In this document: one piece after another, positions 1 through 64,000 of the stretch | Numbering within the stretch: the stretch's first letter is position 1 | How the letters are laid out: each line of letters begins with the position of its first letter | DNA from: a virus | IMG/VR virus record: IMGVR_UViG_3300024999_000034 | Coordinates: 64,001 to 128,000 of that record | Direction: 5' to 3' (one strand) | Length of the DNA stretch: 64,000 bases | Made by a program: the position numbers and the translations under genes | The notes under the pieces: generated by a model | Told to the model about the DNA's origin: nothing | Databases searched by the model: none | What the model saw: only the letters and a program-made list of their open reading frames with translations

Positions 1-1476
1 GACGCTATAATTGAGAAACTAAAATATGCTCATAGTTCATATTATAACCGCGAAGCAAAATGGGATCTCGATTGCATTGAGGTTGATGAAAACTTACAAC
101 ATATTCTAAGAGGAAAAGGATATAGGGTAATTCATGATAACTATTTGACTTTTGAAAGTTTCAAACATTATGACGCTGTGATAATGAACCCTCCATTCAG
201 CACAGGAGACAAATTTTTACTAAAAGCAATTGACATGCAAAAAGATCAAGGTGGAATTATTGTGTCATTGCTCAGTGCTGAGAACCTAAAAAATCCATAT
301 ACCAATATTAGAAAAGACTTAGTACAAAAACTAGAGGATTATAACGCTGAAATCGAATATATTCAAAATGCTTTTATTGATTCAGAACGCTCTACAATGG
401 TTGAGGTAGCACTAATATATGTCAACATTCCAAAAACTGAACAGTCATCTATAATTCTAGAAGGATTAAGGCAACAAGAAGTATTCCGCGAGGAAGTCCA
501 TAACAGCGGTAAAGTGGTCAATGCAGACTTTTTAAAAGGAATAGTCCAGAAGTATAATTTTGAAGTCAAAGCAGGACTAAGATTAATTGCAGAATATGAA
601 GCAATAAAACCATTTATACTATCTTCTTTTAAAGAAGATAGTAGTAACACAATTCTAAATTTAACTGTCAACGATAAAGATGGAAATTGTTCAAAAGAAA
701 ATTCTTATATTAAACAAGTCAGAATGAAATATTGGCTTGCACTTTTCACCAATGAGGAATTTATGAGTCTATTTACATCAAATCTAAGGGAAAAATATAG
801 GTCTAAAATAAGTGAGCTTAAAGACTACGATTTCAGCCTCTATAACATTTACACCATTAAAATTCAGTTAAACAACGAAATGGTAAAAGGGGTAGAGGAT
901 ACTATTTTAAATCTATTTGAGCAATTCAGCCATAAGCACCATTGGCACGATGAAACATCAAAAAATATACACTACTTCAATGGTTGGAAGACTAATAAAG
1001 GTTGGAAAATTAACAAGAAAGTTATTATTCCTTTACATGCTTTTAACGACTATAGTGGAGAGTTTCAACCAACTGATTATAAAATTGTTGATAAACTAAC
1101 CGACACGGAAAAGGTTTTCAATTATCTTGATCAGGGAGCGACAGAGGATGTAAATATTAAAGAAACATTGAAGTTTGCTGAAGGATATGGAGACACAAAG
1201 AAAATACCACTAAAATATTTTACTGTCACATTCTATAAGAAAGGTACTTGCCATATTGAATTTACTAATTTGGATTTGCTACATAAGTTCAATTTGTTCG
1301 GATCACAAAGAAAAGGTTGGTTGCCTCCTTCATATGGAAAATCAAATTATAAAGATATGACAAAGGAAGAAAAGACTATTATTGATGAATTTGAAGGAAA
1401 AGATTCCTATGCTAATGTCATGAGCAACAAAGACTATTTTATAGTCGAGACTTCTAAGTTGTTAATGTTGGCTTAG
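1..1476 (+). CDS. Class I SAM-dependent (N6-adenine-type) methyltransferase with DUF4942-like C-terminal domain, 5' truncated by the window
   Basis: Frame is open from base 1 (DCIEVDENLQHIL, then IMNPPF motif IV); long C-terminal region ends FYKKGTCHIEF...WLPPSYGK. Confidence 0.8.
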   Translation, partial: DAIIEKLKYAHSSYYNREAKWDLDCIEVDENLQHILRGKGYRVIHDNYLTFESFKHYDAVIMNPPFSTGDKFLLKAIDMQKDQGGIIVSLLSAENLKNPYTNIRKDLVQKLEDYNAEIEYIQNAFIDSERSTMVEVALIYVNIPKTEQSSIILEGLRQQEVFREEVHNSGKVVNADFLKGIVQKYNFEVKAGLRLIAEYEAIKPFILSSFKEDSSNTILNLTVNDKDGNCSKENSYIKQVRMKYWLALFTNEEFMSLFTSNLREKYRSKISELKDYDFSLYNIYTIKIQLNNEMVKGVEDTILNLFEQFSHKHHWHDETSKNIHYFNGWKTNKGWKINKKVIIPLHAFNDYSGEFQPTDYKIVDKLTDTEKVFNYLDQGATEDVNIKETLKFAEGYGDTKKIPLKYFTVTFYKKGTCHIEFTNLDLLHKFNLFGSQRKGWLPPSYGKSNYKDMTKEEKTIIDEFEGKDSYANVMSNKDYFIVETSKLLMLA

Positions 1477-1588
1477 ATTTGACAATGCAAAAGGCTGTAT
1501 AAGCTATAACAGCCACACTACAAGGGTTCGAGGGTATCCCTAGAAAATACCCTTTAAATAATTATTTTTAAATTCACTCTATCCCTAC

Positions 1589-1617
1589 TTATAAATTCTA
1601 TGACATCATGATATAAT
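1589..1617 (+). promoter_or_regulatory. sigmaA-like promoter with extended -10 and overlapping inverted repeat
   Basis: TTATAA-17-TATAAT with TGn; atgac(1600)...gtcat(1624) inverted repeat spans the -10. Confidence 0.55.
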
Positions 1618-1773
1618 AAGTCATGGACTAAAGCAACAAATAATTATTTTGATGATGCCTAAGATCCTGCAAACTATAACAATCATAACAATAGGTTGCA
1701 GGTGCTTGGAGTTTATCAAGGTAGGTAAGTATGATAAACTAGAGGAAGAATTAAGGAGGAATACATATTATGG

Positions 1774-2004
1774 ATGAAAAACATGAACTTAAAAGAGCAA
1801 TATGCAGCACGATTAGAGGAAATTTTTAAGAAATATGATCTTGATGGTGGTATGATACATTCGGCTTATGAGAGAGGGATTCAGACAGAAAACTTTTCAT
1901 CATGCTATATTGATTCTAGGGTAAAAAATTCTAAGAAAATAAGCACAGAGCTTGCAATTCTCTTGGATTATTACTTTCAGGATTTTCCAAATGCTAAAAT
2001 GTAA
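1774..2004 (+). CDS. Hypothetical protein
   Basis: ORF with AAGGAGG RBS. Confidence 0.7.
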   Translation: MKNMNLKEQYAARLEEIFKKYDLDGGMIHSAYERGIQTENFSSCYIDSRVKNSKKISTELAILLDYYFQDFPNAKM

Positions 2005-2050
2005 TTCCAACGAAATACGAATTTCTTGTGAAATGAAAGGAAGTTTTAAA

Positions 2051-2197
2051 ATGGATAAATTGACATTAATGTGTAATAATTGCTATGAAGTAGTTGTGAA
2101 TTGTGGCGAAACTCCTATTGATTGTCCTCATTGTGGATCAATAGAAACATGGGTTTTAAAAATCCCTATGAAGGAGAGTGTTAGAAATGCTAAATAA
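2051..2197 (+). CDS. Small zinc-ribbon protein (CxxC...CPHC)
   Basis: ATG at 2051 after AAGGAAG; MDKLTLMCNNC...DCPHCGS. Confidence 0.65.
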   Translation: MDKLTLMCNNCYEVVVNCGETPIDCPHCGSIETWVLKIPMKESVRNAK

Positions 2198-2312
2198 ATC
2201 AAAATTAACCAAACACCGCAAGTATATCAAGAAGCGTAAAAAAGTTTGGATTGCTTTATATGGATTGCCTTATCCGGTTAAACAAAATTATAGTCCTATT
2301 ACTTATCTATAG
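2187..2312 (+). CDS. Small basic hypothetical protein (41 aa, below ORF track cutoff)
   Basis: AAGGAG RBS; MLNKSKLTKHRKYIKKRKKVWIALYGLPYPVKQNYSPITYL. Confidence 0.5.
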   Translation: MLNKSKLTKHRKYIKKRKKVWIALYGLPYPVKQNYSPITYL

Positions 2313-2420
2313 GTCAATCAATGCAGAGTGGTAGAGCGTAATAACAATCAACGCTCTATTAATGCACAGAGCAGGTCACAAGTCCTGCTCAGATGCTAAA
2401 TATTGAGGAGAGTGTACATA

Positions 2421-2882
2421 ATGGCTAAAAGAATTATGAATGAGGTTAAAGTTTTTGTAATACGTTCTCAAAGAGATAGTTCCATCAGAGGCGAACGCGT
2501 TTTCTTAAACGAGCAATACGCAAAAAGTTTAGAATACGATTGTACTTATTTAGGTGGAGAGGATGTATATATAGATTCTATAACATTACCTTTTGTCGGC
2601 AAGCATGTTTCATATGTAGATGTATACAGAGGTTTTGACTATGATTACCCAGGAATGCATGATGCGGTTTATAAATCTGAATTATATCCATCTATTGAAC
2701 AAGCAAAATCAAGCAGAGCATGGAAACAAATCGAACAAGAGGTAGCAAAAGATCCTGAAGAATTCAATGTTTATCAAGATAAAATTTGTTCAAAGGATTA
2801 TGGTGGAGAAGACTGGTATTATGGAGATGTCATGGAAGGAAAGGTTTCAGCAAAAATAAAAAGGCTAAAAGTTATTCATTAA
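2421..2882 (+). CDS. Hypothetical protein
   Basis: GAGGAG RBS then ATG at 2421. Confidence 0.7.
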   Translation: MAKRIMNEVKVFVIRSQRDSSIRGERVFLNEQYAKSLEYDCTYLGGEDVYIDSITLPFVGKHVSYVDVYRGFDYDYPGMHDAVYKSELYPSIEQAKSSRAWKQIEQEVAKDPEEFNVYQDKICSKDYGGEDWYYGDVMEGKVSAKIKRLKVIH

Positions 2883-2986
2883 ACCTTGCAGAAGACAACC
2901 GCAATATAACAATAACAATCATGCGGTTGTAATGCACCAGCGCACGTTCCAAGTCGTGGCAGGATGCTAAAGAGGAGGTTAAATAT

Positions 2987-3172
2987 ATGCATATTAATTT
3001 AGTTCTAAATGATGAACAAACCAATTCAATTAAACAATCTTTATTTTCTGTATTATCTACTGGAGAATTAGCAGGTACTTTGTTTTCTAGAGTTATTACT
3101 GATAAATTCAATACCAATGAAAGCAAAGAACTAAAAACTGCATTAATTAATTTTTTAAGGTCTATTGAGTAA
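2987..3172 (+). CDS. Hypothetical protein
   Basis: GAGGAGG RBS. Confidence 0.65.
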   Translation: MHINLVLNDEQTNSIKQSLFSVLSTGELAGTLFSRVITDKFNTNESKELKTALINFLRSIE

Positions 3173-3220
3173 CTTCCCATGAAACTTACATTTCCAAGGC
3201 TCTAGCATCCACCACAATCC

Positions 3221-3249
3221 TTCCATAACGCACGCACGTATGCTATACT
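3221..3249 (+). promoter_or_regulatory. sigmaA-like promoter upstream of the RHH gene, with GC-rich operator-like spacer
   Basis: TTCCAT-17(aacgcacgcacgtatgc)-TATACT with TGn. Confidence 0.6.
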
Positions 3250-3274
3250 TGTAATAACAGAAGGAGGTATCACG

Positions 3275-3418
3275 ATGCAGGTATCACTAAATACTAGAAT
3301 CGAATTAGAATTACGTCAAAGACTAGACACTCATATCAAAAAAGTGAACCGTCCAATAGCTCAAATAGTTGCAGAAGCTATTGAAAAATATTTAGACGAA
3401 AAGGAGAAAAAAGACTAA
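3275..3418 (+). CDS. Ribbon-helix-helix (CopG/Arc-like) DNA-binding protein, 47 aa, not in the ORF track
   Basis: AAGGAGG RBS; MQVSLNTRIELELRQRLDTHIKKVNRPIAQIVAEAIEKYLDEKEKKD has the alternating beta-strand and two-helix RHH pattern. Confidence 0.75.
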   Translation: MQVSLNTRIELELRQRLDTHIKKVNRPIAQIVAEAIEKYLDEKEKKD

Positions 3419-3425
3419 ATTTTTA

Positions 3426-3454
3426 TTGACGTATGCGTGCAAGCGTGATATATT
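3426..3454 (+). promoter_or_regulatory. sigmaA-like promoter downstream of the RHH gene, sharing ACGTATGC with the upstream promoter
   Basis: TTGACG-17(tatgcgtgcaagcgtga)-TATATT with TGn. Confidence 0.65.
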
Positions 3455-3495
3455 GTTATTAATCTATTTGAATATTATTTATTAATTTAAAGGAA

Positions 3496-5240
3496 GTGCT
3501 AATTGTGTTTAGAGACGAAGAAGAAAAAGTAATGACTTCTAAAATCCAAAAAGTTAAACACACTATTAACAAAATCTTAGAGGGATGCGAAAATTGTCCA
3601 GAAGTCCAATATGGTTGGAGTGGTATGAGTATTGATGTATATTTATCTGGTGGTAGTTATCAAGTCAGAAATATGGTCGAAAGTCATTTCGTATACAGTA
3701 GAAAATATAGAGGGGTTGAAATATCAAATAATGACACCAAGAAACGCATTAGTTTTGTTCTTGCTTAAATCTTAAAAGAGGGAGTTTTTAAAAATGAATG
3801 ATGAGAATTTAAGAAAAGCATGGAAAACATTTGGTTGGGATAAACAAAAACCAGAAGAATTTAAGGCAATTGGAACACCTGAATTTGAAGAAATGCTAAA
3901 AGAATCAAAAATTGAAAAAATGATCAAAAACCTAGATGTCACTGAAAAAGATGCAAATTATATCAAAGATTCTCTAGTAGAAATTCAAATGCATCCTGAA
4001 GAAATCCTGGAAGTCAAAGAATCTGGTCAATTTACTTCAGACGGAGACATAATTTACAAAGTGGTTTTAACCTTAGATGGAGACATGGAAAGATTCGTTT
4101 GTTATATTTGAGTGATTTGTAGATTAAAGCCAGAGATACAGGACTTTAAGCATAACAATAACAGTTCTATATCTCTCCTTTAGTCTATTAATTAGAAAGA
4201 AGGTCGTAAAATGAAAATCAACGTTCTACACAGTCAACAAGATCCATTTTCCCAAACTATTCTATATGCTCCAGAACTTATTATTTCTGAAGCAATCCAC
4301 ATTGCTGAAAAATGTTTTCCTGCTGTAAGATTCTCAGAATTATATCCTCAAGAATATTTCTTCATTCTTGAAAGTGAAATCTGTCAATATGAAGAATATT
4401 CACGATATTCCAAAAAACCATCTATATACTCCTATTTTGGTGGGAAAGAAGAATTAGAAGTAAAATTCCAAGAAATGTATGAGAAGCAAATGAATAAATT
4501 AGGAGAATGTAAAATGGAAGATGCCATACTCATTAAAACCTACAATATTGGAGGCAAAACAACTGAACTACGTTTCACACCAAAAGCCAATACTCAAACA
4601 TGGCCAGGATATGATGACTCATTACCTTTACGCTATGCAGGATATTGGTATGGAACACATGACAACCATGAACACATTGGAAAGACAGAGAAAGAAGCAA
4701 TGGAATATCTTGCAGGAAATTATGGTATTTGATTAATTGAATTTGGATTCAATACACCATAAACCTATAATCTCTATAACAATCGCGGTGTATTGATTCG
4801 AGGTAAAATTAGTTAAATTAAGGAGTGAAGGAAATGAAAAAATGTTTTACTTTTAATATTTTTGCTACCAAAGAAAAGGCAGAAGCGTATGCAAAAGAGA
4901 TTCACAAACGAAAATATACAATTAGTGAGACAACCGATAAAAGCGGTTGGATACTTGCTTATTATCAGTGGAATTGATTTACTTTAAATCAATAATTTTC
5001 TGGGAAATGAAAGGAGTTTTATTAATGGAGAAGACTAAAGAACAGCACTACACAGAAGTAATTAACAATATGCTTCAAAGAGAATTAGAAGATTTGAAGA
5101 CAATTGTTCGAGACGTTGAAAAGGTATTGAAAGCGGATCTAATGAGCATTGACAACAAAGCTATTAAAGTATTAGAGATTATGCAAATGGTAAGATTTAA
5201 TACAGAGATTCTTAGAGAACTTCAACAAATGAAAAGGTAA
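3496..5240 (+). other. Run of small hypothetical CDSs: 3496-3768, 3794-4111, 4211-4732 (internal RBS+ATG suggests two genes), 4834-4977, 5025-5240
   Basis: ORF track plus RBS inspection. Confidence 0.65.
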
Positions 5241-5370
5241 ATAGGGCACTCAAAGCCCTTCCAAGCATCCTTGCAACGCTCATAACAGCATAACACCAAA
5301 CACTTGCAGAGCAAGGGGGTTTAGAAGAGTTCTGAAGACTCTATAAATAAAATCTAAGGAGGAATGTAAA

Positions 5371-5694
5371 ATGTATAAATGTGAATGTGTAAGATGTGGA
5401 TGGACAATAACCAATGATGACAGAGAAGAAATTATTCAAATTATTAAAGAAGGTGGTGGAGAGTATAAGGAATATGAATATTCAGAATGTCCTAGTTGTA
5501 TGCTTGACGGTTTGGATATTAGTCTAATTCCTGAATTAAATTTAAGCGAAAGCTTTAAACCAATTAAGTGTAAAGACTGTAATGAAGAATTTTATATTGC
5601 AGATGGCGAAAGAAAATTCTTTGAATCGAAAGGATTAAACTTACCAGTGAGATGTCATTTTTGTAGAGATAAAAGAAAAAATTATGCACGATAA
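5371..5694 (+). CDS. Double zinc-ribbon protein with C-terminal zf-trcl-like domain
   Basis: CKDCNEEFYIADGERKFFESKGLNLPVRCHFCR matches the CxxC..F...E..F...KG...P.RC..CR pattern; N-terminal CxxC pairs. Confidence 0.7.
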   Translation: MYKCECVRCGWTITNDDREEIIQIIKEGGGEYKEYEYSECPSCMLDGLDISLIPELNLSESFKPIKCKDCNEEFYIADGERKFFESKGLNLPVRCHFCRDKRKNYAR

Positions 5695-5840
5695 ATAAAC
5701 TACACTATCTAAAGAGCTTATGCTCTTTGCTCAGTCCTTGTATAACAAAACTCAATATAACAGTGGGTATACAAGGGTTGACCAAAGGATATAAACCTAA
5801 TCGATATATCCTAAAATAAATAAAGGAGGAGGAAACAATC

Positions 5841-6294
5841 ATGAATTTAAAACTACTCAAGGAATTCAAAGCAATTTGTGCCGAACATCCTCAAGTCCCT
5901 TTTACTATGGATGCTTTCGAAAAATTCATTGCTCATATTTCCAAATAATCTACATATTCTATATCATCTAACCAAATCACTAAATAAATTTATGAAAGAA
6001 GGTATTCCAATGCAAAAACCTAAAAACATGAAAAACTTAACTCATTCTGCTTCAAAATTAAATATCCTATACTTAGGCAAAGAAATTGTTTACACTGGCG
6101 AAGGTCACTCTCTAAAGCCTTACAGGGGAGAAATCATCAACATTGCTTACTACTCAAACCTTGAACCTGTTCCATATGCCGAGATTAAACTTAAAATCTG
6201 GAATAACCGGACAGTAACTAAGATCATGAAGTTATCTGATGTTGTGCTAGTATCCTCTATTAAGAAATCAAAGAAATCCAGAGTAGCAGCTTAA
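5841..6294 (+). other. Two small CDSs, 5841-5948 (35 aa) and 6010-6294; the track ORF 5878-6294 is over-extended
   Basis: GGAGGAGG RBS before 5841; GAAGG before ATG 6010. Confidence 0.55.
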
Positions 6295-6457
6295 TTCAAT
6301 ATCTTTTATATGGACACTGTATGATGTAAAATAATTATAACAATTGATGCCAATACGTTGTACAGTGTAATTCTTAAAGGATATTGTATAAATACAAACT
6401 ATCAATTAAATATCTCATTTTCACTATAACAAATCAAGTTAGGAGGTTGGAGCCACA

Positions 6458-6718
6458 ATGTCAAAATCAAAAGTATCAAAGTCAAATCATGAAATAATTT
6501 ATATCATTGCAAAATCTAAAGGATTCGTATATAATGGAGAAAATATATTTACATATGCAGACTGGTTAGCAAAAGGTTTTAGAGTAATCAAAGGTGAAAG
6601 AGCTTTCTCTACAACCAACTTATGGACCAAAGGAATCAATCGAAGAAAAACTTTGCAAAGTATTTTTACTATTGATCAAGTGGTTAAAATTTATACTAAG
6701 GAGTTGATTATGGTATAA
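6458..6718 (+). CDS. ArdC-N-like ssDNA-binding / antirestriction domain protein
   Basis: TYADWLAKGFRVIKGE...IFTIDQV resembles the ArdC N-terminal motif T(F/Y)xxW...G..V.KGE..F...Q. Confidence 0.6.
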   Translation: MSKSKVSKSNHEIIYIIAKSKGFVYNGENIFTYADWLAKGFRVIKGERAFSTTNLWTKGINRRKTLQSIFTIDQVVKIYTKELIMV

Positions 6719-6890
6719 TTTCCATAACAATTCCACTTTAGAATCACAAGGAGGTTAATATGACATATAAATTCAAGCAAGCAATTGTAAGTCAAGATCA
6801 ATATGTTTATGGTTTTAGATTTTATCTATCAATTGTGAAGTGGTATAGATAATCCATCAAACTAAATTAAATTATTAGGAGGAATTAAAA

Positions 6891-9800
6891 ATGATGCTAA
6901 CTGAAACTAAAATTGACCAAATGAGAAGAGATGTTTCCAGAATGAATCAAGCAACTGAATTCTTTATGTGGTATTCTGAAGAATATACACAAGAATGTAT
7001 TAAAAATCAAACACAACGTCCCAACATTATGATTATTAATGAAAAACCTTATCTAGTTTGTGGCTTAAGTTATTCAATTATGGAAATTCCTAAATGGTGC
7101 TATAGAAATGATACTAAATTTATTGGTGTAATTCCTAAAAGACTTCCTACATATCTAGATTTAGGAAATGATGAATCATATTCTAAATTGTTTGAAGATG
7201 CTTATAACAATTCTCATGTTACCGAACCAGTAAATGGAATTATAGAAAGGTTGTGTAATTGATGGAATTAGGCAATATTGTAAAAACCAAAGATCAAAGA
7301 CAAGGTAAAATTGTTCAAATTCAATTATCTTTAACTAGTAGAAAAATTTATGTAGTAGAATTTACTCAAAATGTTAGTGATGGATTTTTTGAGGAAGAAC
7401 TTGAGTTGGTTGACAATACTACAGTTTGGTATGATGTATTTGAAGCAATACGAGAATTATACAGGGATAAAAGCAAGAAAGCAGTATCGAAGAAAGGAGA
7501 AATTAAGTGGATAGAAAGGACTCTAGACAATATCTCAAAGGATAAGGTTAAAGACCTTGTATATATCAATGTGAATGGATTCGAGCATAATATACTTAGA
7601 GATATTGTGTTAGAATCATTGAACTTCAATATATGGTCTATTGTTGAGTAGAAATGTCATTTATGATATAACAGTTTGAGTTCTGAGGCTCTAGAGGATT
7701 TTTAATTAAATTAATTGGAGGAATAAAAATGAAAATTGATAAAGCAAAGTTTATAGAACAGTGCGTAGAATCAAACGAATGTATAATTGAAGAATTCCAT
7801 GATTATTTTGAAGTAGTCTCTTGTAATTGTAAATACGAAAATTGCGAAGGTTGGCAATTGATAACAAAAGAAAATGCATTTGAAAAATTGCGAGATAAAG
7901 TATTGAATAATAATTTAAAAATCAAGTTAAACAAATTAGGATTTAAATCAGTTTTAATTGAAGAAGATAATCTAAATAATATCTATGTAAAAGTGTGGTT
8001 CAATTTTGAAATGAATGGTAAAATACATTCAGATGGTAGACATGAGTTTTGCGATATTGGAAATTCAGAAGAAACATTGAATTATATTATTAAGTGGATT
8101 GATGATAAGGAAAAAGGATTTAAGGTAATTTTGTAAATTCTATATCCTTCGAATCTATTATTTCCAAGTATTCTAAATTTGAAGGAGCGTGTATTTATTA
8201 TGAAAAGACTATGTATTAACTATGAATTTGAACAAGAGATTCCAAAAGAAATACTCAAGGATAAAAATGTATACACTAGTGAAATCGGCTTTATCATTGT
8301 AAAAACTGAATACAAAAAGAAGTTTGAAAAGAAGTACGATATTCCATTAACAGACTTTTCAGAATGGTTTACGAAAAGATATAGTGAAACTAAAACGATT
8401 CATGAATTAATTTATGAAATATTAGAGGATGAACCACTTCTGAAGGATGAATGGGTAGAGCAAGATTTTACTGATAAATATTCTTCAGAAATGATTAAAT
8501 CAACACTCAATAAATTATCTTTTATGTCTGATGATAAAATTATTGAGTATATTTTAAGTTACAAGTTGGAAGAAGCATTGAAAATTGTTATTAAACCCTT
8601 TATAATGAATGAATCAATCAAAAAATATCAAGAGCGTGTTAAGGGTTTAGAAGATCAATATCGTATTGATTATTATAAGAAAATTACTGACCTTTAAAAA
8701 GCAAGGTTTATTGGAGTTTAAATAAGAAAGGAATTGAATATTAATGGAAATTTTCAAAATCAAAGACATTGATTATTGTTCTAAATGCCCATATAAAAGT
8801 AAATAACTCTGGTTTGAGCCAGTATAAAAAAGTATCTTAAGCTTGGTATGGTTGTTTAACTCTGTTAGGTGGTATAACAAATAACAGGAGGATGATTAAA
8901 ATGACAAATTATGAAAAAATTATGAACATGAGCATTGAAGAATTTGCAAAAACTAGAATCAATTATGATCCTGAGTGGGGCGAATATGGAAATGATATTT
9001 CAGGTAATGTATATGTATACGAAAATGATGCAATTGAAGATGAAATTAAATGGTTAAAACAAAAGGTAGAATAACGATGTCTAATACTATCAAAAGTAAA
9101 TTTTAAATGTATATTTAAAAGAAAGAAGGAATTTAATTATGACAACTGTTAATTTTAAATCTCTTAATTGGAAAATTGATGAGAGAACACTTAGAGGGGA
9201 TGGGAAATATAATACTGAAAAAGCAACAGTAGAAATTCAACTTCCAAATGGGGATTGGAAAATTTTTAGAAGTTATTCTCTTCATCGTGGAGCAAGTGTT
9301 GAAACGGATAATATTTGGAATCTTCTTATTCTTGATGGAAATTATTCCAAACATATTAATGTTGGCACTCTTGACAATGGCAAACAAATTACGGAAGAAG
9401 ACTATCGAGAATATATGCATAATTTATTTAATGGCATGACACAATATATTTTGTCTAGTGATTCAATTAATAATGTGGATGATGATAATAAATATTGTGA
9501 AGTTATCACTGAACATTTTGGAATTAAAAGAGAATATGAAATAACAAGATGTTCTACACTTGAAGAAGCAATAACAAAAGCAATGGAATTTTCTGATAAA
9601 ATTAAAAAGGTTTTTCATAGTCAAGATAGGGTATTTGTAAAAGTTGGTAATCTTTATTATAACCCTAACAAATTATTTTCAAATGGTATAGGTGTTTCTT
9701 GGATTTAATTTAAATTAATCTGTGCTAGTGATTTAATCTCATATCTTATATAACAGAGTCAATATAACAGATGCAGTTATAACATAGATATGGGATTATA

Positions 9801-10035
9801 TTATAGCATTGGTTGCTAAAAATAAAATTAAGGAGAAATTGAAATGAAAAAATTAAATGAGATTCAATTAGAAATCCAAAGACTTGAAAGGGAAAATGAT
9901 ATTAATAGAGACAGGTTAGAATATTTTGAAAAATTAGGGGACATGGATAGAGCAAAAATGTACACAAAAATGATTAGTAATTGTAGTATAAAGATTGATA
10001 CTCTTGGATGGGCAATTGATTACAAATATTTATAG
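6891..10035 (+). other. Run of hypothetical CDSs: 6891-7262, 7259-7651, 7729-8136, 8200-8697, 8901-9074, 9139-9708, 9844-10035
   Basis: ORF track and RBSs. Confidence 0.7.
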
Positions 10036-10500
10036 CTTAAAATGTTATTTTCATTTGGTCATTTTTACCATAACAGCCGACCATATTTATTGCATGGACT
10101 TTTTAAACTATACGTTATTCGTATAGTTAATATCCTAAGTCACAAATTGCGACTTTAAAAAGACGAATATCGTCTAGTAGATTAACGCTACCCAATATTG
10201 GGGAACGTCTTCTAGTAGTTCAGAAAATGCTTCGTATGTATTACGGACGAAGTAAAATAAAATATAAAGGATGTGAATAACAATGACACAAATACAAATT
10301 AAACATTCTTGTTGGTTCTGCCTCAATTTAGACTGCGATCATATAGAATATAAATCATGTCTCAAGAACCATAAACTTAAATTTATTTTCAATGTAAATG
10401 AATGTTCAGATTGGAATGGTTAATACTAATATCCAAGATATGGTATAACAGATTCAATATTATCTTTCCAACTTTGTTTTTATATTTGATTTAAAAACTA

Positions 10501-10528
10501 TTGCAATTTATTCCAAATGTGATAAGAT
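10501..10528 (+). promoter_or_regulatory. Promoter TTGCAA-16-TAAGAT with TGn
   Basis: Same -35/-10 type as the promoter at 16582. Confidence 0.5.
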
Positions 10529-10564
10529 GTAACTAAGAAATAAATATTTAAGGAGTGGTACATA

Positions 10565-13500
10565 ATGAAATATGTAAGAACAAATGCGTTAGCTGAAATA
10601 AAAGTAGGGAGAATATTTGTTTCTAAAGAAAATAATTCCTATGTCTATTTGGTAAAAGAAATCTTAAATGGAGGGATTATGGCAAGTCCTATAGGTGAAT
10701 TTGGAGAATCAGAAGAAGTTTATATTGGTGGTTTTGAGTTAGCTAGATTGTTACATGCAGTAATTCTAGTTCAATAATATCCCAGAAAAGGCAGAATTGA
10801 AAGGAGTTTGAATAATGGAAAATAATTGTTTTGGTTGTGAACATTGTTTTAATATTCCATCATATTTACAAAAACATTATGCAGAAATTGGTATGAACTT
10901 CCCTGTAGGAACGACACTATGTGGTTTAATTAGAAATATTCTTCCTAGTAATAACACTTGTAATGAGTTTGAAGAAAGAGAATGGGAGGATGATAAATCA
11001 TGAATGAAAATTATATTGTACTAGAGGGAGACATTGAAAACTCAGATGAGGATTGCACATTTGCTAAAATTATAAAAGGCGGAATATCATTAAAGCAATA
11101 TGATTCTAAAAGTAAACAAATGGTTACGATTTTCTTGACAAATGAAGAAGTCGGAGAATTGGAAAAAGAATTATCTACTAGAGGGAAATATTAATTAAAA
11201 TTTAAGGAGGATGTATTATATGACAAATACAAAATTAGTAAAAGAATGTGTCCAAGAGGATGTTGTAAAATACTTTGTGAAACGTGAAGATGGAATTGAT
11301 TACCTAAAAGTAAATGTTAAAAAGGATGGCACAATCAAGAAAACCAAATATATACTTAGAGGAATGAGTAACTATGAGATGGAATTGGAGAAAACCAGAT
11401 TAATTAGGCAAGGGTATACTGAGCAAATTTTACCCAACCAAATGTAACTTTTAAATGCTTTGGAAAATAAAATTTAAAGAGGAGAGTGTACATAATGAAA
11501 AAGAATTTAGTACCTGCTATTCCGGTGATGTCTTGGGATAAAGAATTAACTGAAAGACAAATAAACCTCGCAAAAGGAAGTTGTCACAAAATATCTAAGA
11601 AGCAAATGGTTAAAAGAATCTTATCATTCATGAAAAGTAATCAAATTACTGATGCGGATAGAAAGGTGTTTAATAAAATCCTTGGTGATACTAAACTATT
11701 AAATAAACTTCAGATTTGCACGGATGGTTCTTGGCTTAATGGTAGAATTTTTTATAAGAATTTCTTTAATCAATCTGATGCAAATATTTGTGTTGACGGA
11801 GAATATTGGATGCAATATTATAGGGATAATAATGTAAGTCCCGACACTTTTACAAAACTTAACTACATGAAATACAATTTCGAGGTAATATATTTACACT
11901 TGGTTAGCAATAGTAGAGAATTTGATCACGAATACCATGAAGAAAACCTACTAACAAATTTCAATGTTGATCAACTTCCAATTTATGAAAAAGCATTAAA
12001 AGATTTTGGAGACAGTAGTTTATACATTACTGATCAAGCTTATGATAATCGTGGAAGATTATTATCTGACTATTATTCATTAAGAACAAAATCAAATAAA
12101 GATAGATCAGATTTTTGGAAATTATTCAGAGGAATAAGAGATAAAATTTCAGCATAAAACAGTCTTTGGACGGATTTTATAATTAGAAAGGATGAAGGAA
12201 AATGAAAAGAATTCCTTACTCATTTAGCAAACGTGGAGATATAATTAACCATCCTAGTATCAATCAAATTGTATGGTACTGTGATGCCGATAAACCAGAT
12301 ATGAGAGTAGTAATTATCAATAAGGTAAATCGTAATTATTACAGCAATGGAGGAGATCAATGGGAATGGCAAGAGGTATTTGAGGATGGCACTTTAGGAA
12401 GAGAAGAAAGTGGAAGAGATAATTTTTATTTATATTATGGTGGATATAAGGTTTTCAAAACTGTAGAATTTAATTAAGATTAAGAAAGGATGATAATAAT
12501 GGATAAGATTAAAAGACTTGGTAAAATACTTGAAGAATATAAAAATGGGAAAAGTTATTCTGCTTGTTTGGCATTAATTGATGATATGGAAAAGAACTGT
12601 TTTAATTTTGAGTTATTATGTCAAACATTTGATGATGCAATACAAAGTGTGACTCCTAGAAGTGGCCCATAGCTTCATTCTTAGAGTCGTAATATCCCTT
12701 AAAATCACTCTTTCAAAGAGTATAACAGAGGAGGTAATATAATGAAAGTTGTAGGTAAAGGTGATCACAGACAGGTTGCACATGAATGTTCGTGGTGTGG
12801 TGAGTATATCAATGAGTTAGAAGGTGATGATAAAACAACTCATGATGGTAACATGTATCATTATGGATGTTTTGAAGAAATGATGGATGAAAATAGATTT
12901 TATGAATCCGTAGATAAAATACATGAGAGCGAATAAATCTGACATATCATGAGAAAAAGGTATTTCCTCTTAAATATAGAACTTATACTAAAATACTATT
13001 ACACAAGGGGAGATACCAAAAATGCATTGGAAATCTAACATAACTTCATGGAAAGATCCAAACACAAATGAATTTGTCACTCGAAAAGAATATGGAAAAT
13101 TATCTAAGAGAGCGTCAGTTAATGGATTGTCTGCTCCTGAATATTTAATCTCTAAGGGTTATTTTAAAGACAGATATCATTATTACAGGTTTAAGGATAA
13201 AATGTTTTTGGATAGGGAAAATTGAAAGGATGATTAAATTATGGGATACTCAATTTATAAAATAGATTTTGACACTCAAGAGAAAACTATATTATATGAT
13301 TGTATTGAAGATATTCAAAAAGCAGATTTATTAGCACAATTGGCAATGTGTAATAAAACAACTAATGAACTGATTTTCATTTGTGCAGGATGGAATAGGA
13401 GTATTGATAGAGATTCAGAATTGTATAGTAAAGTTTTGGAATTGGCTGTAGAATATAAAAGCGAAAGGAAGTGTTAAGATGGATAAATTTAAAATTATGA

Positions 13501-14857
13501 AAGAAGCACTAGAAAAGATATCGAATGCGTGTGATGTTTTTGATATGGAAGGCAAAAGCGATTATGATTGTTTTGAAGAGTGTATATTTATTGCATCAAA
13601 GGCATTGAGCCTATTAGAAGAAGAAAAACATTGCTTGGTTGATTATTGTCTATATAATTCGAATCTTAAATGTCCTTTTAATAACTACTTGTCATTTTCT
13701 AAGCAAATTAAAACTATAACTGAATGTCCATTTAATTAATCAAATCAATCATGCAACTTAACTGATAATTATTAAGGAGGAATTAACAATGTACGCTATA
13801 ACAAAACAAAGTGGGTTATTTGGCACTCAAGTAGATAGAACTGATTATCTAGGTTGGCAAGAACCAGCATGGGACGAAGACGGTTATTTTTGGACTTCAA
13901 AAGAAACAATTTATGAAATACATCAAGAAGGAAATAATACAATTGGACATCAATTTTTATTTAAAACAGAAGAGCAAGCAAAACGATTAGCTGTAAAATT
14001 AGAGATAGTTGACTATGGTATTGAAGAATTGTAAGTGATGTGATGGAGGTACATCTATGGCAAGAGGTGGTATTAGAGAATTATTGTATAAAACTCCAGA
14101 AGAGAAAAGAGCAGAAGAATATATTCAAAAATATCTTAAAGATGACTGGTTATATCAATATTTACCTTTTATTGTAGGAGCAGTAGCAATTGTTTTTATG
14201 TTGATTGTGGTTAATTTATTTGATGTTAATAAATAAATTGATAAAAGGAGTTTGATAAAAATGTTAACTAAAACATATTTAGGTCAACCAGTAGTTTTCA
14301 AAAATAAAGTTTATGGAAGAATTGTTTCTTTAAAGGGTTTATCCGTAAATTGTGGTACTTTACATTCTATTGTTCAATTTAGCACTCCATCAGGAATGGT
14401 TGTTGAAACTGGGATATTTTATCTAAATGAACAAGAAGAGAATGACATCCTAAAACTAAAAGAATTTGAACAATGGCATTTAGATAATTTACCAAATGAA
14501 AAAATGTATGATGGTAGATTAGAAAGTGTGGATATTTCTGATTAAGACATTTCCCACATAATGACGATTTGAAAGTAAAAATAGAGGAGAATTTTATTGG
14601 AAACAGAACGATACCAAATATATTGTTTAATCCGTTTAAATAATGGAAACATTGTGTATGTAAATAGTTTTTATTATTATTCTGATGCTTTTGATTATAT
14701 GACAAATGATTATAATAAAATAATGCGTACTACTTATTTTCCTAGAATACTCTCAAATTATAGTAATGATTGGAAGGCAGAAATCAATTTAACTGATGGT
14801 CAGTTTGATAAATGGGATATTATCGAATCTTATATTGAAACACCAAAAGTCAAATAA
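10565..14857 (+). other. Run of about 16 small hypothetical CDSs: 10565-10777, 10815-11003, 11000-11194, 11211-11447, 11486-12157, 12202-12477, 12490-12672, 12742-12936, 13022-13225, 13241-13477, 13479-13739, 13789-14034, 14057-14236 (C-terminal TM), 14252-14545, 14597-14857
   Basis: ORF track, RBSs, overlapping start/stop codons. Confidence 0.7.
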
Positions 14858-14901
14858 CTTCAAATAATATTTTTAATTGAAAAATTAAGGAGGATAAAAT
14901 A

Positions 14902-15402
14902 ATGGTTAAATTTATAGCACTGTTAATTTTCACAGCTCTATTCATCATAACTTTCATATGCTTTTTATTATATCTATATTTTACTCTCATTACATCCAAG
15001 CAAATTGAAAAAGAAATCCAACTCAAACAAGAGCAACGTACAAAAACAGAAATAAATCTTAATCAAAAACTAATTAATTTATGCTCCTTATTTTCAATAC
15101 CTCTTGAGTATAAAAATGATTTAGGTACAGCAGCAGGACATATTTTATATCATCAAGACAGGAAAGGAAGAATATTTTTAGACAATTGTAAAATTGAAGT
15201 GTTAGAAAAACATCAAAACAAACCTTGGGTATTAGCACATGAGATAGGCCACTACATAGCGTTAAATAAACTTAAAGATGATACTGAGGAAATGGCAGAT
15301 CAGATGGCGAATGAATTATGTTGTATGCTTTTATCAGAAAACGAACAGAAGGATTTAGAAATTGGCTTGAAGGTTTATTTTAAACAAGAAGGAAGGAGAT
15401 GA
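14902..15402 (+). CDS. Membrane-anchored HExxH metallopeptidase (ImmA/IrrE-like)
   Basis: N-terminal hydrophobic helix; WVLAHEIGHYIAL followed by E..ADQMA. Confidence 0.65.
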   Translation: MVKFIALLIFTALFIITFICFLLYLYFTLITSKQIEKEIQLKQEQRTKTEINLNQKLINLCSLFSIPLEYKNDLGTAAGHILYHQDRKGRIFLDNCKIEVLEKHQNKPWVLAHEIGHYIALNKLKDDTEEMADQMANELCCMLLSENEQKDLEIGLKVYFKQEGRR

Positions 15403-16055
15403 AATATAAAATGTGTCTAGCTACTAATTACACATCTCAACTATTAGAAATCTATCACAAAATTAATTCAGATGTTAAGCGTCTTACTGAAGAGGTTAGA
15501 ACTGCTAATCTCTTTAATATAGACATGCTACATAAAATTATGAATACAAATTTTAATGCTTGTGAAGGTTATAAATTAGCTAAAGAAATTAAAGACAACC
15601 AACTGTTTAGGCAACAAGCAAAATGTGAATTAACAACCCTAATTCAACTCAAAAAACATATAAGTACTAATATCCATTCATTAAATCAAGTTCATTCAGA
15701 AATAATCAATGATAATACTAGATATAAATATAATATCGAGAACAAAGTGTATAATCCAAAAGTAATGGGTACTAAAACTGTTTCTGAGCCTGAAGTGGGT
15801 AGTAGAGAATTTATAGATCCAGTAGCATTTAATAGTGAGAAACGTAAAGTTATTTCAAAACCTGTTCAAGCTAAACCTATTCCACAAGGATTATCTATTA
15901 CATTAGGAGATGCTATACATAAGAAAACGAATGTAAAAATGAAAGTAATAAGTAAAATTGATGATGGTCATTATTTAGTTAAGGTTAAAAATGGATATCA
16001 AGTTATATGTAGTAAACATATTGTTAGTTTGGAATTTCAACAATCTGCTAAATGA
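15399..16055 (+). CDS. Coiled-coil phage protein with FNACEGY motif (paralogue of 38094-38495)
   Basis: LHKIMNTNFNACEGYKLAKEI versus LHEIELTKFNACEGYNLSKEL. Confidence 0.65.
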   Translation: MKYKMCLATNYTSQLLEIYHKINSDVKRLTEEVRTANLFNIDMLHKIMNTNFNACEGYKLAKEIKDNQLFRQQAKCELTTLIQLKKHISTNIHSLNQVHSEIINDNTRYKYNIENKVYNPKVMGTKTVSEPEVGSREFIDPVAFNSEKRKVISKPVQAKPIPQGLSITLGDAIHKKTNVKMKVISKIDDGHYLVKVKNGYQVICSKHIVSLEFQQSAK

Positions 16056-16519
16056 CTTCAAAGAATGCTTTCAATGGGTATGAAAGGGGAATAATTACTA
16101 TGTTGATCAGTCGATTTTCTTTAGACGGATTTGAGCCACAAAATCAAACATTGCACAAAAGTTATTCAACAGAAGAATTATTCCCTGATTGTGAATACGG
16201 AGTGTATGCTTATGTCCAAGGCGTAGAAAATAAGATGTTTCTAAATCATCTCCCTAAAGAGAAACAAGACAAATTATCTTTATGGATTGGTGAGATAGAT
16301 AATGATGCTACAGTCTTTGTTTGTGGTATACCTAAAAATAAAAAGTGGTATGACTTAAAGAAAACAACCTTTGGAGAAATTAAAAGCAAAGAAACTAAAC
16401 CAAATGAATTATTCATACCTGCTGAATCATGTTTAAAGATTAAAAATGTAAGGAAGATTTATGATTTCAGATGGGTTAGTGACTATGCAAGAACGATGTG
16501 TGAATATGACTTAGGATAA
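16052..16519 (+). CDS. Hypothetical protein
   Basis: ATGA overlap with the upstream stop codon. Confidence 0.65.
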   Translation: MTSKNAFNGYERGIITMLISRFSLDGFEPQNQTLHKSYSTEELFPDCEYGVYAYVQGVENKMFLNHLPKEKQDKLSLWIGEIDNDATVFVCGIPKNKKWYDLKKTTFGEIKSKETKPNELFIPAESCLKIKNVRKIYDFRWVSDYARTMCEYDLG

Positions 16520-16581
16520 AAACGCAATTGTATGGCATTATAAATATAAAAATAATCTTTTTTATTTATATCAAAATGGTA

Positions 16582-16610
16582 TTGCAAATACCCTATAAAT
16601 ATGGTAAGAT
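16582..16610 (+). promoter_or_regulatory. Promoter TTGCAA-17-TAAGAT with TGn, upstream of the HTH gene
   Basis: Sequence inspection; A-rich upstream tract. Confidence 0.6.
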
Positions 16611-16643
16611 ACAACTATCAAATAGAAAGGAGTTACCACAGCA

Positions 16644-16910
16644 ATGAAAGTCAAAAACACCTATACTCAATCAGAATTGTTAAATATTATGCAGAAGTAT
16701 AATTCTACTGACAGACAGATCATCAAGACTAATCTTCAGGAAATCAAAAAAGTATATAACTTTGGCAATGTAGATATTGTAAATGATCTAGGGCATAAAT
16801 CAGAACTAGTTAAATCATGGTTTAATAAAGCCAATCCAAACATTCCAATATTTGAAGATGCTTTAAGGTTGGCAGTACATTATGACTTTGATATTACTGA
16901 ATTAATTTAG
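16644..16910 (+). CDS. XRE-like helix-turn-helix protein
   Basis: IVNDLGHKSELVKSWFN...PIFEDALRLAVHYDFDITEL. Confidence 0.6.
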   Translation: MKVKNTYTQSELLNIMQKYNSTDRQIIKTNLQEIKKVYNFGNVDIVNDLGHKSELVKSWFNKANPNIPIFEDALRLAVHYDFDITELI

Positions 16911-16937
16911 AGGAATTGAAAAAAGGAGAAATCTAAA

Positions 16938-18885
16938 ATGAAATTAAAAACTAAACAAGAATTAATAGACAGTGGATTCATTCACATTGCAACTAATTTA
17001 GTAAATGGAGTTGAAAAATGGGCCAAGTTTACTGGTTATGAAGATTTTATTCAGCAAATAGATTTCAAAGAAGGAGAATACACCGGAGAAATTGAGGTAA
17101 TTACTTTTGGCAAACTTGGCTTATATGAAAAAATGTTTAAAAAGATGATGTTTTATCCTAAAGTAAATCAGAATGGTTATATGGAAAAGATGTCCGAAAA
17201 ATGGTTGTAATTATATTGCGAAAGGATGATTGAAATGGAAAAGAAAATCGTATTCAAAAATGTTAAACAGGTTAATGAAGTTGATGAAGAAAAGGTTAAA
17301 GGAATTACTGATCAAATTAATCAAGAAATCACTGAAGACGAAGATTACTGCGTTGAATGTGGAAGCGAAGATTTAACATGGGATTTCAGAAATCAATATC
17401 ATAACTTTTGGATATGTAAAAATTGTGGGCATGAATTTAGGACGCAAAGAATTGAGGAAGAATAATCCTATCAATGTCTAAGTTTATACTCTAAATTTGA
17501 AAGGAGAATGATCACTAATGAAATTACAAAACGATGTACAACAAACCATTGTGCGATTAGTAAAGAAAACTCTTTATACTACAAATCAAGATATATTAGA
17601 TTCATTCAAACAAATTTTAATGTACAGTATTTCTTCAGAAACATTTAAATCTTGGATTTATGAGAAAGTTGAATTAGAGATTAAAAAACTAATCGAATGG
17701 AGTGTAATTTATGAAGTAGAGGAGGAAGGTGAATTAGCAGGATATTATCAAACTGACTGGACTGATGAGCAGATTGATTTGATTAGTAAGTAAAAAAAGG
17801 AGGTATTAATTATGGTGGACTTCAATGGTACAAACGACTTAAGAGATGTTATAAAAGATTTTATCTATTGGCAAGTTGATAAGAAAACTAATTCAGAAGA
17901 AGAACGTGAATTAATGTCAGAACAAATTTATTCATTATCAGAAGAGACTATCAAAAGACTCAAAGACGAAGTTGAAACCAACATTAGAATTTTTACAAAT
18001 GTATAATTGGCTTGACAAAGGGCAAGCAATTTAAAGGAGGAAGATTATAAAATGTTTAATAATACAGAAACCAATCTATTATTTATGGAATCACTTCTAT
18101 CAGGTGATGTAAGCAAAGCAATTGAAAATCAGGAAAAAAGAGGTCAATCTGCATTAGTAAATAGTTTTAGTTTACCTATTAAATATGGAAGAGGAAATGT
18201 TAAAGATACTGTTGAATACTTAAACAAACTTAAAGAAATTGGTATTAAAGTCTTAGGTGATAAAGATGATTTATTTATGGAAGTTGAATTGCCTACTGGA
18301 TGGAGTTTAAAAAGAACAGACCATAGTATGTGGTCAAACTTAGTAGACAACAAAGGAAGAGAAAGGGCTAGTATCTTTTATAAAGCGGCTTTTTATGATA
18401 GAGATGCATTTATTAATTTCAATAGAAGATTACACATAAGTTCTGAAAAACATGATTACGATGAAGAACAATTTGAACGGCAACCAGAATTTATCACAGT
18501 TGGTTATGAAGAAGTATTGGAAAAAGTAAAAGAAGAAAGTTCTTATGATAGAGATGATAGATATTATTATGGTTACGAAGATAGTTATGAAATGTTTTCT
18601 GTGAAGAAAGTTAAGAAACCAATTCAAGAAAAGAATCCTAATTACAAACCACTTACAGGTTATGAAAAATATTCTCAACCTTTTCATTTTGAAGTTTATG
18701 ATTTTGACGGAACAGTGTTATTTAAATCAGATATAGTAAAGACTGATTTCGAATATTCTAAGGATAGGCATTGGGAATTTTTTGATCATAGGGATCAAGT
18801 TGAAGAGTGGGCAAAGTTTCAATGTGAAGTGTGGTTAGATATGAATTATCTAGGTTGGAAAAATGATTTAGCTTATTGGGACTAA
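16938..18885 (+). other. Hypothetical CDSs: 16938-17210, 17226-17465 (Zn ribbon), 17518-17793, 17812-18006, 18052-18885
   Basis: ORF track and RBSs. Confidence 0.7.
18005..18031 (+). promoter_or_regulatory. Leader hairpin with ACAAAGGG loop, copy 1
   Basis: aattg-g-cttg[acaaaggg]caag-caatt, directly before AAAGGAGG RBS. Confidence 0.65.
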
Positions 18886-18913
18886 TAGTCATTACATTAA
18901 GGAGATGAGAATT

Positions 18914-19108
18914 ATGGGAAAATATGATTTAACAAGTAAGCAGATATCATTATTAACAACAATGTTATTAAAAAATGTATTGTTTACATGTGAAGACAAA
19001 TAACACCAAGCAAAAGTTAGAACAGACAGTAGAGAACTGTTTAAAATGCTTATGAGTAAACACAATGAACAAGAATCTGAGGAGTTAAAAACATACGCTA
19101 GTTATTAA
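18914..19108 (+). pseudogene. Small CDS interrupted by an in-frame TAA at 19001
   Basis: MGKYDLT...CEDK*HQAKVRTDSRELF...ASY: the frame continues after the stop. Confidence 0.5.
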
Positions 19109-19403
19109 ACTCTAAATATTTTGCCTTGAAAGGAAGGTTTCGAAGGATATGGATAATGATGTTCGTCAAATTGTGGATAAGTGGGAAGACGCATTTAGAA
19201 AAGTTAATCAAAAAGAACCTCCTACTATTGAGTATGTTCGTGGGTGGATTAGATTTGCAAATACTGGTCAAAAAGTTAGGAAGAAACAACTTATTGAAAT
19301 GACCGAAACACTTTTACAAAGAGTTAATTCCTAGTAAAATACTATTGTATGGGAAATTGAAAGATGAATTTATTGGCTCTAAGGAGCAGAAAGAGGTATA
19401 AAA

Positions 19404-19730
19404 GTGAATAAATTAAGAGTATGGCACATCCCACAAGTTGGTCATGATGCAATATTATATATCCCAGTTGAAACGGCAGAGGAAGGCAAGAAAGTTATGG
19501 ACATTTTAGCTTGCTATGATCTATTTCAACTAGAGAATAGAATTAAACCTGATTATTGTAATATTTCTGGACTTCAAGTATTTAATGAAGAAAAGCAAGA
19601 ATGGGAAGATTGGATTCTTGAGACAGAAGATAATTATTTTGATAATGTTGATGAGTATTTTGAAGACGATGAAAAATGCAAATGTTTGTTAAAGAGTTGT
19701 TTAGGCAACTTAAAGGGAATTAAATACTAA
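19404..19730 (+). CDS. P22 gp17-like (superinfection exclusion / anti-exclusion) protein
   Basis: KLRVWHIPQV...E.G....D.LA.YDLFQ.EN.IKPDYCN..GLQ matches the remembered P22 gp17 motif order. Confidence 0.6.
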   Translation: MNKLRVWHIPQVGHDAILYIPVETAEEGKKVMDILACYDLFQLENRIKPDYCNISGLQVFNEEKQEWEDWILETEDNYFDNVDEYFEDDEKCKCLLKSCLGNLKGIKY

Positions 19731-21209
19731 TTGAAAGGATTGATATTAATGGATAATAATAATAAGGAATATTTTGAATTTCTTGATGATTTAAGAGACG
19801 GTGGCACGGTTAATATGTTTGGTGCTTCGGTAGACCTTAGAGAAGAATTTGGTTTAGGTAAAAGTGAAGCTAGAAAAATTCTTAGTCAATGGATGGATAC
19901 TTACGATGAAAGACATCCAGAATAAAGGCAATCCCTCGAAAGCCCGATTTCCTAGTATCGTAAAATGAAAGGATGATAAATCAATGGAATTAGAAAACAA
20001 ATTCAATCAATTATGCGTATGGCAAGGTACTGTACTAGAAGATTCAACAGTAGATGATTTCATAAATTTCTTCAAAGAAAATTTTAATGCAAGAATAAAA
20101 TTTTGTGAAGAAGTTAAAACAAATGGCAGTGTTGAACGCAATGAAGAAGGTGGAAGAAACGACATCTTATTTTACATTCATGATGATGATATTTCTCACT
20201 TTGCTGTAAATAGATTAGAATATGGTATAAGATGGTGGGAAGATGTTGTCTCATATAATGATAATTCTTATTTATATTCTCAGGAAGTTTTGAATAAATA
20301 TCAGGTTAAGTGGTAGAAATATTATAAACTGATTCGACAAAGGGCGAACAGTTAAGAAGGAGTAAAATTGAAAATGGGTATAAGCACATGTGGAGCATTA
20401 AAAAGGGAAATAACTGCTAAAGAAGTTTTTGATTTTGTTGTAGCAAATTTTGATCAAAAAGCCAAGTTAGAACAAAATTCAACCAACTCTCATTATATTA
20501 ATTTAAATTATCTGGGAGAAGTTAGATCCCTTCATATTTATTATGGAAATGATTATAGAGAAGAAACAGATGGATATAGTGCAAATAACGAAATTACTGA
20601 GATTGTCGTTAATAAATGGGGTCATGCTGAACAAATCATTGAACCAATCGTGAAACATTTTGGAGGTTGGTATATAGCTGATGACTGTATTAGTAATCGA
20701 GATGAACATGTTATATTTTATGAATTCAATCAAAATACAGACATTATTATAACTACTCCAATTGAGAGATATGTTTTTGATAAAATGGTTGAAGAAAAAG
20801 ATTGGAAATTAAAAATTAGACTAGCACAATTTATTAAAGACAATTTAGATGAGATTAAAACCTTCCAAAGATAGAATTGAACGGAAATTTAATTTAAAAA
20901 TGAAAGAAGGAAACAACAATGAGTTATGATGATATCAAAAGACTTGAACAACAATTAAAGGATGCTAAGACTAGCCAAGAAAATTTAGAAAGAAATTGCA
21001 ATCACCAATGGAGCGAAGTTAAATCTGACCCTGAAAAATTTAGGGAGGAATACTTAACCGGAGAGTATGAAACACAAGGAATTCATATGTGGCCTAAAAG
21101 TTCTTTCAAAGATTCTTATAAGAATAGATGGAGTAGAACTTGTAAGAAATGTGGTAAAACAGAGTATACTTATGAACAAAAAGCGGTTAAATATGAACCT
21201 AAATTTTAA
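19731..21209 (+). other. Hypothetical CDSs: 19731-19925 (conserved FLDDLR..G..NMFGA phage family), 19984-20316, 20368-20874, 20919-21209 (HxW...CxxC)
   Basis: ORF track and RBSs. Confidence 0.7.
20327..20353 (+). promoter_or_regulatory. Leader hairpin with ACAAAGGG loop, copy 2
   Basis: aactg-a-ttcg[acaaaggg]cgaa-cagtt, directly before AAGGAG RBS. Confidence 0.65.
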
Positions 21210-21494
21210 GGAGGAAGGAGTAAATTAATCAATGGATAAAAACTATTTATTAACTTATCAAAAGGGAAATTGTCAATCTTATGCGTGGTTTGATACAGAA
21301 GAGGAATTAGATGATTTTGTAGACAAATATGATGCTGATGTAATTGAAATTTTTAAGATTAATGATATTGAATTAATAAGCGAATAGGAGGCAATTATTA
21401 TGAAAGGTGGTGGTGATATATATGATTGTAAATAAATATTATTAATAACATTAGTAAAATATAATAATTTAAAGAAAGAGGTAATAAATAATAT

Positions 21495-22394
21495 ATGACA
21501 ACGGTCAATACACATGCATTATATGTTCAAAATCACAGAACAAATGATAATGGAATAGTAGAAAGAAGATGTACGAAATGCCAAGAATGGTTGGAAGAAA
21601 GCTATGACAATTATTACTATGTAAATAAAAAAGACGTAAATAAAAAATTTCTACCCGAATGTAGAAAATGTACCGTTAAAAGATCAAGTAAAAACCAAGC
21701 CGAAAATAAGGATAGAGCAAGTGCTACTCAAAAAGCATGGAAAGATGAGAGAAGAGATGAATTACACGATGCTTTTAGAGCATGGAAAAAATCAGTTATA
21801 GGACATATTAGACGGTATCAAAGAGGATACCAACAATCAAGCAAGGGTAAGAGTAAATATAAAGTATACGGTCTAAAAAGATATTTTGAAAAGAATCACG
21901 ATATTAGTTCTAAAGAGTGGATTGCTTGTAAAGACTATTTTAAAGATAAAGATGGTGATTGGAGTTGTGCCTACTGTGGATTAAAAATACAAGATCACTT
22001 AATAGATCGTGCAGGAAATTTGGTAAAGAGCGACTTTCATAAAGAACACAATAACGATAAGGGGTCAAACGATCTGAGTAATTGCATACCTAGTTGCGGA
22101 AGTTGTAATTACAAAAAGTGGTCATTTCCTTTCGAAGAATGGTATAGGAATTATGAATATTTTAACGAAGATAGATATGATAAAATAATTAAATGGATAG
22201 AGGAGGATTATAAATTTTATATTGAAGATAAACCACCATATCGTATTAGAAAAAAGAAGAATAAAGATAACAATAAATTTCATCATGAATTATGGACTGT
22301 TGACAAGTACAGAAATATGATAGAATGTATAGCAATAGCAGATAAAAAGAAAGACTTACATACATTTATTCAAAAATATTTTAATGTTGCATAA
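21495..22394 (+). CDS. Zn-finger HNH endonuclease, paralogue 1
   Basis: RCTKC/PECRKC N-terminal Zn sites; CAYCG...KEHNNDKGSNDLSNCIPSCGSCN HNH motif. Confidence 0.8.
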   Translation: MTTVNTHALYVQNHRTNDNGIVERRCTKCQEWLEESYDNYYYVNKKDVNKKFLPECRKCTVKRSSKNQAENKDRASATQKAWKDERRDELHDAFRAWKKSVIGHIRRYQRGYQQSSKGKSKYKVYGLKRYFEKNHDISSKEWIACKDYFKDKDGDWSCAYCGLKIQDHLIDRAGNLVKSDFHKEHNNDKGSNDLSNCIPSCGSCNYKKWSFPFEEWYRNYEYFNEDRYDKIIKWIEEDYKFYIEDKPPYRIRKKKNKDNNKFHHELWTVDKYRNMIECIAIADKKKDLHTFIQKYFNVA

Positions 22395-22398
22395 TTAA

Positions 22399-22431
22399 TT
22401 ATTGGAGTTATATAATTTATAACTCCAATAA
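22399..22431. terminator. Perfect 14-bp inverted repeat after HNH1
   Basis: ttattggagttata-taatt-tataactccaataa. Confidence 0.6.
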
Positions 22432-22465
22432 CCCAATAATCTAGAAGGAAAGGAATTGATAAATT

Positions 22466-22719
22466 ATGAATGAAAAAATTGCTATTCAAATAATCAAAAA
22501 CAATTATCCAGATAATTCAACTGTTTTTGGAGAAGCATTAGATTTAGCAATAAAAGCTTTAGAGAAACAAATACCTAAGAAACCAATAATGGAAAATGGA
22601 ATCCTGCTCGATGCCCTTCGTGTGATGAAGCATTGAGTGAAAGTGCAGGAGATGGTTATTATACACATTCTTATCATTTAAAGTTTTGTGAGTGTGGGCA
22701 AAAATTAGAGTGGAATTAA
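22466..22719 (+). pseudogene. ALEKQIPKKP...CPxC...CGQKLEW family small protein with a 1-nt frameshift near 22593
   Basis: Second frame reads PARCPSCDE...FCECGQKLEWN; span is 254 nt (3n-1); related intact ORF at 25054-25227. Confidence 0.6.
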
Positions 22720-22747
22720 AAATTATATTTAGAGGGAGGAATATTTT

Positions 22748-23323
22748 ATGAAAAGAATAAGAATTATTTCCAATAGTCCTCAAACTGAAAATTGTAGTGA
22801 TATTAGTAAGTATGTCGGACAAGAGTTTGATGTATATGAAGAAAATATATACGATAATCATATCAAAATGATTAAACCTAATGACCCAGACTATATTATT
22901 ACGATTTGGAATGAAGAATTTGAATTTGTTAAAATGTCTAACTAAATACTTTGAATGACTCATTTCAAAGGTATATTGAAAGGATGATGAATAATGACAG
23001 GTTTAGAATTATTAAAAAATCAGATTGAAGCACTAAATACAACAGAGTTTTTAGTTTTAGTAGAAGAGGAATGTGCAAAAAGAAAAGTTGCTAGAGATAA
23101 TGTCAAAGGTGGCAATGACATTGAAATTAACAAAATCTATATGTTACTAACAGATCAGTTTTGGATGAGAGAAATTTTCGTAGTATTGTATAATGGTATG
23201 TATCAAGGATTTAAATTAACAGAGTTAGAAGCAAAAGAAGCAGTAATACATTTTAGTAGATATTGTTTTCCCAATAATGCTACTTATAAAAGAGAAATTG
23301 TAGATTTAAGAGATATTTATTAA
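22748..23323 (+). other. Hypothetical CDSs 22748-22945 and 22994-23323
   Basis: ORF track and RBSs. Confidence 0.65.
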
Positions 23324-23351
23324 TCAAATTATTTAGAAAAGATGATGTAAA

Positions 23352-23690
23352 ATGTCTAAATGTTTAAGATGTGGTCATTGCTGTAAAGATTATTTATGCT
23401 TTGTGCCAAAATATGAAACCAGTAATTTATCTCCTGAATTTTTGGAAACTATAGATGAAGATCGTCTAGATGATTATATAAATGAAAATATTGAAGAACA
23501 AGGAAGTGCTTGCAAATGGTTGACTGTAGACAAGTTAGGACTACATTCTTGTTTAGCGTATGATAGAAGGTCTAGTATGTGTAGAGATCATAATTCTTTG
23601 ATTGGAAAGTGTTTAATAGGAATTTCATATTGGAAAGACAAAGAGGATATTCCTGAAGAAATTAAGAGTATGCTAGGAGGTAGAATTTAA
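23352..23690 (+). CDS. YkgJ-like CxxCxxCC cysteine-cluster protein
   Basis: CLRCGHCC...CKWL...CLAYDRR..MC. Confidence 0.7.
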   Translation: MSKCLRCGHCCKDYLCFVPKYETSNLSPEFLETIDEDRLDDYINENIEEQGSACKWLTVDKLGLHSCLAYDRRSSMCRDHNSLIGKCLIGISYWKDKEDIPEEIKSMLGGRI

Positions 23691-25843
23691 ATGAAATTAA
23701 CCAAAGATAAATATGGTATAGATTGTTTTTCTATTATGGTTAATCAAGTAAGTGATATCGGAAAACAATGTGGCGTAGAAACAACTAATTATCTGGCGAG
23801 CGAATATGGTAATGAGCATTATTTGTTAAGAAATAAAGGCGTATTTGGTTGCATTGTGCTGAAAGAAAATTGCACTGTATTATAATTAAGAAAGAGGTAA
23901 TTAAAAATGAAACTAATTAATATTGCAAACAAAATTGACAAATCCCAAAAGAACGAATCTCAAGTTGACACAATGGAATTTAGCAATGAACTCAACTATG
24001 AATTTGATTATGTAAATCAAGACAGACTTAAAGCTTATTGGATAGGTAATTGGTATTGCACAGACTCTTATGTAGGATATAGAATGTATTTCTTAGACGA
24101 TGAACCAGTAGCAGTATCCATGCAAACAGGTAGAAAAAATAATGAAGAATTTGAATGGTTTAGCAATGAATTGGCTCTAAAGGTTAGAGATTATTTAATT
24201 TCTCTTATGTCTGAAAATGAATTAAATATTGAATTATGTGACATCAATAGGGACATAGGAGATAGTTATCAAATTAATTTTAACTCTGAAATATTACATC
24301 CAGAAAGAGCAATTTATAATGGTGAACCAATTGAAATATTAGAACAAATCAAGGATAAAAATAATTGGGGAATTGGAACAGAATTAAGAATTAAACTCCT
24401 TAGCGGTGAAGAAAAAGTTGTAGATATTAAGGAAATAGATTTTGAGTTTAATTTGGTGTAAGATATCAATTAATCCATAAACTAAAAATATAAAGGAGAA
24501 TTTAAAAATGAATCAATTAAATAAACTATCCAAACAAGATATTCAAAATAAATATCTTAACAAACCAATACTCATTGTAGATGACGAAAATTCTAAGAAA
24601 TGGTATATTGTAAAAGATACTAATACTTCAATGCCTTTACATTTATTAGATGAAGAAGAGTCAGATTTATATGATCAAGATGAAAGCAATATAGAAGGCA
24701 TTGAAGTTGCAGGAGTAAATGGTAATGGATATTTAATGTGGATTTATTTTAGTCACAATGATGAGAAAAATGATGGTTGGAAAGCATTTGGATATGAGTA
24801 ATCTTATATTAGTTAGAAATGAGGAGGAAATATTATGTTTTGTAATCACAAATGGAAATTACTTTCAACTCATACGTTTGATAGTGAATTGAAGAATGTT
24901 ACTGAGGCAAGAATGCAAACATCTCTTATGATGGAATTGACCAAAAGAGGAGTAATTACAGTTTCACAATGTGAAAAATGTGGAAAGATAGTACATTTAA
25001 AAACTATCCTATAGTTTAAAATACTTATTTTATATGTTAGGAGGATTAAAACAATGGATGAAAAAGAAATACCAAAAGCATTAAAATTATATCGAGGGAG
25101 AGATAAAAGAGATTGTGGTAGAGTTCATTGTCCTAATTGTGACCAGTTATTACCAGTAGGGAACGGAAAAATCTCGAATTGCCCGTTTTGTAACCAAAAA
25201 TTGGATTGGAATTTATTGATGAAATAAATTATATAGAGGAAGGATGAGATTCAATTATGTTTATTGTATATGAGATTACAGCAACAGCCCATTTTGCTTT
25301 TTCAATGAACAAAAAGTAAGACATAGAGAATTAATTAGTGATAATATTTTTATCACAGATAAATTCTTAAAGGATTGGGAGCAAAGAGTTATTCAAGCAA
25401 CAAAAGATAATATGAGAGAAGTTTTAAAATTAACTGATTTTAAAATTGAAGAACTTGCTGTGTTGGAATCTTTAGAGGAATTAAGAAAGTGAGGGGAAAA
25501 TAAAATGATTCATACATCCGAGATAATTGAAGTTTCTCAAGTAGATGATGGAGAATGGATAGCAAAAACTCATGTAACATTTTTCAGTTCAAAAGGTAAA
25601 CAAAATGAAGTGTTTGGAGATGTATCTACTTATTGCTCATTTAATTCAATTACAAAAGCAATAGATACATTGTTAGAAACCTTAAATGAATCAGGAGTAA
25701 TAATTAGAGAAAGTTTTACTTTGGCTTATACTTATATGGGCATTGAAGATCAAGAAAATCCACCTGTAAGTAAAAATTGGAAAGAGATTATTATTGGTGA
25801 AGTTGAATCTAGAGGTTGGGAAGCATTTGTAGAGGTTGAATAA
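23691..25843 (+). other. Hypothetical CDSs: 23691-23885, 23907-24461, 24508-24801, 25054-25227 (Zn ribbon), 25257-25492 (1-nt frameshift), 25505-25843
   Basis: ORF track and RBS inspection. Confidence 0.65.
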
Positions 25844-25903
25844 AAATTTATTTAAAACTATCGTAACACCATAATAAATATAAAAATAATATGTTTGTAC
25901 ATA

Positions 25904-25932
25904 TAGACAGAGATATTATTTTATGTTAAGAT
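25904..25932 (+). promoter_or_regulatory. Promoter TAGACA-17-TAAGAT with TGn, driving the ParB-like/kinase/helicase operon
   Basis: Sequence inspection. Confidence 0.6.
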
Positions 25933-25967
25933 AAATACAAATAAAATAAAGAAATGAGGAATTAAAA

Positions 25968-26543
25968 ATGAATAAAGAAATCGTAAAAGCAAACCAAAAC
26001 ATCAGAGACACCTTTGTTAGTTCGCAAGAGGTAAAACTCTTAAATTTATCAGACATTACCTTGGTTGAGCCAATACATATTAATGCAAAATGTAATTTAT
26101 TTAAGAGAGTTAATAAATTAAGAAATAAAAATGTAACTCAACTTAATAAACCTATTATTGTCAAAGAAGAATCAGATGATAAATATTCTTTGGTCATGGG
26201 TTATAGCGGTTACATGGTAGCATCTTCCTTGGGACATACTAAAGTTCCATGTGTTATAATTAATGAGAAGCGAAAAGAATTAAGTAACAAATTAGGTTTT
26301 AAAAGTCCAAGACTTGCAACCGGATCAGATAAATTTATGCCAATTTATAAAATCATTGTCCCTAAAGAATTTAAATGGGTTAGAAAAGAAAAAGTTGACA
26401 AATGTATAGAATATTTTAAGCAGAACGGATGCTTTGACAAACCTGTAATCATTAAAAATAATGGACTATGCGTTGATGGATTTTCTAGATTAATGGCCGC
26501 TAAGAGATTGAATTTAAGTAAAGTTGCGGTTAAGATTGCATGA
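25968..26543 (+). CDS. Tandem ParB/Srx-like domain protein
   Basis: Two repeats: KPIIVK..YSLVMGYSGYMVASSLGHTKVPCVI and KPVIIK..LCVDGFSRLMAAKRLNLSKVAV. Confidence 0.65.
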   Translation: MNKEIVKANQNIRDTFVSSQEVKLLNLSDITLVEPIHINAKCNLFKRVNKLRNKNVTQLNKPIIVKEESDDKYSLVMGYSGYMVASSLGHTKVPCVIINEKRKELSNKLGFKSPRLATGSDKFMPIYKIIVPKEFKWVRKEKVDKCIEYFKQNGCFDKPVIIKNNGLCVDGFSRLMAAKRLNLSKVAVKIA

Positions 26544-26968
26544 GCATGATTAAAATAGGCGAAGGATCTGGTAGGAAAGTTTATGATTTAGGAAATGGAT
26601 ATGTTTTAAAAGAACCATATAGTGAAACTGGATTGCAACAAAATGAAACTGAATTGCATGTTTACAATAATGCAATTCAGTTCAGAGAATATTTATGTCC
26701 AACTTTTAAAGGCAATGATCATTGTAACACAATGATAAAAGTAGATTTAATAACTTTAGAAGAGTTTAATCTAATAAAAACTAATCCTAAAATTATTGAA
26801 GTTTTGAGTTATCTATATGAAAATTTTGGTTTGAACGATGATATTAATCATTACAAATCATGGGGAAAACTTAATGGAAAATATGTTTTACTTGATTATG
26901 GATATACTAATGAATTATTTAATGAGATAATGTTTAAATATACAGGTGATATTCAATATCTAACTTGA
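26540..26968 (+). CDS. Minimal protein-kinase-like fold protein
   Basis: Gly-loop KIGEGSGRKVY, VLK lysine, alphaC E (NETEL), D..H..SWG and LLDYG (DFG-like). Confidence 0.65.
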   Translation: MSMIKIGEGSGRKVYDLGNGYVLKEPYSETGLQQNETELHVYNNAIQFREYLCPTFKGNDHCNTMIKVDLITLEEFNLIKTNPKIIEVLSYLYENFGLNDDINHYKSWGKLNGKYVLLDYGYTNELFNEIMFKYTGDIQYLT

Positions 26969-26986
26969 TTATATTAATTTTAAGGA

Positions 26987-29103
26987 GTGTTTACAAGAAT
27001 GAAAGACATTAAACTTTATCCACACAATCAAGAAACTTACGATAAGATCCAAACACTATGGAAAACTGAAAACAAAGTTTCAGCAGTTCAGGCCACCGGC
27101 ACAGGAAAATCATATCTGATACTAAAGTGTATCTATAATGATCCTGAAGCAAACAAGGTAGTTCTAGCACCTTCTAATTACATATTAGAGCAATTGATAA
27201 ATGAAGCAGGAGAAGAATTACCGAATACAAAAACTCTTACCTATTCTAAATTATCATATATGAGTGATACAGAAATAAAAGAGTTAAATATTGGATATAT
27301 TTTCCTTGATGAATTTCATAGATGCGGAGCAGAGCAATGGGGAGATGGAGTACAAAGATTATTAAATGCATTTCCAAATGCTAAAGTATTGGGAACATCT
27401 GCAACTCATATTAGATTTCTAGATAACGCAAGAAACATGGGAGAAGAATTATTCAATGGAAACATTGTTAATAATCTATCTCTTGCAGAAGCAATTGTAA
27501 AAAAGATATTACCTATGCCTAAATATATTTCTGCATTGTATACTTTTGACGATGAAGTTAATAATCTCAAAACGAAAGTAGAAAACAGTAAAAATGATGA
27601 AGAATCTAAAAAAGAAATGTTAAAAGAAATTGAAATAATGAAGAATAAATTAAACAAAAGCAAAGGCATTCCTAATATTCTAAAGAAACATTTGTCTAAA
27701 GACTATAGTGGAAAGTTTATTATTTTCTGTAAAGATAAAGTTCATTTGGATGAAATGAAAGAAACTGTTGTTGAATGGTTTATGAATGGTTTAAGCAATC
27801 AAAAGTCACAAAACAAGTAGATGTTTACACTATTTATAGTAATTATACAAATGGTGATATTGAAGTCAATGAATTTATAAATAATAAAAATCCTAAATCA
27901 ATTAAACTTTTATTTAGCATTGGAATGTTTAATGAAGGAATTCATATTGAGGACGTAACAGGGGTTATTTTATTAAGACCCACTACATCTCCTATTATTT
28001 ATTATCAACAAGTGGGTAGAGCTATGCAGGTTGGAAATGGTAATTCTCCCATTATATTTGATTTAGTAAATAATTTTAGTAATATGGGAGCAAAGAATTT
28101 TATTAGTGATTTGGAAAAACATGCCGAACGAGAGAATGATAAGCATAAAGATGATAGCGAAAATAATTGCATTGATGTTTCTGAATTTATTATTTTTGAT
28201 GAAATTATCGAAGCTACGGATTTGTTTACCACAATTGAAAATAATTTAATTGGAGATTGGGATGCGATGTATGAGGAAATAAAATATTTTTACAATGAAA
28301 ATGGGCATTGTAATGTTAATACAAAGACTGGTGGAAAATTAGGGAATTGGGTACATACACAGAGAAGGTGTTTTAAATTATTAGAACTAAAAGAAGAAAG
28401 AATTAAATTACTTAATGATATTAATTTTGCTTGGGAAATAAATGATAAAAATTGGTATGATAAAGCTTGGGAAGACACATTTAAATTATTATCAGAATAT
28501 TATAATATATATAATCATTTTCCGGCCAAAGGAGAGGTTTATAAGGAAAACATACTCGGAAATTGGATAATTCAACAGAGAAGATTCTTTAAACAAGGAG
28601 AATTGTCTTTTGATAAAGAAAATAAATTAAATTCCATAAATTTCATTTGGGATATGCACCAAGATAGACGAGAAGAAATAACTAATCGTATTTTAGATTT
28701 TAAACAAAAATATGGTCACTTAAATATTCCTGAAAATTATGTGATAAACGGTAATAAGTTGTTATCACAAGTATATGTCATAAGAAAAGGTTATAAAAAA
28801 GGTAATTTATCTAACGAAATAATTAATAAGTTAAATGGTGTTGGATTTGAATGGGATAATAAGGAACATCATAAAGATATATTTGAAAAATATCATCTAT
28901 ATAATGTTTTAAAAGAAAATAATACAGGTATTGTAGAGTTTTCTAAATTAATAGGAGTCCAGAGAACAAGTGTTGGGGCTTGGGTAAACAATAGAAGCGA
29001 TATACCTAAAAAATATATCTCTAAAATTTCCGAAATGTTTAATATTGAACCACAATTGCTTCAACCACAAAAAGGAGATAGATGTGTTAATAAAATAGCG
29101 TAA
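26987..29103 (+). pseudogene. SF2 (DEAD/DEAH-like) helicase with helicase-associated repeats and C-terminal XRE HTH, split by an 11-bp tandem duplication
   Basis: ATGTGKS, LDEFHR, GTSAT in ORF 26987-27820; GMFNEG, QQVGRAM, LGNW repeats and HTH in ORF 27775-29103; (tgaatggttta)x2 at 27772-27793. Confidence 0.8.
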
Positions 29104-29212
29104 ATTAAATTATCCCAATACAGCAAACCCTACTCCCACGCCACTTTCAAAATCTCAATACCCAATAAAAATTGCATTTTAAATGATTATAAAATAATAT
29201 TGGAGGAATTAA

Positions 29213-29968
29213 ATGTTAGAATTAAATAAAGTATATAATGAAGACTGTATTGGCGAAAGAGGTATGTGTCTAATTAAAGATAAGTCAATAGACATGATTT
29301 TATGTGATTTGCCGTATGGTGTCACTGCAAGGAATAAATGGGATTCAATTATACCATTTGATAAACTTTGGAAACAATATGAGTGTATAATTAAGGATAA
29401 TGGAGCAATAGTATTATTTGCTAAATCTCCATTCGACAAGTCTTTAGCAATGAGTAATATAAATTTGTATAAATATGAATGGATATGGTACAAAAACAAA
29501 GTAACAGGACATTTAAATTCTAAAAAGATGCCTATGCAAGCTCATGAAAACATATTAGTGTTTTATAAAAAACTTCCTACATATAATCCTCAAATGAGCG
29601 AAGGACATAAACCTATGAACTATGCTGTCAACCATCACGAAAATATTAGTACATATGGAGATGGAAAGAAAACAAAAAATCAAGCAGGAACCACAAAGCG
29701 GTATCCTAAAACCATTCTCGAATTCAACGTAGTAAATCAAGATAGTCCTGAAAGAATCCACCCATCGCAAAAACCAGTTGAATTATGTGAATGGCTAGTA
29801 AATACATACACAAATGAAAATGATTTAGTTTTGGATAATTGTATGGGAAGTTTTACTACCGCAATAGCATGTATTAACACAAATAGAAATTATATTGGAT
29901 TTGAATTAGATGATGGGTATTATGATTTAGGGAATAAAAGATTAGAAAGTTTGATATATGTAAAGTGA
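29213..29968 (+). CDS. Site-specific DNA methyltransferase (N4-C/N6-A, beta class)
   Basis: ILCDLPYG, HPSQKP, VLDNCMGSFTT, YIGFELD. Confidence 0.9.
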   Translation: MLELNKVYNEDCIGERGMCLIKDKSIDMILCDLPYGVTARNKWDSIIPFDKLWKQYECIIKDNGAIVLFAKSPFDKSLAMSNINLYKYEWIWYKNKVTGHLNSKKMPMQAHENILVFYKKLPTYNPQMSEGHKPMNYAVNHHENISTYGDGKKTKNQAGTTKRYPKTILEFNVVNQDSPERIHPSQKPVELCEWLVNTYTNENDLVLDNCMGSFTTAIACINTNRNYIGFELDDGYYDLGNKRLESLIYVK

Positions 29969-30052
29969 AAAATAAATATCTTACACCCATTGCAATACGG
30001 ATGTAATGGGTGTATAATTGGGATAAGAAGTAAATCAGAGGAGGAAGAATTT

Positions 30053-33000
30053 ATGTTAAATACAATTATCTTTGAGGTATTAGACGAAGTTTTAGATCGA
30101 AATGTTTTTAGTACAGATTGCCACTTTTCAAAATCACACGGAAGACATAAACTAGATTTAATGACAAGAAGGGCAATTTCCTATAAAGAATTTATTAAGG
30201 AAACAAAAAGCCTTGTATTAGAATATGACATCGCTAGTTATGATGAAGATTCCGATTTCTTTCAAATAAGTATTGACTTAACTGAAGAATCAATAAACAA
30301 ATTTATTGAACGAGCAAAACAATTATGTCTTTATGAATTCGAGAATATGAAGAAGTAAAATTGAAGGAGGTAATCACATATGTTTGAAAGCAAAATCGAG
30401 GATTGGACTATTATGATTGAAAGTATTAAAAACAAGTTATCACTTATTGATAATCAAACAGACGAGATCAAAAAAGCACGAAAACAATTGTCTAATGCAA
30501 GTGACAATTTAATAAAGCACATTAGAAAAACAAAATAAAGGAGTTTGATGTAAAATGACACTCGCTAAAATGTTTTCGTTGTTTTCAAATGAAAAACTTA
30601 AAGAAGCGTTTGACGAATATCAAGAGCATGAAGAGACAGGGGTTATCAAAAACGGAATACTTAGAAGTATGGTAGATTTAATGTTGATGGAAGAAAATGA
30701 TATTAACCAAAATATTGCAGTATTAATGGAAAATGTAGAAGAAGGTCTATTGAAGGAGATAGCATCTAGATTCTATGATAAATAAAGGAGCGTGTAAATA
30801 ATGATTGTAAACCAAAAAGTATTAAATGGTAAATTAGAAATTACTTTAACATTAGATGAAAATGATATTAAAGTAATGAAGCTGATTAAGTCTAAGAGTA
30901 GATTAGAAATCACTTCTTGTTGTAGAACCGATGAAGAATGGGAAATGCTTGAGCCAGTGGATAACTTGGAAAAATATAGTTTAATTGAAGACCGATTGAG
31001 TATTAGCAAATATGAATTGACCAAATTAGGACGCAGAATGCTTGATAAAATGAATCCTTATATTTGTCCTAATTGTGGAACAGAATGGGAACAAAACGAC
31101 GGAGATTTAATATCTAAAGAACATATGTCAGATTTTTGGATTTGGCTTTGTCGCTATTCTTTTTCAATGTCCGAGTATAAAGACTGTCCATCATGTAATA
31201 ATTCTGAAAATGATTGGGAATTGATTGATAATAGGAGTGAATAAATATGATGAATTTTGAAGAAATCTATTATTACGATTATGAAAATGAACCAATTGGT
31301 GGAGGGAATCCATATAAAAGATGTGTATATTGTAAAATTTCTGCTCCTCAAATTAATGGGAGATTATCTGGTCATGCAGAATGGTGTGAATATAGAATAA
31401 AGATGGAGGAAGAGATTAGATTAAAAACAAGGACAACTAATGATTGAGGAGGAATTTAATATGGATTTTATAAATACATGTATTCTTAATATGTTTTGTC
31501 AAAATAATTGTGTTAATTATAATCAAGGATGCAAGGGGTTCTTTGAGCAAGAAGACAAATGCAGTGCATACATGTTTATAAAGTGGTTACGTGAGAATGG
31601 TCAAAATATTGGCGATTTAATTAAACAAACAAGGAATAAACAAGAATAAAAGGAGTGGTACATAATGTTTGACTTCCTAAGAAAGAAAATTTTAATAGAA
31701 GATGAGAAACCAAAATTATATCGTTGTTTTATGTGTAAAGGTAATTATCATAAAGAAGATATTGACTTCCTTGAAAGTAGAAGATTAGGTAATAATGTTT
31801 GTACAAGATGTGCAGAATATCTCAAAGGTAATTCAAATAAAAGAAAGGAAGTGTATACTAAAATGAAAAACTTAGAAACAATTGTTAAAAATAGAGACAT
31901 CTTAAAGAAATCAGTAGATAATATTTGGACAGAAGTATTTGCCGTTAAGAATGGTCGAGAGTGGCCTGAATTATCAAAAGAAGAACAAGGGACAGTTGGT
32001 AAATCGCTTAGTTTGAAGGATCGTTATTACAATCAATTAATAGCATTAGATTTTGTATTGAATGAAAATGCGTGGTTATTGGATTATAGAACGGATAGAA
32101 ATTATGATGGATTTGTAGACGAGAGATTCTTTGCGAATTTAATCTAAGGAGTGATTTGTTTTTATGGTTAATGAAAAAGGTAAAATTGTTCTAAATATTG
32201 AATATGGTTTAGATGAGTGTAAAATATATTTTACTGATAGTACACTATTAATAATTAAAGCTATCGGTGGTGTATTTGATGATTCTGATACAAGTCCTGA
32301 ATTGGGATATGAACATATTAAAGAGGAGGAGTAAAATGATCATATGAATGTGAATGTCGTTTTGAGGGGGTATAAAAATATTAAAGGATGTGTATAAAAT
32401 GAAAAGAAGTGAAATGATTAAACTTATGGACAAATATTTTGATACTCGTACAGTATCATCTATGGATGAATTATTATCTATAATGGAAAAGTTAGGAATG
32501 ATGCCTCCTAGAAACCCTAATATCACTTTTACACAGCAAGCAGATCATAAAACATTGCATATTTGGGAAGATGAAAAAGAGGATCAAGTTGAAACTATAC
32601 TAGGTGGGAAAGTAAAGTTTACTTTCATTAGAGAAAGACAAAAATCTTTTTATGGAGATAAGGTCTTTGATGGTACATTTGTTAGAAAAGGTAATGAATG
32701 CTTTATAGAATCATTAGTTAACGCAACATATGGTGAAATTAGAGATTGTGGGTACGATTATTTTAAATTAGATGATGTAAAATTTGAAATGGTTTAAATA
32801 GAGCATAAAGAAAAATATTAAATTGATATTTATAGAGGTTAGATTATTCTAATCTCTATAAATTTATAAAGAAGGAGAGATTTAATTATGAAAGCAGTTG
32901 TTAAAGGCAATCAAATTCAATGCCCAATTTGCCACACCAATGAATTTTATGTAAAAGAGGATGTAGAAATTAGAGCAATAGTAACAAAATATCATGAAGA

Positions 33001-33596
33001 TCATTTGTATGATATTTGCAAAGATGAATTGCAATGTGAGAACTGTGGATGGACTGGATATTTTGAGAATAATGTTGATTCAGAAAAGGATTATAAATCA
33101 AAGAAAATAACTTATACTTATGATGAAAATTAAAGTAACCCGCAATTGTAAATCATGTATATATCATTACTGGAAAGACCTTGAAGATGATCTATGCTAT
33201 GAAAAAGGTGGCTGTCTTCTATTCTCTCCGATTGGATTAAAGTTAGAAGATGTTGAAGTTGTGGGAGAATTAGGTAGTATTGACTATTGCAATAACTCTT
33301 GATCTGTGATATTATAAACACAGAAATAAATTTATCAGGAGGTACATAAAATGGCAACAACCGCAAGAGAAAAGCATATTGCAAGTATTAATGCACTTTT
33401 AGTAAAACATGGTGCAACGCTAGACAGATGGGGTATGTATCACATTGGAAAATATAAGTTTGATACTCGTAAAGTTAATCTAAAAATTACAGTTAACGAT
33501 TTGAAAATCTTATCAACTTCAATGAGTAAATTAACTTTAGAAGAATTTGAGAAAAGATTAAAAATTTATGTTGCAAGGGAGAGTGAATCAAAATGA
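30053..33596 (+). other. Run of small hypothetical CDSs, several Zn-ribbon: 30053-30358, 30555-30785, 30801-31244, 31247-31447, 31440-31649, 31665-32147 (likely two fused genes), 32390-32797, 32888-33133, 33120-33302, 33351-33596
   Basis: ORF track and RBSs. Confidence 0.7.
32829..32862. terminator. 15-bp stem hairpin (one G-U pair)
   Basis: tttatagaggttaga-ttat-tctaatctctataaa. Confidence 0.55.
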
Positions 33597-34075
33597 GCAG
33601 ATATAACAAACTTCTCCAAGAAGTAATACTAGAAGCCAAACAACTAAACATTCCAATATCTCAAAACATTGATCAAAATGTCATAATCAACACCAGAGCA
33701 AAAAGATTCGGAAGATGCTCTAGAAAGTCAGATAAATTTATTATTGAATTATCATCAATATTTGACAAAGCAGAGGATAAAATGGCGAAACAAACTCTTG
33801 CACACGAACTATGCCACACCTGTCCTGACTCTATGAATCATCAAGCATTATGGAAATCTCATGTAAGCAAAATGAATAGAGCATACGGATATAATATTGC
33901 TCGTACTAATTCCTGTGAGAACATTGGAGTAGAAAGAGAAATATCCAAGAATGCTAAATATACTATTGAGTGTCAGAAATGTCATAATAAATCTTATAAG
34001 GATCGTATATCAGGAGTAATTATAAATCCTGAACAATATCATTGTAAATGTGGTGGTAGGTTAACTGTAAACTAG
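33593..34075 (+). CDS. SprT-like zinc metalloprotease with C-terminal Zn ribbon
   Basis: RAKRFGRC, LAHELCH, H..LWK, YTIECQKC...YHCKCGG. Confidence 0.8.
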   Translation: MSRYNKLLQEVILEAKQLNIPISQNIDQNVIINTRAKRFGRCSRKSDKFIIELSSIFDKAEDKMAKQTLAHELCHTCPDSMNHQALWKSHVSKMNRAYGYNIARTNSCENIGVEREISKNAKYTIECQKCHNKSYKDRISGVIINPEQYHCKCGGRLTVN

Positions 34076-34092
34076 AAAGGAGTGAAAATTAA

Positions 34093-35046
34093 ATGGATTT
34101 ATCACAAACCCAAATTCACTGGAAATCTTCTTCTGAAGAAATTCAAGCAATGACTTATGAACAAGCGATTGAATTATTAGAGAATCAAATTAAAATGGGT
34201 AAAAGTACAAATCCTCAAGCAGCAGGGCCACGAAAACATATGGTTAAAGCTTATGAATTAGCGATTGAGGCATTGAAGAAATTTAAGGGGGGAAATTAAG
34301 ATGGGAAATTATCGTTTAGAGGATGAAGTCTGGGATGAAGCATGGGAGAATAATCCTACAGAAGAAATTACCGAAATGAGAGATAAAGACAACAAATTAT
34401 TTGTATTTGTTCATGCTAATAATCAAGAACAGCAAAAATTTCTGACAGAGGCATTGGAGAATAATTGTTTTGCTCAACCAGTAAACTTTATGGTATTACA
34501 AGCAGGAAAAGATATTTACACAAATAAGGTTTATCATCAAGATAAAGAAATCACAGAACCAGAAGAAATTAAGCGATTGTGGAATGGTACTAGACCTTAT
34601 TTTTCAATATCTAATGCTAATCCTGATCATATTGGAAACTATTGTAATTGGACATATCTTGAATCAATTATTGAAACTGGTTGGAAAAGACAATTTTCTG
34701 GTTGGTTGTAAATTAAATTAAATTTACCATTTTATGTCTATTAACTTAAAATTTAGAGGAGGAAAATATTATGGCTGATTATTCTTGTGAATGGTGTAAA
34801 CATGATGAAGATTGTAAATATGCTTGGAATTCAACAACTTGCGAACCTCAAGAAATGTTAGATTTGTACAACGCTTTACCAAAAGAAAAATATGAAGAAA
34901 TAGTGTCTCTTGTTGAATATCTTAAAACAAAAGAGGATGATAGTGATTATATCCAAACTATTGCATCTCAATTACAAAATAATATAATTTATAATTATCC
35001 TACAGAGGAAGAATTAAAGTATATTAAAGATTTGCTTTCTGATTAA
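34093..35046 (+). other. Hypothetical CDSs 34093-34299, 34301-34711, 34771-35046
   Basis: ORF track and RBSs. Confidence 0.65.
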
Positions 35047-35085
35047 TATCAGATTCATTCTATAGAAAGGAGGTGATACTTATAA

Positions 35086-35307
35086 ATGAGAATGAAAGGA
35101 TTTTCACTAAATGATTTAGTTCAACTCTTACATAAATATAACTGGATAAGATTACGGCAAAAGGGTTCACACATTACATTTCAAAATACATATACTAAAA
35201 AGTCTATAACTTTAACAGACCATGGAAAATCTAAGGAAATATGTAGACCACTTGCAAAAAGGATACTGAAAGAAACTGGGTTATTGGAAATCGCATATTG
35301 TATGTAA
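35086..35307 (+). CDS. hicA: HicA-family dsRBD-fold mRNA interferase-like protein, no adjacent HicB
   Basis: LRQKGSHITF...ITLTDHGKSKEI..PLAKRILKETGL. Confidence 0.75.
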   Translation: MRMKGFSLNDLVQLLHKYNWIRLRQKGSHITFQNTYTKKSITLTDHGKSKEICRPLAKRILKETGLLEIAYCM

Positions 35308-35447
35308 TACTGCACAATGTAAAAATAATTATCTAAGGAGTAATTTATGTGGTCATATCAATTCAACACTGTAAGTATAATTTATTGTGGTTGAGGTATC
35401 TACTGCCAATCAGGATAAATTAATAATTAGAAAGGAGCGATATGACC

Positions 35448-35567
35448 ATGAAAAATAAAATCATAATTGCTGTTTTAATCGTTTTGAGTGTTGTTGCTTA
35501 TGTTAGTATTAGTGGAGGCAATAAAGAGGCTTACAAGTCAAATCAGAGTCTTACTGTGAAGATTTAA
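35448..35567 (+). CDS. 39-aa secreted or membrane peptide (signal peptide plus short polar tail)
   Basis: AAGGAG RBS; MKNKIIIAVLIVLSVVAYVSISGGNKEAYKSNQSLTVKI. Confidence 0.6.
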   Translation: MKNKIIIAVLIVLSVVAYVSISGGNKEAYKSNQSLTVKI

Positions 35568-35579
35568 GGAGGTATAATC

Positions 35580-36257
35580 ATGGCAAAGAAAGCAGAAATT
35601 TTTACAAAAGAATGTAAAGAGTGTGGAACTCCTGCTATCAAAAATTCTATTATTTGTACTGAATGCGGTGCAGAACTTAAATCTTCTAAGGGAATGGGAG
35701 TAGTACAGCCAATACGCGATAAGGCAAAGATTGAAGAAATGAAAGTTTACTTAAAATCTCATTCTCTTAGAGATTATACTCTTTTTATTCTAGGTATTAA
35801 TTCTGCATTAAGAATATCTGATTTGCTTAATTTGAAAGTATCTGATGTTTATGATGAAAACGGAAAAGTGCGAGAAAGGATTTTGGTTAAAGAAATCAAA
35901 ACTAGCAAGTCTAAAAATTTCCCTTTTAATAACAGTGTGAAATCTGCTTTAAATGAATATTATCATACAATAAAACCTGCTCAGACTGTTCTATTTGCTT
36001 CTCGTAAAGGCGATGAGAGTATTACTAGGCAACAGTCACATCGTATCATTAACGAGGCAGCTAAGGCATGTAATATTAAAGAACCCTGCTCAAATCATTC
36101 CCTTAGAAAAACATTTGCCACAGCTCTGTATGAAGCAGGAGTAGATTTAACACGTATTCAAGCTCTGCTCAATCATTCTTCACCAAAAGAAACCATCCGT
36201 TATATTGGCCTCAATCAATTACAGAATGATCAGATTTATTTAAATTTAAATTTATAA
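35580..36257 (+). CDS. Tyrosine recombinase (catalytic-domain-only type) with N-terminal Zn ribbon
   Basis: R in ALRISD, K in IKTSK, HSLR, H in LNHSS, Y in IRYIG; N-terminal CKEC...CTEC. Confidence 0.9.
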   Translation: MAKKAEIFTKECKECGTPAIKNSIICTECGAELKSSKGMGVVQPIRDKAKIEEMKVYLKSHSLRDYTLFILGINSALRISDLLNLKVSDVYDENGKVRERILVKEIKTSKSKNFPFNNSVKSALNEYYHTIKPAQTVLFASRKGDESITRQQSHRIINEAAKACNIKEPCSNHSLRKTFATALYEAGVDLTRIQALLNHSSPKETIRYIGLNQLQNDQIYLNLNL

Positions 36258-36281
36258 TAATAAAAATAAAGGATGGATTAA

Positions 36282-37988
36282 ATGAAAAATAAAGAATTGA
36301 AATACAATAATGTTAAAAAGCACATTGAAAGTTTGGGATATATTTTAATTAGTACAAAATATATTAATAATTCATCTAAAATAATTATCAAAGACTCAGT
36401 CGGTTATTATTATTTAACAACTTATGGCAATTTATGTAGTAATCACATTCCTTCTAAGGCTCATAAATCAAATCCATATGCTATTCAAAATATTCAACTA
36501 TGGACTGAATTAAATAAAAAACCATTTAAACCAGTAAGTGATCAACAATATATTGTGGCAAATGATAATCTCAAATGGGAATGTTTTAAATGCGGAGAAA
36601 CATTTAAAGCTACATGGGCAAATATATCCCATGTATCTAAAAATTATGGTTGTGGATTATGTAGTGGACATCAAGTTGGATTATCAAATTGTTTAGAAAC
36701 ATTAAATCCAACTCTTGCCTCAGAGTGGCATCCTACAAAAAATGGAAGTCTCACCCCTAATGATGTGACTTGTGGATCAGGAAAATTTGTTTGGTGGGAA
36801 TGTTCTAAAAATCATAAACATGAATGGGAGGCAGATATTTACAGTAGGAATGACGGTCATGGATGTCCATATTGTAGTGGACATAGACCTAGTGAAGATT
36901 ATAATTTATTAGTAACTAACCCTATTCTTTGTAAGGAATGGCATCCTACTCTAAATGATAAAAATCCGAATGAGTATTGCCCAAGTTCTCATGAATTTGT
37001 ATGGTGGAAATGCGGTCAAGGACATGAATGGTATGCTGTAATTAGTAGTAGAAGTGGTATAAATGGTAATAATTGCCCATATTGTGCAGGACAGTTACCA
37101 ACTGAGGATAATAATTTATTGGTTGATAATCCTCATCTTTGTGAAGAGTGGTATTATGAAAAGAATGATAAAAGACCAGAGGAATATTGTCCAAATTCTA
37201 ATCAAGAAGTTTGGTGGCAATGTAAAAAAGGACATGAATGGCCTGCATTAATTTCTAATAGGAACTCTAAAGAGTCGGGATGTCCATATTGTGCAGGACA
37301 ATTGCCGAGTAAGGAAAATAATTTATTTACTAGAGACCCAGTTTTAGCATCTGAATGGCACACTACAAAAAACGGAGATTTAACTCCTTACGATGTAACT
37401 GTTAGTAGTAATAAATATGCTTGGTGGAAATGTAAAGAATGCGATCACGAATGGTATACTATGATTAATTGGAGAAGTGGTGAAAATGGTTCAGGTTGCC
37501 CCGAATGTAACAAAACTAGCACAGGTGAGATATTGATTAGTAGCGTCCTAGATTCATATAGTATACCAAATACTTCTCAATTTAGAATTGAAGAATGTAG
37601 AAATAAAAACAAACTTCCTTTTGATCATGCAGTTTTTGGAGATATCGAAAAAACAGACTTAATCTTCCTCATAGAATTTGATGGATACCACCATTTTTAC
37701 CCTGTCTGTTTCGGTGGAATTTCAGAAGAAATGGCCATTAAAACAATGAAACAAACACAATTTCATGACAAAATAAAAGATAAATACTGTCTAGACAACA
37801 ATATACATCTTCTTCGTATTAATTACAAAGATTTTGATAATATCCCAACTATTATAACTACAGAATTGCAAAAATATAATTTACTACCATGTAATTTCTT
37901 AGATTATTCAGATACATATATGAATAAACTTTTACCTGAAAATATTATTGAAATACAAAATAGCGTATCTACTCCATACACAAACTAA
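36282..37988 (+). CDS. Zinc-ribbon repeat (DUF4379-like) protein with C-terminal PD-(D/E)xK/DUF559-like endonuclease domain
   Basis: Four EWHPxKN...WWxC..GHEW...R...GCPYCxG repeats; LPFDHAVF...IEFDGYHHF...DKIKDKYC...LLRINY. Confidence 0.8.
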   Translation: MKNKELKYNNVKKHIESLGYILISTKYINNSSKIIIKDSVGYYYLTTYGNLCSNHIPSKAHKSNPYAIQNIQLWTELNKKPFKPVSDQQYIVANDNLKWECFKCGETFKATWANISHVSKNYGCGLCSGHQVGLSNCLETLNPTLASEWHPTKNGSLTPNDVTCGSGKFVWWECSKNHKHEWEADIYSRNDGHGCPYCSGHRPSEDYNLLVTNPILCKEWHPTLNDKNPNEYCPSSHEFVWWKCGQGHEWYAVISSRSGINGNNCPYCAGQLPTEDNNLLVDNPHLCEEWYYEKNDKRPEEYCPNSNQEVWWQCKKGHEWPALISNRNSKESGCPYCAGQLPSKENNLFTRDPVLASEWHTTKNGDLTPYDVTVSSNKYAWWKCKECDHEWYTMINWRSGENGSGCPECNKTSTGEILISSVLDSYSIPNTSQFRIEECRNKNKLPFDHAVFGDIEKTDLIFLIEFDGYHHFYPVCFGGISEEMAIKTMKQTQFHDKIKDKYCLDNNIHLLRINYKDFDNIPTIITTELQKYNLLPCNFLDYSDTYMNKLLPENIIEIQNSVSTPYTN

Positions 37989-38004
37989 TACTAATAAATA
38001 AATT

Positions 38005-38044
38005 TTATATAACTCCTTGATTTAATACCCAAGGAGTTATATAA
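38005..38044. terminator. Perfect 15-bp inverted repeat after the nuclease gene
   Basis: ttatataactccttg-atttaatacc-caaggagttatataa. Confidence 0.6.
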
Positions 38045-38093
38045 TAAACCTATCATCAATCCAAAAATAAACATAGAAAGGAGCAATACATAA

Positions 38094-38495
38094 ATGCCAG
38101 TTATCTCACACGTACAAAACATAATCAATTCATTTGAAACACTACGTCGCGATATGGACACGGTTTCTAATAAAATTAAAAATTGTCATTCAGAACAAGA
38201 TGATATGTTACATGAAATAGAATTAACTAAATTCAACGCTTGTGAAGGTTATAATCTATCAAAAGAATTGCAATTGATAAGACATAAACGCAGAAAATAT
38301 CTTGAACAAGAGGAACAATTGGACATCCTAAGAGGGTTCATGAATAAATATAAATGGCTTGTCAATGAGTTGAAACCTATTGTTATAGTATTGGAAAATA
38401 AAAAGGAACAGCAAACTAACAGGAAATATACGCCAAAGATTAGGACTAATTTAAAGATTGTTAGGATACAAGGAATGAAGGAAACTGCTAAGTAA
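38094..38495 (+). CDS. Coiled-coil phage protein with FNACEGY motif
   Basis: Paralogue of 15399-16055. Confidence 0.7.
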   Translation: MPVISHVQNIINSFETLRRDMDTVSNKIKNCHSEQDDMLHEIELTKFNACEGYNLSKELQLIRHKRRKYLEQEEQLDILRGFMNKYKWLVNELKPIVIVLENKKEQQTNRKYTPKIRTNLKIVRIQGMKETAK

Positions 38496-38519
38496 ATTAT
38501 TGAGGGAGATATATGCAAA

Positions 38520-39087
38520 ATGATAAGAACGGAGAGTCAAATGTTAATTGATATATTGATTTATTTTGTAGGTATTTCCGTGATAATAACTAGTTTTTGT
38601 ATGGGGTGGTCTGGTGAATTGAAATATATTGAATCTATTAATATTTCAATTTTAGGAATGTTGACTATAATTTATGCTCATATGAGAGGGCAGAATAATA
38701 AATAGAAAGGAGTTGACTACATAAATGTATCCGCTATACTTCATCCCAAAACGTGTAATTCAAGAATATCAAACAAAAATCCACAATGCCAAATACCTAA
38801 CCACTCCAATTATCAAGAGAAAAATCAGTGCTATGATTCATGCTACAAAATATTGTAGAATTGATTTAGGAAATGGTAAATATCAACACAGATTTGGTCA
38901 TTGCAAAATGATTGTTGAAGAGAACAATTTAACTGTATCAAAAGTTGAATATACTATTATTGGTAGCGTTCCAAAAGGTGATGGGAAGTTTTATGATAAG
39001 ATATGTAAAAAATGTTATGGTCTGAACGATAAGCATACGGAATTTGCGGAGACTTGTAGAAATAAAATTATTGAAGGAGTGTGTTAA
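38520..39087 (+). other. Small 2-TM protein 38520-38705 and hypothetical CDS 38725-39087
   Basis: Hydrophobic helices; RBSs. Confidence 0.6.
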
Positions 39088-39350
39088 TAATGAAAAAGTT
39101 ATTAATTTTATCTTTAATTGCAATGGTTGCTTTAACTGGTTGTGGTAGACCACAAAAGGGCGAGGATCTTTTAGGTAATAAATTTACAATTAAAAGTGTA
39201 ACAATCGGCGAAGGTTTAAATTCAGATATTTATGTTTTAGTTGATAAAAAATATGGGGTTAATTATTATTATATAGTTAATGGACATGGTAGATCATTGT
39301 GTCCTATCTATGATAAAGAAGGTAAAGTTGTAATTGATAAAGTAGAATAA
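39081..39350 (+). CDS. Small lipoprotein (DUF6440-like)
   Basis: MKKLLILSLIAMVALTG-C lipobox; YVLVDKKYGVNYY...PIYDKEGK. Confidence 0.65.
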   Translation: MLIMKKLLILSLIAMVALTGCGRPQKGEDLLGNKFTIKSVTIGEGLNSDIYVLVDKKYGVNYYYIVNGHGRSLCPIYDKEGKVVIDKVE

Positions 39351-39402
39351 TCCTTGGAAATGTTTAATTCCTAGTATTTATAATAAGAAGGAGAGATTTA
39401 TT

Positions 39403-42400
39403 ATGAAGGACATTATTATTGGAGATAAAAAGAGTAGTAGTTGTTCAGCAGTAATATATTTTGAGCATCCAGAGGTTCAAAATATTATAAGTCAAAATTC
39501 CCAACTATATTGGTGCCATGAGGAATTTACTAGAACATCAATTTTTATTTTAAAAGATACAGATGAAGGTGAAGCACTAACCGCATTACTTCATTGTAAA
39601 AGTTCTTTGGAATGTGTAGAAAACTTTTTACTTAATATTGCATTGAGCAATATGGATGTTTCGGATTTTAGAATTATAATGGAAAATTGTAGCAAAAGTT
39701 CTTTTGGAGATGGCATAAAATATAATCAACAACAACTAAGAAAAGTTATGGGAATTTAACCTTCGAAACTTAGCATTTACGGGAATTAAGAAAGGATGAT
39801 CAAAAATGATTAAAATTGAAAAGATTTCTGATGACAACTTTGAGGTTCTTATTTGTGATAAGTTAAAGAGTATTCTAGATAGAGACGAGATATTAATATT
39901 ATTATGGGACTTAGCAGACAAATTGGATTATGAAGTAAGGAGCAAGTGGTAATTATGATTAAATGTGAAAGATTTGTATTCTTTAAAAATAATGTAAGAT
40001 CAATTATTGCAATACACATTAAATGTAACTTATTCACAAGAACATTTTATCTTGATAAAGAAATTGAATGGGTTGCAGGGCCAGTTTATGACAATACATT
40101 AAACAAACAAAAGATTGAGGTAAAATTAGTCAATGATGATCCTAAATATGAGTTTCTAGTTGATGCTGTGGAATGGGAAGAGCTTAAAACTTATAAGGAA
40201 CAGATTGATAAGTTTCTGAAATAGAAAGGAAGATGATATTTATCATGATAACCAAAGAAGAATTCCTAAATAATTGGGATGCTAAAATTACAGACCAAGG
40301 AATTATGCTTCCAAAAGACACTTGTTTTGTATTTCTTGCTTCAGAATATTGCAATAAACTTAAATTGAATATTGATGATAAAGATAGGGAAACGATTCAA
40401 AATTTCGGTTATTGGTTGGAAGGAATGTTCGAAGTTTGTGACGGAACAAAAGGTAGATCAAATTATAATTGTCAAGACAGAAACTTAGGGGAGGTTGGAA
40501 TAATTAAATGAAAAAATCAGAACTGAAAAATGGTATGATTGTTAAAACAAGTGGTGGTAGATATGGTGTTATATGTCTAAAAGATGCAACAAATGAAAAT
40601 TGTATTAAATTTTTATATGATCCAGATTATTTATTAGATTATGGATGTCTTTTAAATAGCGGAAGCATGTTAGAATCATTAGATAATTTGGACGACAATT
40701 TAAATTTCTACTATTATGCAACAAAAGAAGATACCTTAATGGATATAAAAATCGGAGACAAATTAATAGTTGGACAAATAATTGAAGTGTTTGCTTTAAA
40801 TCAACTATGGTTAAGAAATAATTTATATCCTACGCCTAATGGGTTATACGGTGATAGTGAATAAAACTGCGATTTTATCCTATTTATGTATTTGAAAAGT
40901 AGAGTAAATTAAAGATAATAAGAGCATAAAGGAGATATAAAAATGGCGTTATTAACTTTTGAAGAAATATTAAAAGAGATTGAAGAAGAAGGATTTTATG
41001 AACTTCCACCTAATTGTACAAGTGGAGAAGAATATGAAGAATGGTTAAGAAAAGATAAATCTGAGGAGGAATTAATTAAATGAAAATAACATCAATAATG
41101 GAAACAACCAAGCAAGAGAAAACTATCTTTTATGATGCTCTAAATGTATACATTAAATATCTTACAGAAATGCTATCAGAAAGCACAGAAGGTACTTCTA
41201 AGACGCTTATCACTACAACCCTAACAAATACCAATCGCTTATTATCAGAGATGGAATTAAGCCTGTAAAGGAGCATAAACAATGACTGAAACAGAATTAT
41301 TAATCCAAGAAACAATTATTTATTTACTTGAAATCAGAAAAGATTATTCGAGAAGTGTATCGATGGATGATGTTGGCAAAGTAAGGACTTTAACTAATGC
41401 TGTAGAATTATTACATCAGTATTTAGGATTGATGCATTAAGAAAGGGGATTGTAATATTATGAAAAACAATAAATTAGTAAAAGAAATCAAAGAATTTTT
41501 CTCAGAAAAAGGAATTGACAATACACAAGAAAAATTATTAGTGTGGTATGGATTTGCGGAATTACAAATTAAGGAAGATACTTATTGGAGTTCATGCGAA
41601 AACTGTGATAATCCTAGTTGTAGTATGACAGAAGATTTTCCAATATGGTTTTGTGTTGATCAGAAATAGATTTAATTTATCGTAAGGGAGATATAACTAT
41701 GAGAGATTTCACTAAAGAGGAGAAAAGAATATTAATTAAAAATATAAATACAACATTAGATAAGATTAATTATGCCCTTGATCAAAATCAAATATCAGAA
41801 GCAGTAATTGAATTGGCAGTAACAATGAGAGAAGAAGGATTTCAAAAAGCTGTAAAAGAAATGAAGAAAATCATGATTAATGCAAGACTGGTCAATTAAA
41901 ATTCTACACTTATCGAAACAAAAAAGAAAGGAAATGATTTTATGGAAGATTTAGAATCAAAAGTACAACAAAGAATTGATGATATAAATTTTGATTTATT
42001 TTGTGATGTGATTGACAAATTACAAGTTTATGGAGTTAATTTATATAATGGTGAAGGTAAATGGGACTTTAATCAGTTTAGAAATGATTGTAAAAAGACT
42101 TATAATATTTTATTTAAAAATGATAAAACACATCCAGAAACAGTTATTAAATATCAATTATGTGATTTTATGAGTGCAGTTCAAGCAATTGTAGGTATTA
42201 GGGATATTACAGAATTTATGTACAAATGAAAAATATAAGGAAGGAAGAAAATAAATGAGCATAAATTATTATTTCATCAATAAACAAATACGTGATGAAA
42301 ACAACAATAGATTAGAACAGGTAAAGTTTTTAGATCCAGAGATAATGTTAAAACAACTGGTCGATACTAACCTATTTGAAGAAGTATCAAGATTAGAATA

Positions 42401-42992
42401 TAAAATAAATGAGTTTATAGACGAAGTAAAACAAATGGCACAACTAGAAAATCCATATATTCATATTTGTCAAAATGCAGGAAGTTGGAATACTTTATTT
42501 GCTAAAACTGAACATTATTCTACTTATGAAGAACTATTTCTATTTTATGATTCAAACAAAAGTAATTTATTAATAGTAGATGAATATGATAGAGAACTGA
42601 CTTGGCTTGAATTTGAAAAACAGATTTCTAAAAATGAAAGAACTAGAGGTGATTATAAATGTAAAAAGAAATACGACTGGAGTTATAATGATTTTAGTTA
42701 AGTAATGTCCTTGGAAAGACATGAACTAGAAGAAAGGAGAATATGACTTATGGCAAGAGTCTATAAAACGGTAACTCATTATCTTATAACTGTAATTGAT
42801 CTTAAAAACTTTACAAAACAAATTTACTCCGATGAAGAAATTAGAAAATGGTTGATTTGTGATTCTGATATAAAAGATAATCATTTTTGGAAACTACTAA
42901 ATTGGAAATATATTATTTTTGAATGTGATGAAGATTATGAAATTTTAGGATTGCCAACTCCTGATCGTTGGGATGAGTATTATGGCCTATAG
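39403..42992 (+). other. Run of small hypothetical CDSs: 39403-39759, 39946-40224, 40233-40511, 40508-40864, 40943-41083, 41080-41268, 41460-41669, 41699-41899, 41942-42229, 42255-42701, 42750-42992
   Basis: ORF track and RBSs. Confidence 0.7.
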
Positions 42993-43179
42993 AAATATTA
43001 GGAAGTTTTACACTTAACGGAAAGTAGAAAAGATGAAAATAAATATGAATTTAAGATAACTATACTTTAGATGAAGTTAAAATTGTGCTAGATAAAATTC
43101 TAGAATCTATTAATTATATTTTTAGCCAAAGTAACTTGCAACAAAATAAAATAATAAATAAAAGGAGGAAATTAATAAA

Positions 43180-44088
43180 TTGGGATCAGTTAAACAGTAT
43201 GAAGTTGCTGAAAGAAAAAGATTAGAGAAATTGGAAAGGGAACATAAAATAATAAATGGGGTAGATTATAAATTCTGCAATAAACATCATATTCATTTTC
43301 CAGATGAGGATATTTGGTTCCCTTCTACTACTGAATATTTTTACAAATCACACAATAAAACTGATGGGTTATATCCTTATTGCAAACGATGTGGAGTTGT
43401 AAGAGCTGAAATATGGGCAAAAGAAAATCCTGAAAGAACTGTAATACTTACAAAAAGAAAAAGGACTTCTCCACGCAAAAGAGAATATAGTAGACTCGCT
43501 CATGCAAAAGCTCGTGAAAGTGGTTACTATGCAGAATATATGAGTAAACCAGAAGTTAAGGCGAGAAAATATGGTAGTAGGCATAGAGACCATGAGATAA
43601 GTGAAAAGGAATGGATATATTGTAAAGATTACTTTAAAGATAAAGATGGCGACTGGTGTTGTGCTTATTGTGGAATAAAAATAAAAAATCATTTTATTGT
43701 AATTAAAGGAGTTATTAAAAATAGTGATCTCCATAAAGAACACAAAGATGATAAGGGAGCTAATGACATAAGAAATTGCATACCAAGTTGTAGAGACTGT
43801 AACTCAAATAAATGGGCTTTTGATTTTGAAGAATGGTATAGAAAACAAAAGTTTTTCACCGATGAAAGATATAATAAAATAATTCAATGGTGTACTGAAG
43901 ATTATAAATTATACATAGAAAACAAACCTTTGTTTAAAATATACAAAAAGAAAAATGATATTGGTAGTAAGTTTCATTATGAGATTTGGGAATTAGACGA
44001 ATTGATGAATCGAGTTGGATGTATATCTACGGCAGACAAGAAAAAAGATTTAGTGGATGAATTGGAAAAATTAATTTTAAATACATAA
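43180..44088 (+). CDS. Zn-finger HNH endonuclease, paralogue 2
   Basis: CKDYFKDKDGDWCCAYCG...KEHKDDKGANDIRNCIPSCRDCN; very similar to paralogue 1. Confidence 0.8.
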   Translation: MGSVKQYEVAERKRLEKLEREHKIINGVDYKFCNKHHIHFPDEDIWFPSTTEYFYKSHNKTDGLYPYCKRCGVVRAEIWAKENPERTVILTKRKRTSPRKREYSRLAHAKARESGYYAEYMSKPEVKARKYGSRHRDHEISEKEWIYCKDYFKDKDGDWCCAYCGIKIKNHFIVIKGVIKNSDLHKEHKDDKGANDIRNCIPSCRDCNSNKWAFDFEEWYRKQKFFTDERYNKIIQWCTEDYKLYIENKPLFKIYKKKNDIGSKFHYEIWELDELMNRVGCISTADKKKDLVDELEKLILNT

Positions 44089-44151
44089 ATAATTTCCTAT
44101 AAGCGACATCGTTTATGGGATTTTTGAAAACATTTAGAAAGAGGGTATTTT

Positions 44152-46254
44152 ATGAACAATTTAAAAATTAAAGCTTTTATTAAACCAAAATTTGATAAAC
44201 ATAATAGTTTTGATTATGGTGGATTTGATGTAGGTGAAGGTACTCCGTACAAGATTGTATCTATTAATTTTAATAGACGATCTATTACAGTTCACGAACC
44301 TAAATGGATTGATTATATGGCATTTTTAGTTGATATTGAACATGGAAGAACTACATCTGGATTTTGCGGATATACAACCAATGACTATTCATTTGATGAT
44401 ATTGAAATACAGTCCATAGATATTGATGGTAATGTATTATCTGAACGTGAAATGCAGAGTATGAGAGATATTGCAGAAAATGAACTTAGGTTAATGAATG
44501 AATATTGAGCAATTAAAACACAACTTTTAATTGAGAGTGGGTAATATGATGAAATATAAACAAGTTATTAAATATTTTACAAAAGAACTAAATAGAGAAT
44601 TAACTGAAGAAGAATGCAATATTGTTAAAATATCTTTTAGTTTGGGAGAACAAAATATGTTCGATCAAATGATAGATGAAGAATATTCAATAAATAATTA
44701 AAATTAAAAAAAGGATGATGAACACAATAATAAATAAAGAAAATAATCTATCAACCAAAATTCATAATGCCCTACTGCTTTGTCATCCAGACGATAATAT
44801 AGTAATTGAACTAGATTACTATGAACTTTCTAAAATTTACTCTACATTAAAAGCACAAGAATTATACGATGCTACTTTAGAAAAATGTTTAATGGATGGA
44901 TTTGATAAAGTTGATAATACGATTTCAATTGAAAAAGATAATGATATTAAAACCTTAAATGATAAATTCTTTAAAAGAGTTGATAAAAGCATTGAAGATA
45001 AATTAACATTAAAATATGGGGAGGTTACACAATGAGAAAAGGGCAAAGAGGTAAGTTCATAGGTCATAAAAATTATGATGGTGATTTACAAGGAGGAGAA
45101 TTTTTCACAATTACATATGTTGATGAATATTTTCCAGAAGAAAAGAAATGGTTAATTGAGGTTGAATTGGATACAGGAGAAACTACATTCTTATTAAGTG
45201 ATATGGTTGAAATGTCTACTGAAGAAAGTGATTTAATGACGTTAAAGATATTGGTTGATAAATATCCGGAGCAAGCTAAGTTTTATATAAAATTATTAGG
45301 ATAATTTAAATTCGTTCTTTGCTAGGAAAATAGAAAGGAAGTAATTTAAATGAAAGACAACAAAGAACTATTTATGAAAGAATATTTATGCAAATTGGTT
45401 GAACCATCCGAAGGATATCAAGAAGCATATAAATTATGGGTTAAATATCATTATGAATGTGAAAGATTTGACAAATTTGTTTGTACGGGAGGCACAGATG
45501 AATATGGATTTGTTAAACCAAGTGATATGCACGAAAGACTTTTAATTAATAGAAATTCTTCAAACTTAATAAATGATTTATATACAAAAATAAAAATAAT
45601 TGGAATTAGTAGTGAAGATTTAGAGAAAGCCAAAAGAGATGTAAATAGATTGACATGTAAGGGGTTAGAAGAAGAGTATAGGAGGTTATTTATATTACAG
45701 ATCAAGATAAACTAAACATTAAAGAAAAATATCAAAATTTAAAAGAATGTTATCAACACAATCCAGTAGCATTTTATGAAGATTTATGTCCAGAAATTAA
45801 GCTTCTACCATATCAAAAGACATTCTTAAATGCAATGATGTCAAAACAAAATGATTTTTATTATGTCAATCCTTATACGACACATAGAAGATGGTTATCA
45901 AATATGAGATTAGAATTAATGAAATTAATGCAAATGGATTTTACAGTATTGAGTCCTGGTAGTAGAGATGATTATGAAAAAGGTGTATTGGTTAAGACGG
46001 TAAAGAATAAGAAAGGAAGTAGTAAATAAATGAAAATGACAGATGAAATGTTCTTAGCTCTTAATTTTAAAAGAGAAAGTACCTACTGGCATTATCTAGA
46101 ATATAAAGGAACTTATCATGATATTAAAGTGAATTACAATGCTAATAAAGATATAGAACTTGAAGAAGTATTAAAAAAATTAAAAAGTGCATGGGTTAAG
46201 GAAGCTGAAGACAATCTAAGATATAGTTTTAGGAGTTTACTTGGTATAAAATAA
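44152..46254 (+). other. Hypothetical CDSs: 44152-44508, 44715-45035, 45032-45304, 45350-45715, 45694-46029 (ATT start), 46030-46254
   Basis: ORF track and RBS inspection. Confidence 0.65.
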
Positions 46255-46460
46255 ATTGTACTATACTAGATTAAATTCTTTATTTTATGGTAAATTGTAA
46301 GTATAGAAACGTGATTATAGCCTTGTTTTTGAATTTATATAATATTGAAAGTGGGTGAGTTTTTATGTTAAATCATAAATATTATAATCAGTGGCATTGA
46401 TTGTGAATTAATAAAGCACAAATAAAATAATAGATAAAATAAAGGAGTAGATAATATTTA

Positions 46461-47237
46461 ATGGCAAAAGTTAAGAAAGATGAAAATGGTTTAGTGGTTA
46501 CATATGAACAAAGTAGAGAGTCTATAGTAAAAGGTAATTCATGGGTTTATACTGATAGTTTAAATTTAGCTAAGACTATGATAGTAGAACACAAAGAAGC
46601 TCTAAAAAAGATAAGAAAAGTGTTGGCAGAATACAAAATATCAACGGGGGAAGATGCTCCACCCGTCACCGAAATACAAGAATACATATATAAACACACT
46701 GATTTCACATATGCAATCAATTATTATAAAGATGCTAAAGGAGAAATGAGACCATATTATAAATTATCAAAAGATTTATTAACTTTAGTAATGTTCTCAT
46801 TTCAAACAGAAAGAGCAAAAGAATTTAGATTACTTTATATAGCAAAATTCAACGCAATGGAAAAAGAACTAAATTGGTATAATGCTAGATACTTGGGCAT
46901 TGTTACAAGAAATTATATGACTGATTGTATCAGGGATTATTACGATGGAAATCAATCTAAAGAAAATCCATACGTAGTATTTACAAATTTAGTTTATTCA
47001 ACATTATATGGTTATGATGCTTATAAATTAAGAATGATACATAAATTACCCAAAGGCGAAAATATAAGACCTTGGTTATCGGACGAAGATGTTAAGATTG
47101 TTGATAAAATGGAGCAAGAAGTTGGGACTCTTATTTCTTATGGAATATCATTGAAGGAAATTAGGTCTATGATCGGTAAGAAACATGGAAGCAATGATAA
47201 GAGAGAATTAGTTTTATTGAGTGAGAAAAGAAAATAA
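46461..47237 (+). CDS. Rha-family phage regulatory protein
   Basis: TDSLNLA...EHKEALKKIR; YYKLSKDLLTLVMF..QTERAKEFRLLYIAKFNAME. Confidence 0.75.
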   Translation: MAKVKKDENGLVVTYEQSRESIVKGNSWVYTDSLNLAKTMIVEHKEALKKIRKVLAEYKISTGEDAPPVTEIQEYIYKHTDFTYAINYYKDAKGEMRPYYKLSKDLLTLVMFSFQTERAKEFRLLYIAKFNAMEKELNWYNARYLGIVTRNYMTDCIRDYYDGNQSKENPYVVFTNLVYSTLYGYDAYKLRMIHKLPKGENIRPWLSDEDVKIVDKMEQEVGTLISYGISLKEIRSMIGKKHGSNDKRELVLLSEKRK

Positions 47238-47251
47238 TAAATAAAATAGGA

Positions 47252-47953
47252 GTGATCAATATACAATACTTTGGAGGCAAAACACGTACAGCAAAAGATA
47301 TTGTCCAATGTTTAAATAGTTATAGAAATTCAAATCAAGACTACATAGAACCATTTGTAGGAGGAGGTATAATATTAAGCAAAATATCAGATAAAAGAAT
47401 AGCATATGATAAACATCCATATCTAATAGCAATGTATAAAGAGTTACAAAAAGGGTGGATTCCGCCAGATAGTATTACTAAAGAAGAATACTATTACATA
47501 AAAAATAATAAAGATGAAAAACCACATTTGACAGGATTTGTAGGATTCGGATGTAGTTTTGCAGGAAAATGGTTTGGTGGTTATGCCTCAAATTCAAGAG
47601 GAGATAATTATTGCTTAAATTCTAAGAATTCTATATTAAGAAAAATGAATACACTTAACGATGTTTGTTTTGAAGTAGCAGACTATAAAGATTTAATATT
47701 TAAAGATTGTTTAATTTATTGTGATCCTCCATATCAAGGAACTACACAATATGGATTAGTTGGAGAATTTGATTCAAATGAGTTTTGGGAAACTATGAGA
47801 AAATGGTCACAGGATAATACAGTAATAATTTCTGAATATAATGCTCCTGATGATTTCGAATGTATATGGGAAAGAAAAACAAAAACCGAGATTAGGAATA
47901 GCGAGAATGTAAGAGAAGATAGAGTAGAGAGATTGTATACATATATAAATTGA
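47252..47953 (+). CDS. Dam-like (D12 class) DNA adenine methyltransferase
   Basis: YFGGK, EPFVGGG, IYCDPPY, IISEY. Confidence 0.9.
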   Translation: MINIQYFGGKTRTAKDIVQCLNSYRNSNQDYIEPFVGGGIILSKISDKRIAYDKHPYLIAMYKELQKGWIPPDSITKEEYYYIKNNKDEKPHLTGFVGFGCSFAGKWFGGYASNSRGDNYCLNSKNSILRKMNTLNDVCFEVADYKDLIFKDCLIYCDPPYQGTTQYGLVGEFDSNEFWETMRKWSQDNTVIISEYNAPDDFECIWERKTKTEIRNSENVREDRVERLYTYIN

Positions 47954-47983
47954 ATAAAAGAATAAATAATATTGTTAGATTAA

Positions 47984-48012
47984 TTGCAAAGCAATACATA
48001 TTGTGATATTAT
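47984..48012 (+). promoter_or_regulatory. Promoter TTGCAA-17-TATTAT with TGn
   Basis: Sequence inspection. Confidence 0.55.
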
Positions 48013-48365
48013 GATTATAGACAAAAACATTAGGAGGCTTTATTTATGTAAAAAGAAATCATTGCCTATATTATGGTATGGATTGAAGAGGAAGAAAAAT
48101 GGTATTATTTCATCGGAGATTTTAATAGAGGTCAATTTGTGAATGGATATAGCGATTATTTTATTGAAGTTGAGAATAATATTATAATAAATGATTCCTA
48201 TGATCATACAAATAAAGGAAATATCTTTAAAGATTGTTATGATATTAAATTATGGGGGATAGTGTAAAATTCTAAATTATAGGATTTTAAAAGTGGCTTA
48301 TATCAACGCTTTTAGAGTCATAGAACCATTTAAAATTTACATTTTATGGTATTATAATATCTCTA

Positions 48366-48394
48366 TTTACTTTTACTATAAAATAGTGTACTAT
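48366..48394 (+). promoter_or_regulatory. Promoter TTTACT-17-TACTAT upstream of the candidate sRNA
   Basis: Sequence inspection. Confidence 0.5.
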
Positions 48395-48400
48395 TGTGAA

Positions 48401-48470
48401 TAGGTGGAGAAGTGTTTCATAAAGGCAACTCCTCACCGAAAGAGAGACCTTTAGAAAGTCTCTCTTTCTA
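48401..48470 (+). ncRNA. Candidate about 70-nt small RNA (hairpin plus terminator)
   Basis: ggtggag...ctcctcacc stem, then gaaagagagac-ctttagaaa-gtctctctttc 11-bp terminator; no ORF; flanked by promoters. Confidence 0.5.
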
Positions 48471-48505
48471 ATATTTAATTACCACATAAATAGTAAAATA
48501 AATGT

Positions 48506-48534
48506 TTGCATTATTAATAGTATTATGTTATAAT
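48506..48534 (+). promoter_or_regulatory. Promoter TTGCAT-17-TATAAT with TGn
   Basis: Near-consensus sigmaA sequence. Confidence 0.7.
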
Positions 48535-48568
48535 TATTAAGGGATGATATAGAGAGGAGGCGATACAT

Positions 48569-49403
48569 ATAAAAACCAAAAGTGATATTTGCAATAGAAT
48601 AATTGAATTAGACAAAAAATTAAAAATCATCAGACAATCAATAGTTGATTCGGAAAATACTCCTTACTCATATTTAAATCAAGAAGATAAAAAGAATGCG
48701 CTACATTATTTTCAAGGTGAAGTCGCTTCATTATATTGGATGCTAAAACAAAATTAAAAATTTTAAGGAGCGATAATTGTGATTAATGTTAAAGAATTTT
48801 TGTTAAAAAATAATATGGATTTTGGAACATATGCTTTAGTAACTTACAACAATAAAACAGAGGCAACTTTGTTTTCCAAACATAATTTTAAAGGAGAGGA
48901 TTGGTTCTTAGAGTCTCCCTGTGTATTATATAAAATAATGGAAGTGATAAAACCAATTGATAAATTTGCAAGGGATTATGTAAAAGACTTATTAGAAGAA
49001 GATGCAGATATAGAGGATTATATCAATAAACACGTAAAGCCAATGATAGTAGATGATATACTATATGAAATAGAAAACTTTCAATGTTCTCCATATTTAC
49101 CTAAAGAAGTAGATGGGATTGAGTTAATAAGTGAACGAGAATGTCTAATTTATATGTTAACTCAAACAAAATAGTTTGATTATATTATAATAAAGAGGTG
49201 AATTTTATATGAAATTTTATCAATTATATCTAGCCAATAAATTAACTCTTAATGACATTGACGATTATTTTGTACAATGGCATAATAGTGACAGTGAAGA
49301 AACAATTTATGAATTCTTAGGCATGACTGAAGATGTTTATAGATTGTGGGTTGATACTTGCCAGTTACAAAGATTCACAAATATAATATTAAAGGGAGAG
49401 TGA
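48569..49403 (+). other. Hypothetical CDSs: 48569-48757 (ATA start), 48779-49174, 49209-49403
   Basis: RBS inspection and ORF track. Confidence 0.6.
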
Positions 49404-49411
49404 AAAATATA

Positions 49412-49981
49412 ATGAAAACAATATGTTTTACAGGTCATAGACCAGACAAACTCAAAGGCGGTTATAATTGGGACTCATTAGATAATCAAAAACTTAGAGG
49501 AAAATTGTGGAATTTAATAGTCGATTTAATTAACACTACATCTAAAGATTTAGATGAAAAAGACTTTAAATTCATTTTTGGAGGAGCAATCGGAATTGAT
49601 CAAGTAGTGTTCTCTATTTGTGAGGAATTAAAACAAACTATTGTAAAACATGGCATTTTCACAATTAAATTAGAATTAGCTATTCCTTTTGAAAAACAAG
49701 CAAGTAAATGGTTTGAACGTGATGTGGATAGGTATGAATTACAAAAGCAACATGCAGATATAGTAACATTTGTTGATTCAATTGAAGGATATGAATTCAA
49801 AGGTGTACCTGTAGGTGAATATCATCCTGCCAAGATGCAAATTAGAAATCGTTATATGGTTAATAATTCAGATATTGTTATTGCTGTATGGAATGGTAGC
49901 AAGGGTGGTACTGCTAATTGTGTGAACTATGCCAAGAAACAAGGCAAAGAGATTATTGTTATGAATCCAGATGAGATTTAA
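49412..49981 (+). CDS. SLOG superfamily (DUF1273/YspA-like) protein
   Basis: ICFTGHRP, GGAIGIDQ, MQIRNRYMVNNSDIVIAVWNGSKGGTANCVNYA. Confidence 0.85.
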   Translation: MKTICFTGHRPDKLKGGYNWDSLDNQKLRGKLWNLIVDLINTTSKDLDEKDFKFIFGGAIGIDQVVFSICEELKQTIVKHGIFTIKLELAIPFEKQASKWFERDVDRYELQKQHADIVTFVDSIEGYEFKGVPVGEYHPAKMQIRNRYMVNNSDIVIAVWNGSKGGTANCVNYAKKQGKEIIVMNPDEI

Positions 49982-50002
49982 AGAAAGGAGAGTGAAATAA
50001 TT

Positions 50003-50733
50003 ATGTGGATTAGAAGTCAAGACAAAAACAGTTTAAGAAATTATCAAGGAATTAGTGGTGATTCTGATACAGTATGGGGTGATTCAAATAATACAAATGA
50101 TTCATATGTTTTAGGTCAATATAATACAAAAGATAGAGTAATGGCAGTGTTAGATGATATTCAATGGTGGATTGCTTATGATGAACATTATTCACGATCA
50201 GGAGAAAATAATTCTGGTTGTAAAAATAATAGGCATACAATTTATCAAATGCCAGAAAAATAAAATAGGAATAGGAAGGAGATATATATATATGCTAACA
50301 CGAAAAACAGGAAAAGAATTTAGAGATTCAGGACTTCTATGGTTTATTAATTCTACTTTACACCTATTTGGTTGGGCAATAGTATGGAATCCAGACAATG
50401 ATGAGATATATCCTGCAAGAGTAAAATTTAGAGGATTTGATGAGAAAAATGTTACTGAAGGATATATTAAAGTTTCTAATTATTTAAAAGAAAATATTGA
50501 TGAATTATTACAAGAGGCAAAAGATTAATAATAAAGGAGGAAACAATATGAAAATTGTAGCAACAAGCAATTATGCTCAAGATAATTTTAGTGAATATGT
50601 TATAGCTGAAAATCTTAATAGTTATTATGGTAAATTAATTTGTGATTTTCTACAAGATAAGGTTCAAGATGGTGATGATGTTTGGCCTACATTGGTGGAG
50701 GATGATTATGTGCCGTTTGTGTGGGAACCTTGA
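50003..50733 (+). other. Hypothetical CDSs: 50003-50263, about 50292-50528, about 50548-50733
   Basis: ORF track and RBSs. Confidence 0.6.
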
Positions 50734-50860
50734 TGTGTTTGGATTAATTTAAGGAGGTGAAGTTAATATGTATGGTGATAATTACATAGAAGATGATCGG
50801 TAATAATTAGGGAGTTTATTCTCCCTTCTTGAATTAATTAAATTATAAAATAAATATATG

Positions 50861-50890
50861 TTGACATAGTGTTAGGTTGTATGTTATAAT
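50861..50890 (+). promoter_or_regulatory. Promoter TTGACA-18-TATAAT with TGn
   Basis: Consensus hexamers. Confidence 0.7.
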
Positions 50891-51580
50891 GAAGTGTAGA
50901 AGAAATATAGGTGAGAGGAGTTGAATAAATAATGACTTGTGCAAATATAATTAATGGTTACTGCAATATTTTAGATATCGAGTGTAAACATCCAGAAGAA
51001 AACAATCCTGATAATTATAATGAGGAAACTGGATTTCCATGTATTTGTGGAATGTTCACACCAGAGGAATAAGTAAAAGGAGGTGATAATGCAATTATGT
51101 GTTTTGTAAAAGTTGATATCAATACAATTACTGAAGAAAAATGTAAAGATCCTGAATTCAAAAGAGAATATGAAAAAGTTAAAGAAAGATATAGTGGTAA
51201 AAATATTGGTAAGAAAAGATATAGAGCAATTGATAGGGTTAGAATGAGGGAGAAGTAATATAAAATAAAATACAAAAGGAGAGATTGTATATGTTATTAG
51301 TCGATTGGCCTATGCCACCTAAATGTTCTCTATGTCCTTTTTATAGTTTTATTGAAAGTGATAATTGCGGTGATTGTCTTTTACTTCATGATGATTATAG
51401 TGAAATTGACGCAGGATTTGAAGGTAAATTAGATATATGTCCTTTGATTGAAGTTGAGTAATTATTAAGATTTGTAGATTTTGAGAGGAGGTGAGAAGCA
51501 TAAGCAAGAAATATGTTGTGTATGGATTTACTTAGGTATAAATTAAATTTTAACAATTATGAAAGGATGATTAAACAATT

Positions 51581-51823
51581 ATGATTTCTAAACAAACAAA
51601 TATACAACAAACTAAAAAAGATTATTGTATAATGTCTTTACAACTAGCTCAAATATTAATGAATAAAGGTTATGAATTACATAATACAGCACCAAATAAA
51701 AAATTCCCCAATCTAAATGTTTATTATTTTTACTACAATGATTTAATTGAGCAAGAAGTAAAATTATATGAACAAAACAATAAAAGAAATAAATTTAACA
51801 AAACATTTTCTAATCGTGTTTAG
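51581..51823 (+). CDS. DUF5659-like small protein
   Basis: SLQLAQILMNKGY...APNKKFPNLNVYYF. Confidence 0.55.
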   Translation: MISKQTNIQQTKKDYCIMSLQLAQILMNKGYELHNTAPNKKFPNLNVYYFYYNDLIEQEVKLYEQNNKRNKFNKTFSNRV

Positions 51824-51879
51824 CGAGTAGGAGAACATTATTCTCTCTTATTAAGAATTAGTTACTCTTATTACACCTT

Positions 51880-51963
51880 ATTAGGCGTACTGGATTTAAC
51901 ACGGGTAAAGTTAGGGATACCTTAGATTAGGCGTACCAGATTTAGTACGGGTAAAATTTTACC
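51880..51963. repeat. Two 30-bp direct repeats (26/30 identical, 46-bp period) plus a palindrome; candidate replication origin
   Basis: attaggcgtactggatttaacacgggtaaa (51880) and attaggcgtaccagatttagtacgggtaaa (51926); ggtaaaattttacc at 51950-51963. Confidence 0.7.
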
Positions 51964-51998
51964 TTATTTATGGATTAAAATTTAGCAAAGGACAGTGA

Positions 51999-53288
51999 AT
52001 TAACATTAAACAAATAAACAAAGAACAAGATAGAGAATTTTCCAAGATTCCAAATAAGCTTTTCTATACTAAAGATGAAGGAGAGAAAAGTATTTTAGAA
52101 AAATCAGACTTTAATGAAAAAGCATTATGCATTTTAGATTATCTATATATGGGAACTGATAGAAGAGGTATAATTAGATTTACAATTGAAAACATGATAA
52201 AACAATGTAGATTTAAAATAAGAACTGGAGAAAAAGAATCGGCATCTCAATTTAAAAAGATATTACATATGTTGCAAAGACAATCAATAATACAAATTCT
52301 ATCAGACAATGAAAATTTAACATATAGCCCACTGATAGAAAATTATAAACTAAAAGATTTAATTATGTGTTCTTTAATGATAGATTTGACCGAACAATTT
52401 GTTTTATTAGATGCAAAAGAGAAAGATAAAATATATGGATATGATGAAGAGAAAATAAATCATTTAAGACTTTTATTATATTATTGTTACTTGAAATGTA
52501 GAATACATAAACGTAAAAAAGGTGATGAATTAGTTAAGTCAGGAGGTAGGGCAGAAGTATCATATCCAACATTTGAAAGAATTAATAAAGATTTAGGTCT
52601 TACAGATGATACAATTGACAAATATAATAAGATTCTAGTTGCTTTAGATATGATAAGATATAAGTCAGCAGGAACTTGGTACTATAAGACAGATCCTAAT
52701 AAAATAGTAAGAGAAAGTGTTAATTTTTATGCTTTATTTACTGATGAAGAAAATACACAGCATCATTTAAAAGAAGGAATAAAATTCTTTAAGAATATGG
52801 AAAGAAATTCTGACAAAGTGTTTACAGGAAAAAAGGATTATAAAAATAATAATAAAGTGTTAAATGGTGAGCTTGGGTCTATTATTAAGAAAGAGAAGAA
52901 AGGCACTGCTACAGCAGAGGATATTATTAGAAAGAATCAGATTATATTTTCTATTACTGCCAATGAAGAGCAACATGGTATTCAAGCATTGCTAGATTCA
53001 AATCCTGATACATTACTTTCTGATATTTATAGTAGTTTTGGTAGTGAAAATAAAGCAGATAAATATTATGAATTAGAGGAGTCATTAGGATTACTTGACA
53101 CTGGTAAGGAGTTTGGTGTTGATTTTAAGTATTATAAATGGATAATGATGAATTATGATAAAGAAGAGCATGATAAATTTGTACATTGCGTTAATAATAA
53201 AAAGAAAGCTCAATTAACGAACGATGATATAATATATTTTGCCGATCTAAAACCACAAAAACATAAGGGATTTGGTCAAAAGATATAG
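51999..53288 (+). CDS. Probable phage replication initiator (wHTH-type); probable ATT start at 51999 (track ORF starts at 52149)
   Basis: Frame open from 51999 after AAAGGA; FSKIPNKLF at the N-terminus; YPTFERINKDLGLTDDTIDKYNKIL wHTH-like segment; adjacent repeats. Confidence 0.5.
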   Translation: MNIKQINKEQDREFSKIPNKLFYTKDEGEKSILEKSDFNEKALCILDYLYMGTDRRGIIRFTIENMIKQCRFKIRTGEKESASQFKKILHMLQRQSIIQILSDNENLTYSPLIENYKLKDLIMCSLMIDLTEQFVLLDAKEKDKIYGYDEEKINHLRLLLYYCYLKCRIHKRKKGDELVKSGGRAEVSYPTFERINKDLGLTDDTIDKYNKILVALDMIRYKSAGTWYYKTDPNKIVRESVNFYALFTDEENTQHHLKEGIKFFKNMERNSDKVFTGKKDYKNNNKVLNGELGSIIKKEKKGTATAEDIIRKNQIIFSITANEEQHGIQALLDSNPDTLLSDIYSSFGSENKADKYYELEESLGLLDTGKEFGVDFKYYKWIMMNYDKEEHDKFVHCVNNKKKAQLTNDDIIYFADLKPQKHKGFGQKI

Positions 53289-53488
53289 AGGAAGTAACAG
53301 AGGAAAAGCCAGAACCATTTGATGATTGGTTTGAAGATGATGATAATTATGAATACGAAATGACAGAAGATGATATTCAAGCAATGCATGAGATAGAACA
53401 ATTAAATCGTGCTCAAATTCCAGATGATGTATTAAGAGAAATAGAAAGAATGGAAAATGACAACGAAGATGATGATTTATTTAGTTAA

Positions 53489-54253
53489 GTGATAGTCAGG
53501 GGCGGTAACTCCGTCCCAAATAATTCCCTACAATATACGTGGGAGGTGAGATTAATGAATATGGATGAAGTATATAATAAATTAGGTTATAAGAATCGTA
53601 TGGATTATATCGTTGGTATGAGTAAGATAATGAATTCTTCCTTAGAAAAAGATATTAAAAGATGTGATAATGATAAGTTTGATAAATTTATGCTTTTTCT
53701 TTCAAGTAATGAAGATTTTGAATATGTTCCATTGAGTGAAATATTAAAATAAAGGAGATAAAACAAAAATGATCACACAATTACCAAACGGAATCCGCAT
53801 AATAACTTTAGGTGAAAATAATACTCAAGTCAGTCAAGTTGTTCATAAAGATGAAACAGAATCAAAAGGAATATGTTTTTGCAATAGTTTCTTAGAAAAT
53901 GGCAAACCTTCAAATGATGGTGTAATTATTAATATTGTTAATATTGAAGGCGTAGTGAGTTATATTAAAGCATTATCAGACATGTTAGCAACATGGGAAA
54001 TTGAAGGTGCAGAGAAGGAATTAGAATTATTGAGAAAGAGTTTGGAGGAATTAAGACAATGAATAAGATTACATACAATAATAAAACAATAAATACTACT
54101 TCAAAAGGTGTATTTATAGACGATATTTTTGTTCCTTATAAGAAAGGAATGAAGGGTAATTCAACTTCAATTATCAATGGGAAATTTATGTTGATGGATA
54201 TGAGCTTAAAGCAGGAAAATGGAAGAGAACATTTATGTCATTATGGAATTTAA
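53489..54253 (+). other. Hypothetical CDSs: about 53489-53752, 53769-54062, 54059-54253
   Basis: ORF track. Confidence 0.55.
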
Positions 54254-54278
54254 TATTTTAAGGAGGAGACAAAAAACC

Positions 54279-54998
54279 ATGCTAAAATTCATAGGTACAG
54301 GTTCAGCATTCAATACTAAATTAGGAAATACTTCAGCATATATAAAAGAAAATAATACATTATTACTCATTGATTGCGGTGAATTAACTTTTAATAGAAT
54401 CTTAAAACTAAATCTATTATCAGATGTAAATGAAGTACATATTGCAGTAACTCATTGTCATCCAGATCATATAGGTAGTCTAGGGAGTTTCATATTTTAT
54501 TGTCATTTCATCAAGAATATTAAACCAACATTCCATGCTGCTAATTCTGATTTTATTGAATTGCTTGAGATTATGGGAGTTACAGAAGATCATTGTGAAT
54601 TTGATAATTGTGTTGTGAATCAATATGCAGAAATAAATAAATTAAATCTTCAAATGCTATTTATACCAACTAAACATGTCAAGGAAATAACTTCTTTCGG
54701 AATATTAATTCTCAATCTAAATACAAGGAAGAGTTCTTATTATAGTGGTGATAGCAATTCTATTCCTAAATCTATTTTATACGGATTGGAATGTGGCGAA
54801 CTTCATTATTTGTATCAAGATACTTGTAAAGCTGATTATGATGGAAATGTTCATTTGTCATTGAGAAAATTATGTGAACTTATTCCAATGGAATATCGAG
54901 ATAGAGTGTATATTATGCACACTGATGAAGGTTTTGATTTTGATGAAGCAGAGGGATTAGGATTTAAGGTTGCAGAGATTGAGAAGGGAAGTGATTAA
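54279..54998 (+). CDS. MBL-fold metallo-hydrolase (RNase Z-like)
   Basis: GTGSA, LLIDCG, THCHPDHIG, YYSGDS, YIMH. Confidence 0.88.
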   Translation: MLKFIGTGSAFNTKLGNTSAYIKENNTLLLIDCGELTFNRILKLNLLSDVNEVHIAVTHCHPDHIGSLGSFIFYCHFIKNIKPTFHAANSDFIELLEIMGVTEDHCEFDNCVVNQYAEINKLNLQMLFIPTKHVKEITSFGILILNLNTRKSSYYSGDSNSIPKSILYGLECGELHYLYQDTCKADYDGNVHLSLRKLCELIPMEYRDRVYIMHTDEGFDFDEAEGLGFKVAEIEKGSD

Positions 54999-55157
54999 AC
55001 AATGAATAATTCTACATTAATCATAGATGCACTACACCAAGTTAATTTTCTATTTGATCTGGAAGATGCAACAGGAGATTTTCCAGAACCGGAATGGCTA
55101 GAGGCCAAAAGATTAGTTAAGTTGGCATTAGAAGAATTAAAGGAGATGGATAAATAA

Positions 55158-56900
55158 ATGAGCAAAAACATATCAAATTACACAAGAAAACAAAATATTA
55201 AAAATATACTCGATAAAATCATAATCAAAATATTCGATATGATTCTCTATCCACTAAGATATATCTATAAACATAAATATGATGGTTCTGAATTACAGTC
55301 CAAAAGAAAAGTCAAGAAAGCATATAAGAAGTTAAAGAATGATATTTACAAAGAATTATTATGTGAAGATCATATTTATATTACTGATTCTTTTGTAGGT
55401 TCAGACAATGATGGCTTAAATATAGTTTCAATAAGTGAGTATTATACTCTATTGCATTTTTCAAAGAAAACTTCTAAGGTTATATTTAATGAAATAGAAG
55501 AGATTTTAAGAGCAGATGAGAGTTTAGTAGTTGAGAGCGTTAAAGTTAAGGATGTGTTTAAATATGGTTGTTATAAGGAAGACAGTAGAGTTATTAAGGT
55601 TATGATTATTGATAAGGAGGAGAAATAAACTATGAATAATATTGCTTTTACTGAAGAACTTAAATTATTACTAAACAAATATAATGTTTCTATTGTTAAA
55701 AATGAAGATGGATGTTTTTGGTTTGATGAAAATGGTGTTCCTATTTTGTTTGCACCAATGCAATACTCATAAAAGGCATGTTCGGAAAGTAAATTATACA
55801 AAAATAAAAGAGGAGAGATAAAAATTATGGCATTTTATTCATTACCACTAGAGAAAAACAATGTAAAAGTACCAGAGGAATATTGCTATTTAGTAATAGT
55901 AAAATATCAAGAGGATAATTTCAAACCGTCAAAAGGTAAAAAATTATCTGCTGAAGAATCAAAAAATAAAAAAGGAAAACTTCTCGCACAGCAAGAAACT
56001 ATTAAACAATTGGATACCGGTTACTGTAACATACATAATCGAAAAATTGAACTAAGCACAATTTTTGATTCATTCTTTGTAGGATATTTAGATAAATATG
56101 ATAACCATCTAATCTATAAAATCAAACCTCTTGCTTCTAATGAAATTTCAAAAAGTTATGATTCACAAAAAAGATTTGAAGTTTCAGAGTTTGATGTGGT
56201 CAAAAAGTTTAAAGACAAAAGTGAAATTATTCAACAAATACACAAAGATAAATTACTACCTGAGTTTTCTGCCATAATGTTTGACAAATTATCTTATACA
56301 AATGCAGAACATAGAGAAAAGTTATTTGCTTATTTTCAATATATTAATAATGTATTTAAAGATTTAGAAATATCATTGGCAGATATATTATTAAGCAATG
56401 ATTATAATATGGCATTTAGAGGTAAATTTAAGAAAAATGATACTGGTGAATCGACAAAAGAAAATATTAGATATCTACTTGACAATAAATATATTAAATA
56501 TTTTAAGGAAGGAGATTATTATCAAGTAAAATTAATAGTTGGTTTAGTAGATTGTGGATTATTTGATGTAGCTTTAGAATGTATAAAATTGTTAGACGAG
56601 CGCGATGTTGAAGAATTGAAAAAGAATAAGGATTTTGATATCGCTTTGAAAAAATGGTCTATGGATGAGGCCGTTAAGGAAATTATCAATGTTCTAGGAA
56701 TTAAATTAAGTGGCATGACTTTGACTGTAAAGGAGTATATGGATTATGGCGAAGATCGAATTATAGAAACTGAGATATTTGATAATATTGGAGATATAAA
56801 GACACATTTGATTAAGAAATATGATGTTCCATTTGAAAGAGTGATGAGTAAGGATATTGATGGGTTGGAATGGGATGGTTTTGAGTTTAGGGTAAGTTAG
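55158..56900 (+). other. Hypothetical CDSs 55158-55628 and 55827-56900
   Basis: ORF track and RBSs. Confidence 0.7.
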
Positions 56901-57007
56901 GGTAATTTGTATTGGTATTGTATAGTAATTTGTACGATACCAATATTCTATCAAATGAATGTCTGGTTTTATTTGGTATAAAATAAATAATAAGGGAGAG
57001 ATTATTA

Positions 57008-57547
57008 ATGAGAGATGTTAAATTCAGAGCATGGGCTGAACACACAATAGATAATCGATGGAATTATGCATGGAATAAATCTGAAGAAGTATTTTCAAAA
57101 ACTGAACCCTCAAAACATTCACAAGAATGGAGCGAGTGGTATGATAAAAAAGAAGATTATAGAAATGAATTGTTAATGGAATGGGATTCTCAATTTATAG
57201 TCGATAGATATGTAAAAGAAAAAGCTATGATTACAAATATTATGGTTAATGGAACAGTACAAAGGCCACATGGGTATGAGATTATCGATATTATGCAATT
57301 TTCAGGATTAAAAGATCAAAGCAATAATAAAAATGAAGTGTATGAAGGTGATATTGTTGAGGAAATTGGATGGCAAGGTGATTATTATGTAGTCGAATTT
57401 ATTGATTGTGCTTTTTATGCAATATCATTGAAGAGATACGTTCCAGCAGGAATACGTACAAGGTATGTTAAATTAGATGAATTGATGAATATTCAAGTTG
57501 TTGGAAATAAATATGAAAATATAGAATTATTGGAAGGAGATAAATAA
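57008..57547 (+). CDS. yopX: YopX-family protein with an internal insertion
   Basis: MRDVKFRAW, MQFSGLKD...EVYEGDIV, VVGNKYEN. Confidence 0.85.
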   Translation: MRDVKFRAWAEHTIDNRWNYAWNKSEEVFSKTEPSKHSQEWSEWYDKKEDYRNELLMEWDSQFIVDRYVKEKAMITNIMVNGTVQRPHGYEIIDIMQFSGLKDQSNNKNEVYEGDIVEEIGWQGDYYVVEFIDCAFYAISLKRYVPAGIRTRYVKLDELMNIQVVGNKYENIELLEGDK

Positions 57548-57548
57548 T

Positions 57549-57827
57549 ATGTTTATAGAAAAGGTAATCACTAAAACCATCTTTGATCCTGAAGTTTTTA
57601 AAATAGGAACAAAAATACATGCAAAATATCAATGTGCAATCAGTGACGATTATAAATATTGGGAATATGATTTTAATGGAATTGTTAAATCTTATGATGA
57701 GGACATTATATGGTTAGAAGATCCAGATGATAGAGATTACAATGTATTTTCTGATGAATCGCGTCCTAGACGATATAAAATTGAATTGCAGTTAGTTAAA
57801 ATGGGATTTTGGGTATTAGAGTTTTAA
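57549..57827 (+). CDS. Hypothetical protein
   Basis: ORF track. Confidence 0.6.
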   Translation: MFIEKVITKTIFDPEVFKIGTKIHAKYQCAISDDYKYWEYDFNGIVKSYDEDIIWLEDPDDRDYNVFSDESRPRRYKIELQLVKMGFWVLEF

Positions 57828-58016
57828 CTCCTTTCAAATCCATATTTCCTCGTACTTTAAGAACCATGAAACCATTATGTAACCCAATTCTTAATTTTAG
57901 AAATTATTAAAAAGAGGTGAATGCTTATAATAAATCATAAGTATTACAATAAATGGAATCTTAATATATAAAATAGTTAAGTATCAATAAATAAAATATA
58001 GAAAGAGGTTGATTAT

Positions 58017-58747
58017 ATGGAAGAAAAAGTAATAATTTTGCCAGAGAGAGAGAGAGTCTACAACTAAATAAAACGTATAATATGGATTGCACCAAAGGAC
58101 TAGAGCAAATGTATAAAGAAGGAATTGTAGCAAATTGTATTGTAACTGATCCTCCTTATGGAATAAACTTTAGCACAAATCATAGAAAGAAAAATACGTT
58201 AACAACACAAAAAGGCATTCTTAATGATAAAGACAATAATGACTTTCTAGAAAATATAATTGATTTATCATATAAGGTATTGAAAGACAATGCACATATT
58301 TATTGGTTTACTCGTTGGGATAAAGTACCTGAGCATTTAGTGTTGTTAAGGAAATATTATAATGTTAAAAATGCTTTAATATGGGTTAAAAATAATTGGT
58401 CGATGGGTGATTTAACTGGTGCATATGCAGGGCAATATGAAGTAATTTTGTTTGGTCAAAAAGGTAGAAAAGAACTAAATGAAATTGATGGTCGAAAAAG
58501 ACATACAGATATATTGAATTATAATAGAGTATCGGGTAAGGAGCAAATACATAGTCATCAAAAACCAATAGATTTATTACAGTTTTTGATCAAGAAGTCC
58601 ACTGTTGAAGGCGAAGTAATATTAGATCCATTTGCTGGTGCGAGGTCAACAGAGATAGCTTCTAAGTGCTGTGGTAGGCAATACATAGGATTTGAATTTG
58701 ATAAAGAGATATATGATTTAAGTTTGAGTAGATTAATTAATTTGTAA
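58017..58747 (+). pseudogene. DNA methyltransferase (N4-C/N6-A, beta class) out of frame at an (AG)7 tract
   Basis: RBS-led ATG at 58017 gives MEEKVIILPERERVYN*; the body frame reads SLQLNKTYNMDC, VTDPPY, HSHQKP, LDPFAG; (AG)6 or (AG)9 would fuse them. Confidence 0.75.
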
Positions 58748-58782
58748 TACATATAAACATAAAAATAATTATTATACACTAC

Positions 58783-58812
58783 TTGATATTTACCTATTGA
58801 GTGGTGTATAAT
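58783..58812 (+). promoter_or_regulatory. Promoter TTGATA-18-TATAAT
   Basis: Sequence inspection; A-rich UP-like tract upstream. Confidence 0.55.
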
Positions 58813-59044
58813 AGTATTAAGAAGTAAATCAAAGGAGTGAAGTAAATGAAAGTAAAAATCCTAAAAGATGGCGAAAATGACAGAATGGTTATATTAAACG
58901 TCTTAGATTGGAGTGAAGTTCAGGTTAGTGATTTGATAGGTAAAAAGATTGTTGATATAACTCTTGATAATAAATATGAGGAAACAACTTTGGAACTAGA
59001 ATAATCCCAAGAAATTATATTTTTAAAGGTAGGTGATAAATTAA

Positions 59045-61603
59045 ATGAACGGAGATAGAGAGTGTCCTCACTGCGGAGAAATGAGTTTATTCGAACAGGG
59101 TTTAAATCAATGGTTATGTGTAATTTGTGGTAGAGAGTTTGATGATGAATGGTTAGAAGGAGAAGAATAATATGGATTTAAACAAATTTAAACTAAACGA
59201 ACTGATTGAAGAAATAGAGTATCTGAAAGAAGCAGAGGAATTATTATTGCAAATATATACAAATGTTGGCGTATATAATCTAGAAGTTTTAGATAATAAA
59301 TTAGACTACCCACGACCATTATCTACGAGAATAAGAGATCATTTTAAATTTGACGATAGTGAATAAAATGTTGCTTTTAAACTATAAAATCAATTGAAAG
59401 GAAAGTGTAAAATGAGATATTTTGAAGTAATAATGAAAAGCGGAGAAAAGAATTATCTCTCATATGACGTTGTAGAAATTCAAAGAGAAGAAATATCGGA
59501 AATTATTCAAGAAATTGATAGGAATGATTTTTTAAGAGAAAAAGAAGGAATATGTGAAGAATTACTATGTCATTCATGCGAAGAAAATAAATGCAGTGTT
59601 ATTTAATACGAAGAAATATATTTAAATAAAAGGAGTGCAAAAGTAAATGAAGAAATTATGTGTTGTATGTGGTCAAGAAATAGACACAAAGGAACAGCCA
59701 TATTTTAAATTTGGCTCTAAATATATTTGTGATGATACTGTGGATGTAGGGTGTTGCACCACATTTTTGAGTTGGCATAGAAAGAATGAAGATAAAACTG
59801 AATAAAATGGCACTTTCCAAGTATTTATAAAATGAGGTGAATGAAATGGATAAGAAATATATATAGTAAAAGTAGTAGACGATAGTGATGAAACAATTTT
59901 AACATTACTTGATTTTGGAACAGTAAATTATTCATCAAAATTAATTAATGTTTGTAGTATTATTATGGATTCAAAAAACGTTAGTAAATTAAGAAAATGC
60001 AAATGCGTTTTGTCTGTTAGAGAAAGTAGATCAGGTAAGTGGTTGGATGGAATTAAAAAAGAAAGGGATTGAATATAATATGAAAATCAGTGAGGCAGAA
60101 TTTATCAGCAAATGCATGGAATCTAATGAATGTACTCTTGAAGAATTTCATGAATATTATGAAGTCTTTCCTTGTAATTGTGAATATGAAAACTGTGAAG
60201 GATGGAGGAATGAATTAAAAGAAGATGCAGTAAGGAAATTTTATGAAAATAGTAAAAAAGATCAAATCAAATGATGTTTTTAAAGGTATGAAAGGAGAGT
60301 AAAAATGTTTAAAGTTATGGAAAAATGTTATGTAGAACATTGTGTTGATGGTTCAATGGCAAAGCTAGTATATGGAATATTAGAAGATAGCTGCTAAAAA
60401 TTATGAGTCATATGGTAATGAGTAAAGGAGAGAAAATAAATGAAATTGATTAATATGAAATGCCTTTTCCATAAAAAACTTACAATACATGTTACTCATA
60501 ATGAATGTGACGCGATGAGTTGTTATGGTTGTAAATATTTGATAGATCAATATTCAAATCATGTAGAGCAAGAAGAAGAACATGATTCTGAACCTTGGAA
60601 TCCATTTGAAGATTAATTATGCTTTAAAATCATACATTGAAAGAAGTTTTTATAAATGGAAGAACCAGAACTAACTGAAGAAGTGTTAAAACGAATCACA
60701 AATAGAATTCCTTGGTTTTTCTATATCCTAGAGGGACGTATTAACGGTTTTGATCAAGATATTGAAGAAATAAGACAATTACATGGAGAAAACAATCATT
60801 GGGAAGATTTTACTAGAGGACAACATAATGCATTTAAAGAAGCATGGAGTTTGTTGTTAGGTGATTAACAGATTATTCTTGACTATACTTTGATTTGAAT
60901 ATAAACTTAATCAAAAGACTAGGAGTAATCATGAAAAGAAGCATAGAATGGCAAAACACACGTAATGCTAATTATATCAATATTCATAAAAGAGTATCTA
61001 ATGTTTCTCCAGGAATTGTAAGTAAATTAGGATACAATGAATCAGATAGGGCAATTATAGGATTTTCAGATGATGGACAATTTCTATACATTAAAAAATC
61101 AGACAATGGTTTGAAATTGTCTATCATCAATGAAAGAAGTTTTGGAAGAACATTTGCTTCAATTGCTCTTATTAAGAATTTTGGTGATATTATTGGTACT
61201 TATGAGTATGATAGAGTTGATAATGAAGGTGTAGTGGTGTTAAGGAAATTATAAGGAGGTAATTATGAAAAATTATAAAGAAATATTACTAAATACCCTA
61301 TCAGATGATAATCTTGATCTAGAATCAGGAATCCCATCACTTAATAAACCACTTTTAGATTTTACAAAAAATTATCTAGAATTACGATTCTCAAATAATC
61401 TAAAGCAATACAATAATGATGAATCAAAAGCATATGATTTATTTTCTGCTAAGAAAGCAATGGAATATTTTAATATTTATGTTGAGGAATTATTCTTTTT
61501 AACAAGAGACAAAACTGATGGGAATTATTATGAACGAAAATTTCTCAGACAATTAATTCATTTGTTAAATTTAACGATTTTAGAGGTTGAAAATGGTGAG
61601 TAA
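59045..61603 (+). other. Run of small hypothetical CDSs, including 59045-59170 (Zn ribbon), 59172-59366, about 59412-59606, 60080-60274, 60656-60868, about 60931-61254, 61265-61603
   Basis: ORF track and RBSs. Confidence 0.6.
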
Positions 61604-61779
61604 GGTGATTATATGATTTATCATGTCAGTTGGCTAGAAAGTGCCATTGTGAAACTTAGAGAGGATAATACTAAGGTTAGTGCTGTGAATGGCAACATGA
61701 CTATTGAGGAATTTATTAGAGAGTTTTGTGGTGAAGAATTGGATAAGAGTGTTAAATGTTAGAGAGAGGGATGATTATA

Positions 61780-62214
61780 ATGAATTTAGAACAAGCAATT
61801 TCAATAGCATCATTGGCCCATGAAGGACAATTAGATAAAGGTGGAGAACCATATATTTTACATCCTTTAAGGGTTATGATGAAACTTAAAGACGAGAAGC
61901 AAAGAATTGTGGCTGTATTGCATGATGTAATAGAGGATACGGATATTACTAGTTTTTATTTATTAAAACAAGGATTTGATTATGAATTAACTAATCACAT
62001 TTTGACTTTAACTAGACGTAAAGATGAAAATTATGATGAATATATTAACCGTATAAGTAAGGATGAATTTGCTATACAAATTAAGTTAGCAGACTTAGAA
62101 GACAATATGGATATGTCTAGGATTAAGAAACCTACAGGTAAGGACCATGAGCGTGTGGAGAAGTATGGCAAAGCAAGAGAAAGATTGATGAATGCTTTAG
62201 TTTATGTTCAATAA
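61780..62214 (+). CDS. HD-domain hydrolase, RelA/SpoT-hydrolase-like (small alarmone hydrolase-like)
   Basis: AHEGQLDKGGEPYILHPLRV, AVLHDVIEDT, IKLADLEDN. Confidence 0.8.
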   Translation: MNLEQAISIASLAHEGQLDKGGEPYILHPLRVMMKLKDEKQRIVAVLHDVIEDTDITSFYLLKQGFDYELTNHILTLTRRKDENYDEYINRISKDEFAIQIKLADLEDNMDMSRIKKPTGKDHERVEKYGKARERLMNALVYVQ

Positions 62215-62238
62215 ATAAAATAGAAAGGAAGATTAAAT

Positions 62239-63135
62239 TTGACAAGAAGTGAATACCATCAATTATTATGGGAAAAATATCATAGAATAGAAAATAATAT
62301 TGTAGAAAGGAGGTGTACCTCTTGCGAAGAATGGCAACAAGAAAATGTAGAAAATTTTTATCTAAAGAATAAATCAAACCCAGAATTAGGATTTTTGCCA
62401 GAGTGCAAAGAATGTACTATAAAAAGAACCAATAAAAACAGAAGCGATAAATATGATGATTATTATAGAGATTACAACAAGCAAATTTATTTAAAAGATC
62501 CCGAAAAATTTAAAGAACGTGATAAAATTAACGTAAGTAATAAACCGGAACAATATAAAGAAAAGAAAAAGAAATGGAGACAAAACCATCCTGAAAAGTG
62601 CAGAGAATACTCTAAGTTACATAGAGTGCATGATATCACAGAAGCAGAATGGAGATCATGTTTAAGAGTGTTCGGCAATACTTGTGCTTATTGCGGATTA
62701 CCAATTGAAAAACACACATTTTACAGAAATGGCAAATACATAATTATGAACTTTCACAAAGAACATGTGGATGATGAAGGATATAATGATTTGAGAAACG
62801 CGGTTCCTGCTTGTCAACATTGTAATAGTAGTAAGCGTCAGTACTCAATTGAAGAATGGTATTTTAAACAAAAATTCTTTTCTATTGACAGATATATAAA
62901 AATACTTTGGTGGATCAACGAAGAGTATAAAGACTATATAGAGGATAAGCCGCCTTACAGAATTATTAGAAAGCAAAATGACGATAAGAAGAGTTTTCAT
63001 TGGCAATTGTGGATTGTTGATGAGTACAGAAATATGATAGAATATATACATATAGGTGACAAGAAAAAAGATATACAAAAATGGATTGAAGTTAATAAAG
63101 CAGAATTAGAAGAGGAATTTGAGTGGGAATTATAG
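62239..63135 (+). CDS. Zn-finger HNH endonuclease, paralogue 3
   Basis: RRCTSC/PECKEC; CAYCG...KEHVDDEGYNDLRNAVPACQHCN; shares the KPPYRI tail. Confidence 0.8.
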   Translation: MTRSEYHQLLWEKYHRIENNIVERRCTSCEEWQQENVENFYLKNKSNPELGFLPECKECTIKRTNKNRSDKYDDYYRDYNKQIYLKDPEKFKERDKINVSNKPEQYKEKKKKWRQNHPEKCREYSKLHRVHDITEAEWRSCLRVFGNTCAYCGLPIEKHTFYRNGKYIIMNFHKEHVDDEGYNDLRNAVPACQHCNSSKRQYSIEEWYFKQKFFSIDRYIKILWWINEEYKDYIEDKPPYRIIRKQNDDKKSFHWQLWIVDEYRNMIEYIHIGDKKKDIQKWIEVNKAELEEEFEWEL

Positions 63136-63185
63136 GTATGTCTTATAAATAAAGTTTCCACTTGCAATTAAAAAGGAGAGTATAT

Positions 63186-63713
63186 ATGAGTGACCATAAA
63201 AACAAAATCTTTATGATTTCAGATCCTCATTTCCATCATCAAAAAATTATTAAGTATGAGAATAGACCATTTGAAAATGCTGAACAAATGACTAAGACAA
63301 TTATTAAAAACTGGAGTAAAGTTGTTAAGAGAGATGACGAAGTTTTCTGTTTAGGAGATGTATGTTTTAAAAATAAAGAAGTCACAACTGAGATTGTGCA
63401 ACAATTAAATGGAATTAAAACTTTAATCTTAGGAAATCATGATAGATCAAAGTCAGTAACTTGGTGGAAGGGATGCGGATTTCAAGAAGTAAGTAAATAT
63501 CCTATCATTGTTGGTGAGTTTTATATTCTATCACATGAGCCTATTTATTTAACTGAAGCAATGCCTTACGCAAATATACATGGACATATTCATCATTTAA
63601 AATATGAGAGTAAGCAATATTTTAATGTTAGCGTTGAATGTATTGATTATACTCCTATGGATTTTGAAGATATTAAGAAGGAAATATTGATTAGGAATAT
63701 GGAGGATAAGTAA
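63186..63713 (+). CDS. Calcineurin-like metallophosphoesterase
   Basis: ISDPHF, LGD, LGNHD, HGHIH. Confidence 0.88.
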   Translation: MSDHKNKIFMISDPHFHHQKIIKYENRPFENAEQMTKTIIKNWSKVVKRDDEVFCLGDVCFKNKEVTTEIVQQLNGIKTLILGNHDRSKSVTWWKGCGFQEVSKYPIIVGEFYILSHEPIYLTEAMPYANIHGHIHHLKYESKQYFNVSVECIDYTPMDFEDIKKEILIRNMEDK

Positions 63714-63845
63714 ATGGCATTATTAAATCTTGAAGAATTATTAAAAGAGGTAGAAGAAACAGATTGTAAACTCCCTCCTCATTTTATTGACGGTGAGGAA
63801 TACGAGGAGTGGCTTAGAAAAGAATTAATCAAAGATAATAAGTAG
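63714..63845 (+). CDS. Small acidic protein, paralogue of 40943-41083
   Basis: MALLNLEELLKEVEE...LPP...GEEYEEWLRK shared with 40943-41083. Confidence 0.6.
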   Translation: MALLNLEELLKEVEETDCKLPPHFIDGEEYEEWLRKELIKDNK

Positions 63846-64000
63846 CCCCAGAAAAAACGCATTTTATCTTTATTTAAGATTGGGAAAGTGGAGCATATAT
63901 GAGTATATAGTAGCATGAAGGAGATTGACAAATGAAAGAAAACGAATTATCAATTCAAGGAACTATTAACAGTTTAATTAAACTGAGAAAAGATTATATG

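Follow-up and report, generated by a model that had tools for sequence, protein, structure and literature searches.

A large SPbeta-like phage of Clostridia marks one 20-kb block of small early genes with about 57 same-strand copies of the word ATAACA, often displayed in RNA hairpin loops (two of the hairpins belong to twister ribozymes), and the word is purged from the same DNA strand in the rest of the genome. The stretch of DNA analyzed (referred to here as the window) comprises 64,000 nucleotides (nt), bases 64001 to 128000 of a 180.8-kb phage contig that encodes a YonO-type RNA polymerase. We found no literature on this pattern, and no described system accounts for it. A first-pass annotation of the sequence had described a family of long leader hairpins with this word in the loop, confined to the first 13 kb of the window; that observation was confirmed, and the pattern proved to be stronger than described.

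In the window, 36 of the 40 copies in the first 14 kb are on the plus strand, although the window as a whole is below expectation (67 copies observed, 90.6 expected). In the whole contig, the plus strand holds 57 copies in 55 to 77.5 kb, against about 15 to 19 expected. ATAACA ranks first of all 4,096 hexamers there and gives the best regional log-likelihood of any hexamer (78, against 42 for the next), while variants with one mismatch are not enriched. Of the intergenic regions of at least 40 nt, 20 of 27 in the block carry the word, compared to 0 of 16 just upstream and 3 of 103 downstream. The consensus, including the flanks, is c-[T/C]-ATAACA-[A/G]. The annotation was correct that the family is not seen after about 13 kb, but the block begins about 7 kb before the window. 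It starts directly after a strong promoter (TTGACG, 17 nt, TAAAAT) and a leader of roughly 350 nt with a boxA-like CTCTTTGAAAA, and the 12 kb of rightward genes before it hold only 2 copies, neither of them in an intergenic region.

Strong imperfect hairpins with ATAACA in the terminal loop were found at nine positions within the window, with dG values from −12 to −30 kcal/mol, and several of the remaining sites named in the annotation were weaker than listed (Table 1). To determine whether the word is displayed in loops more often than its base composition predicts, a condition that the annotation had itself set, we compared it with AT-matched control hexamers from the same regions. In the minimum-energy folds, 7 of 31 intergenic copies lie in the terminal loop of a stem of at least 5 bp, compared to 15 of 400 for the controls (odds ratio, 7.5; P = 4e-4). 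Of 33 strong intergenic hairpins, 13 have the word in the loop; these loops are enlarged to 11 to 28 nt and hold up to three copies. The structures favor the plus strand (summed dG, −286 for the plus strand and −227 for the complement; Wilcoxon P = 0.04), about 15% of stem pairs are G-U, and the hairpins start 3 to 30 nt after stop codons.

Table 1. Features of the ATAACA block. Positions are those of the window unless marked as genome positions; dG is in kcal/mol.
Position	Strand	Feature	dG	ATAACA copies
Genome 58118-58185		Good hairpin upstream of the window		
Genome 59521-59568		Good hairpin upstream of the window		
Genome 60078-60149		Good hairpin upstream of the window		
1-12727	+	Part of the block within the window; whole block, genome 56983-76727		57 on the plus strand in the whole block, the first at genome 56983
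1-1476	+	3' part of an orphan N6-adenine DNA methyltransferase gene (Dam-like domain plus DUF4942, from Pfam); full gene, genome 63875-65476		
1493		Part of the word lies in the stem		
1646-1722	+	Long imperfect hairpin in a 5' leader, 23-nt loop at 1673-1695; second hairpin at about 1712-1740; no Rfam match	−27.8	Two, in the loop
2322-2387	+	Twister-P5 ribozyme no. 1 (RF02684, 57.1 bits, E 6e-10); P1 stem-loop 2329-2361 with a 13-nt loop (4 nt in the family consensus); hairpin 2369-2390 is the conserved GGUC.CAAG.CC hairpin; predicted cleavage between U2360 and A2361		2341-2346, in the loop
2887-2958	+	Twister-P5 ribozyme no. 2 (RF02684, 46.8 bits); P1 stem-loop 2895-2930 with an 18-nt loop (strong hairpin, 2888-2935); predicted cleavage between U2930 and A2931		Two (2906-2917), in the loop
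3254-3259	+	Copy 4 nt after a -10-like TATACT, abutting the ribosome-binding site of a 47-aa ribbon-helix-helix-like gene (read directly from the sequence)		One
4114-4193	+	Hairpin starting 3 nt after a stop codon	−24.1	Two adjacent (4152-4163), in or at the loop
4730-4815	+	Hairpin with a 28-nt loop	−23.3	One (4776-4781), in the loop
5250-5335	+	Hairpin	−21.2	Two (5282, 5290), in the loop
5724-5788	+	Hairpin; second hairpin at 5787-5811	−21.0	Two (5742, 5757)
6297-6386	+	Hairpin starting 3 nt after a stop codon	−30.1	One (6337), in the loop; a further unstructured copy at 6426
6714-6729		Arrangement similar to 3254-3259 (TATAAT, 4 nt, ATAACA)		
7666		No convincing hairpin		
8808-8886	+	Pistol-ribozyme-like fold (8808-8874; RF02679, 24.4 bits, E 0.2-0.7; below the gathering score of 34.5 and not accepted as a member), followed directly by copies running into the ribosome-binding site		Two (8874, 8881)
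8862		Part of the word lies in the stem		
9728-9804	+	Hairpin with a branched loop	−22.2	Three (9750, 9764, 9779), in the loop
10056		Weak hairpin	−3.9	
10443		No convincing hairpin		
12693-12736	+	Right border of the block; last intergenic copy, beside (not inside) a small hairpin and abutting the ribosome-binding site		One (12722)

Two of the hairpins are the P1 stems of Twister-P5 ribozymes (Roth et al. 2014). Both match the covariance model RF02684 over all 58 positions (1 to 58) and above the gathering score of 37.6 bits, with the conserved core and the pseudoknot-forming hairpin, and the short second hairpin noted by the annotation at 2369-2390 is part of the first of them. The cleavage sites are inferred from alignment to the family consensus, by analogy with the Osa-1-4 twister. 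The word sits in the enlarged, noncatalytic loops and is not part of the family consensus. Location between small genes of a phage is the usual bacterial context for this family, but only 2 of about 14 hairpins are twisters: a search of 20 intergenic regions with lax filters gave no further Rfam match at E values up to 5, and none was found in the rest of the genome or in relatives. The intergenic regions share no motif other than the word and the ribosome-binding site, and no structured RNA carrying the complement of the word was found.

To examine conservation, we used the methyltransferase as bait to find related phages. It is the only gene family shared by all seven loci, which is by construction, and only four of the loci have a clear block; L012, L014, and L015 have the methyltransferase but no enrichment of the word. 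The flanks are conserved in four phages. Related phages keep the word at up to 7 copies per kb (in the relative G001), in unrelated genes and largely without hairpins: it fills coding sequence, the spacers between ribosome-binding site and start codon, and post-stop positions. No loop preference was seen in G001 (9% against 8%) or in L013 (4% against 5%); the conserved unit is the word and not the hairpin, and loop placement in the phage studied here may partly reflect loops being the only unconstrained intergenic positions. Both usable reading frames are enriched in coding sequence (10 against 2.7 and 11 against 6.3 here; 23 against 8.8 and 25 against 9.6 in G001), indicating selection at the nucleic acid level. 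The intergenic regions of the relatives are not homologous. Clustering showed that, besides the bait, only an LPD29-type protein is shared between blocks.

Outside the block, the plus-strand word is purged from genes of both orientations. Rightward genes hold 9 copies against 30.0 ± 4.8 expected, and there are no copies at all in 105.1 to 158.9 kb. In leftward genes, it is the antisense orientation that is missing, with sense TGTTAT found 3 times against 15.8 ± 2.9 here, 3 against 7.5 in the relative G002, 0 against 7.9 in the relative G003, and 0 against 2.0 in G001; the purge is clear in two relatives (G002 and G003) and a weak trend in a third (G001). Sense ATAACA is normal in these genes (20 against 22.9 in late genes). 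ATAACA is the only strongly orientation-asymmetric depleted hexamer (combined z of −8.2, against −1.5 for the opposite orientation).

The interpretation offered by the annotation, a shared RNA or single-stranded DNA recognition element coregulating one early gene block, was partly supported. One shared element, displayed single-stranded on the plus strand on unrelated stems, does mark a single block of early genes far beyond chance, but the named analogues do not fit, although all are structured elements between early phage genes. Lambda nut and HK022 put sites are one or two defined structures per operon, whereas here there are 57 copies, also within coding sequence, without a common stem architecture and with one boxA-like sequence in the leader only. 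RNase III sites, as in T7 or SPO1, are read through their stems. PeSL cassettes of T4-type phages are long homologous repeats containing a promoter and a stem, whereas only a 9-nt word is shared here, which also occurs without any hairpin. The T4 RegB sites (GGAG in early intergenic regions) and the MazF pentad or heptad regulons involve a short single-stranded RNA word concentrated in one class of messages, mostly between genes and near ribosome-binding sites, and scarce elsewhere, a pattern that ATAACA follows for rightward genes and for loop display; the present case differs in that copies are also selected inside coding sequence, the antisense strand of leftward genes is purged, and late messages are not purged, and no nuclease has been linked to ATAACA.

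The main rival to a signal on RNA, only somewhat less likely in our view, is a polar DNA-strand signal, read as single-stranded DNA or by a machine moving one way along the genome, such as a replication fork or helicase-primase, the terminase during headful packaging, a helicase-nuclease processing ends in a Chi-like manner, or an FtsK/SpoIIIE-type pump. The block would then be a zone where the signal is wanted, for example, next to pac, where the ends of headful-packaged virion DNA fall, or a replication terminus, and stray co-oriented copies elsewhere would be harmful. One rule would explain the purge from genes of both orientations; the enrichment in G001 is independent of coding, frame, and hairpins; the word is kept although block gene content is unrelated between phages; and plus-strand-specific folding fits single-stranded DNA as well as RNA. 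In G001, an opposed cluster of 5 minus-strand copies in 250 nt lies upstream of the leftward promoter, on the other side of the strand-switch region, recalling a fork trap such as that formed by Ter sites, and in SPbeta phages pac lies at the equivalent region and packaging is headful (Kohm et al., preprint). Like Chi (RecBCD/AddAB), which is read in unwound single-stranded DNA, and KOPS/SRS (FtsK/SpoIIIE), the word has a strand bias that ignores gene direction. However, no process of this kind is known to use an AT-rich word of 6 to 9 nt; the known words are G-rich, are enriched genome-wide in the permissive orientation, and are not confined to a 20-kb block or shown in hairpin loops, whereas here one orientation is purged outside the block and the other is merely neutral. 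A Chi-type signal does not predict a purge, and no cognate translocase or nuclease was identified. The reading also gives no reason for the 7-fold loop preference, the enlarged twister loops, or a block starting exactly after a promoter and leader. GC and AT skews at 4-fold sites give no sign of one-way replication, and the contig has no terminal repeats that would place the virion ends.

The other readings appear unlikely. The remaining hairpins might be undescribed self-cleaving ribozymes, or AUAACA the target of a trans-acting ribozyme (a hammerhead would accept AUA followed by cleavage), so that the word would be part of an RNA-only processing system, given the two twisters, the pistol-like fold, and the clustering of such ribozymes in phage-like regions (PMC6765202); the Rfam and motif searches argue against this, the word lies outside the twister catalytic core, and coding copies and the strand-wide purge are not explained. 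Antitermination or factor-loading sites of the nut/put/ops type, on nascent RNA or the nontemplate strand, would fit the promoter with its boxA-like leader, the absence of intrinsic terminators on the plus strand in the first 18 kb, and the sense orientation of the copies, but known systems need one or two sites per operon, not 57 to 92, and not inside coding sequence; the hairpins share no stem or loop architecture, purging sense copies from other rightward operons would be pointless for a positive signal, and the antisense purge is unexplained. It is similarly unlikely that the word is a target or regulatory site of the Dam/DUF4942 methyltransferase encoded inside the block, which might be strand- or single-strand-specific. 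Asymmetric A-rich hexamers are typical targets of orphan adenine methyltransferases (for example, CAAAAA for CamA), and single-strand-specific, orientation-dependent plasmid enzymes exist (M.EcoGIX and M.BceJIII/M.BceJIV; PMC7736820), but co-occurrence is biased by the bait, three loci with the gene lack enrichment, methylation gives no reason for clustering, loop display, or a one-strand purge, and no solved or characterized homologue was found. Least likely are hairpin promoters for the phage's own polymerase, a 941-amino-acid YonO-like two-barrel enzyme (PF05183, E 7e-13; 48% identity to BUCT082 YonO). Short promoter words are used by other noncanonical phage polymerases, and the promoter of YonO has not been identified (PMC5467207), but in SPbeta, YonO transcribes only the late operon from a single start. 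A promoter word should be avoided in both orientations outside its block, yet the minus orientation is neutral; 92 promoters in 12.8 kb, many inside genes, is implausible, and five other YonO phages lack any such block. The hairpin promoters of the N4 virion RNA polymerase, also hairpins with specific loop bases placed before early genes of a phage with its own polymerase, have stems of 5 to 7 bp and 3-nt loops, number three per genome, and are read on the template strand of extruded DNA; here loops are longer, there are dozens of copies, folding is plus-strand-specific, and the G-U asymmetry argues against symmetric cruciforms.

We tentatively favor c-Y-ATAACA-R as a short, oriented recognition word, read in single-stranded form on early transcripts. 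The analysis itself establishes the word and its flanks, the block-limited enrichment, the loop preference, the two ribozymes (as matches to the family model), conservation in relatives, and the purge elsewhere; that the reader acts on RNA, that it is a protein, and what it does are inferences, as are cleavage of the word by any nuclease and self-cleavage of the twisters. No reader was identified. A MazF-type enzyme is the only concrete candidate: the phage encodes two MazF/PemK RNases (both within the 105.1- to 158.9-kb region lacking the word), a T4 Rnl1-like RNA ligase, and a polynucleotide kinase, and G001 has a MazF gene inside its block, but the MazF proteins of G000 and G001 are only 35% identical. 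A purely mRNA-level signal does not predict the strand-wide purge and would explain it only if rightward antisense transcripts cross the late region, and because late messages are not purged of sense ATAACA, the reader would have to be absent or inactive on YonO transcripts. In this view, the word would tag the first rightward (immediate-early, accessory, or antidefense) gene block of this phage lineage. The hairpins, beginning a few bases after each stop codon, would close the 3' end of each cistron and would include the dispensable P1 loops of two twister ribozymes predicted to cut the transcript just 3' of that hairpin. A trans-acting RNA-binding protein or sequence-specific endoribonuclease reading AUAACA on the early polycistronic RNA would, together with the ribozymes, set the processing, lifetime, or translation of the single-gene messages, and genes outside the block would be kept free of the word.

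The window comprises bases 64001-128000 of a single 180,838-bp virus contig (28.8% G+C). The contig encodes a phage portal protein (phrog_2739) and a 941-amino-acid YonO-type single-chain, two-barrel RNA polymerase (Pfam RdRP PF05183, E 7e-13), which is 48% identical to the YonO of Bacillus phage BUCT082 and 25-29% identical to those of SPbeta, c-st, and Enterocloster phages. Genes at 1-45 kb run leftward and comprise the late operon and the operon that contains yonO, which lies upstream of the late operon, as in SPbeta; genes at 45-181 kb run rightward. Many HNH and endonuclease-VII-like genes are scattered through the rightward region, where pieces matching one large helicase/methyltransferase family (phrog_16) look like a polyvalent protein split into several genes.

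To determine how far the distribution of ATAACA departs from expectation, we compared its counts on both strands of the contig with Markov models of order 1-3. The hairpins listed in the first-pass annotation exist, and most of them are strong, with dG values from -12 to -30 kcal/mol. Plus-strand ATAACA is extremely localized, with 57 copies in genome 55-77.5 kb against 15-19 expected; it is the most enriched of the 4,096 hexamers there and gives the highest regional log-likelihood of any hexamer in the genome (78, against 42 for the next, which is compositional). None of the 18 one-mismatch variants is enriched. The flanks add information, giving the consensus c-[T/C]-ATAACA-[A/G], and of the 29 plus-strand matches to YYATAACAR, 26 lie in the block. 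The family starts about 7 kb before the window, so that the first-pass annotation covered only two thirds of it. Within the block, 20 of 27 intergenic regions of at least 40 nt carry the word (29 copies in 3.0 kb), compared with 0 of 16 in the 12 kb of rightward genes just upstream and 3 of 103 in the 104 kb downstream.

The first-pass annotation had named as a refuting result that ATAACA would not be enriched in loops relative to an AT-matched background, and this was not what we found. Intergenic copies lie in the terminal loop of a stem of at least 5 bp in 7 of 31 cases, compared with 15 of 400 for AT-matched hexamers from the same regions (odds ratio 7.5, P = 4e-4), and in an unbiased hairpin scan 13 of 33 strong intergenic hairpins have the word in the loop. 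The hairpins fold better on the plus strand than on the complement (summed dG of -286 against -227 kcal/mol; 8 of the 10 strongest are more stable on the plus strand; Wilcoxon P = 0.04), and about 15% of their stem pairs are G-U; they are therefore plus-strand structures and not symmetric cruciforms. They begin 3-30 nt after the preceding stop codon and are not followed by U-runs, and no plus-strand intrinsic terminator was found in 18 kb. Promoter and terminator scans were uninformative in this AT-rich DNA (104 promoter-like sites against 112 in shuffles, and no plus-strand terminators). The block starts with a transcription unit: a promoter (TTGACG, 17 nt, TAAAAT) followed by a roughly 350-nt noncoding leader with a boxA-like CTCTTTGAAAA lies directly in front of the first ATAACA copy. 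Within the block, a 47-amino-acid ribbon-helix-helix-like gene is flanked by two promoter-like regions that share a GC-rich repeat (ACGCACGCACGTATGC upstream and CGTATGCGTGCAAGCGTG downstream), which is a likely autoregulated operator pair.

Two of the hairpins are parts of known ribozymes, as they belong to sequences that match the complete Twister-P5 model above its gathering score of 37.6 bits. In both alignments, the ATAACA copies lie in the loop of stem P1, where the family consensus has four bases and these copies have 13 and 18. A second short hairpin that the first-pass annotation had listed separately is the conserved GGUC.CAAG.CC hairpin of the first ribozyme. By the family consensus, cleavage is inferred to fall directly 3' of P1; after cutting, the upstream message would end in a hairpin whose loop shows AUAACA, and the gene between the two ribozymes would be released as a 570-nt RNA with 5'-OH and cyclic-phosphate ends. 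A pistol-like fold stays below threshold (24.4 against 34.5 bits). No other known RNA family matches any of 20 intergenic regions, the rest of the genome, or the relatives, and the intergenic regions share no other motif apart from the ribosome-binding site; in particular, a search for a second conserved box found none within -20 to +36. A guide RNA carrying the complement was not found, nor were phage tRNAs, for which we searched to test a codon/anticodon-loop idea.

Coordinates of features in the phage contig and in its relative G001 (L-prefixed handles are the sequence segments in which a feature was read)
Feature	Coordinates	Strand	Remark
ATAACA block	genome 56983 to window 12722	plus	first copy to last intergenic copy
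Promoter and leader	genome 56480-56880 (L004:6480-6880)		directly before the first copy
Twister-P5 ribozyme	window 2322-2387	plus	57.1 bits; predicted cleavage U2360|A2361
Conserved hairpin of this ribozyme	window 2369-2390	plus	
Gene between the ribozymes	window 2403-2882		
Twister-P5 ribozyme	window 2887-2958	plus	46.8 bits; predicted cleavage U2930|A2931
Promoter-like regions with shared repeat	window 3176-3460		flank the ribbon-helix-helix-like gene
Ribbon-helix-helix-like gene	window 3275-3418		
Pistol-like fold	window 8808-8874		below threshold
YonO-like RNA polymerase gene	genome 28335-31160 (L002:8335-11160)	minus	
T4 Rnl1-like RNA ligase and polynucleotide kinase	genome 144154-145479 and 146810-147724 (L005:16154-17479 and L005:18810-19724)		
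Two MazF/PemK genes	genome 151,084-151,398 and 155,945-156,271		
Stretch without plus-strand ATAACA	genome 105086-158888 (window 41086 to beyond the window end)		53.8 kb; contains both MazF genes and an Agr-like cassette
HNH and endonuclease-VII-like genes	window 21495-22394, 36282-37988, 43180-44088, and 62239-63135, and L006:3476-5080		
phrog_16 pieces	window 26987-27820, 27775-29103, and 29213-29968		
MazF/PemK gene of G001	L016:5555-5959		Pfam 119.9 bits; inside the G001 block
Minus-strand ATAACA cluster of G001	G001 joined coordinates 10604-10847 (L017, reverse strand)	minus	five copies in 250 nt

To find relatives, we used the block's orphan methyltransferase (Dam-like domain plus DUF4942) as bait and obtained six IMG/VR loci with 53-82% identity, from genome fragments that were 28-53% complete and were read only in part. 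Four phages show the block: this one, G001 (locus L016), G002 (locus L013), and G003 (locus L011), and they share the same flanks, c-Y-ATAACA-R. Since the methyltransferase was the bait, its presence in every locus is by construction; apart from an LPD29-type protein, it is the only family the loci share. In G001, the block starts abruptly about 3 kb after the strand switch and holds 92 plus-strand copies in 12.8 kb, found between ribosome-binding site and start codon, after stop codons, and inside genes. Its MazF/PemK gene has one copy in its coding sequence and one between its ribosome-binding site and start codon. The minus-strand cluster of G001 lies upstream of a consensus TTGACA, 17 nt, TATAAT promoter of the leftward YonO operon and is opposed to the plus-strand array that starts 3 kb to the right. 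Both usable reading frames are enriched in G001 (23 against 8.8 and 25 against 9.6 expected) and also here (10 against 2.7 and 11 against 6.3), and the selection therefore acts on the nucleic acid and not on the protein. Loop preference is seen in this phage (19% against 10% over all copies) and in L011 (15% against 7%) but not in G001 or L013. The conserved unit is the word, whereas the hairpin display is a feature of some members only. The regions downstream of the methyltransferase in six phages do not align, that is, homologous intergenic regions do not exist between the relatives, and no covariance model was built.

Other searches for relatives gave nothing comparable. A megablast of the first 12 kb against phage records found nothing, and a search of GTDB genomes with the methyltransferase found no relative. 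BUCT082, the closest named phage by YonO, was examined as a whole genome and has no regionally enriched hexamer of this kind, and the YonO phages PMBT24, c-st, TR-TP1, and MT835481 show even, unclustered counts of YATAACAR; the word is therefore not a general YonO or SPbeta feature. A Pfam search with ten proteins encoded upstream of and at the head of the block found nothing. Literature searches on ATAACA or AUAACA and on DUF4942 returned nothing relevant, and we found no paper describing the word.

Outside the block, the plus strand is depleted of the word, with 5 copies in 1-45 kb (about 24-28 expected), 15 copies in 77.5-181 kb (46-82 expected), and none at all between 105,086 and 158,888 (about 24-40 expected), while the minus strand is near expectation. 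We checked this depletion with synonymous-codon shuffles. In rightward genes outside the block, sense ATAACA was observed 9 times against 30.0 ± 4.8 expected (0 of 300 shuffles as low), whereas sense TGTTAT was not depleted (36 against 42). In leftward genes, sense TGTTAT, which is plus-strand ATAACA, was observed 3 times against 15.8 ± 2.9 expected (0 of 300 shuffles as low), whereas sense ATAACA was not depleted (20 against 22.9). Among all hexamers, TGTTAT is the most depleted nonhomopolymer in leftward genes, and ATAACA is fourth in rightward genes, after two homopolymers and AATTTT. ATAACA is the only strongly orientation-asymmetric case, the other depleted words being homopolymers and restriction-type palindromes. 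Classical restriction-site avoidance was seen in coding sequence for AGATCT (0 against 18.7 in rightward genes and 0 against about 10 in leftward genes) and AGTACT (3 against 13.7 and 0 against 9.6), and GGTCC, GGACC, CCAGG, and CCTGG are nearly absent in the Markov analysis of 77.5-181 kb.

The antisense purge in oppositely oriented genes repeats in the relatives G003 (0 against 7.9 ± 2.1; 0 of 300 shuffles) and G002 (3 against 7.5; P = 0.017) and is a weak trend in G001 (0 against 2.0; P = 0.08), with sense ATAACA normal in each. The avoidance therefore follows the DNA strand and not the coding strand. A "polarity flip" inside the block, in which the opposite orientation would be purged there, was moderate here (3 against 7.4) and strong in L012 (0 against 7.4 for sense TGTTAT) but absent in L013 and L016, and we do not rely on it. 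L012 is the 21.5-kb locus of a further relative, G004, that has the methyltransferase but no enrichment of the word, which suggests that polarity can persist without the array.

The observation made in the first-pass annotation thus held, and the feature is real, conserved, and statistically extreme. The interpretation given there, a shared recognition element that co-regulates one early gene block, was supported only in part, and the analogues it proposed (nut/put, RNase III sites, and PeSL) are not supported. The word and its flanks, the block-limited enrichment, the loop preference, the two ribozyme matches, the conservation in relatives, and the purge elsewhere were read from the sequences themselves, whereas ribozyme cleavage, the action of a reader on RNA, its being a protein, and what it does are inferences. 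The reading that we prefer, though only tentatively, is an RNA one, in which a protein binds or cuts AUAACA and, with the ribozymes, sets the processing, lifetime, or translation of the early messages, while genes outside the block avoid the word. It rests on the plus-strand hairpins that close each cistron, the deliberate enlargement of the ribozyme loops, the 7-fold loop preference, the start of the block directly after a strong promoter and a boxA-like leader, the MazF gene inside the G001 block, and the RNA-cleavage toolkit of the phage (two MazF/PemK genes, an Rnl1-like RNA ligase, and a polynucleotide kinase). The ligase and kinase together form an RNA-repair pair whose substrates (5'-OH and 2',3'-cyclic phosphate ends) are exactly what twister ribozymes and MazF-type RNases produce, and religation or circularization of ribozyme-released messages is conceivable. 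The weakness of this reading is the purge on the antisense strand of leftward genes, together with the lack of any purge in late messages; explaining both would need rightward antisense transcripts across the late region or a second rule.

The main alternative, which appears less likely, is that ATAACA is a polar, strand-specific genome-organizing word of a clostridial SPbeta-like phage lineage, read on the plus DNA strand by a one-way machine such as a replisome, terminase, end-processing nuclease, or DNA pump, with its dense array next to the strand-switch/pac region acting as a stop, terminus, or end-protection zone; alternatively, the same reader might bind the word in both single-stranded DNA and RNA. 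No phage system of this kind has been described. The DNA reading explains the purge with one rule and also explains the hairpin-free, coding-blind arrays of G001, and it is compatible with the position of pac at the equivalent strand-switch region of SPbeta and with the opposed minus-strand cluster of G001. However, no known polar process uses such a word or purges it, and this reading does not explain the loop display or the promoter-coincident start; four-fold-site skews gave no hint of one-way replication, and no terminal repeats were found. Less likely still are promoters for YonO, rejected mainly because the opposite orientation is not avoided and because SPbeta YonO has a single late start, as well as nut/put-type antitermination, a methylation target, and undiscovered or trans-acting ribozymes. 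We also considered avoidance of type III or type ISP restriction, which was rejected because both orientations coexist in the genome, so that head-to-head pairs are not avoided, and a sigma-A -10 box (TATAAC), which was rejected because there is no -35 at the right spacing, CATAACA variants are common, and the purge is one-sided.

The two twisters are ordinary new members of a known family, which explains part of the feature. The word system resembles the RegB and MazF "word regulons" on the RNA side and Chi, KOPS, or Ter words on the DNA side, but it shows the features of the former only in part, in that late messages are not purged and the antisense strand of leftward genes is, and it lacks the genome-wide overrepresentation of the permissive orientation that defines Chi/KOPS-type words. 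Its core, an oriented 9-nt word with block-limited enrichment and a genome-wide one-strand purge, has no described counterpart, and its reader is as yet unidentified. The word provides a simple marker for finding the hypervariable early accessory (candidate antidefense) islands of this phage lineage in metagenomes. The biological role of bacterial and phage self-cleaving ribozymes is a long-standing open question (PMC6765202), and here two twisters sit in a regular series of cistron-closing hairpins and carry the same loop word as their nonribozyme neighbors, giving them a concrete, testable context: processing of an early antidefense operon together with a word-reading factor. A 6- to 9-nt word that is enriched up to 10-fold in one block and is the most strongly one-strand-purged hexamer in the rest of a 181-kb genome, in a pattern that repeats in phages sharing almost no genes in the block, implies a strong and unknown selective agent, and its reader would be either a new class of phage RNA regulator or nuclease or the agent of a new polar DNA signal.

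Follow-up and report, generated by a model that had tools for sequence, protein, structure and literature searches.

Junction palindromes of an SPbeta-like phage carry position-specific centres and probably act as addressed crossover joints

Among heterospecific lox and FRT sites, recombination requires both partners to have the same overlap, and placing unlike, non-palindromic overlaps on one molecule prevents deletion and inversion. These sites, with inverted recombinase-binding arms around a 6–8 bp overlap and slot-for-slot exchange, offer a likeness to the palindromes that punctuate the genes of the phage analyzed here. However, lox and FRT sites are man-made and used in pairs, whereas the phage would carry a natural array of ~50 addresses per genome, common to a phage population and with degenerate arms. 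Integron attC sites, the substrates of IntI, also lie right after the stop codons of small genes in an element that encodes a tyrosine recombinase, but attC works in a folded, single-stranded form and cassette order is free, whereas the phage sites have no intra-site complementarity and a fixed order. The stoperators of mycobacteriophage L5, with the repressor gp71, were reportedly described by Brown and colleagues in 1997; these likewise occur in dozens of copies in the short stop-to-start gaps of co-directional genes, but are asymmetric 13-bp elements of one sequence, oriented with transcription, with neither a variable centre nor a link to mosaic breakpoints. The pdif sites of Acinetobacter plasmids are 28-bp 11+6+11 sites that flank accessory modules (dif modules) in varied contexts, and their exchange is ascribed to a tyrosine recombinase (host XerC/XerD) that is not encoded beside them (PMC6449649, PMC13141974). 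In contrast to the single arm consensus and the ordered, unique centres of the phage sites, a pdif site combines an XerC and an XerD half-site, which differ from each other and are akin to chromosomal dif, and the modules are bounded by sites of alternating orientation (PMC6449649, PMC13141974). The promoter-early stem-loops (PeSLs) of T4-type phages also recur between genes, where they border the small variable genes of hyperplastic regions and mark differences between relatives, but they are promoter-plus-terminator composites recombining by sequence homology (PMC2839356, PMC4122927); the phage sites have no stem-loop, mostly no promoter, a position-specific centre, and copies too dissimilar for homologous exchange. 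Finally, the SPBRE operators of SPbeta-like phages are repeated upstream of RBSs and bound by a recombinase-fold protein with a homologue in this phage, but they comprise ~10 promoter-region copies of a fixed asymmetric box of ~24 bp whose centre is also read by the monomer, in contrast to ~50 symmetric copies with free, site-specific centres (PMC10516654, bioRxiv 10.1101/2025.11.27.690993). We found no paper describing such addressed junction sites.

The original prediction, made on a 64,000-nt stretch of this phage (the window, to whose full length all window coordinates refer), described a repeated 24-bp palindrome of 9+6+9 bp. We seeded a position matrix with the copies listed there and refined it over the whole 180,838-bp record. 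The repeat is real: sites of at least 14 bits number 47 against 3.0 in Markov shuffles (54 against 9.5 at ≥12 bits; 35 against 1.0 at ≥16 bits), and TCC-N4-AAA-N6-TTT-N4-GGA with at most one mismatch occurs 19 times against none for the reversed control. However, the unit is longer than first described, with the consensus ATCCnWTnAAA-N6-TTTnAWnGGAT, which spans 28 bp (11+6+11) and is two-fold symmetric. Information is confined to the arms, each of which has two conserved patches, and the inverted arms around a 6-bp centre agree with the predicted geometry of a tyrosine-recombinase core site. Arm positions pair no more often than column composition predicts, which makes this a double-stranded DNA site for a dimer and not a hairpin. 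About 11% of the gene junctions of this 181-kb SPbeta-like phage, ~50 in number, bear a site, typically beginning 0–10 nt past the stop codon and finishing just ahead of the next RBS. This is the placement originally noticed, and across seven genomes the median gap is 3 nt from stop to site and 23 nt from site to start. The late arm holds only two copies and the lysogeny module (about 150–166 kb) none. The same kind of site occurs in SPbeta, with 34 exact TAAAA-N6-TTTTA copies, and in phi3T, with 30.

We compared this phage (G000) with eight related phage contigs. The sites in the window are listed below with centre and refined matrix score, partner sites being given as genome:position. No strand is assigned to the sites, each line is a junction site unless stated otherwise, and the eight strong copies absent from the earlier list are marked new.

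2005–2032: tacgaa, 16.3 bits; same centre at collinear G010:50870
3174–3201: cttaca, 22.5 bits; begins 1 nt past the stop codon
4979–5006: caataa, 18.5 bits; same centre at collinear G012:125674; new
8144–8171: ctatta, 20.1 bits; same centre at collinear G012:122984
9084–9111: agtaaa, 15.5 bits
10032–10059: tgttat, 14.3 bits; same centre at G012:120768
10779–10806: ggcaga, 24.6 bits; same centre at G010:56645
11432–11459: tgtaac, 17.7 bits; same centre at G010:58314, 5/6 at G012:119553; new
11698–11725: motif match inside an ORF, wholly coding, ttcaga, 15.0 bits; no partner in relatives, possibly a chance match; new
12694–12721: tcactc, 19.8 bits
14551–14578: tgacga, 17.2 bits; same centre at G010:62097
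14854–14881: taatat, 15.1 bits; collinear G010:62850 matches 5/6
16052–16079: gaatgc, 20.1 bits; same centre at G010:63518; new
17465–17492: gtctaa, 15.6 bits
19121–19148: ggaagg, 20.9 bits; same centre at G010:66831; new
19931–19958: gcccga, 26.4 bits, the top copy; G012:113911 matches 5/6
20859–20886: gataga, 19.2 bits; same centre in G010 and G012; new
22946–22973: gactca, 21.0 bits; same centre at G010:70701 and G012:112646
25011–25038: tactta, 14.7 bits; same centre with different arms at G010:71566 and G012:112030
29160–29187: attgca, 19.8 bits; same centre at G010:72816 and G012:110533
39350–39377: tgttta, 19.7 bits; tgttga (5/6) at collinear G010:75643 and G012:104505
39758–39785: cttagc, 16.0 bits
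40856–40883: degenerate junction site, ctgcga, only 4.5 bits; same centre at collinear G010:77156 and G012:103662
44094–44121: gacatc, 16.5 bits; same centre at G010:80361
44508–44535: cacaac, 13.3 bits
45301–45328: tcgttc, 16.7 bits; same centre at G010:82296
46266–46293: tcttta, 12.5 bits; new
48325–48352: tttaca, 20.1 bits; followed by a TATAAT box, among the few copies under a host-type promoter
56950–56977: gtctgg, 18.1 bits
57828–57855: tccata, 16.7 bits; same centre at G008:4954
59004–59031: ttatat, 16.8 bits; new
60261–60288: tgatgt, 18.4 bits
63845–63872: weak junction site, aacgca, 9.1 bits; same centre in a G010 site

Identical centres recur between genomes at collinear positions. 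G000 and G010 have 25 in common against 1.66 expected, G000 and G012 14 against 1.62, G010 and G012 14 against 1.47, and G000 and G008 6 against 0.61, all collinear; overall, 83 identical-centre pairs were observed where 16 are expected. A second address set is common to G013, G014 and G016. Two held-out genomes, retrieved only once the address idea existed, behave in the same way: G011 shares six centres with G000, five with G010 and four with G012, and G017 shares three each with G010, G012 and G008, all of them collinear and against expectations of 0.1–0.7. SPbeta and phi3T have 21 centres in common (1.2 expected), ten of which have at least one unrelated flank. The matching is largely confined to the centre. 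Homology is absent from both 80-nt flanks in 70 of the 83 pairs, and in these the arms and flanks are about as identical as those of randomly paired sites, the right arm and right flank alone showing a slight excess; the identical stretch between partner sites is often just AAA + 6 + TTT. Some pairs have an identical centre and yet a diverged arm beside a homologous flank (window 25011; genome 149948). Tolerance of unlike spacers of the Tn916 type, which had been invoked earlier, is at odds with the identical centres of partner sites. Meanwhile, the observation that the spacer differs in nearly every copy holds strictly: within the seven genomes there are no duplicated centres (2.7 expected), no reverse-complement pairs (2.3 expected) and no palindromic centres (5.2 expected, P 0.004), and none of the three kinds occurs in G011, G017, SPbeta or phi3T.

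The sites also coincide with losses of homology. Where a site has adjacent homology in a relative, none of the 91 site-genome comparisons is spanned by that homology, whereas 26–35% of plain junctions are, a range that also covers junctions no more than 3 kb from a site and junctions with gaps of at least 40 nt (Fisher P 1e-11 to 3e-16). At window 20859 versus G010 and at genome 147770 versus G012, the sequences are identical from the left flank across the left arm and the centre, and similarity breaks off at the right arm. Conversely, at window 44094 versus G010 and at genome 179744 versus G012 identity sets in at the centre and continues rightwards; at 44094 the right flank is homologous, and neither the left arm nor the left flank is related. 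Groundwater metagenome contigs swap 236 nt from the right edge of the 10032 site, exactly at 10058/10059, and one omits 522 nt from 12718, the right edge of the 12694 site. Among 25 short slots with matching centres at both ends, 15 contain no common protein homologue, and only 15 of their 110 genes have a homologue, most matches being 75–90% identical. The same centres thus stand in the same order around unrelated genes, in agreement with the original idea that the sites may mark off exchangeable stretches of one to a few genes. Sites with adjacent homology are always breakpoints, but most mosaic breakpoints lie elsewhere, so that other processes must produce most of the mosaic. Of the 60 alignment ends between G000 and G008, only 3 fall no more than 40 nt from a site, a proportion similar to that of junctions bearing one. 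In laboratory hybrids of phi3Ts and SPbeta, the crossovers lie inside tracts of 1.4–18 kb identical in both parents, which indicates ordinary homologous recombination.

From these sequence comparisons, we consider it likely that the palindromes are addressed crossover joints, at which gene blocks are swapped between phages. A protein dimer would bind the two degenerate 11-bp inverted arms, and the 6-bp centre would be the overlap region that must base-pair between partner sites when two phage genomes meet in one cell, by co-infection or as phage with prophage. The exchange itself would be conservative site-specific recombination, of the kind carried out by tyrosine recombinases, and would join sites with the same address in the two genomes. 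Since the centres must match, site i would recombine only with site i, and a gene block would take the place of its counterpart in the same slot, with gene order kept and nothing deleted or inverted. If so, the phages would do naturally what recombinase-mediated cassette exchange does with heterospecific lox/FRT sites. We propose the tyrosine-recombinase chemistry itself more tentatively, at slightly under an even chance. Several findings argue against joints: the breakpoints away from sites, the laboratory hybrids, the diverged arms beside homologous flanks, the lack of a recombinase common to all site-bearing phages, and the linkage between sites and genes. Genes lying upstream of a site tend to retain one in other genomes (odds ratio 8.7) while downstream genes do not (odds ratio 1.7, not significant), and symmetric exchange does not predict such lopsided linkage. 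The window encodes one candidate enzyme.

35580–36257, plus strand: small tyrosine recombinase with zinc ribbon and catalytic domain, without core-binding domain

Its product matches Pfam Phage_integrase (E 2e-31), and the catalytic intactness claimed for it is confirmed by the invariance of R78, K107/K110, H173, R176, H199 and Y208 across the family. Orthologues in G010 and G012 occupy the same slot (attgca to tgttKa). However, its proposed role as the driver of the sites is not supported: the search turned up none in G013, a 92%-complete relative with 17 sites, SPbeta and phi3T bear sites of the same kind, and the BUCT082 annotation lists no such small recombinase. The protein is of a YoeC-like catalytic-domain type that occurs widely in Firmicute chromosomes. 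No recombinase common to every site-bearing phage was found, and the MrpR-like protein of this phage is without the canonical first arginine in a profile alignment. The candidates are this small recombinase, another phage recombinase or a host recombinase.

The same joint role could be served by other chemistry, to which we assign a small chance: a dimeric nuclease cutting to each side of the centre, with re-annealing and ligation of the unique overhangs, or annealing or template switching on the 12-nt AAA-centre-TTT microhomology without a dedicated recombinase. Ordered overhang assembly obeys the same rule of unique, non-palindromic and non-complementary centres, the phage has several HNH-type endonuclease genes, and both the missing universal recombinase and the frequent limitation of partner identity to AAA + 6 + TTT would fit. 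Nevertheless, self-cutting at ~50 genome positions would be risky for a phage and no nuclease is linked to the sites, 12 nt is short for annealing-based exchange, and an 11+6+11 site with two conserved patches per arm has the geometry of a tyrosine-recombinase core site.

Alternatively, the sites could be operators ("stoperators") of a genome-wide repressor that silences the early arm in the lysogen from ~50 junctions. The phage encodes an MrpR/YopR/SroF-like protein (genome 159425–160471; Pfam MrpR_N_CB E 4e-13; PDB 8A0A E 5e-6), and SPBRE of SPbeta likewise lies just upstream of the RBS. The lysogeny module is free of sites, and among the sampled phages the motif occurs only where an MrpR-like protein at least 51% identical to this one is present, although MrpR was itself the route by which the relatives were found, which confounds this co-occurrence. 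An operator of this type, already named as the alternative in the original prediction, is unlikely: SroF/MrpR takes a long asymmetric box of 24–26 bp as a monomer, reading its central 6 bp; MrpR ChAP-seq gave only 10 peaks, all at SPBRE; and SPBRE (AATACAAAnAATATGTATAT) differs in sequence, yet SPbeta also carries junction palindromes. Most sites are without a nearby promoter, and a repressor explains neither why centres are unique to each site and conserved in position while the arms drift, nor why sites are absent from conserved collinear DNA. An integron-like array, in which a gene and its downstream site form a cassette moved by an integrase on a folded single strand, would account for the site following the stop codon, the tendency of the upstream gene, but not the downstream one, to keep a site elsewhere, and the intact tyrosine recombinase in the window. 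However, within single sites the two arms complement each other no more than the consensus alone dictates, leaving no attC-like folded strand, the missing linkage of downstream genes also speaks against integron-like cassettes, only ~11% of junctions bear a site, the centres keep a fixed order that integron cassettes do not, and the YoeC-like recombinase does not adjoin the array as IntI adjoins attI; we therefore regard the integron comparison made earlier as very improbable. Equally little credence goes to an element acting in RNA as a terminator, processing site or translational operator, or to a promoter used by host or YonO-like phage RNA polymerase. The site does lie in the transcript directly 5' of the RBS, and a few copies overlap −35/−10-like boxes (e.g., window 48325), but the absence of arm-arm covariation and the symmetry of the motif on the duplex argue against RNA, only 9 of 52 copies have a promoter-like pair within reach, the phage has no sigma factor gene, and the late arm, transcribed by YonO in SPbeta, is nearly devoid of copies.

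The refined matrix also separates the 35 site starts listed in the original prediction. At least 12 bits are reached by 23 and 8–12 bits by three, whereas nine score below 8 bits (7646, 10139, 12150, 16512, 34715, 40858, 41894, 55766 and 59360). Four of these low-scoring positions, 16512, 34715, 40858 and 59360, still carry a centre identical to that of a relative's site; for 40858, whose ctgcga is also found in G010 and G012, the position was checked and is collinear.

The IMG/VR record G000, which contains the window at bases 64001-128000, is a 180,838-bp phage genome of 29% G+C with a completeness of 85% (CheckV), whose genes lie on the minus strand from 0 to 45 kb and on the plus strand from 45 to 181 kb. 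The minus-strand arm encodes an RNA polymerase of the YonO type, with 48% identity to its counterpart in Bacillus phage BUCT082, a Spbetavirus. Most genes of the plus-strand arm are small and of early type, among them methylases, HNH endonucleases, a helicase and Rha; the arm also contains a DndB-like gene followed by a homologue of the repressor MrpR/YopR at genome 159425-160471 (Pfam MrpR_N_CB, E 4e-13; PDB 8A0A, E 5e-6). The polymerase, the gene content and the MrpR/YopR homologue mark the virus as a temperate phage that belongs, as a distant member, to the SPbeta-like phages; it is present in groundwater metagenomes. The HNH-type endonuclease genes noted in the window are as follows.

Window 21495-22394: HNH-type endonuclease gene
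Window 36282-37988: HNH-type endonuclease gene (568 aa) directly 3' of a small recombinase gene, with four DUF4379 treble-clef zinc-finger repeats
Window 43180-44088: HNH-type endonuclease gene

The original prediction described about 35 copies of a 24-bp palindrome (9+6+9) at the gene junctions of the window. We aligned these copies into a matrix, refined it iteratively over the whole record, and compared the matches with Markov shuffles. The scan confirmed a repeated junction palindrome that is enriched over shuffled sequence (47 matches versus 3.0 at ≥14 bits, and 35 versus 1.0 at ≥16 bits), with 47-54 copies in the record depending on the matrix cut-off; a simple pattern, one mismatch being allowed, has 19 matches and its reversed control none. 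The refined consensus of the whole record, ATCCnWTnAAA-N6-TTTnAWnGGAT, is two-fold symmetric, and its information continues outside the predicted core, so that the palindromic unit spans 28 bp rather than 24 bp. Among the 35 predicted coordinates, 23 were strong and 3 were weak copies, and 9 scored below 8 bits; another 8 strong copies had been missed by the prediction. The best site is the one at window 19931-19958. An unbiased search for exact 4-mer dyads failed to recover the motif (its top match, GTAA-N15-TTAC, was noise).

Nearly all copies are located in the plus-strand arm, and the late arm holds two. A typical copy starts 0-10 nt past a stop codon, at times overlapping that codon, and ends 8-35 nt ahead of the next start, just before or touching the ribosome-binding site (RBS), which agrees with the predicted placement. 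In the genome-wide matrix scan, sites were absent between ~150 and 166 kb, the region holding the lysogeny module. This module, outside the window at genome 154500-162200, comprises an HTH-MazF fusion (PemK domain), the DndB-like (YopQ-like) gene and the MrpR-like gene.

Relatives were found through the MrpR-like protein, whose IMG/VR homologues are 51-88% identical, and eight related contigs were taken in full (G008, G010, G011, G012, G013, G014, G016 and G017). The motif is strongly enriched in all eight (for example 41 versus 2.2 expected in G012, 45 versus 3.2 in G010 and 21 versus 0.7 in G016), and is absent from the examined records having an MrpR-like protein of ≤39% identity or none; this co-occurrence is confounded, since the relatives were picked through that very protein. 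Five records found via the YonO-like RNA polymerase (G001-G005) have neither the motif nor an MrpR-like gene, and no early-arm DNA is common to them and the window; a search via the window's helicase yielded no relatives. In BUCT082, the full matrix gave a weak excess (5 matches versus 1.2-1.5 expected at 14 bits). The outer TCC/GGA is specific to this clade, and the arms read TAAAA/TTTTA in the SPbeta group, with 34 exact TAAAA-N6-TTTTA sites in SPbeta and 30 in phi3T.

The six central bases of the sites (hereafter the centre), which differ from copy to copy within a genome, recur between genomes. Identical centres between sites of different genomes numbered 83 versus 16 expected, a five-fold excess, and they are collinear: 25 of 25 between G000 and G010, 14 of 14 both between G000 and G012 and between G010 and G012, and 6 of 6 between G000 and G008, where 0.6-1.7 per pair would be expected. 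For 70 of these 83 pairs, both 80-nt flanks lack homology; each arm and flank position in these 70 agrees about as often as in site pairs taken at random, only the right arm and the right flank lying slightly above that level, and conservation is limited to the six central bases. Within the seven genomes compared, we found no duplicated, reverse-complementary or palindromic centres, against 2.7, 2.3 and 5.2 expected, respectively. G013, G014 and G016 have a second set of centres in common, between arms of the same consensus. Two held-out genomes fetched after the hypothesis had been formed behaved in the same way: G011 has 6, 5 and 4 centres, and G017 has 3, 3 and 3, in common with the first-group genomes (0.1-0.7 expected), all of them collinear, and neither contains duplicate or palindromic centres. 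Likewise, SPbeta and phi3T have 21 centres in common versus 1.2 expected, at 5 of which no flank and at 5 only one flank is homologous, and their sites show no duplicate, complementary or palindromic centres. Shared centres with unrelated flanks include tgcata, at SPbeta 69424 and phi3T 61621, and agactg, at SPbeta 88400 and phi3T 79388.

The original prediction had also proposed to compare the breakpoints of related phages with the sites. We counted a junction as spanned when homology covered 45 nt on both sides, considering only relatives with homology beside that junction. By this measure, homology spans the sites in 0 of 91 junction-by-genome comparisons, whereas gene junctions without a site are spanned in 26-35%, including those ≤3 kb from a site and those with gaps of ≥40 nt (P 1e-11 to 3e-16). 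Another test asks what share of all breakpoints falls at sites rather than what share of sites are breakpoints, and gives a different picture: between G000 and G008, only 3 of 60 alignment ends lie ≤40 nt from a site. Both results stand; most mosaic breakpoints are away from the sites, which are therefore neither the sole nor the main source of mosaicism.

In the clearest pairs, identity covers the flank, the arm and the centre and then stops at the opposite arm. For a tyrosine-recombinase core site, the exchange points would lie at the borders of the central overlap. Several pairs indeed lose their identity where the centre meets an arm, the sequence beyond being unrelated; in others the arm by the homologous flank has diverged too, in some of them with the centre kept, and the AAA/TTT of the arms masks the exact base. 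When a left flank is shared, the other genome has its own site there in 16 of 29 cases, and when a right flank is shared in 8 of 29, against a background of ~5%. The linkage is lopsided in that the gene upstream of a site tends to keep a site in other genomes while the downstream gene does not. The gene blocks between successive matching centres (slots) mostly hold unrelated genes, 15 of 25 short slots sharing no protein homologue, and most matches among the genes that are shared within matching slots are 75-90% identical. At two sites, contigs of the source groundwater metagenomes depart from the window precisely where the right arm ends: after one of them, 236 nt at window 10059-10296 are replaced by a 24-25-nt stretch with an RBS, and after the other, 522 nt at window 12718-13241 are skipped. 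Insertions or deletions thus seem to favour the stretch immediately downstream of sites. The laboratory hybrids Hyb1 and Hyb2 of phi3Ts and SPbeta are uninformative on site-specific exchange, as their main crossovers fall within tracts of 1.4-18 kb over which the two parents do not differ; the two Hyb2 tracts start or end at a site, the crossover point within the tract not being placeable, and none of the PP526179 junctions touches a site.

These comparisons of related genomes support a reading of the sites as joints for addressed, in-register exchange. The predicted role as recombination sites between exchangeable cassettes is retained in this sharper form, while the integron-like array that had been envisaged is not. 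Integron attC sites are single-strand hairpins with complementary arms, whereas Watson-Crick pairing of mirrored arm positions in our sites does not exceed that of column shuffles (the outer C/G pair was observed 21 times versus 26.5 expected); what is symmetric is therefore a consensus that a dimer reads on double-stranded DNA, and not a hairpin of RNA or single-stranded DNA, which disposes of an attC or RNA-structure reading. Moreover, integron cassettes stand in any order beside intI/attI, whereas the centres occur in one order in all relatives and a recombinase gene sits mid-array in one fixed slot. The architecture instead matches the core sites of tyrosine recombinases (lox, FRT, dif), in which inverted arms of ~11-13 bp enclose an overlap of 6-8 bp: our sites are 11+6+11 with a symmetric information profile. 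In such systems two sites recombine when their overlaps agree and not when they differ; in the genomes compared, collinear sites of different phages have identical centres, and within a genome no centre is repeated, palindromic or the reverse complement of another. The same logic operates in engineered heterospecific lox and FRT sites, whose unique, non-palindromic overlaps permit only like-with-like exchange. The pdif/dif modules of XerC/XerD have the same 28-bp geometry; in them the XerC and XerD arms are distinct and resemble the host's chromosomal dif. A comparison of the left with the right arms here gave a single consensus, which argues against a XerC/XerD pair.

Regulatory readings of the palindrome were weighed as well. 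A host-type promoter, or an operator placed over one, fits poorly, because a -35/-10-like pair is within reach at only 9 of 52 copies; the phage genome contains no sigma factor gene. We derived the MrpR operator of SPbeta (SPBRE) from seven MrpR-bound promoters; in SPbeta its copies follow the -10 box and precede the RBS of yopV, yopM, yonX, yonP, aimR, yonT and yorE. SPBRE (AATACAAAnAATATGTATAT) is a fixed, asymmetric sequence of ~24 bp unlike the symmetric junction site with its variable centre. Its copies (SPbeta 50001-100000) form the imperfect palindrome ATACA-N7-TGTAT, which occurs only once in this phage genome. SPBRE is present in about ten copies by MrpR peaks, in promoter regions of early operons, and proteins of the MrpR/SroF family bind a 24-26 bp box as a monomer that reads the central 6 bp (PMC10516654, bioRxiv 10.1101/2025.11.27.690993), a mode at odds with a symmetric site whose centre varies per copy. 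Number and place disagree too, since the junction sites number 47-54 and most are without promoter-like boxes. The genomic role proposed for the sites resembles that of the PeSLs of T4-type phages (PMC2839356, PMC4122927) and of the dif modules of Acinetobacter plasmids (PMC6449649, PMC13141974). A PeSL combines an early promoter with a stem-loop terminator, and our sites form no hairpin and have promoter-like boxes at few copies. None of dif/pdif, lox/FRT, PeSLs or dif modules is an ordered, population-wide set of addresses in a virus genome, and our literature searches returned no description of one.

Two genes with a recombinase fold are present in the phage genome. The small recombinase (window 35580-36257) has 225 aa, with a zinc ribbon, a catalytic domain and all active-site residues, and lacks a core-binding domain. 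It is a member of the 'YoeC-like' integrases, a family of ~186-aa proteins that are common in the chromosomes of Firmicutes, and judging from its sequence it is a candidate for binding the arms and forming the 3'-phosphotyrosine link. Its slot (window 29160-39377) is bounded by the centres attgca and tgttta (tgttga in relatives); orthologues occupy the same slot in G010 and G012. The slot measures 10 kb in G000, 2.8 kb in G010 and 6 kb in G012. We did not find the gene in G013, which is 92% complete and has 17 sites. The second protein, MrpR-like, appears degenerate at the first catalytic arginine, where profile alignment places Thr167; pairwise alignment to MrpR, in which Arg159 stands opposite Ser138, leaves doubt.

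Phage genomes are mosaics, and the recombination documented since the modular theory has mostly been illegitimate or guided by short homology, followed by selection. Botstein's theory reportedly postulated that modules are bordered by special linker sequences. We put forward, as a tentative and rather unlikely proposal in its full form, that SPbeta-like phages may carry a dedicated genome-wide set of ~50 uniquely addressed recombination sites by which co-resident phages and prophages reassort slots in register, through an enzyme of the small YoeC-like recombinase family without a core-binding domain, encoded by phage or host. Such reassortment, if true, would be an enzymatic realisation of the modular theory and a new organising principle of virus genomes: ordered, unique crossover sites would form a built-in device for in-register gene exchange, uncoupling accessory, often anti-defence, genes without the risk of deletions or inversions. 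It would also explain why the small early genes of large temperate phages show such extreme turnover, and would supply dozens of mutually exclusive recombination sites as a natural toolbox. Because the same kind of site occurs in the B. subtilis phages SPbeta and phi3T, the idea is directly testable in a standard laboratory system.

One of the only two late-arm sites (genome 33649-33676) lies upstream of the operon that encodes a 615-aa protein and the YonO-like RNA polymerase, and its centre, ggtgag, is kept at G010 19620 and G012 158636. A second repeat (CCCTACTCCCAC ... CACTTTCAAAA ...) was observed directly upstream of two sites, at window 29130-29160 and at genome 147740-147770, the latter corresponding to 83740-83770 on the window scale, past the window's end. 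Related 40-45-nt sequences (…ATACT…TAT…CTaCGTTTTC…) precede sites in G012, G013, G014 and G016.

Follow-up and report, generated by a model that had tools for sequence, protein, structure and literature searches.

A dinucleotide repeat as a candidate contingency locus on an orphan DNA methyltransferase of a groundwater phage

Introduction

What is the role of a microsatellite that separates the well-placed start codon of a phage DNA methyltransferase gene from the reading frame of its enzyme? The locus that raises this question lies in a 64,000-nt stretch of DNA (hereafter the window), bases 64001–128000 of a linear, 180,838-bp IMG/VR virus record with an estimated completeness of 85%. A preliminary description, made from the letters of the window, proposed that an (AG)7 simple-sequence repeat (SSR) switches the methyltransferase OFF and that the locus is a candidate phage phasevarion; it also allowed for a slip in sequencing. 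Here we analyze the anatomy of the locus, its reproducibility, the state of the tract in related phages and the N-terminus of the encoded enzyme, and weigh the readings that these data permit.

Results and discussion

Anatomy of the candidate switch region

The anatomy of the locus can be read directly from the letters. Its features, with the paralogous gene found elsewhere in the window, are the following (window coordinates).

58000–58008, + strand: Shine-Dalgarno sequence AGAAAGAGG, 8 nt 5' of the ATG at 58017–58019
58017–58042, + strand: true start and leader codons (MEEKVIILP) of the predicted full-length methyltransferase
58043–58056, + strand: (AG)7 simple-sequence repeat, frame-setting, read as (Glu-Arg)n; codons 9–14 of the ORF from 58017
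58055–58081, + strand: N-terminal segment SLQLNKTYN in the body frame, translated only with the tract in phase
58065–58067, + strand: frame-0 TAA stop, ending the 16-codon product of the present, predicted OFF state
58082–58747, + strand: methyltransferase body from its first in-frame ATG (MDC...), 221 codons plus the stop at 58745–58747
58109–58111, + strand: internal ATG chosen by gene callers for this record, giving a 212-aa MYKEG... product (P0122)
58148–58159, + strand: catalytic motif IV, DPPY, placed by sequence, translation and alignment to 5HFJ
58625–58639, + strand: AdoMet-binding motif I region, DPFAG, placed by sequence, translation and alignment to 5HFJ
29213–29968, + strand: second, intact PF01555 methyltransferase, a paralogue without a repeat tract

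As the preliminary description had it, the strong ribosome-binding site serves ATG 58017, whose frame closes at the TAA of 58065–58067 after translating as MEEKVIILPERERVYN. The distance from this ATG to the MDC codon of the body is 65 nt (2 mod 3), which puts the body in frame +2 relative to ATG 58017. The body frame is open back to 58013 and contains no ATG, GTG or TTG before 58082. Its stretch upstream of 58082 reads ...ERESLQLNKTYNMDC; within it, SLQLNKTYNMDC can be aligned to the N-terminal MLELNKVYNEDC of the paralogue (31% identity, E 1e-18), bearing out the likeness noted in the preliminary description. Also as described, no purine-rich Shine-Dalgarno sequence precedes ATG 58082; an AAAGGA lies 9 nt upstream of ATG 58109. 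Loss of one AG unit changes the 65-nt offset to 63 nt and gain of two units changes it to 69 nt, and either joins ATG 58017 to the body, so the claim that (AG)6 or (AG)9 in place of the (AG)7 tract, which occupies exactly 58043–58056, restores the frame is correct.

Chance does not account for the tract: dinucleotide-preserving shuffles give an expectation of 0.03 (AG)6 matches in the window. The (AG)7 tract is the sole non-AT repeat of at least 5 units in the 180,838-bp genome, and the whole genome contains no homopolymer of at least 9.

We propose that the (AG)7 tract is probably a hypermutable, slipped-strand contingency locus, turning translation of a full-length orphan methyltransferase on and off. 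Slipped-strand mispairing during phage DNA replication would add or remove AG units. With 6, 9, 12 (and so on) units, a ribosome starting at ATG 58017 would pass through (Glu-Arg)n and go on to complete the full-length enzyme (ON); any other number would bring it to a stop 3–4 codons past the tract (OFF). The OFF state would yield at most a truncated protein, begun at ATG 58082 or 58109, that lacks the conserved N-terminal strand. By this rule the present genome is predicted to be OFF, one unit above ON.

Reproducibility of the tract and selection on the gene body

A simpler account would be that an assembly or sequencing error added an AG unit, or that the gene is a dead pseudogene in which a microsatellite arose by chance. 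Dinucleotide runs are prone to polymerase slippage during library preparation, and the record is a metagenome assembly. The (AG)7 tract nevertheless recurs in independent Logan contigs from three samples of one study: on one contig (15.6x) in the sample that is probably the source, on unitigs at ~1800x in a second sample and on a contig at 5.7x in a third. Reproduction of the identical allele in three samples excludes the sequencing slip that the preliminary description had allowed for. Uniformly in-frame reads had been named there as evidence against a switch; in no sample is the assembled sequence in frame. No indel variant is listed at the tract in any run, a result that does not imply homogeneity since the runs are represented by contigs, which drop rare variants.

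Nor does the gene look dead. Among the four out-of-frame alleles of the window's own clade (the AG clade, described below), dN/dS is 0.04–0.15 at dS 0.14–0.78, indicating a methylase body that is under strong purifying selection and not decaying. Pure tracts, moreover, occupy one site in nine related alleles. We regard artefact and pseudogene as refuted, and the probability that we leave to them is negligible.

In the deep sample (run X3), the 40-nt unitig corresponding to 58017–58056, that is, leader plus (AG)7, has a depth of 3730, compared with ~1800 on both flanks. Two contigs of this run share the leader and tract, extend by 13 bases (at least 6.5 units) of further AG, and differ in their flanks. 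Because the flanks differ, these AG-extended contigs come from co-occurring relatives, as does the doubled depth of the 40-nt unitig, and do not represent demonstrated alleles of this strain. A single groundwater sample contains several related phages with this leader and tract.

Tract variation among related phages

The DNA of relatives was taken from JGI metagenomes, and their proteins from a protein search and from look-ups of 90%-identity clusters. The window and its closest relatives form the AG clade, with 93–95% protein identity, 86–90% nucleotide identity across the gene and mosaic flanks. A sister clade carries an AC repeat at the same position. The tracts and their frame relations are the following.

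Window, AG clade: (AG)7, out of frame
L083, AG clade: (AG)10, out of frame
L085, AG clade: AC(AG)9, i.e. 9+1 units, out of frame
L084, AG clade: (AG)25.5, out of frame
L087, AC sister clade: (AC)8, OFF
L089, AC sister clade: (AC)5, OFF
L091, AC sister clade: (CA)8.5, OFF
L090, AC sister clade: (CA)9.5, ON
L107, AC sister clade: (CA)6.5, ON

The preliminary description had suggested comparing tract length across related phages, where an invariant length would have counted against a switch. The tract is polymorphic, with 7, 10, 9+1 and 25.5 AG units in one clade and 5 to 9.5 AC units in the other. The surroundings of the tract are conserved in almost all alleles: each of the nine relatives has a GAGG, GGAG or AGGAGG at the matching distance 5' of its MEEKV start, and 7 of the 9 alleles share identical letters over the first 17 nt of the leader (ATGGAAGAAAAAGTAAT), L087 and L107 having A at the last position. 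The occurrence of two repeat units, AG and AC, at one position suggests that selection acts on mutability itself and not on the peptide that the tract encodes.

Protein sequences extend the comparison. The MEEKVI start opens the in-frame homologues P0003, P0133, P0134, P0156, P0157 and P0163. Homologues at 59–78% identity occur in a short form, which starts at MDC or further in, and in a long form, MEEKVITHTHTH-LELNxTYN-[MI]DC, in which the MEEKV start is as in the window and is followed by a Thr-His repeat (P0134 begins with MEEKVINSYTHTHTHT). Within one 90%-identity cluster, ON proteins (P0156, P0157 and P0163; 247–248 aa, MEEKVITHTHTH...) and OFF proteins (P0159–P0162; 218–227 aa) are found on 7 contigs each. 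The ON proteins P0003, P0133 and P0134 cluster with P0135 and P0136, which are called from MDC; P0131, P0132 and P0137, also called from MDC, match an allele typified by L003 that lost the tract (see below). In-frame and out-of-frame alleles of the AC sister clade thus coexist inside single 90%-identity protein clusters, and both states are natural ones there, the ON state being found in the MEEKVI-starting proteins as well as in L090 and L107.

The AG clade itself presents out-of-frame alleles. For all proteins at least 90% identical to the window's, the gene call begins at an internal Met (212 or 221 aa), and these 10 distinct sequences, on ~40 contigs, include no in-frame AG-clade allele. 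When 5.8 billion protein clusters were searched, the best matches likewise included none. Pattern scans of IMG/VR gave no match, with the window's own record excluded and with a first gap pattern that was too narrow for the AG clade.

The locus thus shows several traits of a contingency locus: an SSR in the 5' coding region, a frame that flips with a change of unit number, a length that differs between close relatives and a gene that is under selection. The earlier claim that the AG repeat is an ON/OFF switch of the methyltransferase finds support in the tract polymorphism, in the ON and OFF alleles of the sister clade and in the purifying selection on the body, each observed directly among these sequences. 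Switching within a population, we infer, would be fast and reversible.

The methylase of a more distant clade (53–55% identity) offers a separate observation. L096 (positions 104–200) and L099 have an extra T (TATATATTTAATGG) compared with L097 (positions 861–950; TATATATTAATGG); it falls in the first 12 codons and frameshifts the N-terminus. Proteins of this clade (P0065, P0072, P0082, P0086) are called from an internal MQQMI.... Frameshifts at the 5' end seem to be recurrent in these phage methylases.

The enzyme and its N-terminus

The body matches PF01555 along almost the whole profile (positions 2–219 of 221; E 6.8e-30; 105.1 bits, cut-off 26.7). Motif IV lies near the N-terminus and AdoMet motif I near the C-terminus, the order of the β class, and we predict an orphan, stand-alone β-class N6/N4 DNA methyltransferase. 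The nearest solved structure is that of M1.HpyAVI from Helicobacter pylori (PDB 5HFJ, E 1e-15; also 5HEK), a β-class N6-adenine methyltransferase with the same motif order. The two enzymes are only distantly related, so the target sequence of M1.HpyAVI cannot be transferred to the phage enzyme. The M1.HpyAVI N-terminus, MIQIYHADA, aligns with phage NKTYNMDC, which places the natural start upstream of MDC. In a clade at 75–78% identity (P0003, P0004, P0131–P0141; L003 positions 3068–3079), motif IV is DSPY, not DPPY (ILTDSPYGINF), an unusual variant.

The 8 codons between the tract and MDC encode a motif, L-[QE]-[LI]-N-x-T-Y-N, that is kept in ON and OFF alleles. Changes in this segment are synonymous only (CTA/TTA, ACG/ACA/ACT, GAG/GAA), which argues that it is translated in the body frame. 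More than 100 homologues begin upstream of the motif, 5–20 residues before xDC; outside the repeat-bearing clade nearly all do so, with a few shorter calls in other clades. L092 and L093, without a tract, have a TTG start directly before LEINKTYN. In the predicted structure, which is mediocre as a whole (mean pLDDT 64) and was used for the N-terminal strand only, the KTY residues form a β-strand with local pLDDT 76–89. The conserved motif, the upstream starts of homologues, the M1.HpyAVI alignment and the modeled strand together argue that selection sees the full-length protein from 58017. A product begun at 58082 or 58109 lacks a conserved N-terminal element.

These features bear on the possibility that the OFF state is not off. 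The AG-clade enzyme might be made constitutively from ATG 58082, where ribosomes would re-initiate once they had translated the 16-codon upstream ORF, or from ATG 58109, with the tract and upstream ORF serving as a leader or dimmer. Such internal initiation would explain how the body can be under strong purifying selection when every AG-clade allele is out of frame, and the MDC ATG is conserved in the AG clade and in part of the AC clade. The relatives that lost the tract point the same way. In L003 (positions 2960–3003; likewise L086 and L098; 76% identity) the repeat and the MEEKV start are both gone: GGAG runs straight into an out-of-frame ATG (MILILN, then a stop), whereas the sequence in the body frame is DDINIKLNSTYNMDC and includes an ATT, in that frame, 5 nt after GGAG. 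The upstream ORF ends 14 nt before the MDC ATG in the window and in L003 alike. The 222-aa body of the L003 type is intact on several contigs although tract and MEEKV are missing, so translation may be able to begin at or near MDC; judged from these letters, the L003 type may be a locked allele that starts at the ATT or at the MDC ATG.

Several observations argue against internal initiation as the normal mode in the AG clade. ATG 58082 has no Shine-Dalgarno sequence, and the MDC codon itself is ATA (Ile), not ATG, in L090 and L091. Synonymous changes in the 8 codons before MDC leave a family-wide motif intact, almost every homologue outside the SSR clade begins upstream of that motif, and the residues that would be lost form the modeled β-strand that matches the M1.HpyAVI N-terminus. 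We consider constitutive expression from an internal start unlikely.

One out-of-frame class per clade

The AG alleles with DNA have 7, 10, 10 and 25 units, all 1 mod 3, i.e. ON plus one; the three OFF alleles of the AC clade are all congruent to ON minus one unit, mod 3. The second out-of-frame class is absent from both clades (four AG alleles and three OFF AC alleles). If the alleles are independent, the chance of a single out-of-frame class per clade is ~1 in 32. Such a pattern is unexpected for free switching, though the sample is small; a directional bias in slippage could explain it.

It could also reflect programmed recoding. A 2-base slip of the ribosome, for which GAG and AGA re-pair perfectly, or gain or loss of AG by RNA polymerase would then supply a low, constitutive amount of full-length enzyme from tracts with n = 1 mod 3. 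Recoding would account for the one frame relation shared by four AG alleles that range from 7 to 25 units and, likewise, by the three OFF AC alleles, and for a conserved N-terminal segment and body in an AG clade that has no known ON allele. The two clades would, however, need opposite shifts (+2/−1 in one, +1/−2 in the other), and the AC clade has plainly in-frame alleles. The region has no classical slippery heptamer, and an Rfam search of window positions 57000–59500 returned no family. The frame statistic itself comes from a small sample in which L083 and L085 may share ancestry. To our knowledge, neither efficient 2-nt ribosomal slips nor elongation-phase transcriptional slippage on dinucleotide repeats is established in bacteria. 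We give recoding a low probability.

A classical −1 frameshift was rejected as a candidate, as there is no slippery heptamer and AGA and GAG do not re-pair at −1. Were the one-frame rule real, the tract might be a dual device, in which a 2-nt slip gives a low constitutive level of enzyme in the nominal OFF state and DNA slippage sets that level heritably. We think this combination very improbable, and we know of no programmed 2-nt recoding site on a microsatellite in bacteria or phages.

Possible benefit and comparison with known systems

A slipped-strand contingency locus, the reading that we favor, may serve to bet-hedge the methylation state of the phage, as the preliminary description supposed and by analogy with other systems. 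Methylation would shield a genome from classical restriction, and lack of methylation would shield it from modification-dependent (Type IV-like) defences. Were the phage temperate, the methylation of its lysogens would vary likewise.

The closest bacterial counterpart is M.MmyCI, a Type III mod of Mycoplasma mycoides subsp. capri, in which (AG)12 is OFF through a TAA just past the repeat and (AG)10, being in frame, gives an active enzyme (Algire et al. 2012, PMC3498834). At both loci (AG)n forms part of the coding sequence for a DNA adenine methyltransferase (predicted in the phage), with the same repeat unit and the same logic. [quoted passage not shown]

Among phages, the agt gene of T2 provides the nearest parallel. 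Reversible frameshifts in an agt homopolymer let subpopulations escape either TgvAB, a modification-dependent defence, or McrA/BC, which in that account is set against unmodified DNA (Gomez, Barrick and Waters, bioRxiv 10.1101/2025.10.21.683753). There too a slippage-prone repeat lies in a phage gene for a DNA-modifying enzyme, with the bet-hedging logic that we propose. The T2 repeats are A-homopolymers of 6–9 bp in a glucosyltransferase gene of a lytic coliphage and were measured at the bench; the methyltransferase locus has dinucleotide tracts of 7–25 units in uncultured phages, and its switching is deduced from natural alleles. Gomez et al. define contingency loci by a homopolymer SSR of at least 6 bp with an elevated, reversible frameshift rate; ours is a dinucleotide repeat and falls outside that wording, while the working principle is the same.

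Other phage genes contain hypermutable repeats that create phenotypic subpopulations. Campylobacter Fletchervirus phages have polyG tracts in the genes for their receptor-binding proteins (Sorensen et al. 2021, Cell Rep 35:109214), and a methylase gene of Bordetella phage BPP-1 has been noted, without further study, to contain a polyG tract. As described in these sources, the tracts are homopolymers, and the Fletchervirus receptor-binding cases concern adsorption rather than DNA modification.

The label of candidate phasevarion that the preliminary description attached to the locus suits it less well, since the locus falls outside that class as defined. Phasevarions involve Type III mod and Type I hsd genes of Haemophilus, Neisseria, Moraxella, Streptococcus suis and others (PMC5909438, PMC7383803), and the likeness lies in the logic, length variation of an SSR in the 5' coding region switching a DNA methyltransferase ON and OFF. 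Membership of a Type III, Type I or Type IIG R-M system on a bacterial chromosome does not carry over: the gene is in a virus record and encodes a stand-alone PF01555 enzyme without res or hsd neighbours. Phasevarions are, further, defined by a methylation-dependent regulon in the bacterial cell, and mostly have tetra- or pentanucleotide repeats. 'Phasevarion' is probably not the best label; a closer description is 'phage contingency locus on an orphan DNA methyltransferase'.

The formal assignment of contingency loci to phages dates only from a 2025 preprint and is confined to laboratory coliphages and their short homopolymers (10.1101/2025.10.21.683753), and our literature search turned up no description of a phage methyltransferase switched by a dinucleotide repeat. 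Among natural alleles from groundwater and related JGI metagenomes, a long dinucleotide microsatellite is retained at one methyltransferase codon position across a diverged clade. The two repeat units, with in-frame and out-of-frame states, would constitute field evidence that phages toggle their own DNA modification by slipped-strand mutation. The leader, tract and enzyme form a simple, clonable system for measuring switching. Because gene callers begin the methylase at internal ATGs (58109, 212 aa; 58082, 221 aa), such switches are invisible in protein databases.

Genomic setting

The runs that hold the phage sequence are groundwater metagenomes. The 180,838-bp genome has a GC content of 28.8% and carries nearly all of its genes on the + strand. 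A tblastn search with one large ORF gave matches only in Firmicute phages, at less than 35% identity; megablast against a phage GenBank collection gave no match to the phage sequence, and a scan of GTDB genomes gave no close prophage. The 85%-complete record contains no match to the PF07508 recombinase. The neighbours of the methylase are small phage genes without known function, and no res or hsd genes are among them.

A promoter scan of the methylase region found sites no more numerous than in shuffled sequence. One promoter-like sequence, TTGATA-18-TATAAT (11/12 consensus), is located at 58783–58812, directly 3' of the methylase and 5' of a small ORF at 58846. Further downstream, an ORF at 62239–63135 (298 aa) matches phage endonuclease VII / HNH endonuclease families (phrog_1035, E 1.7e-17).
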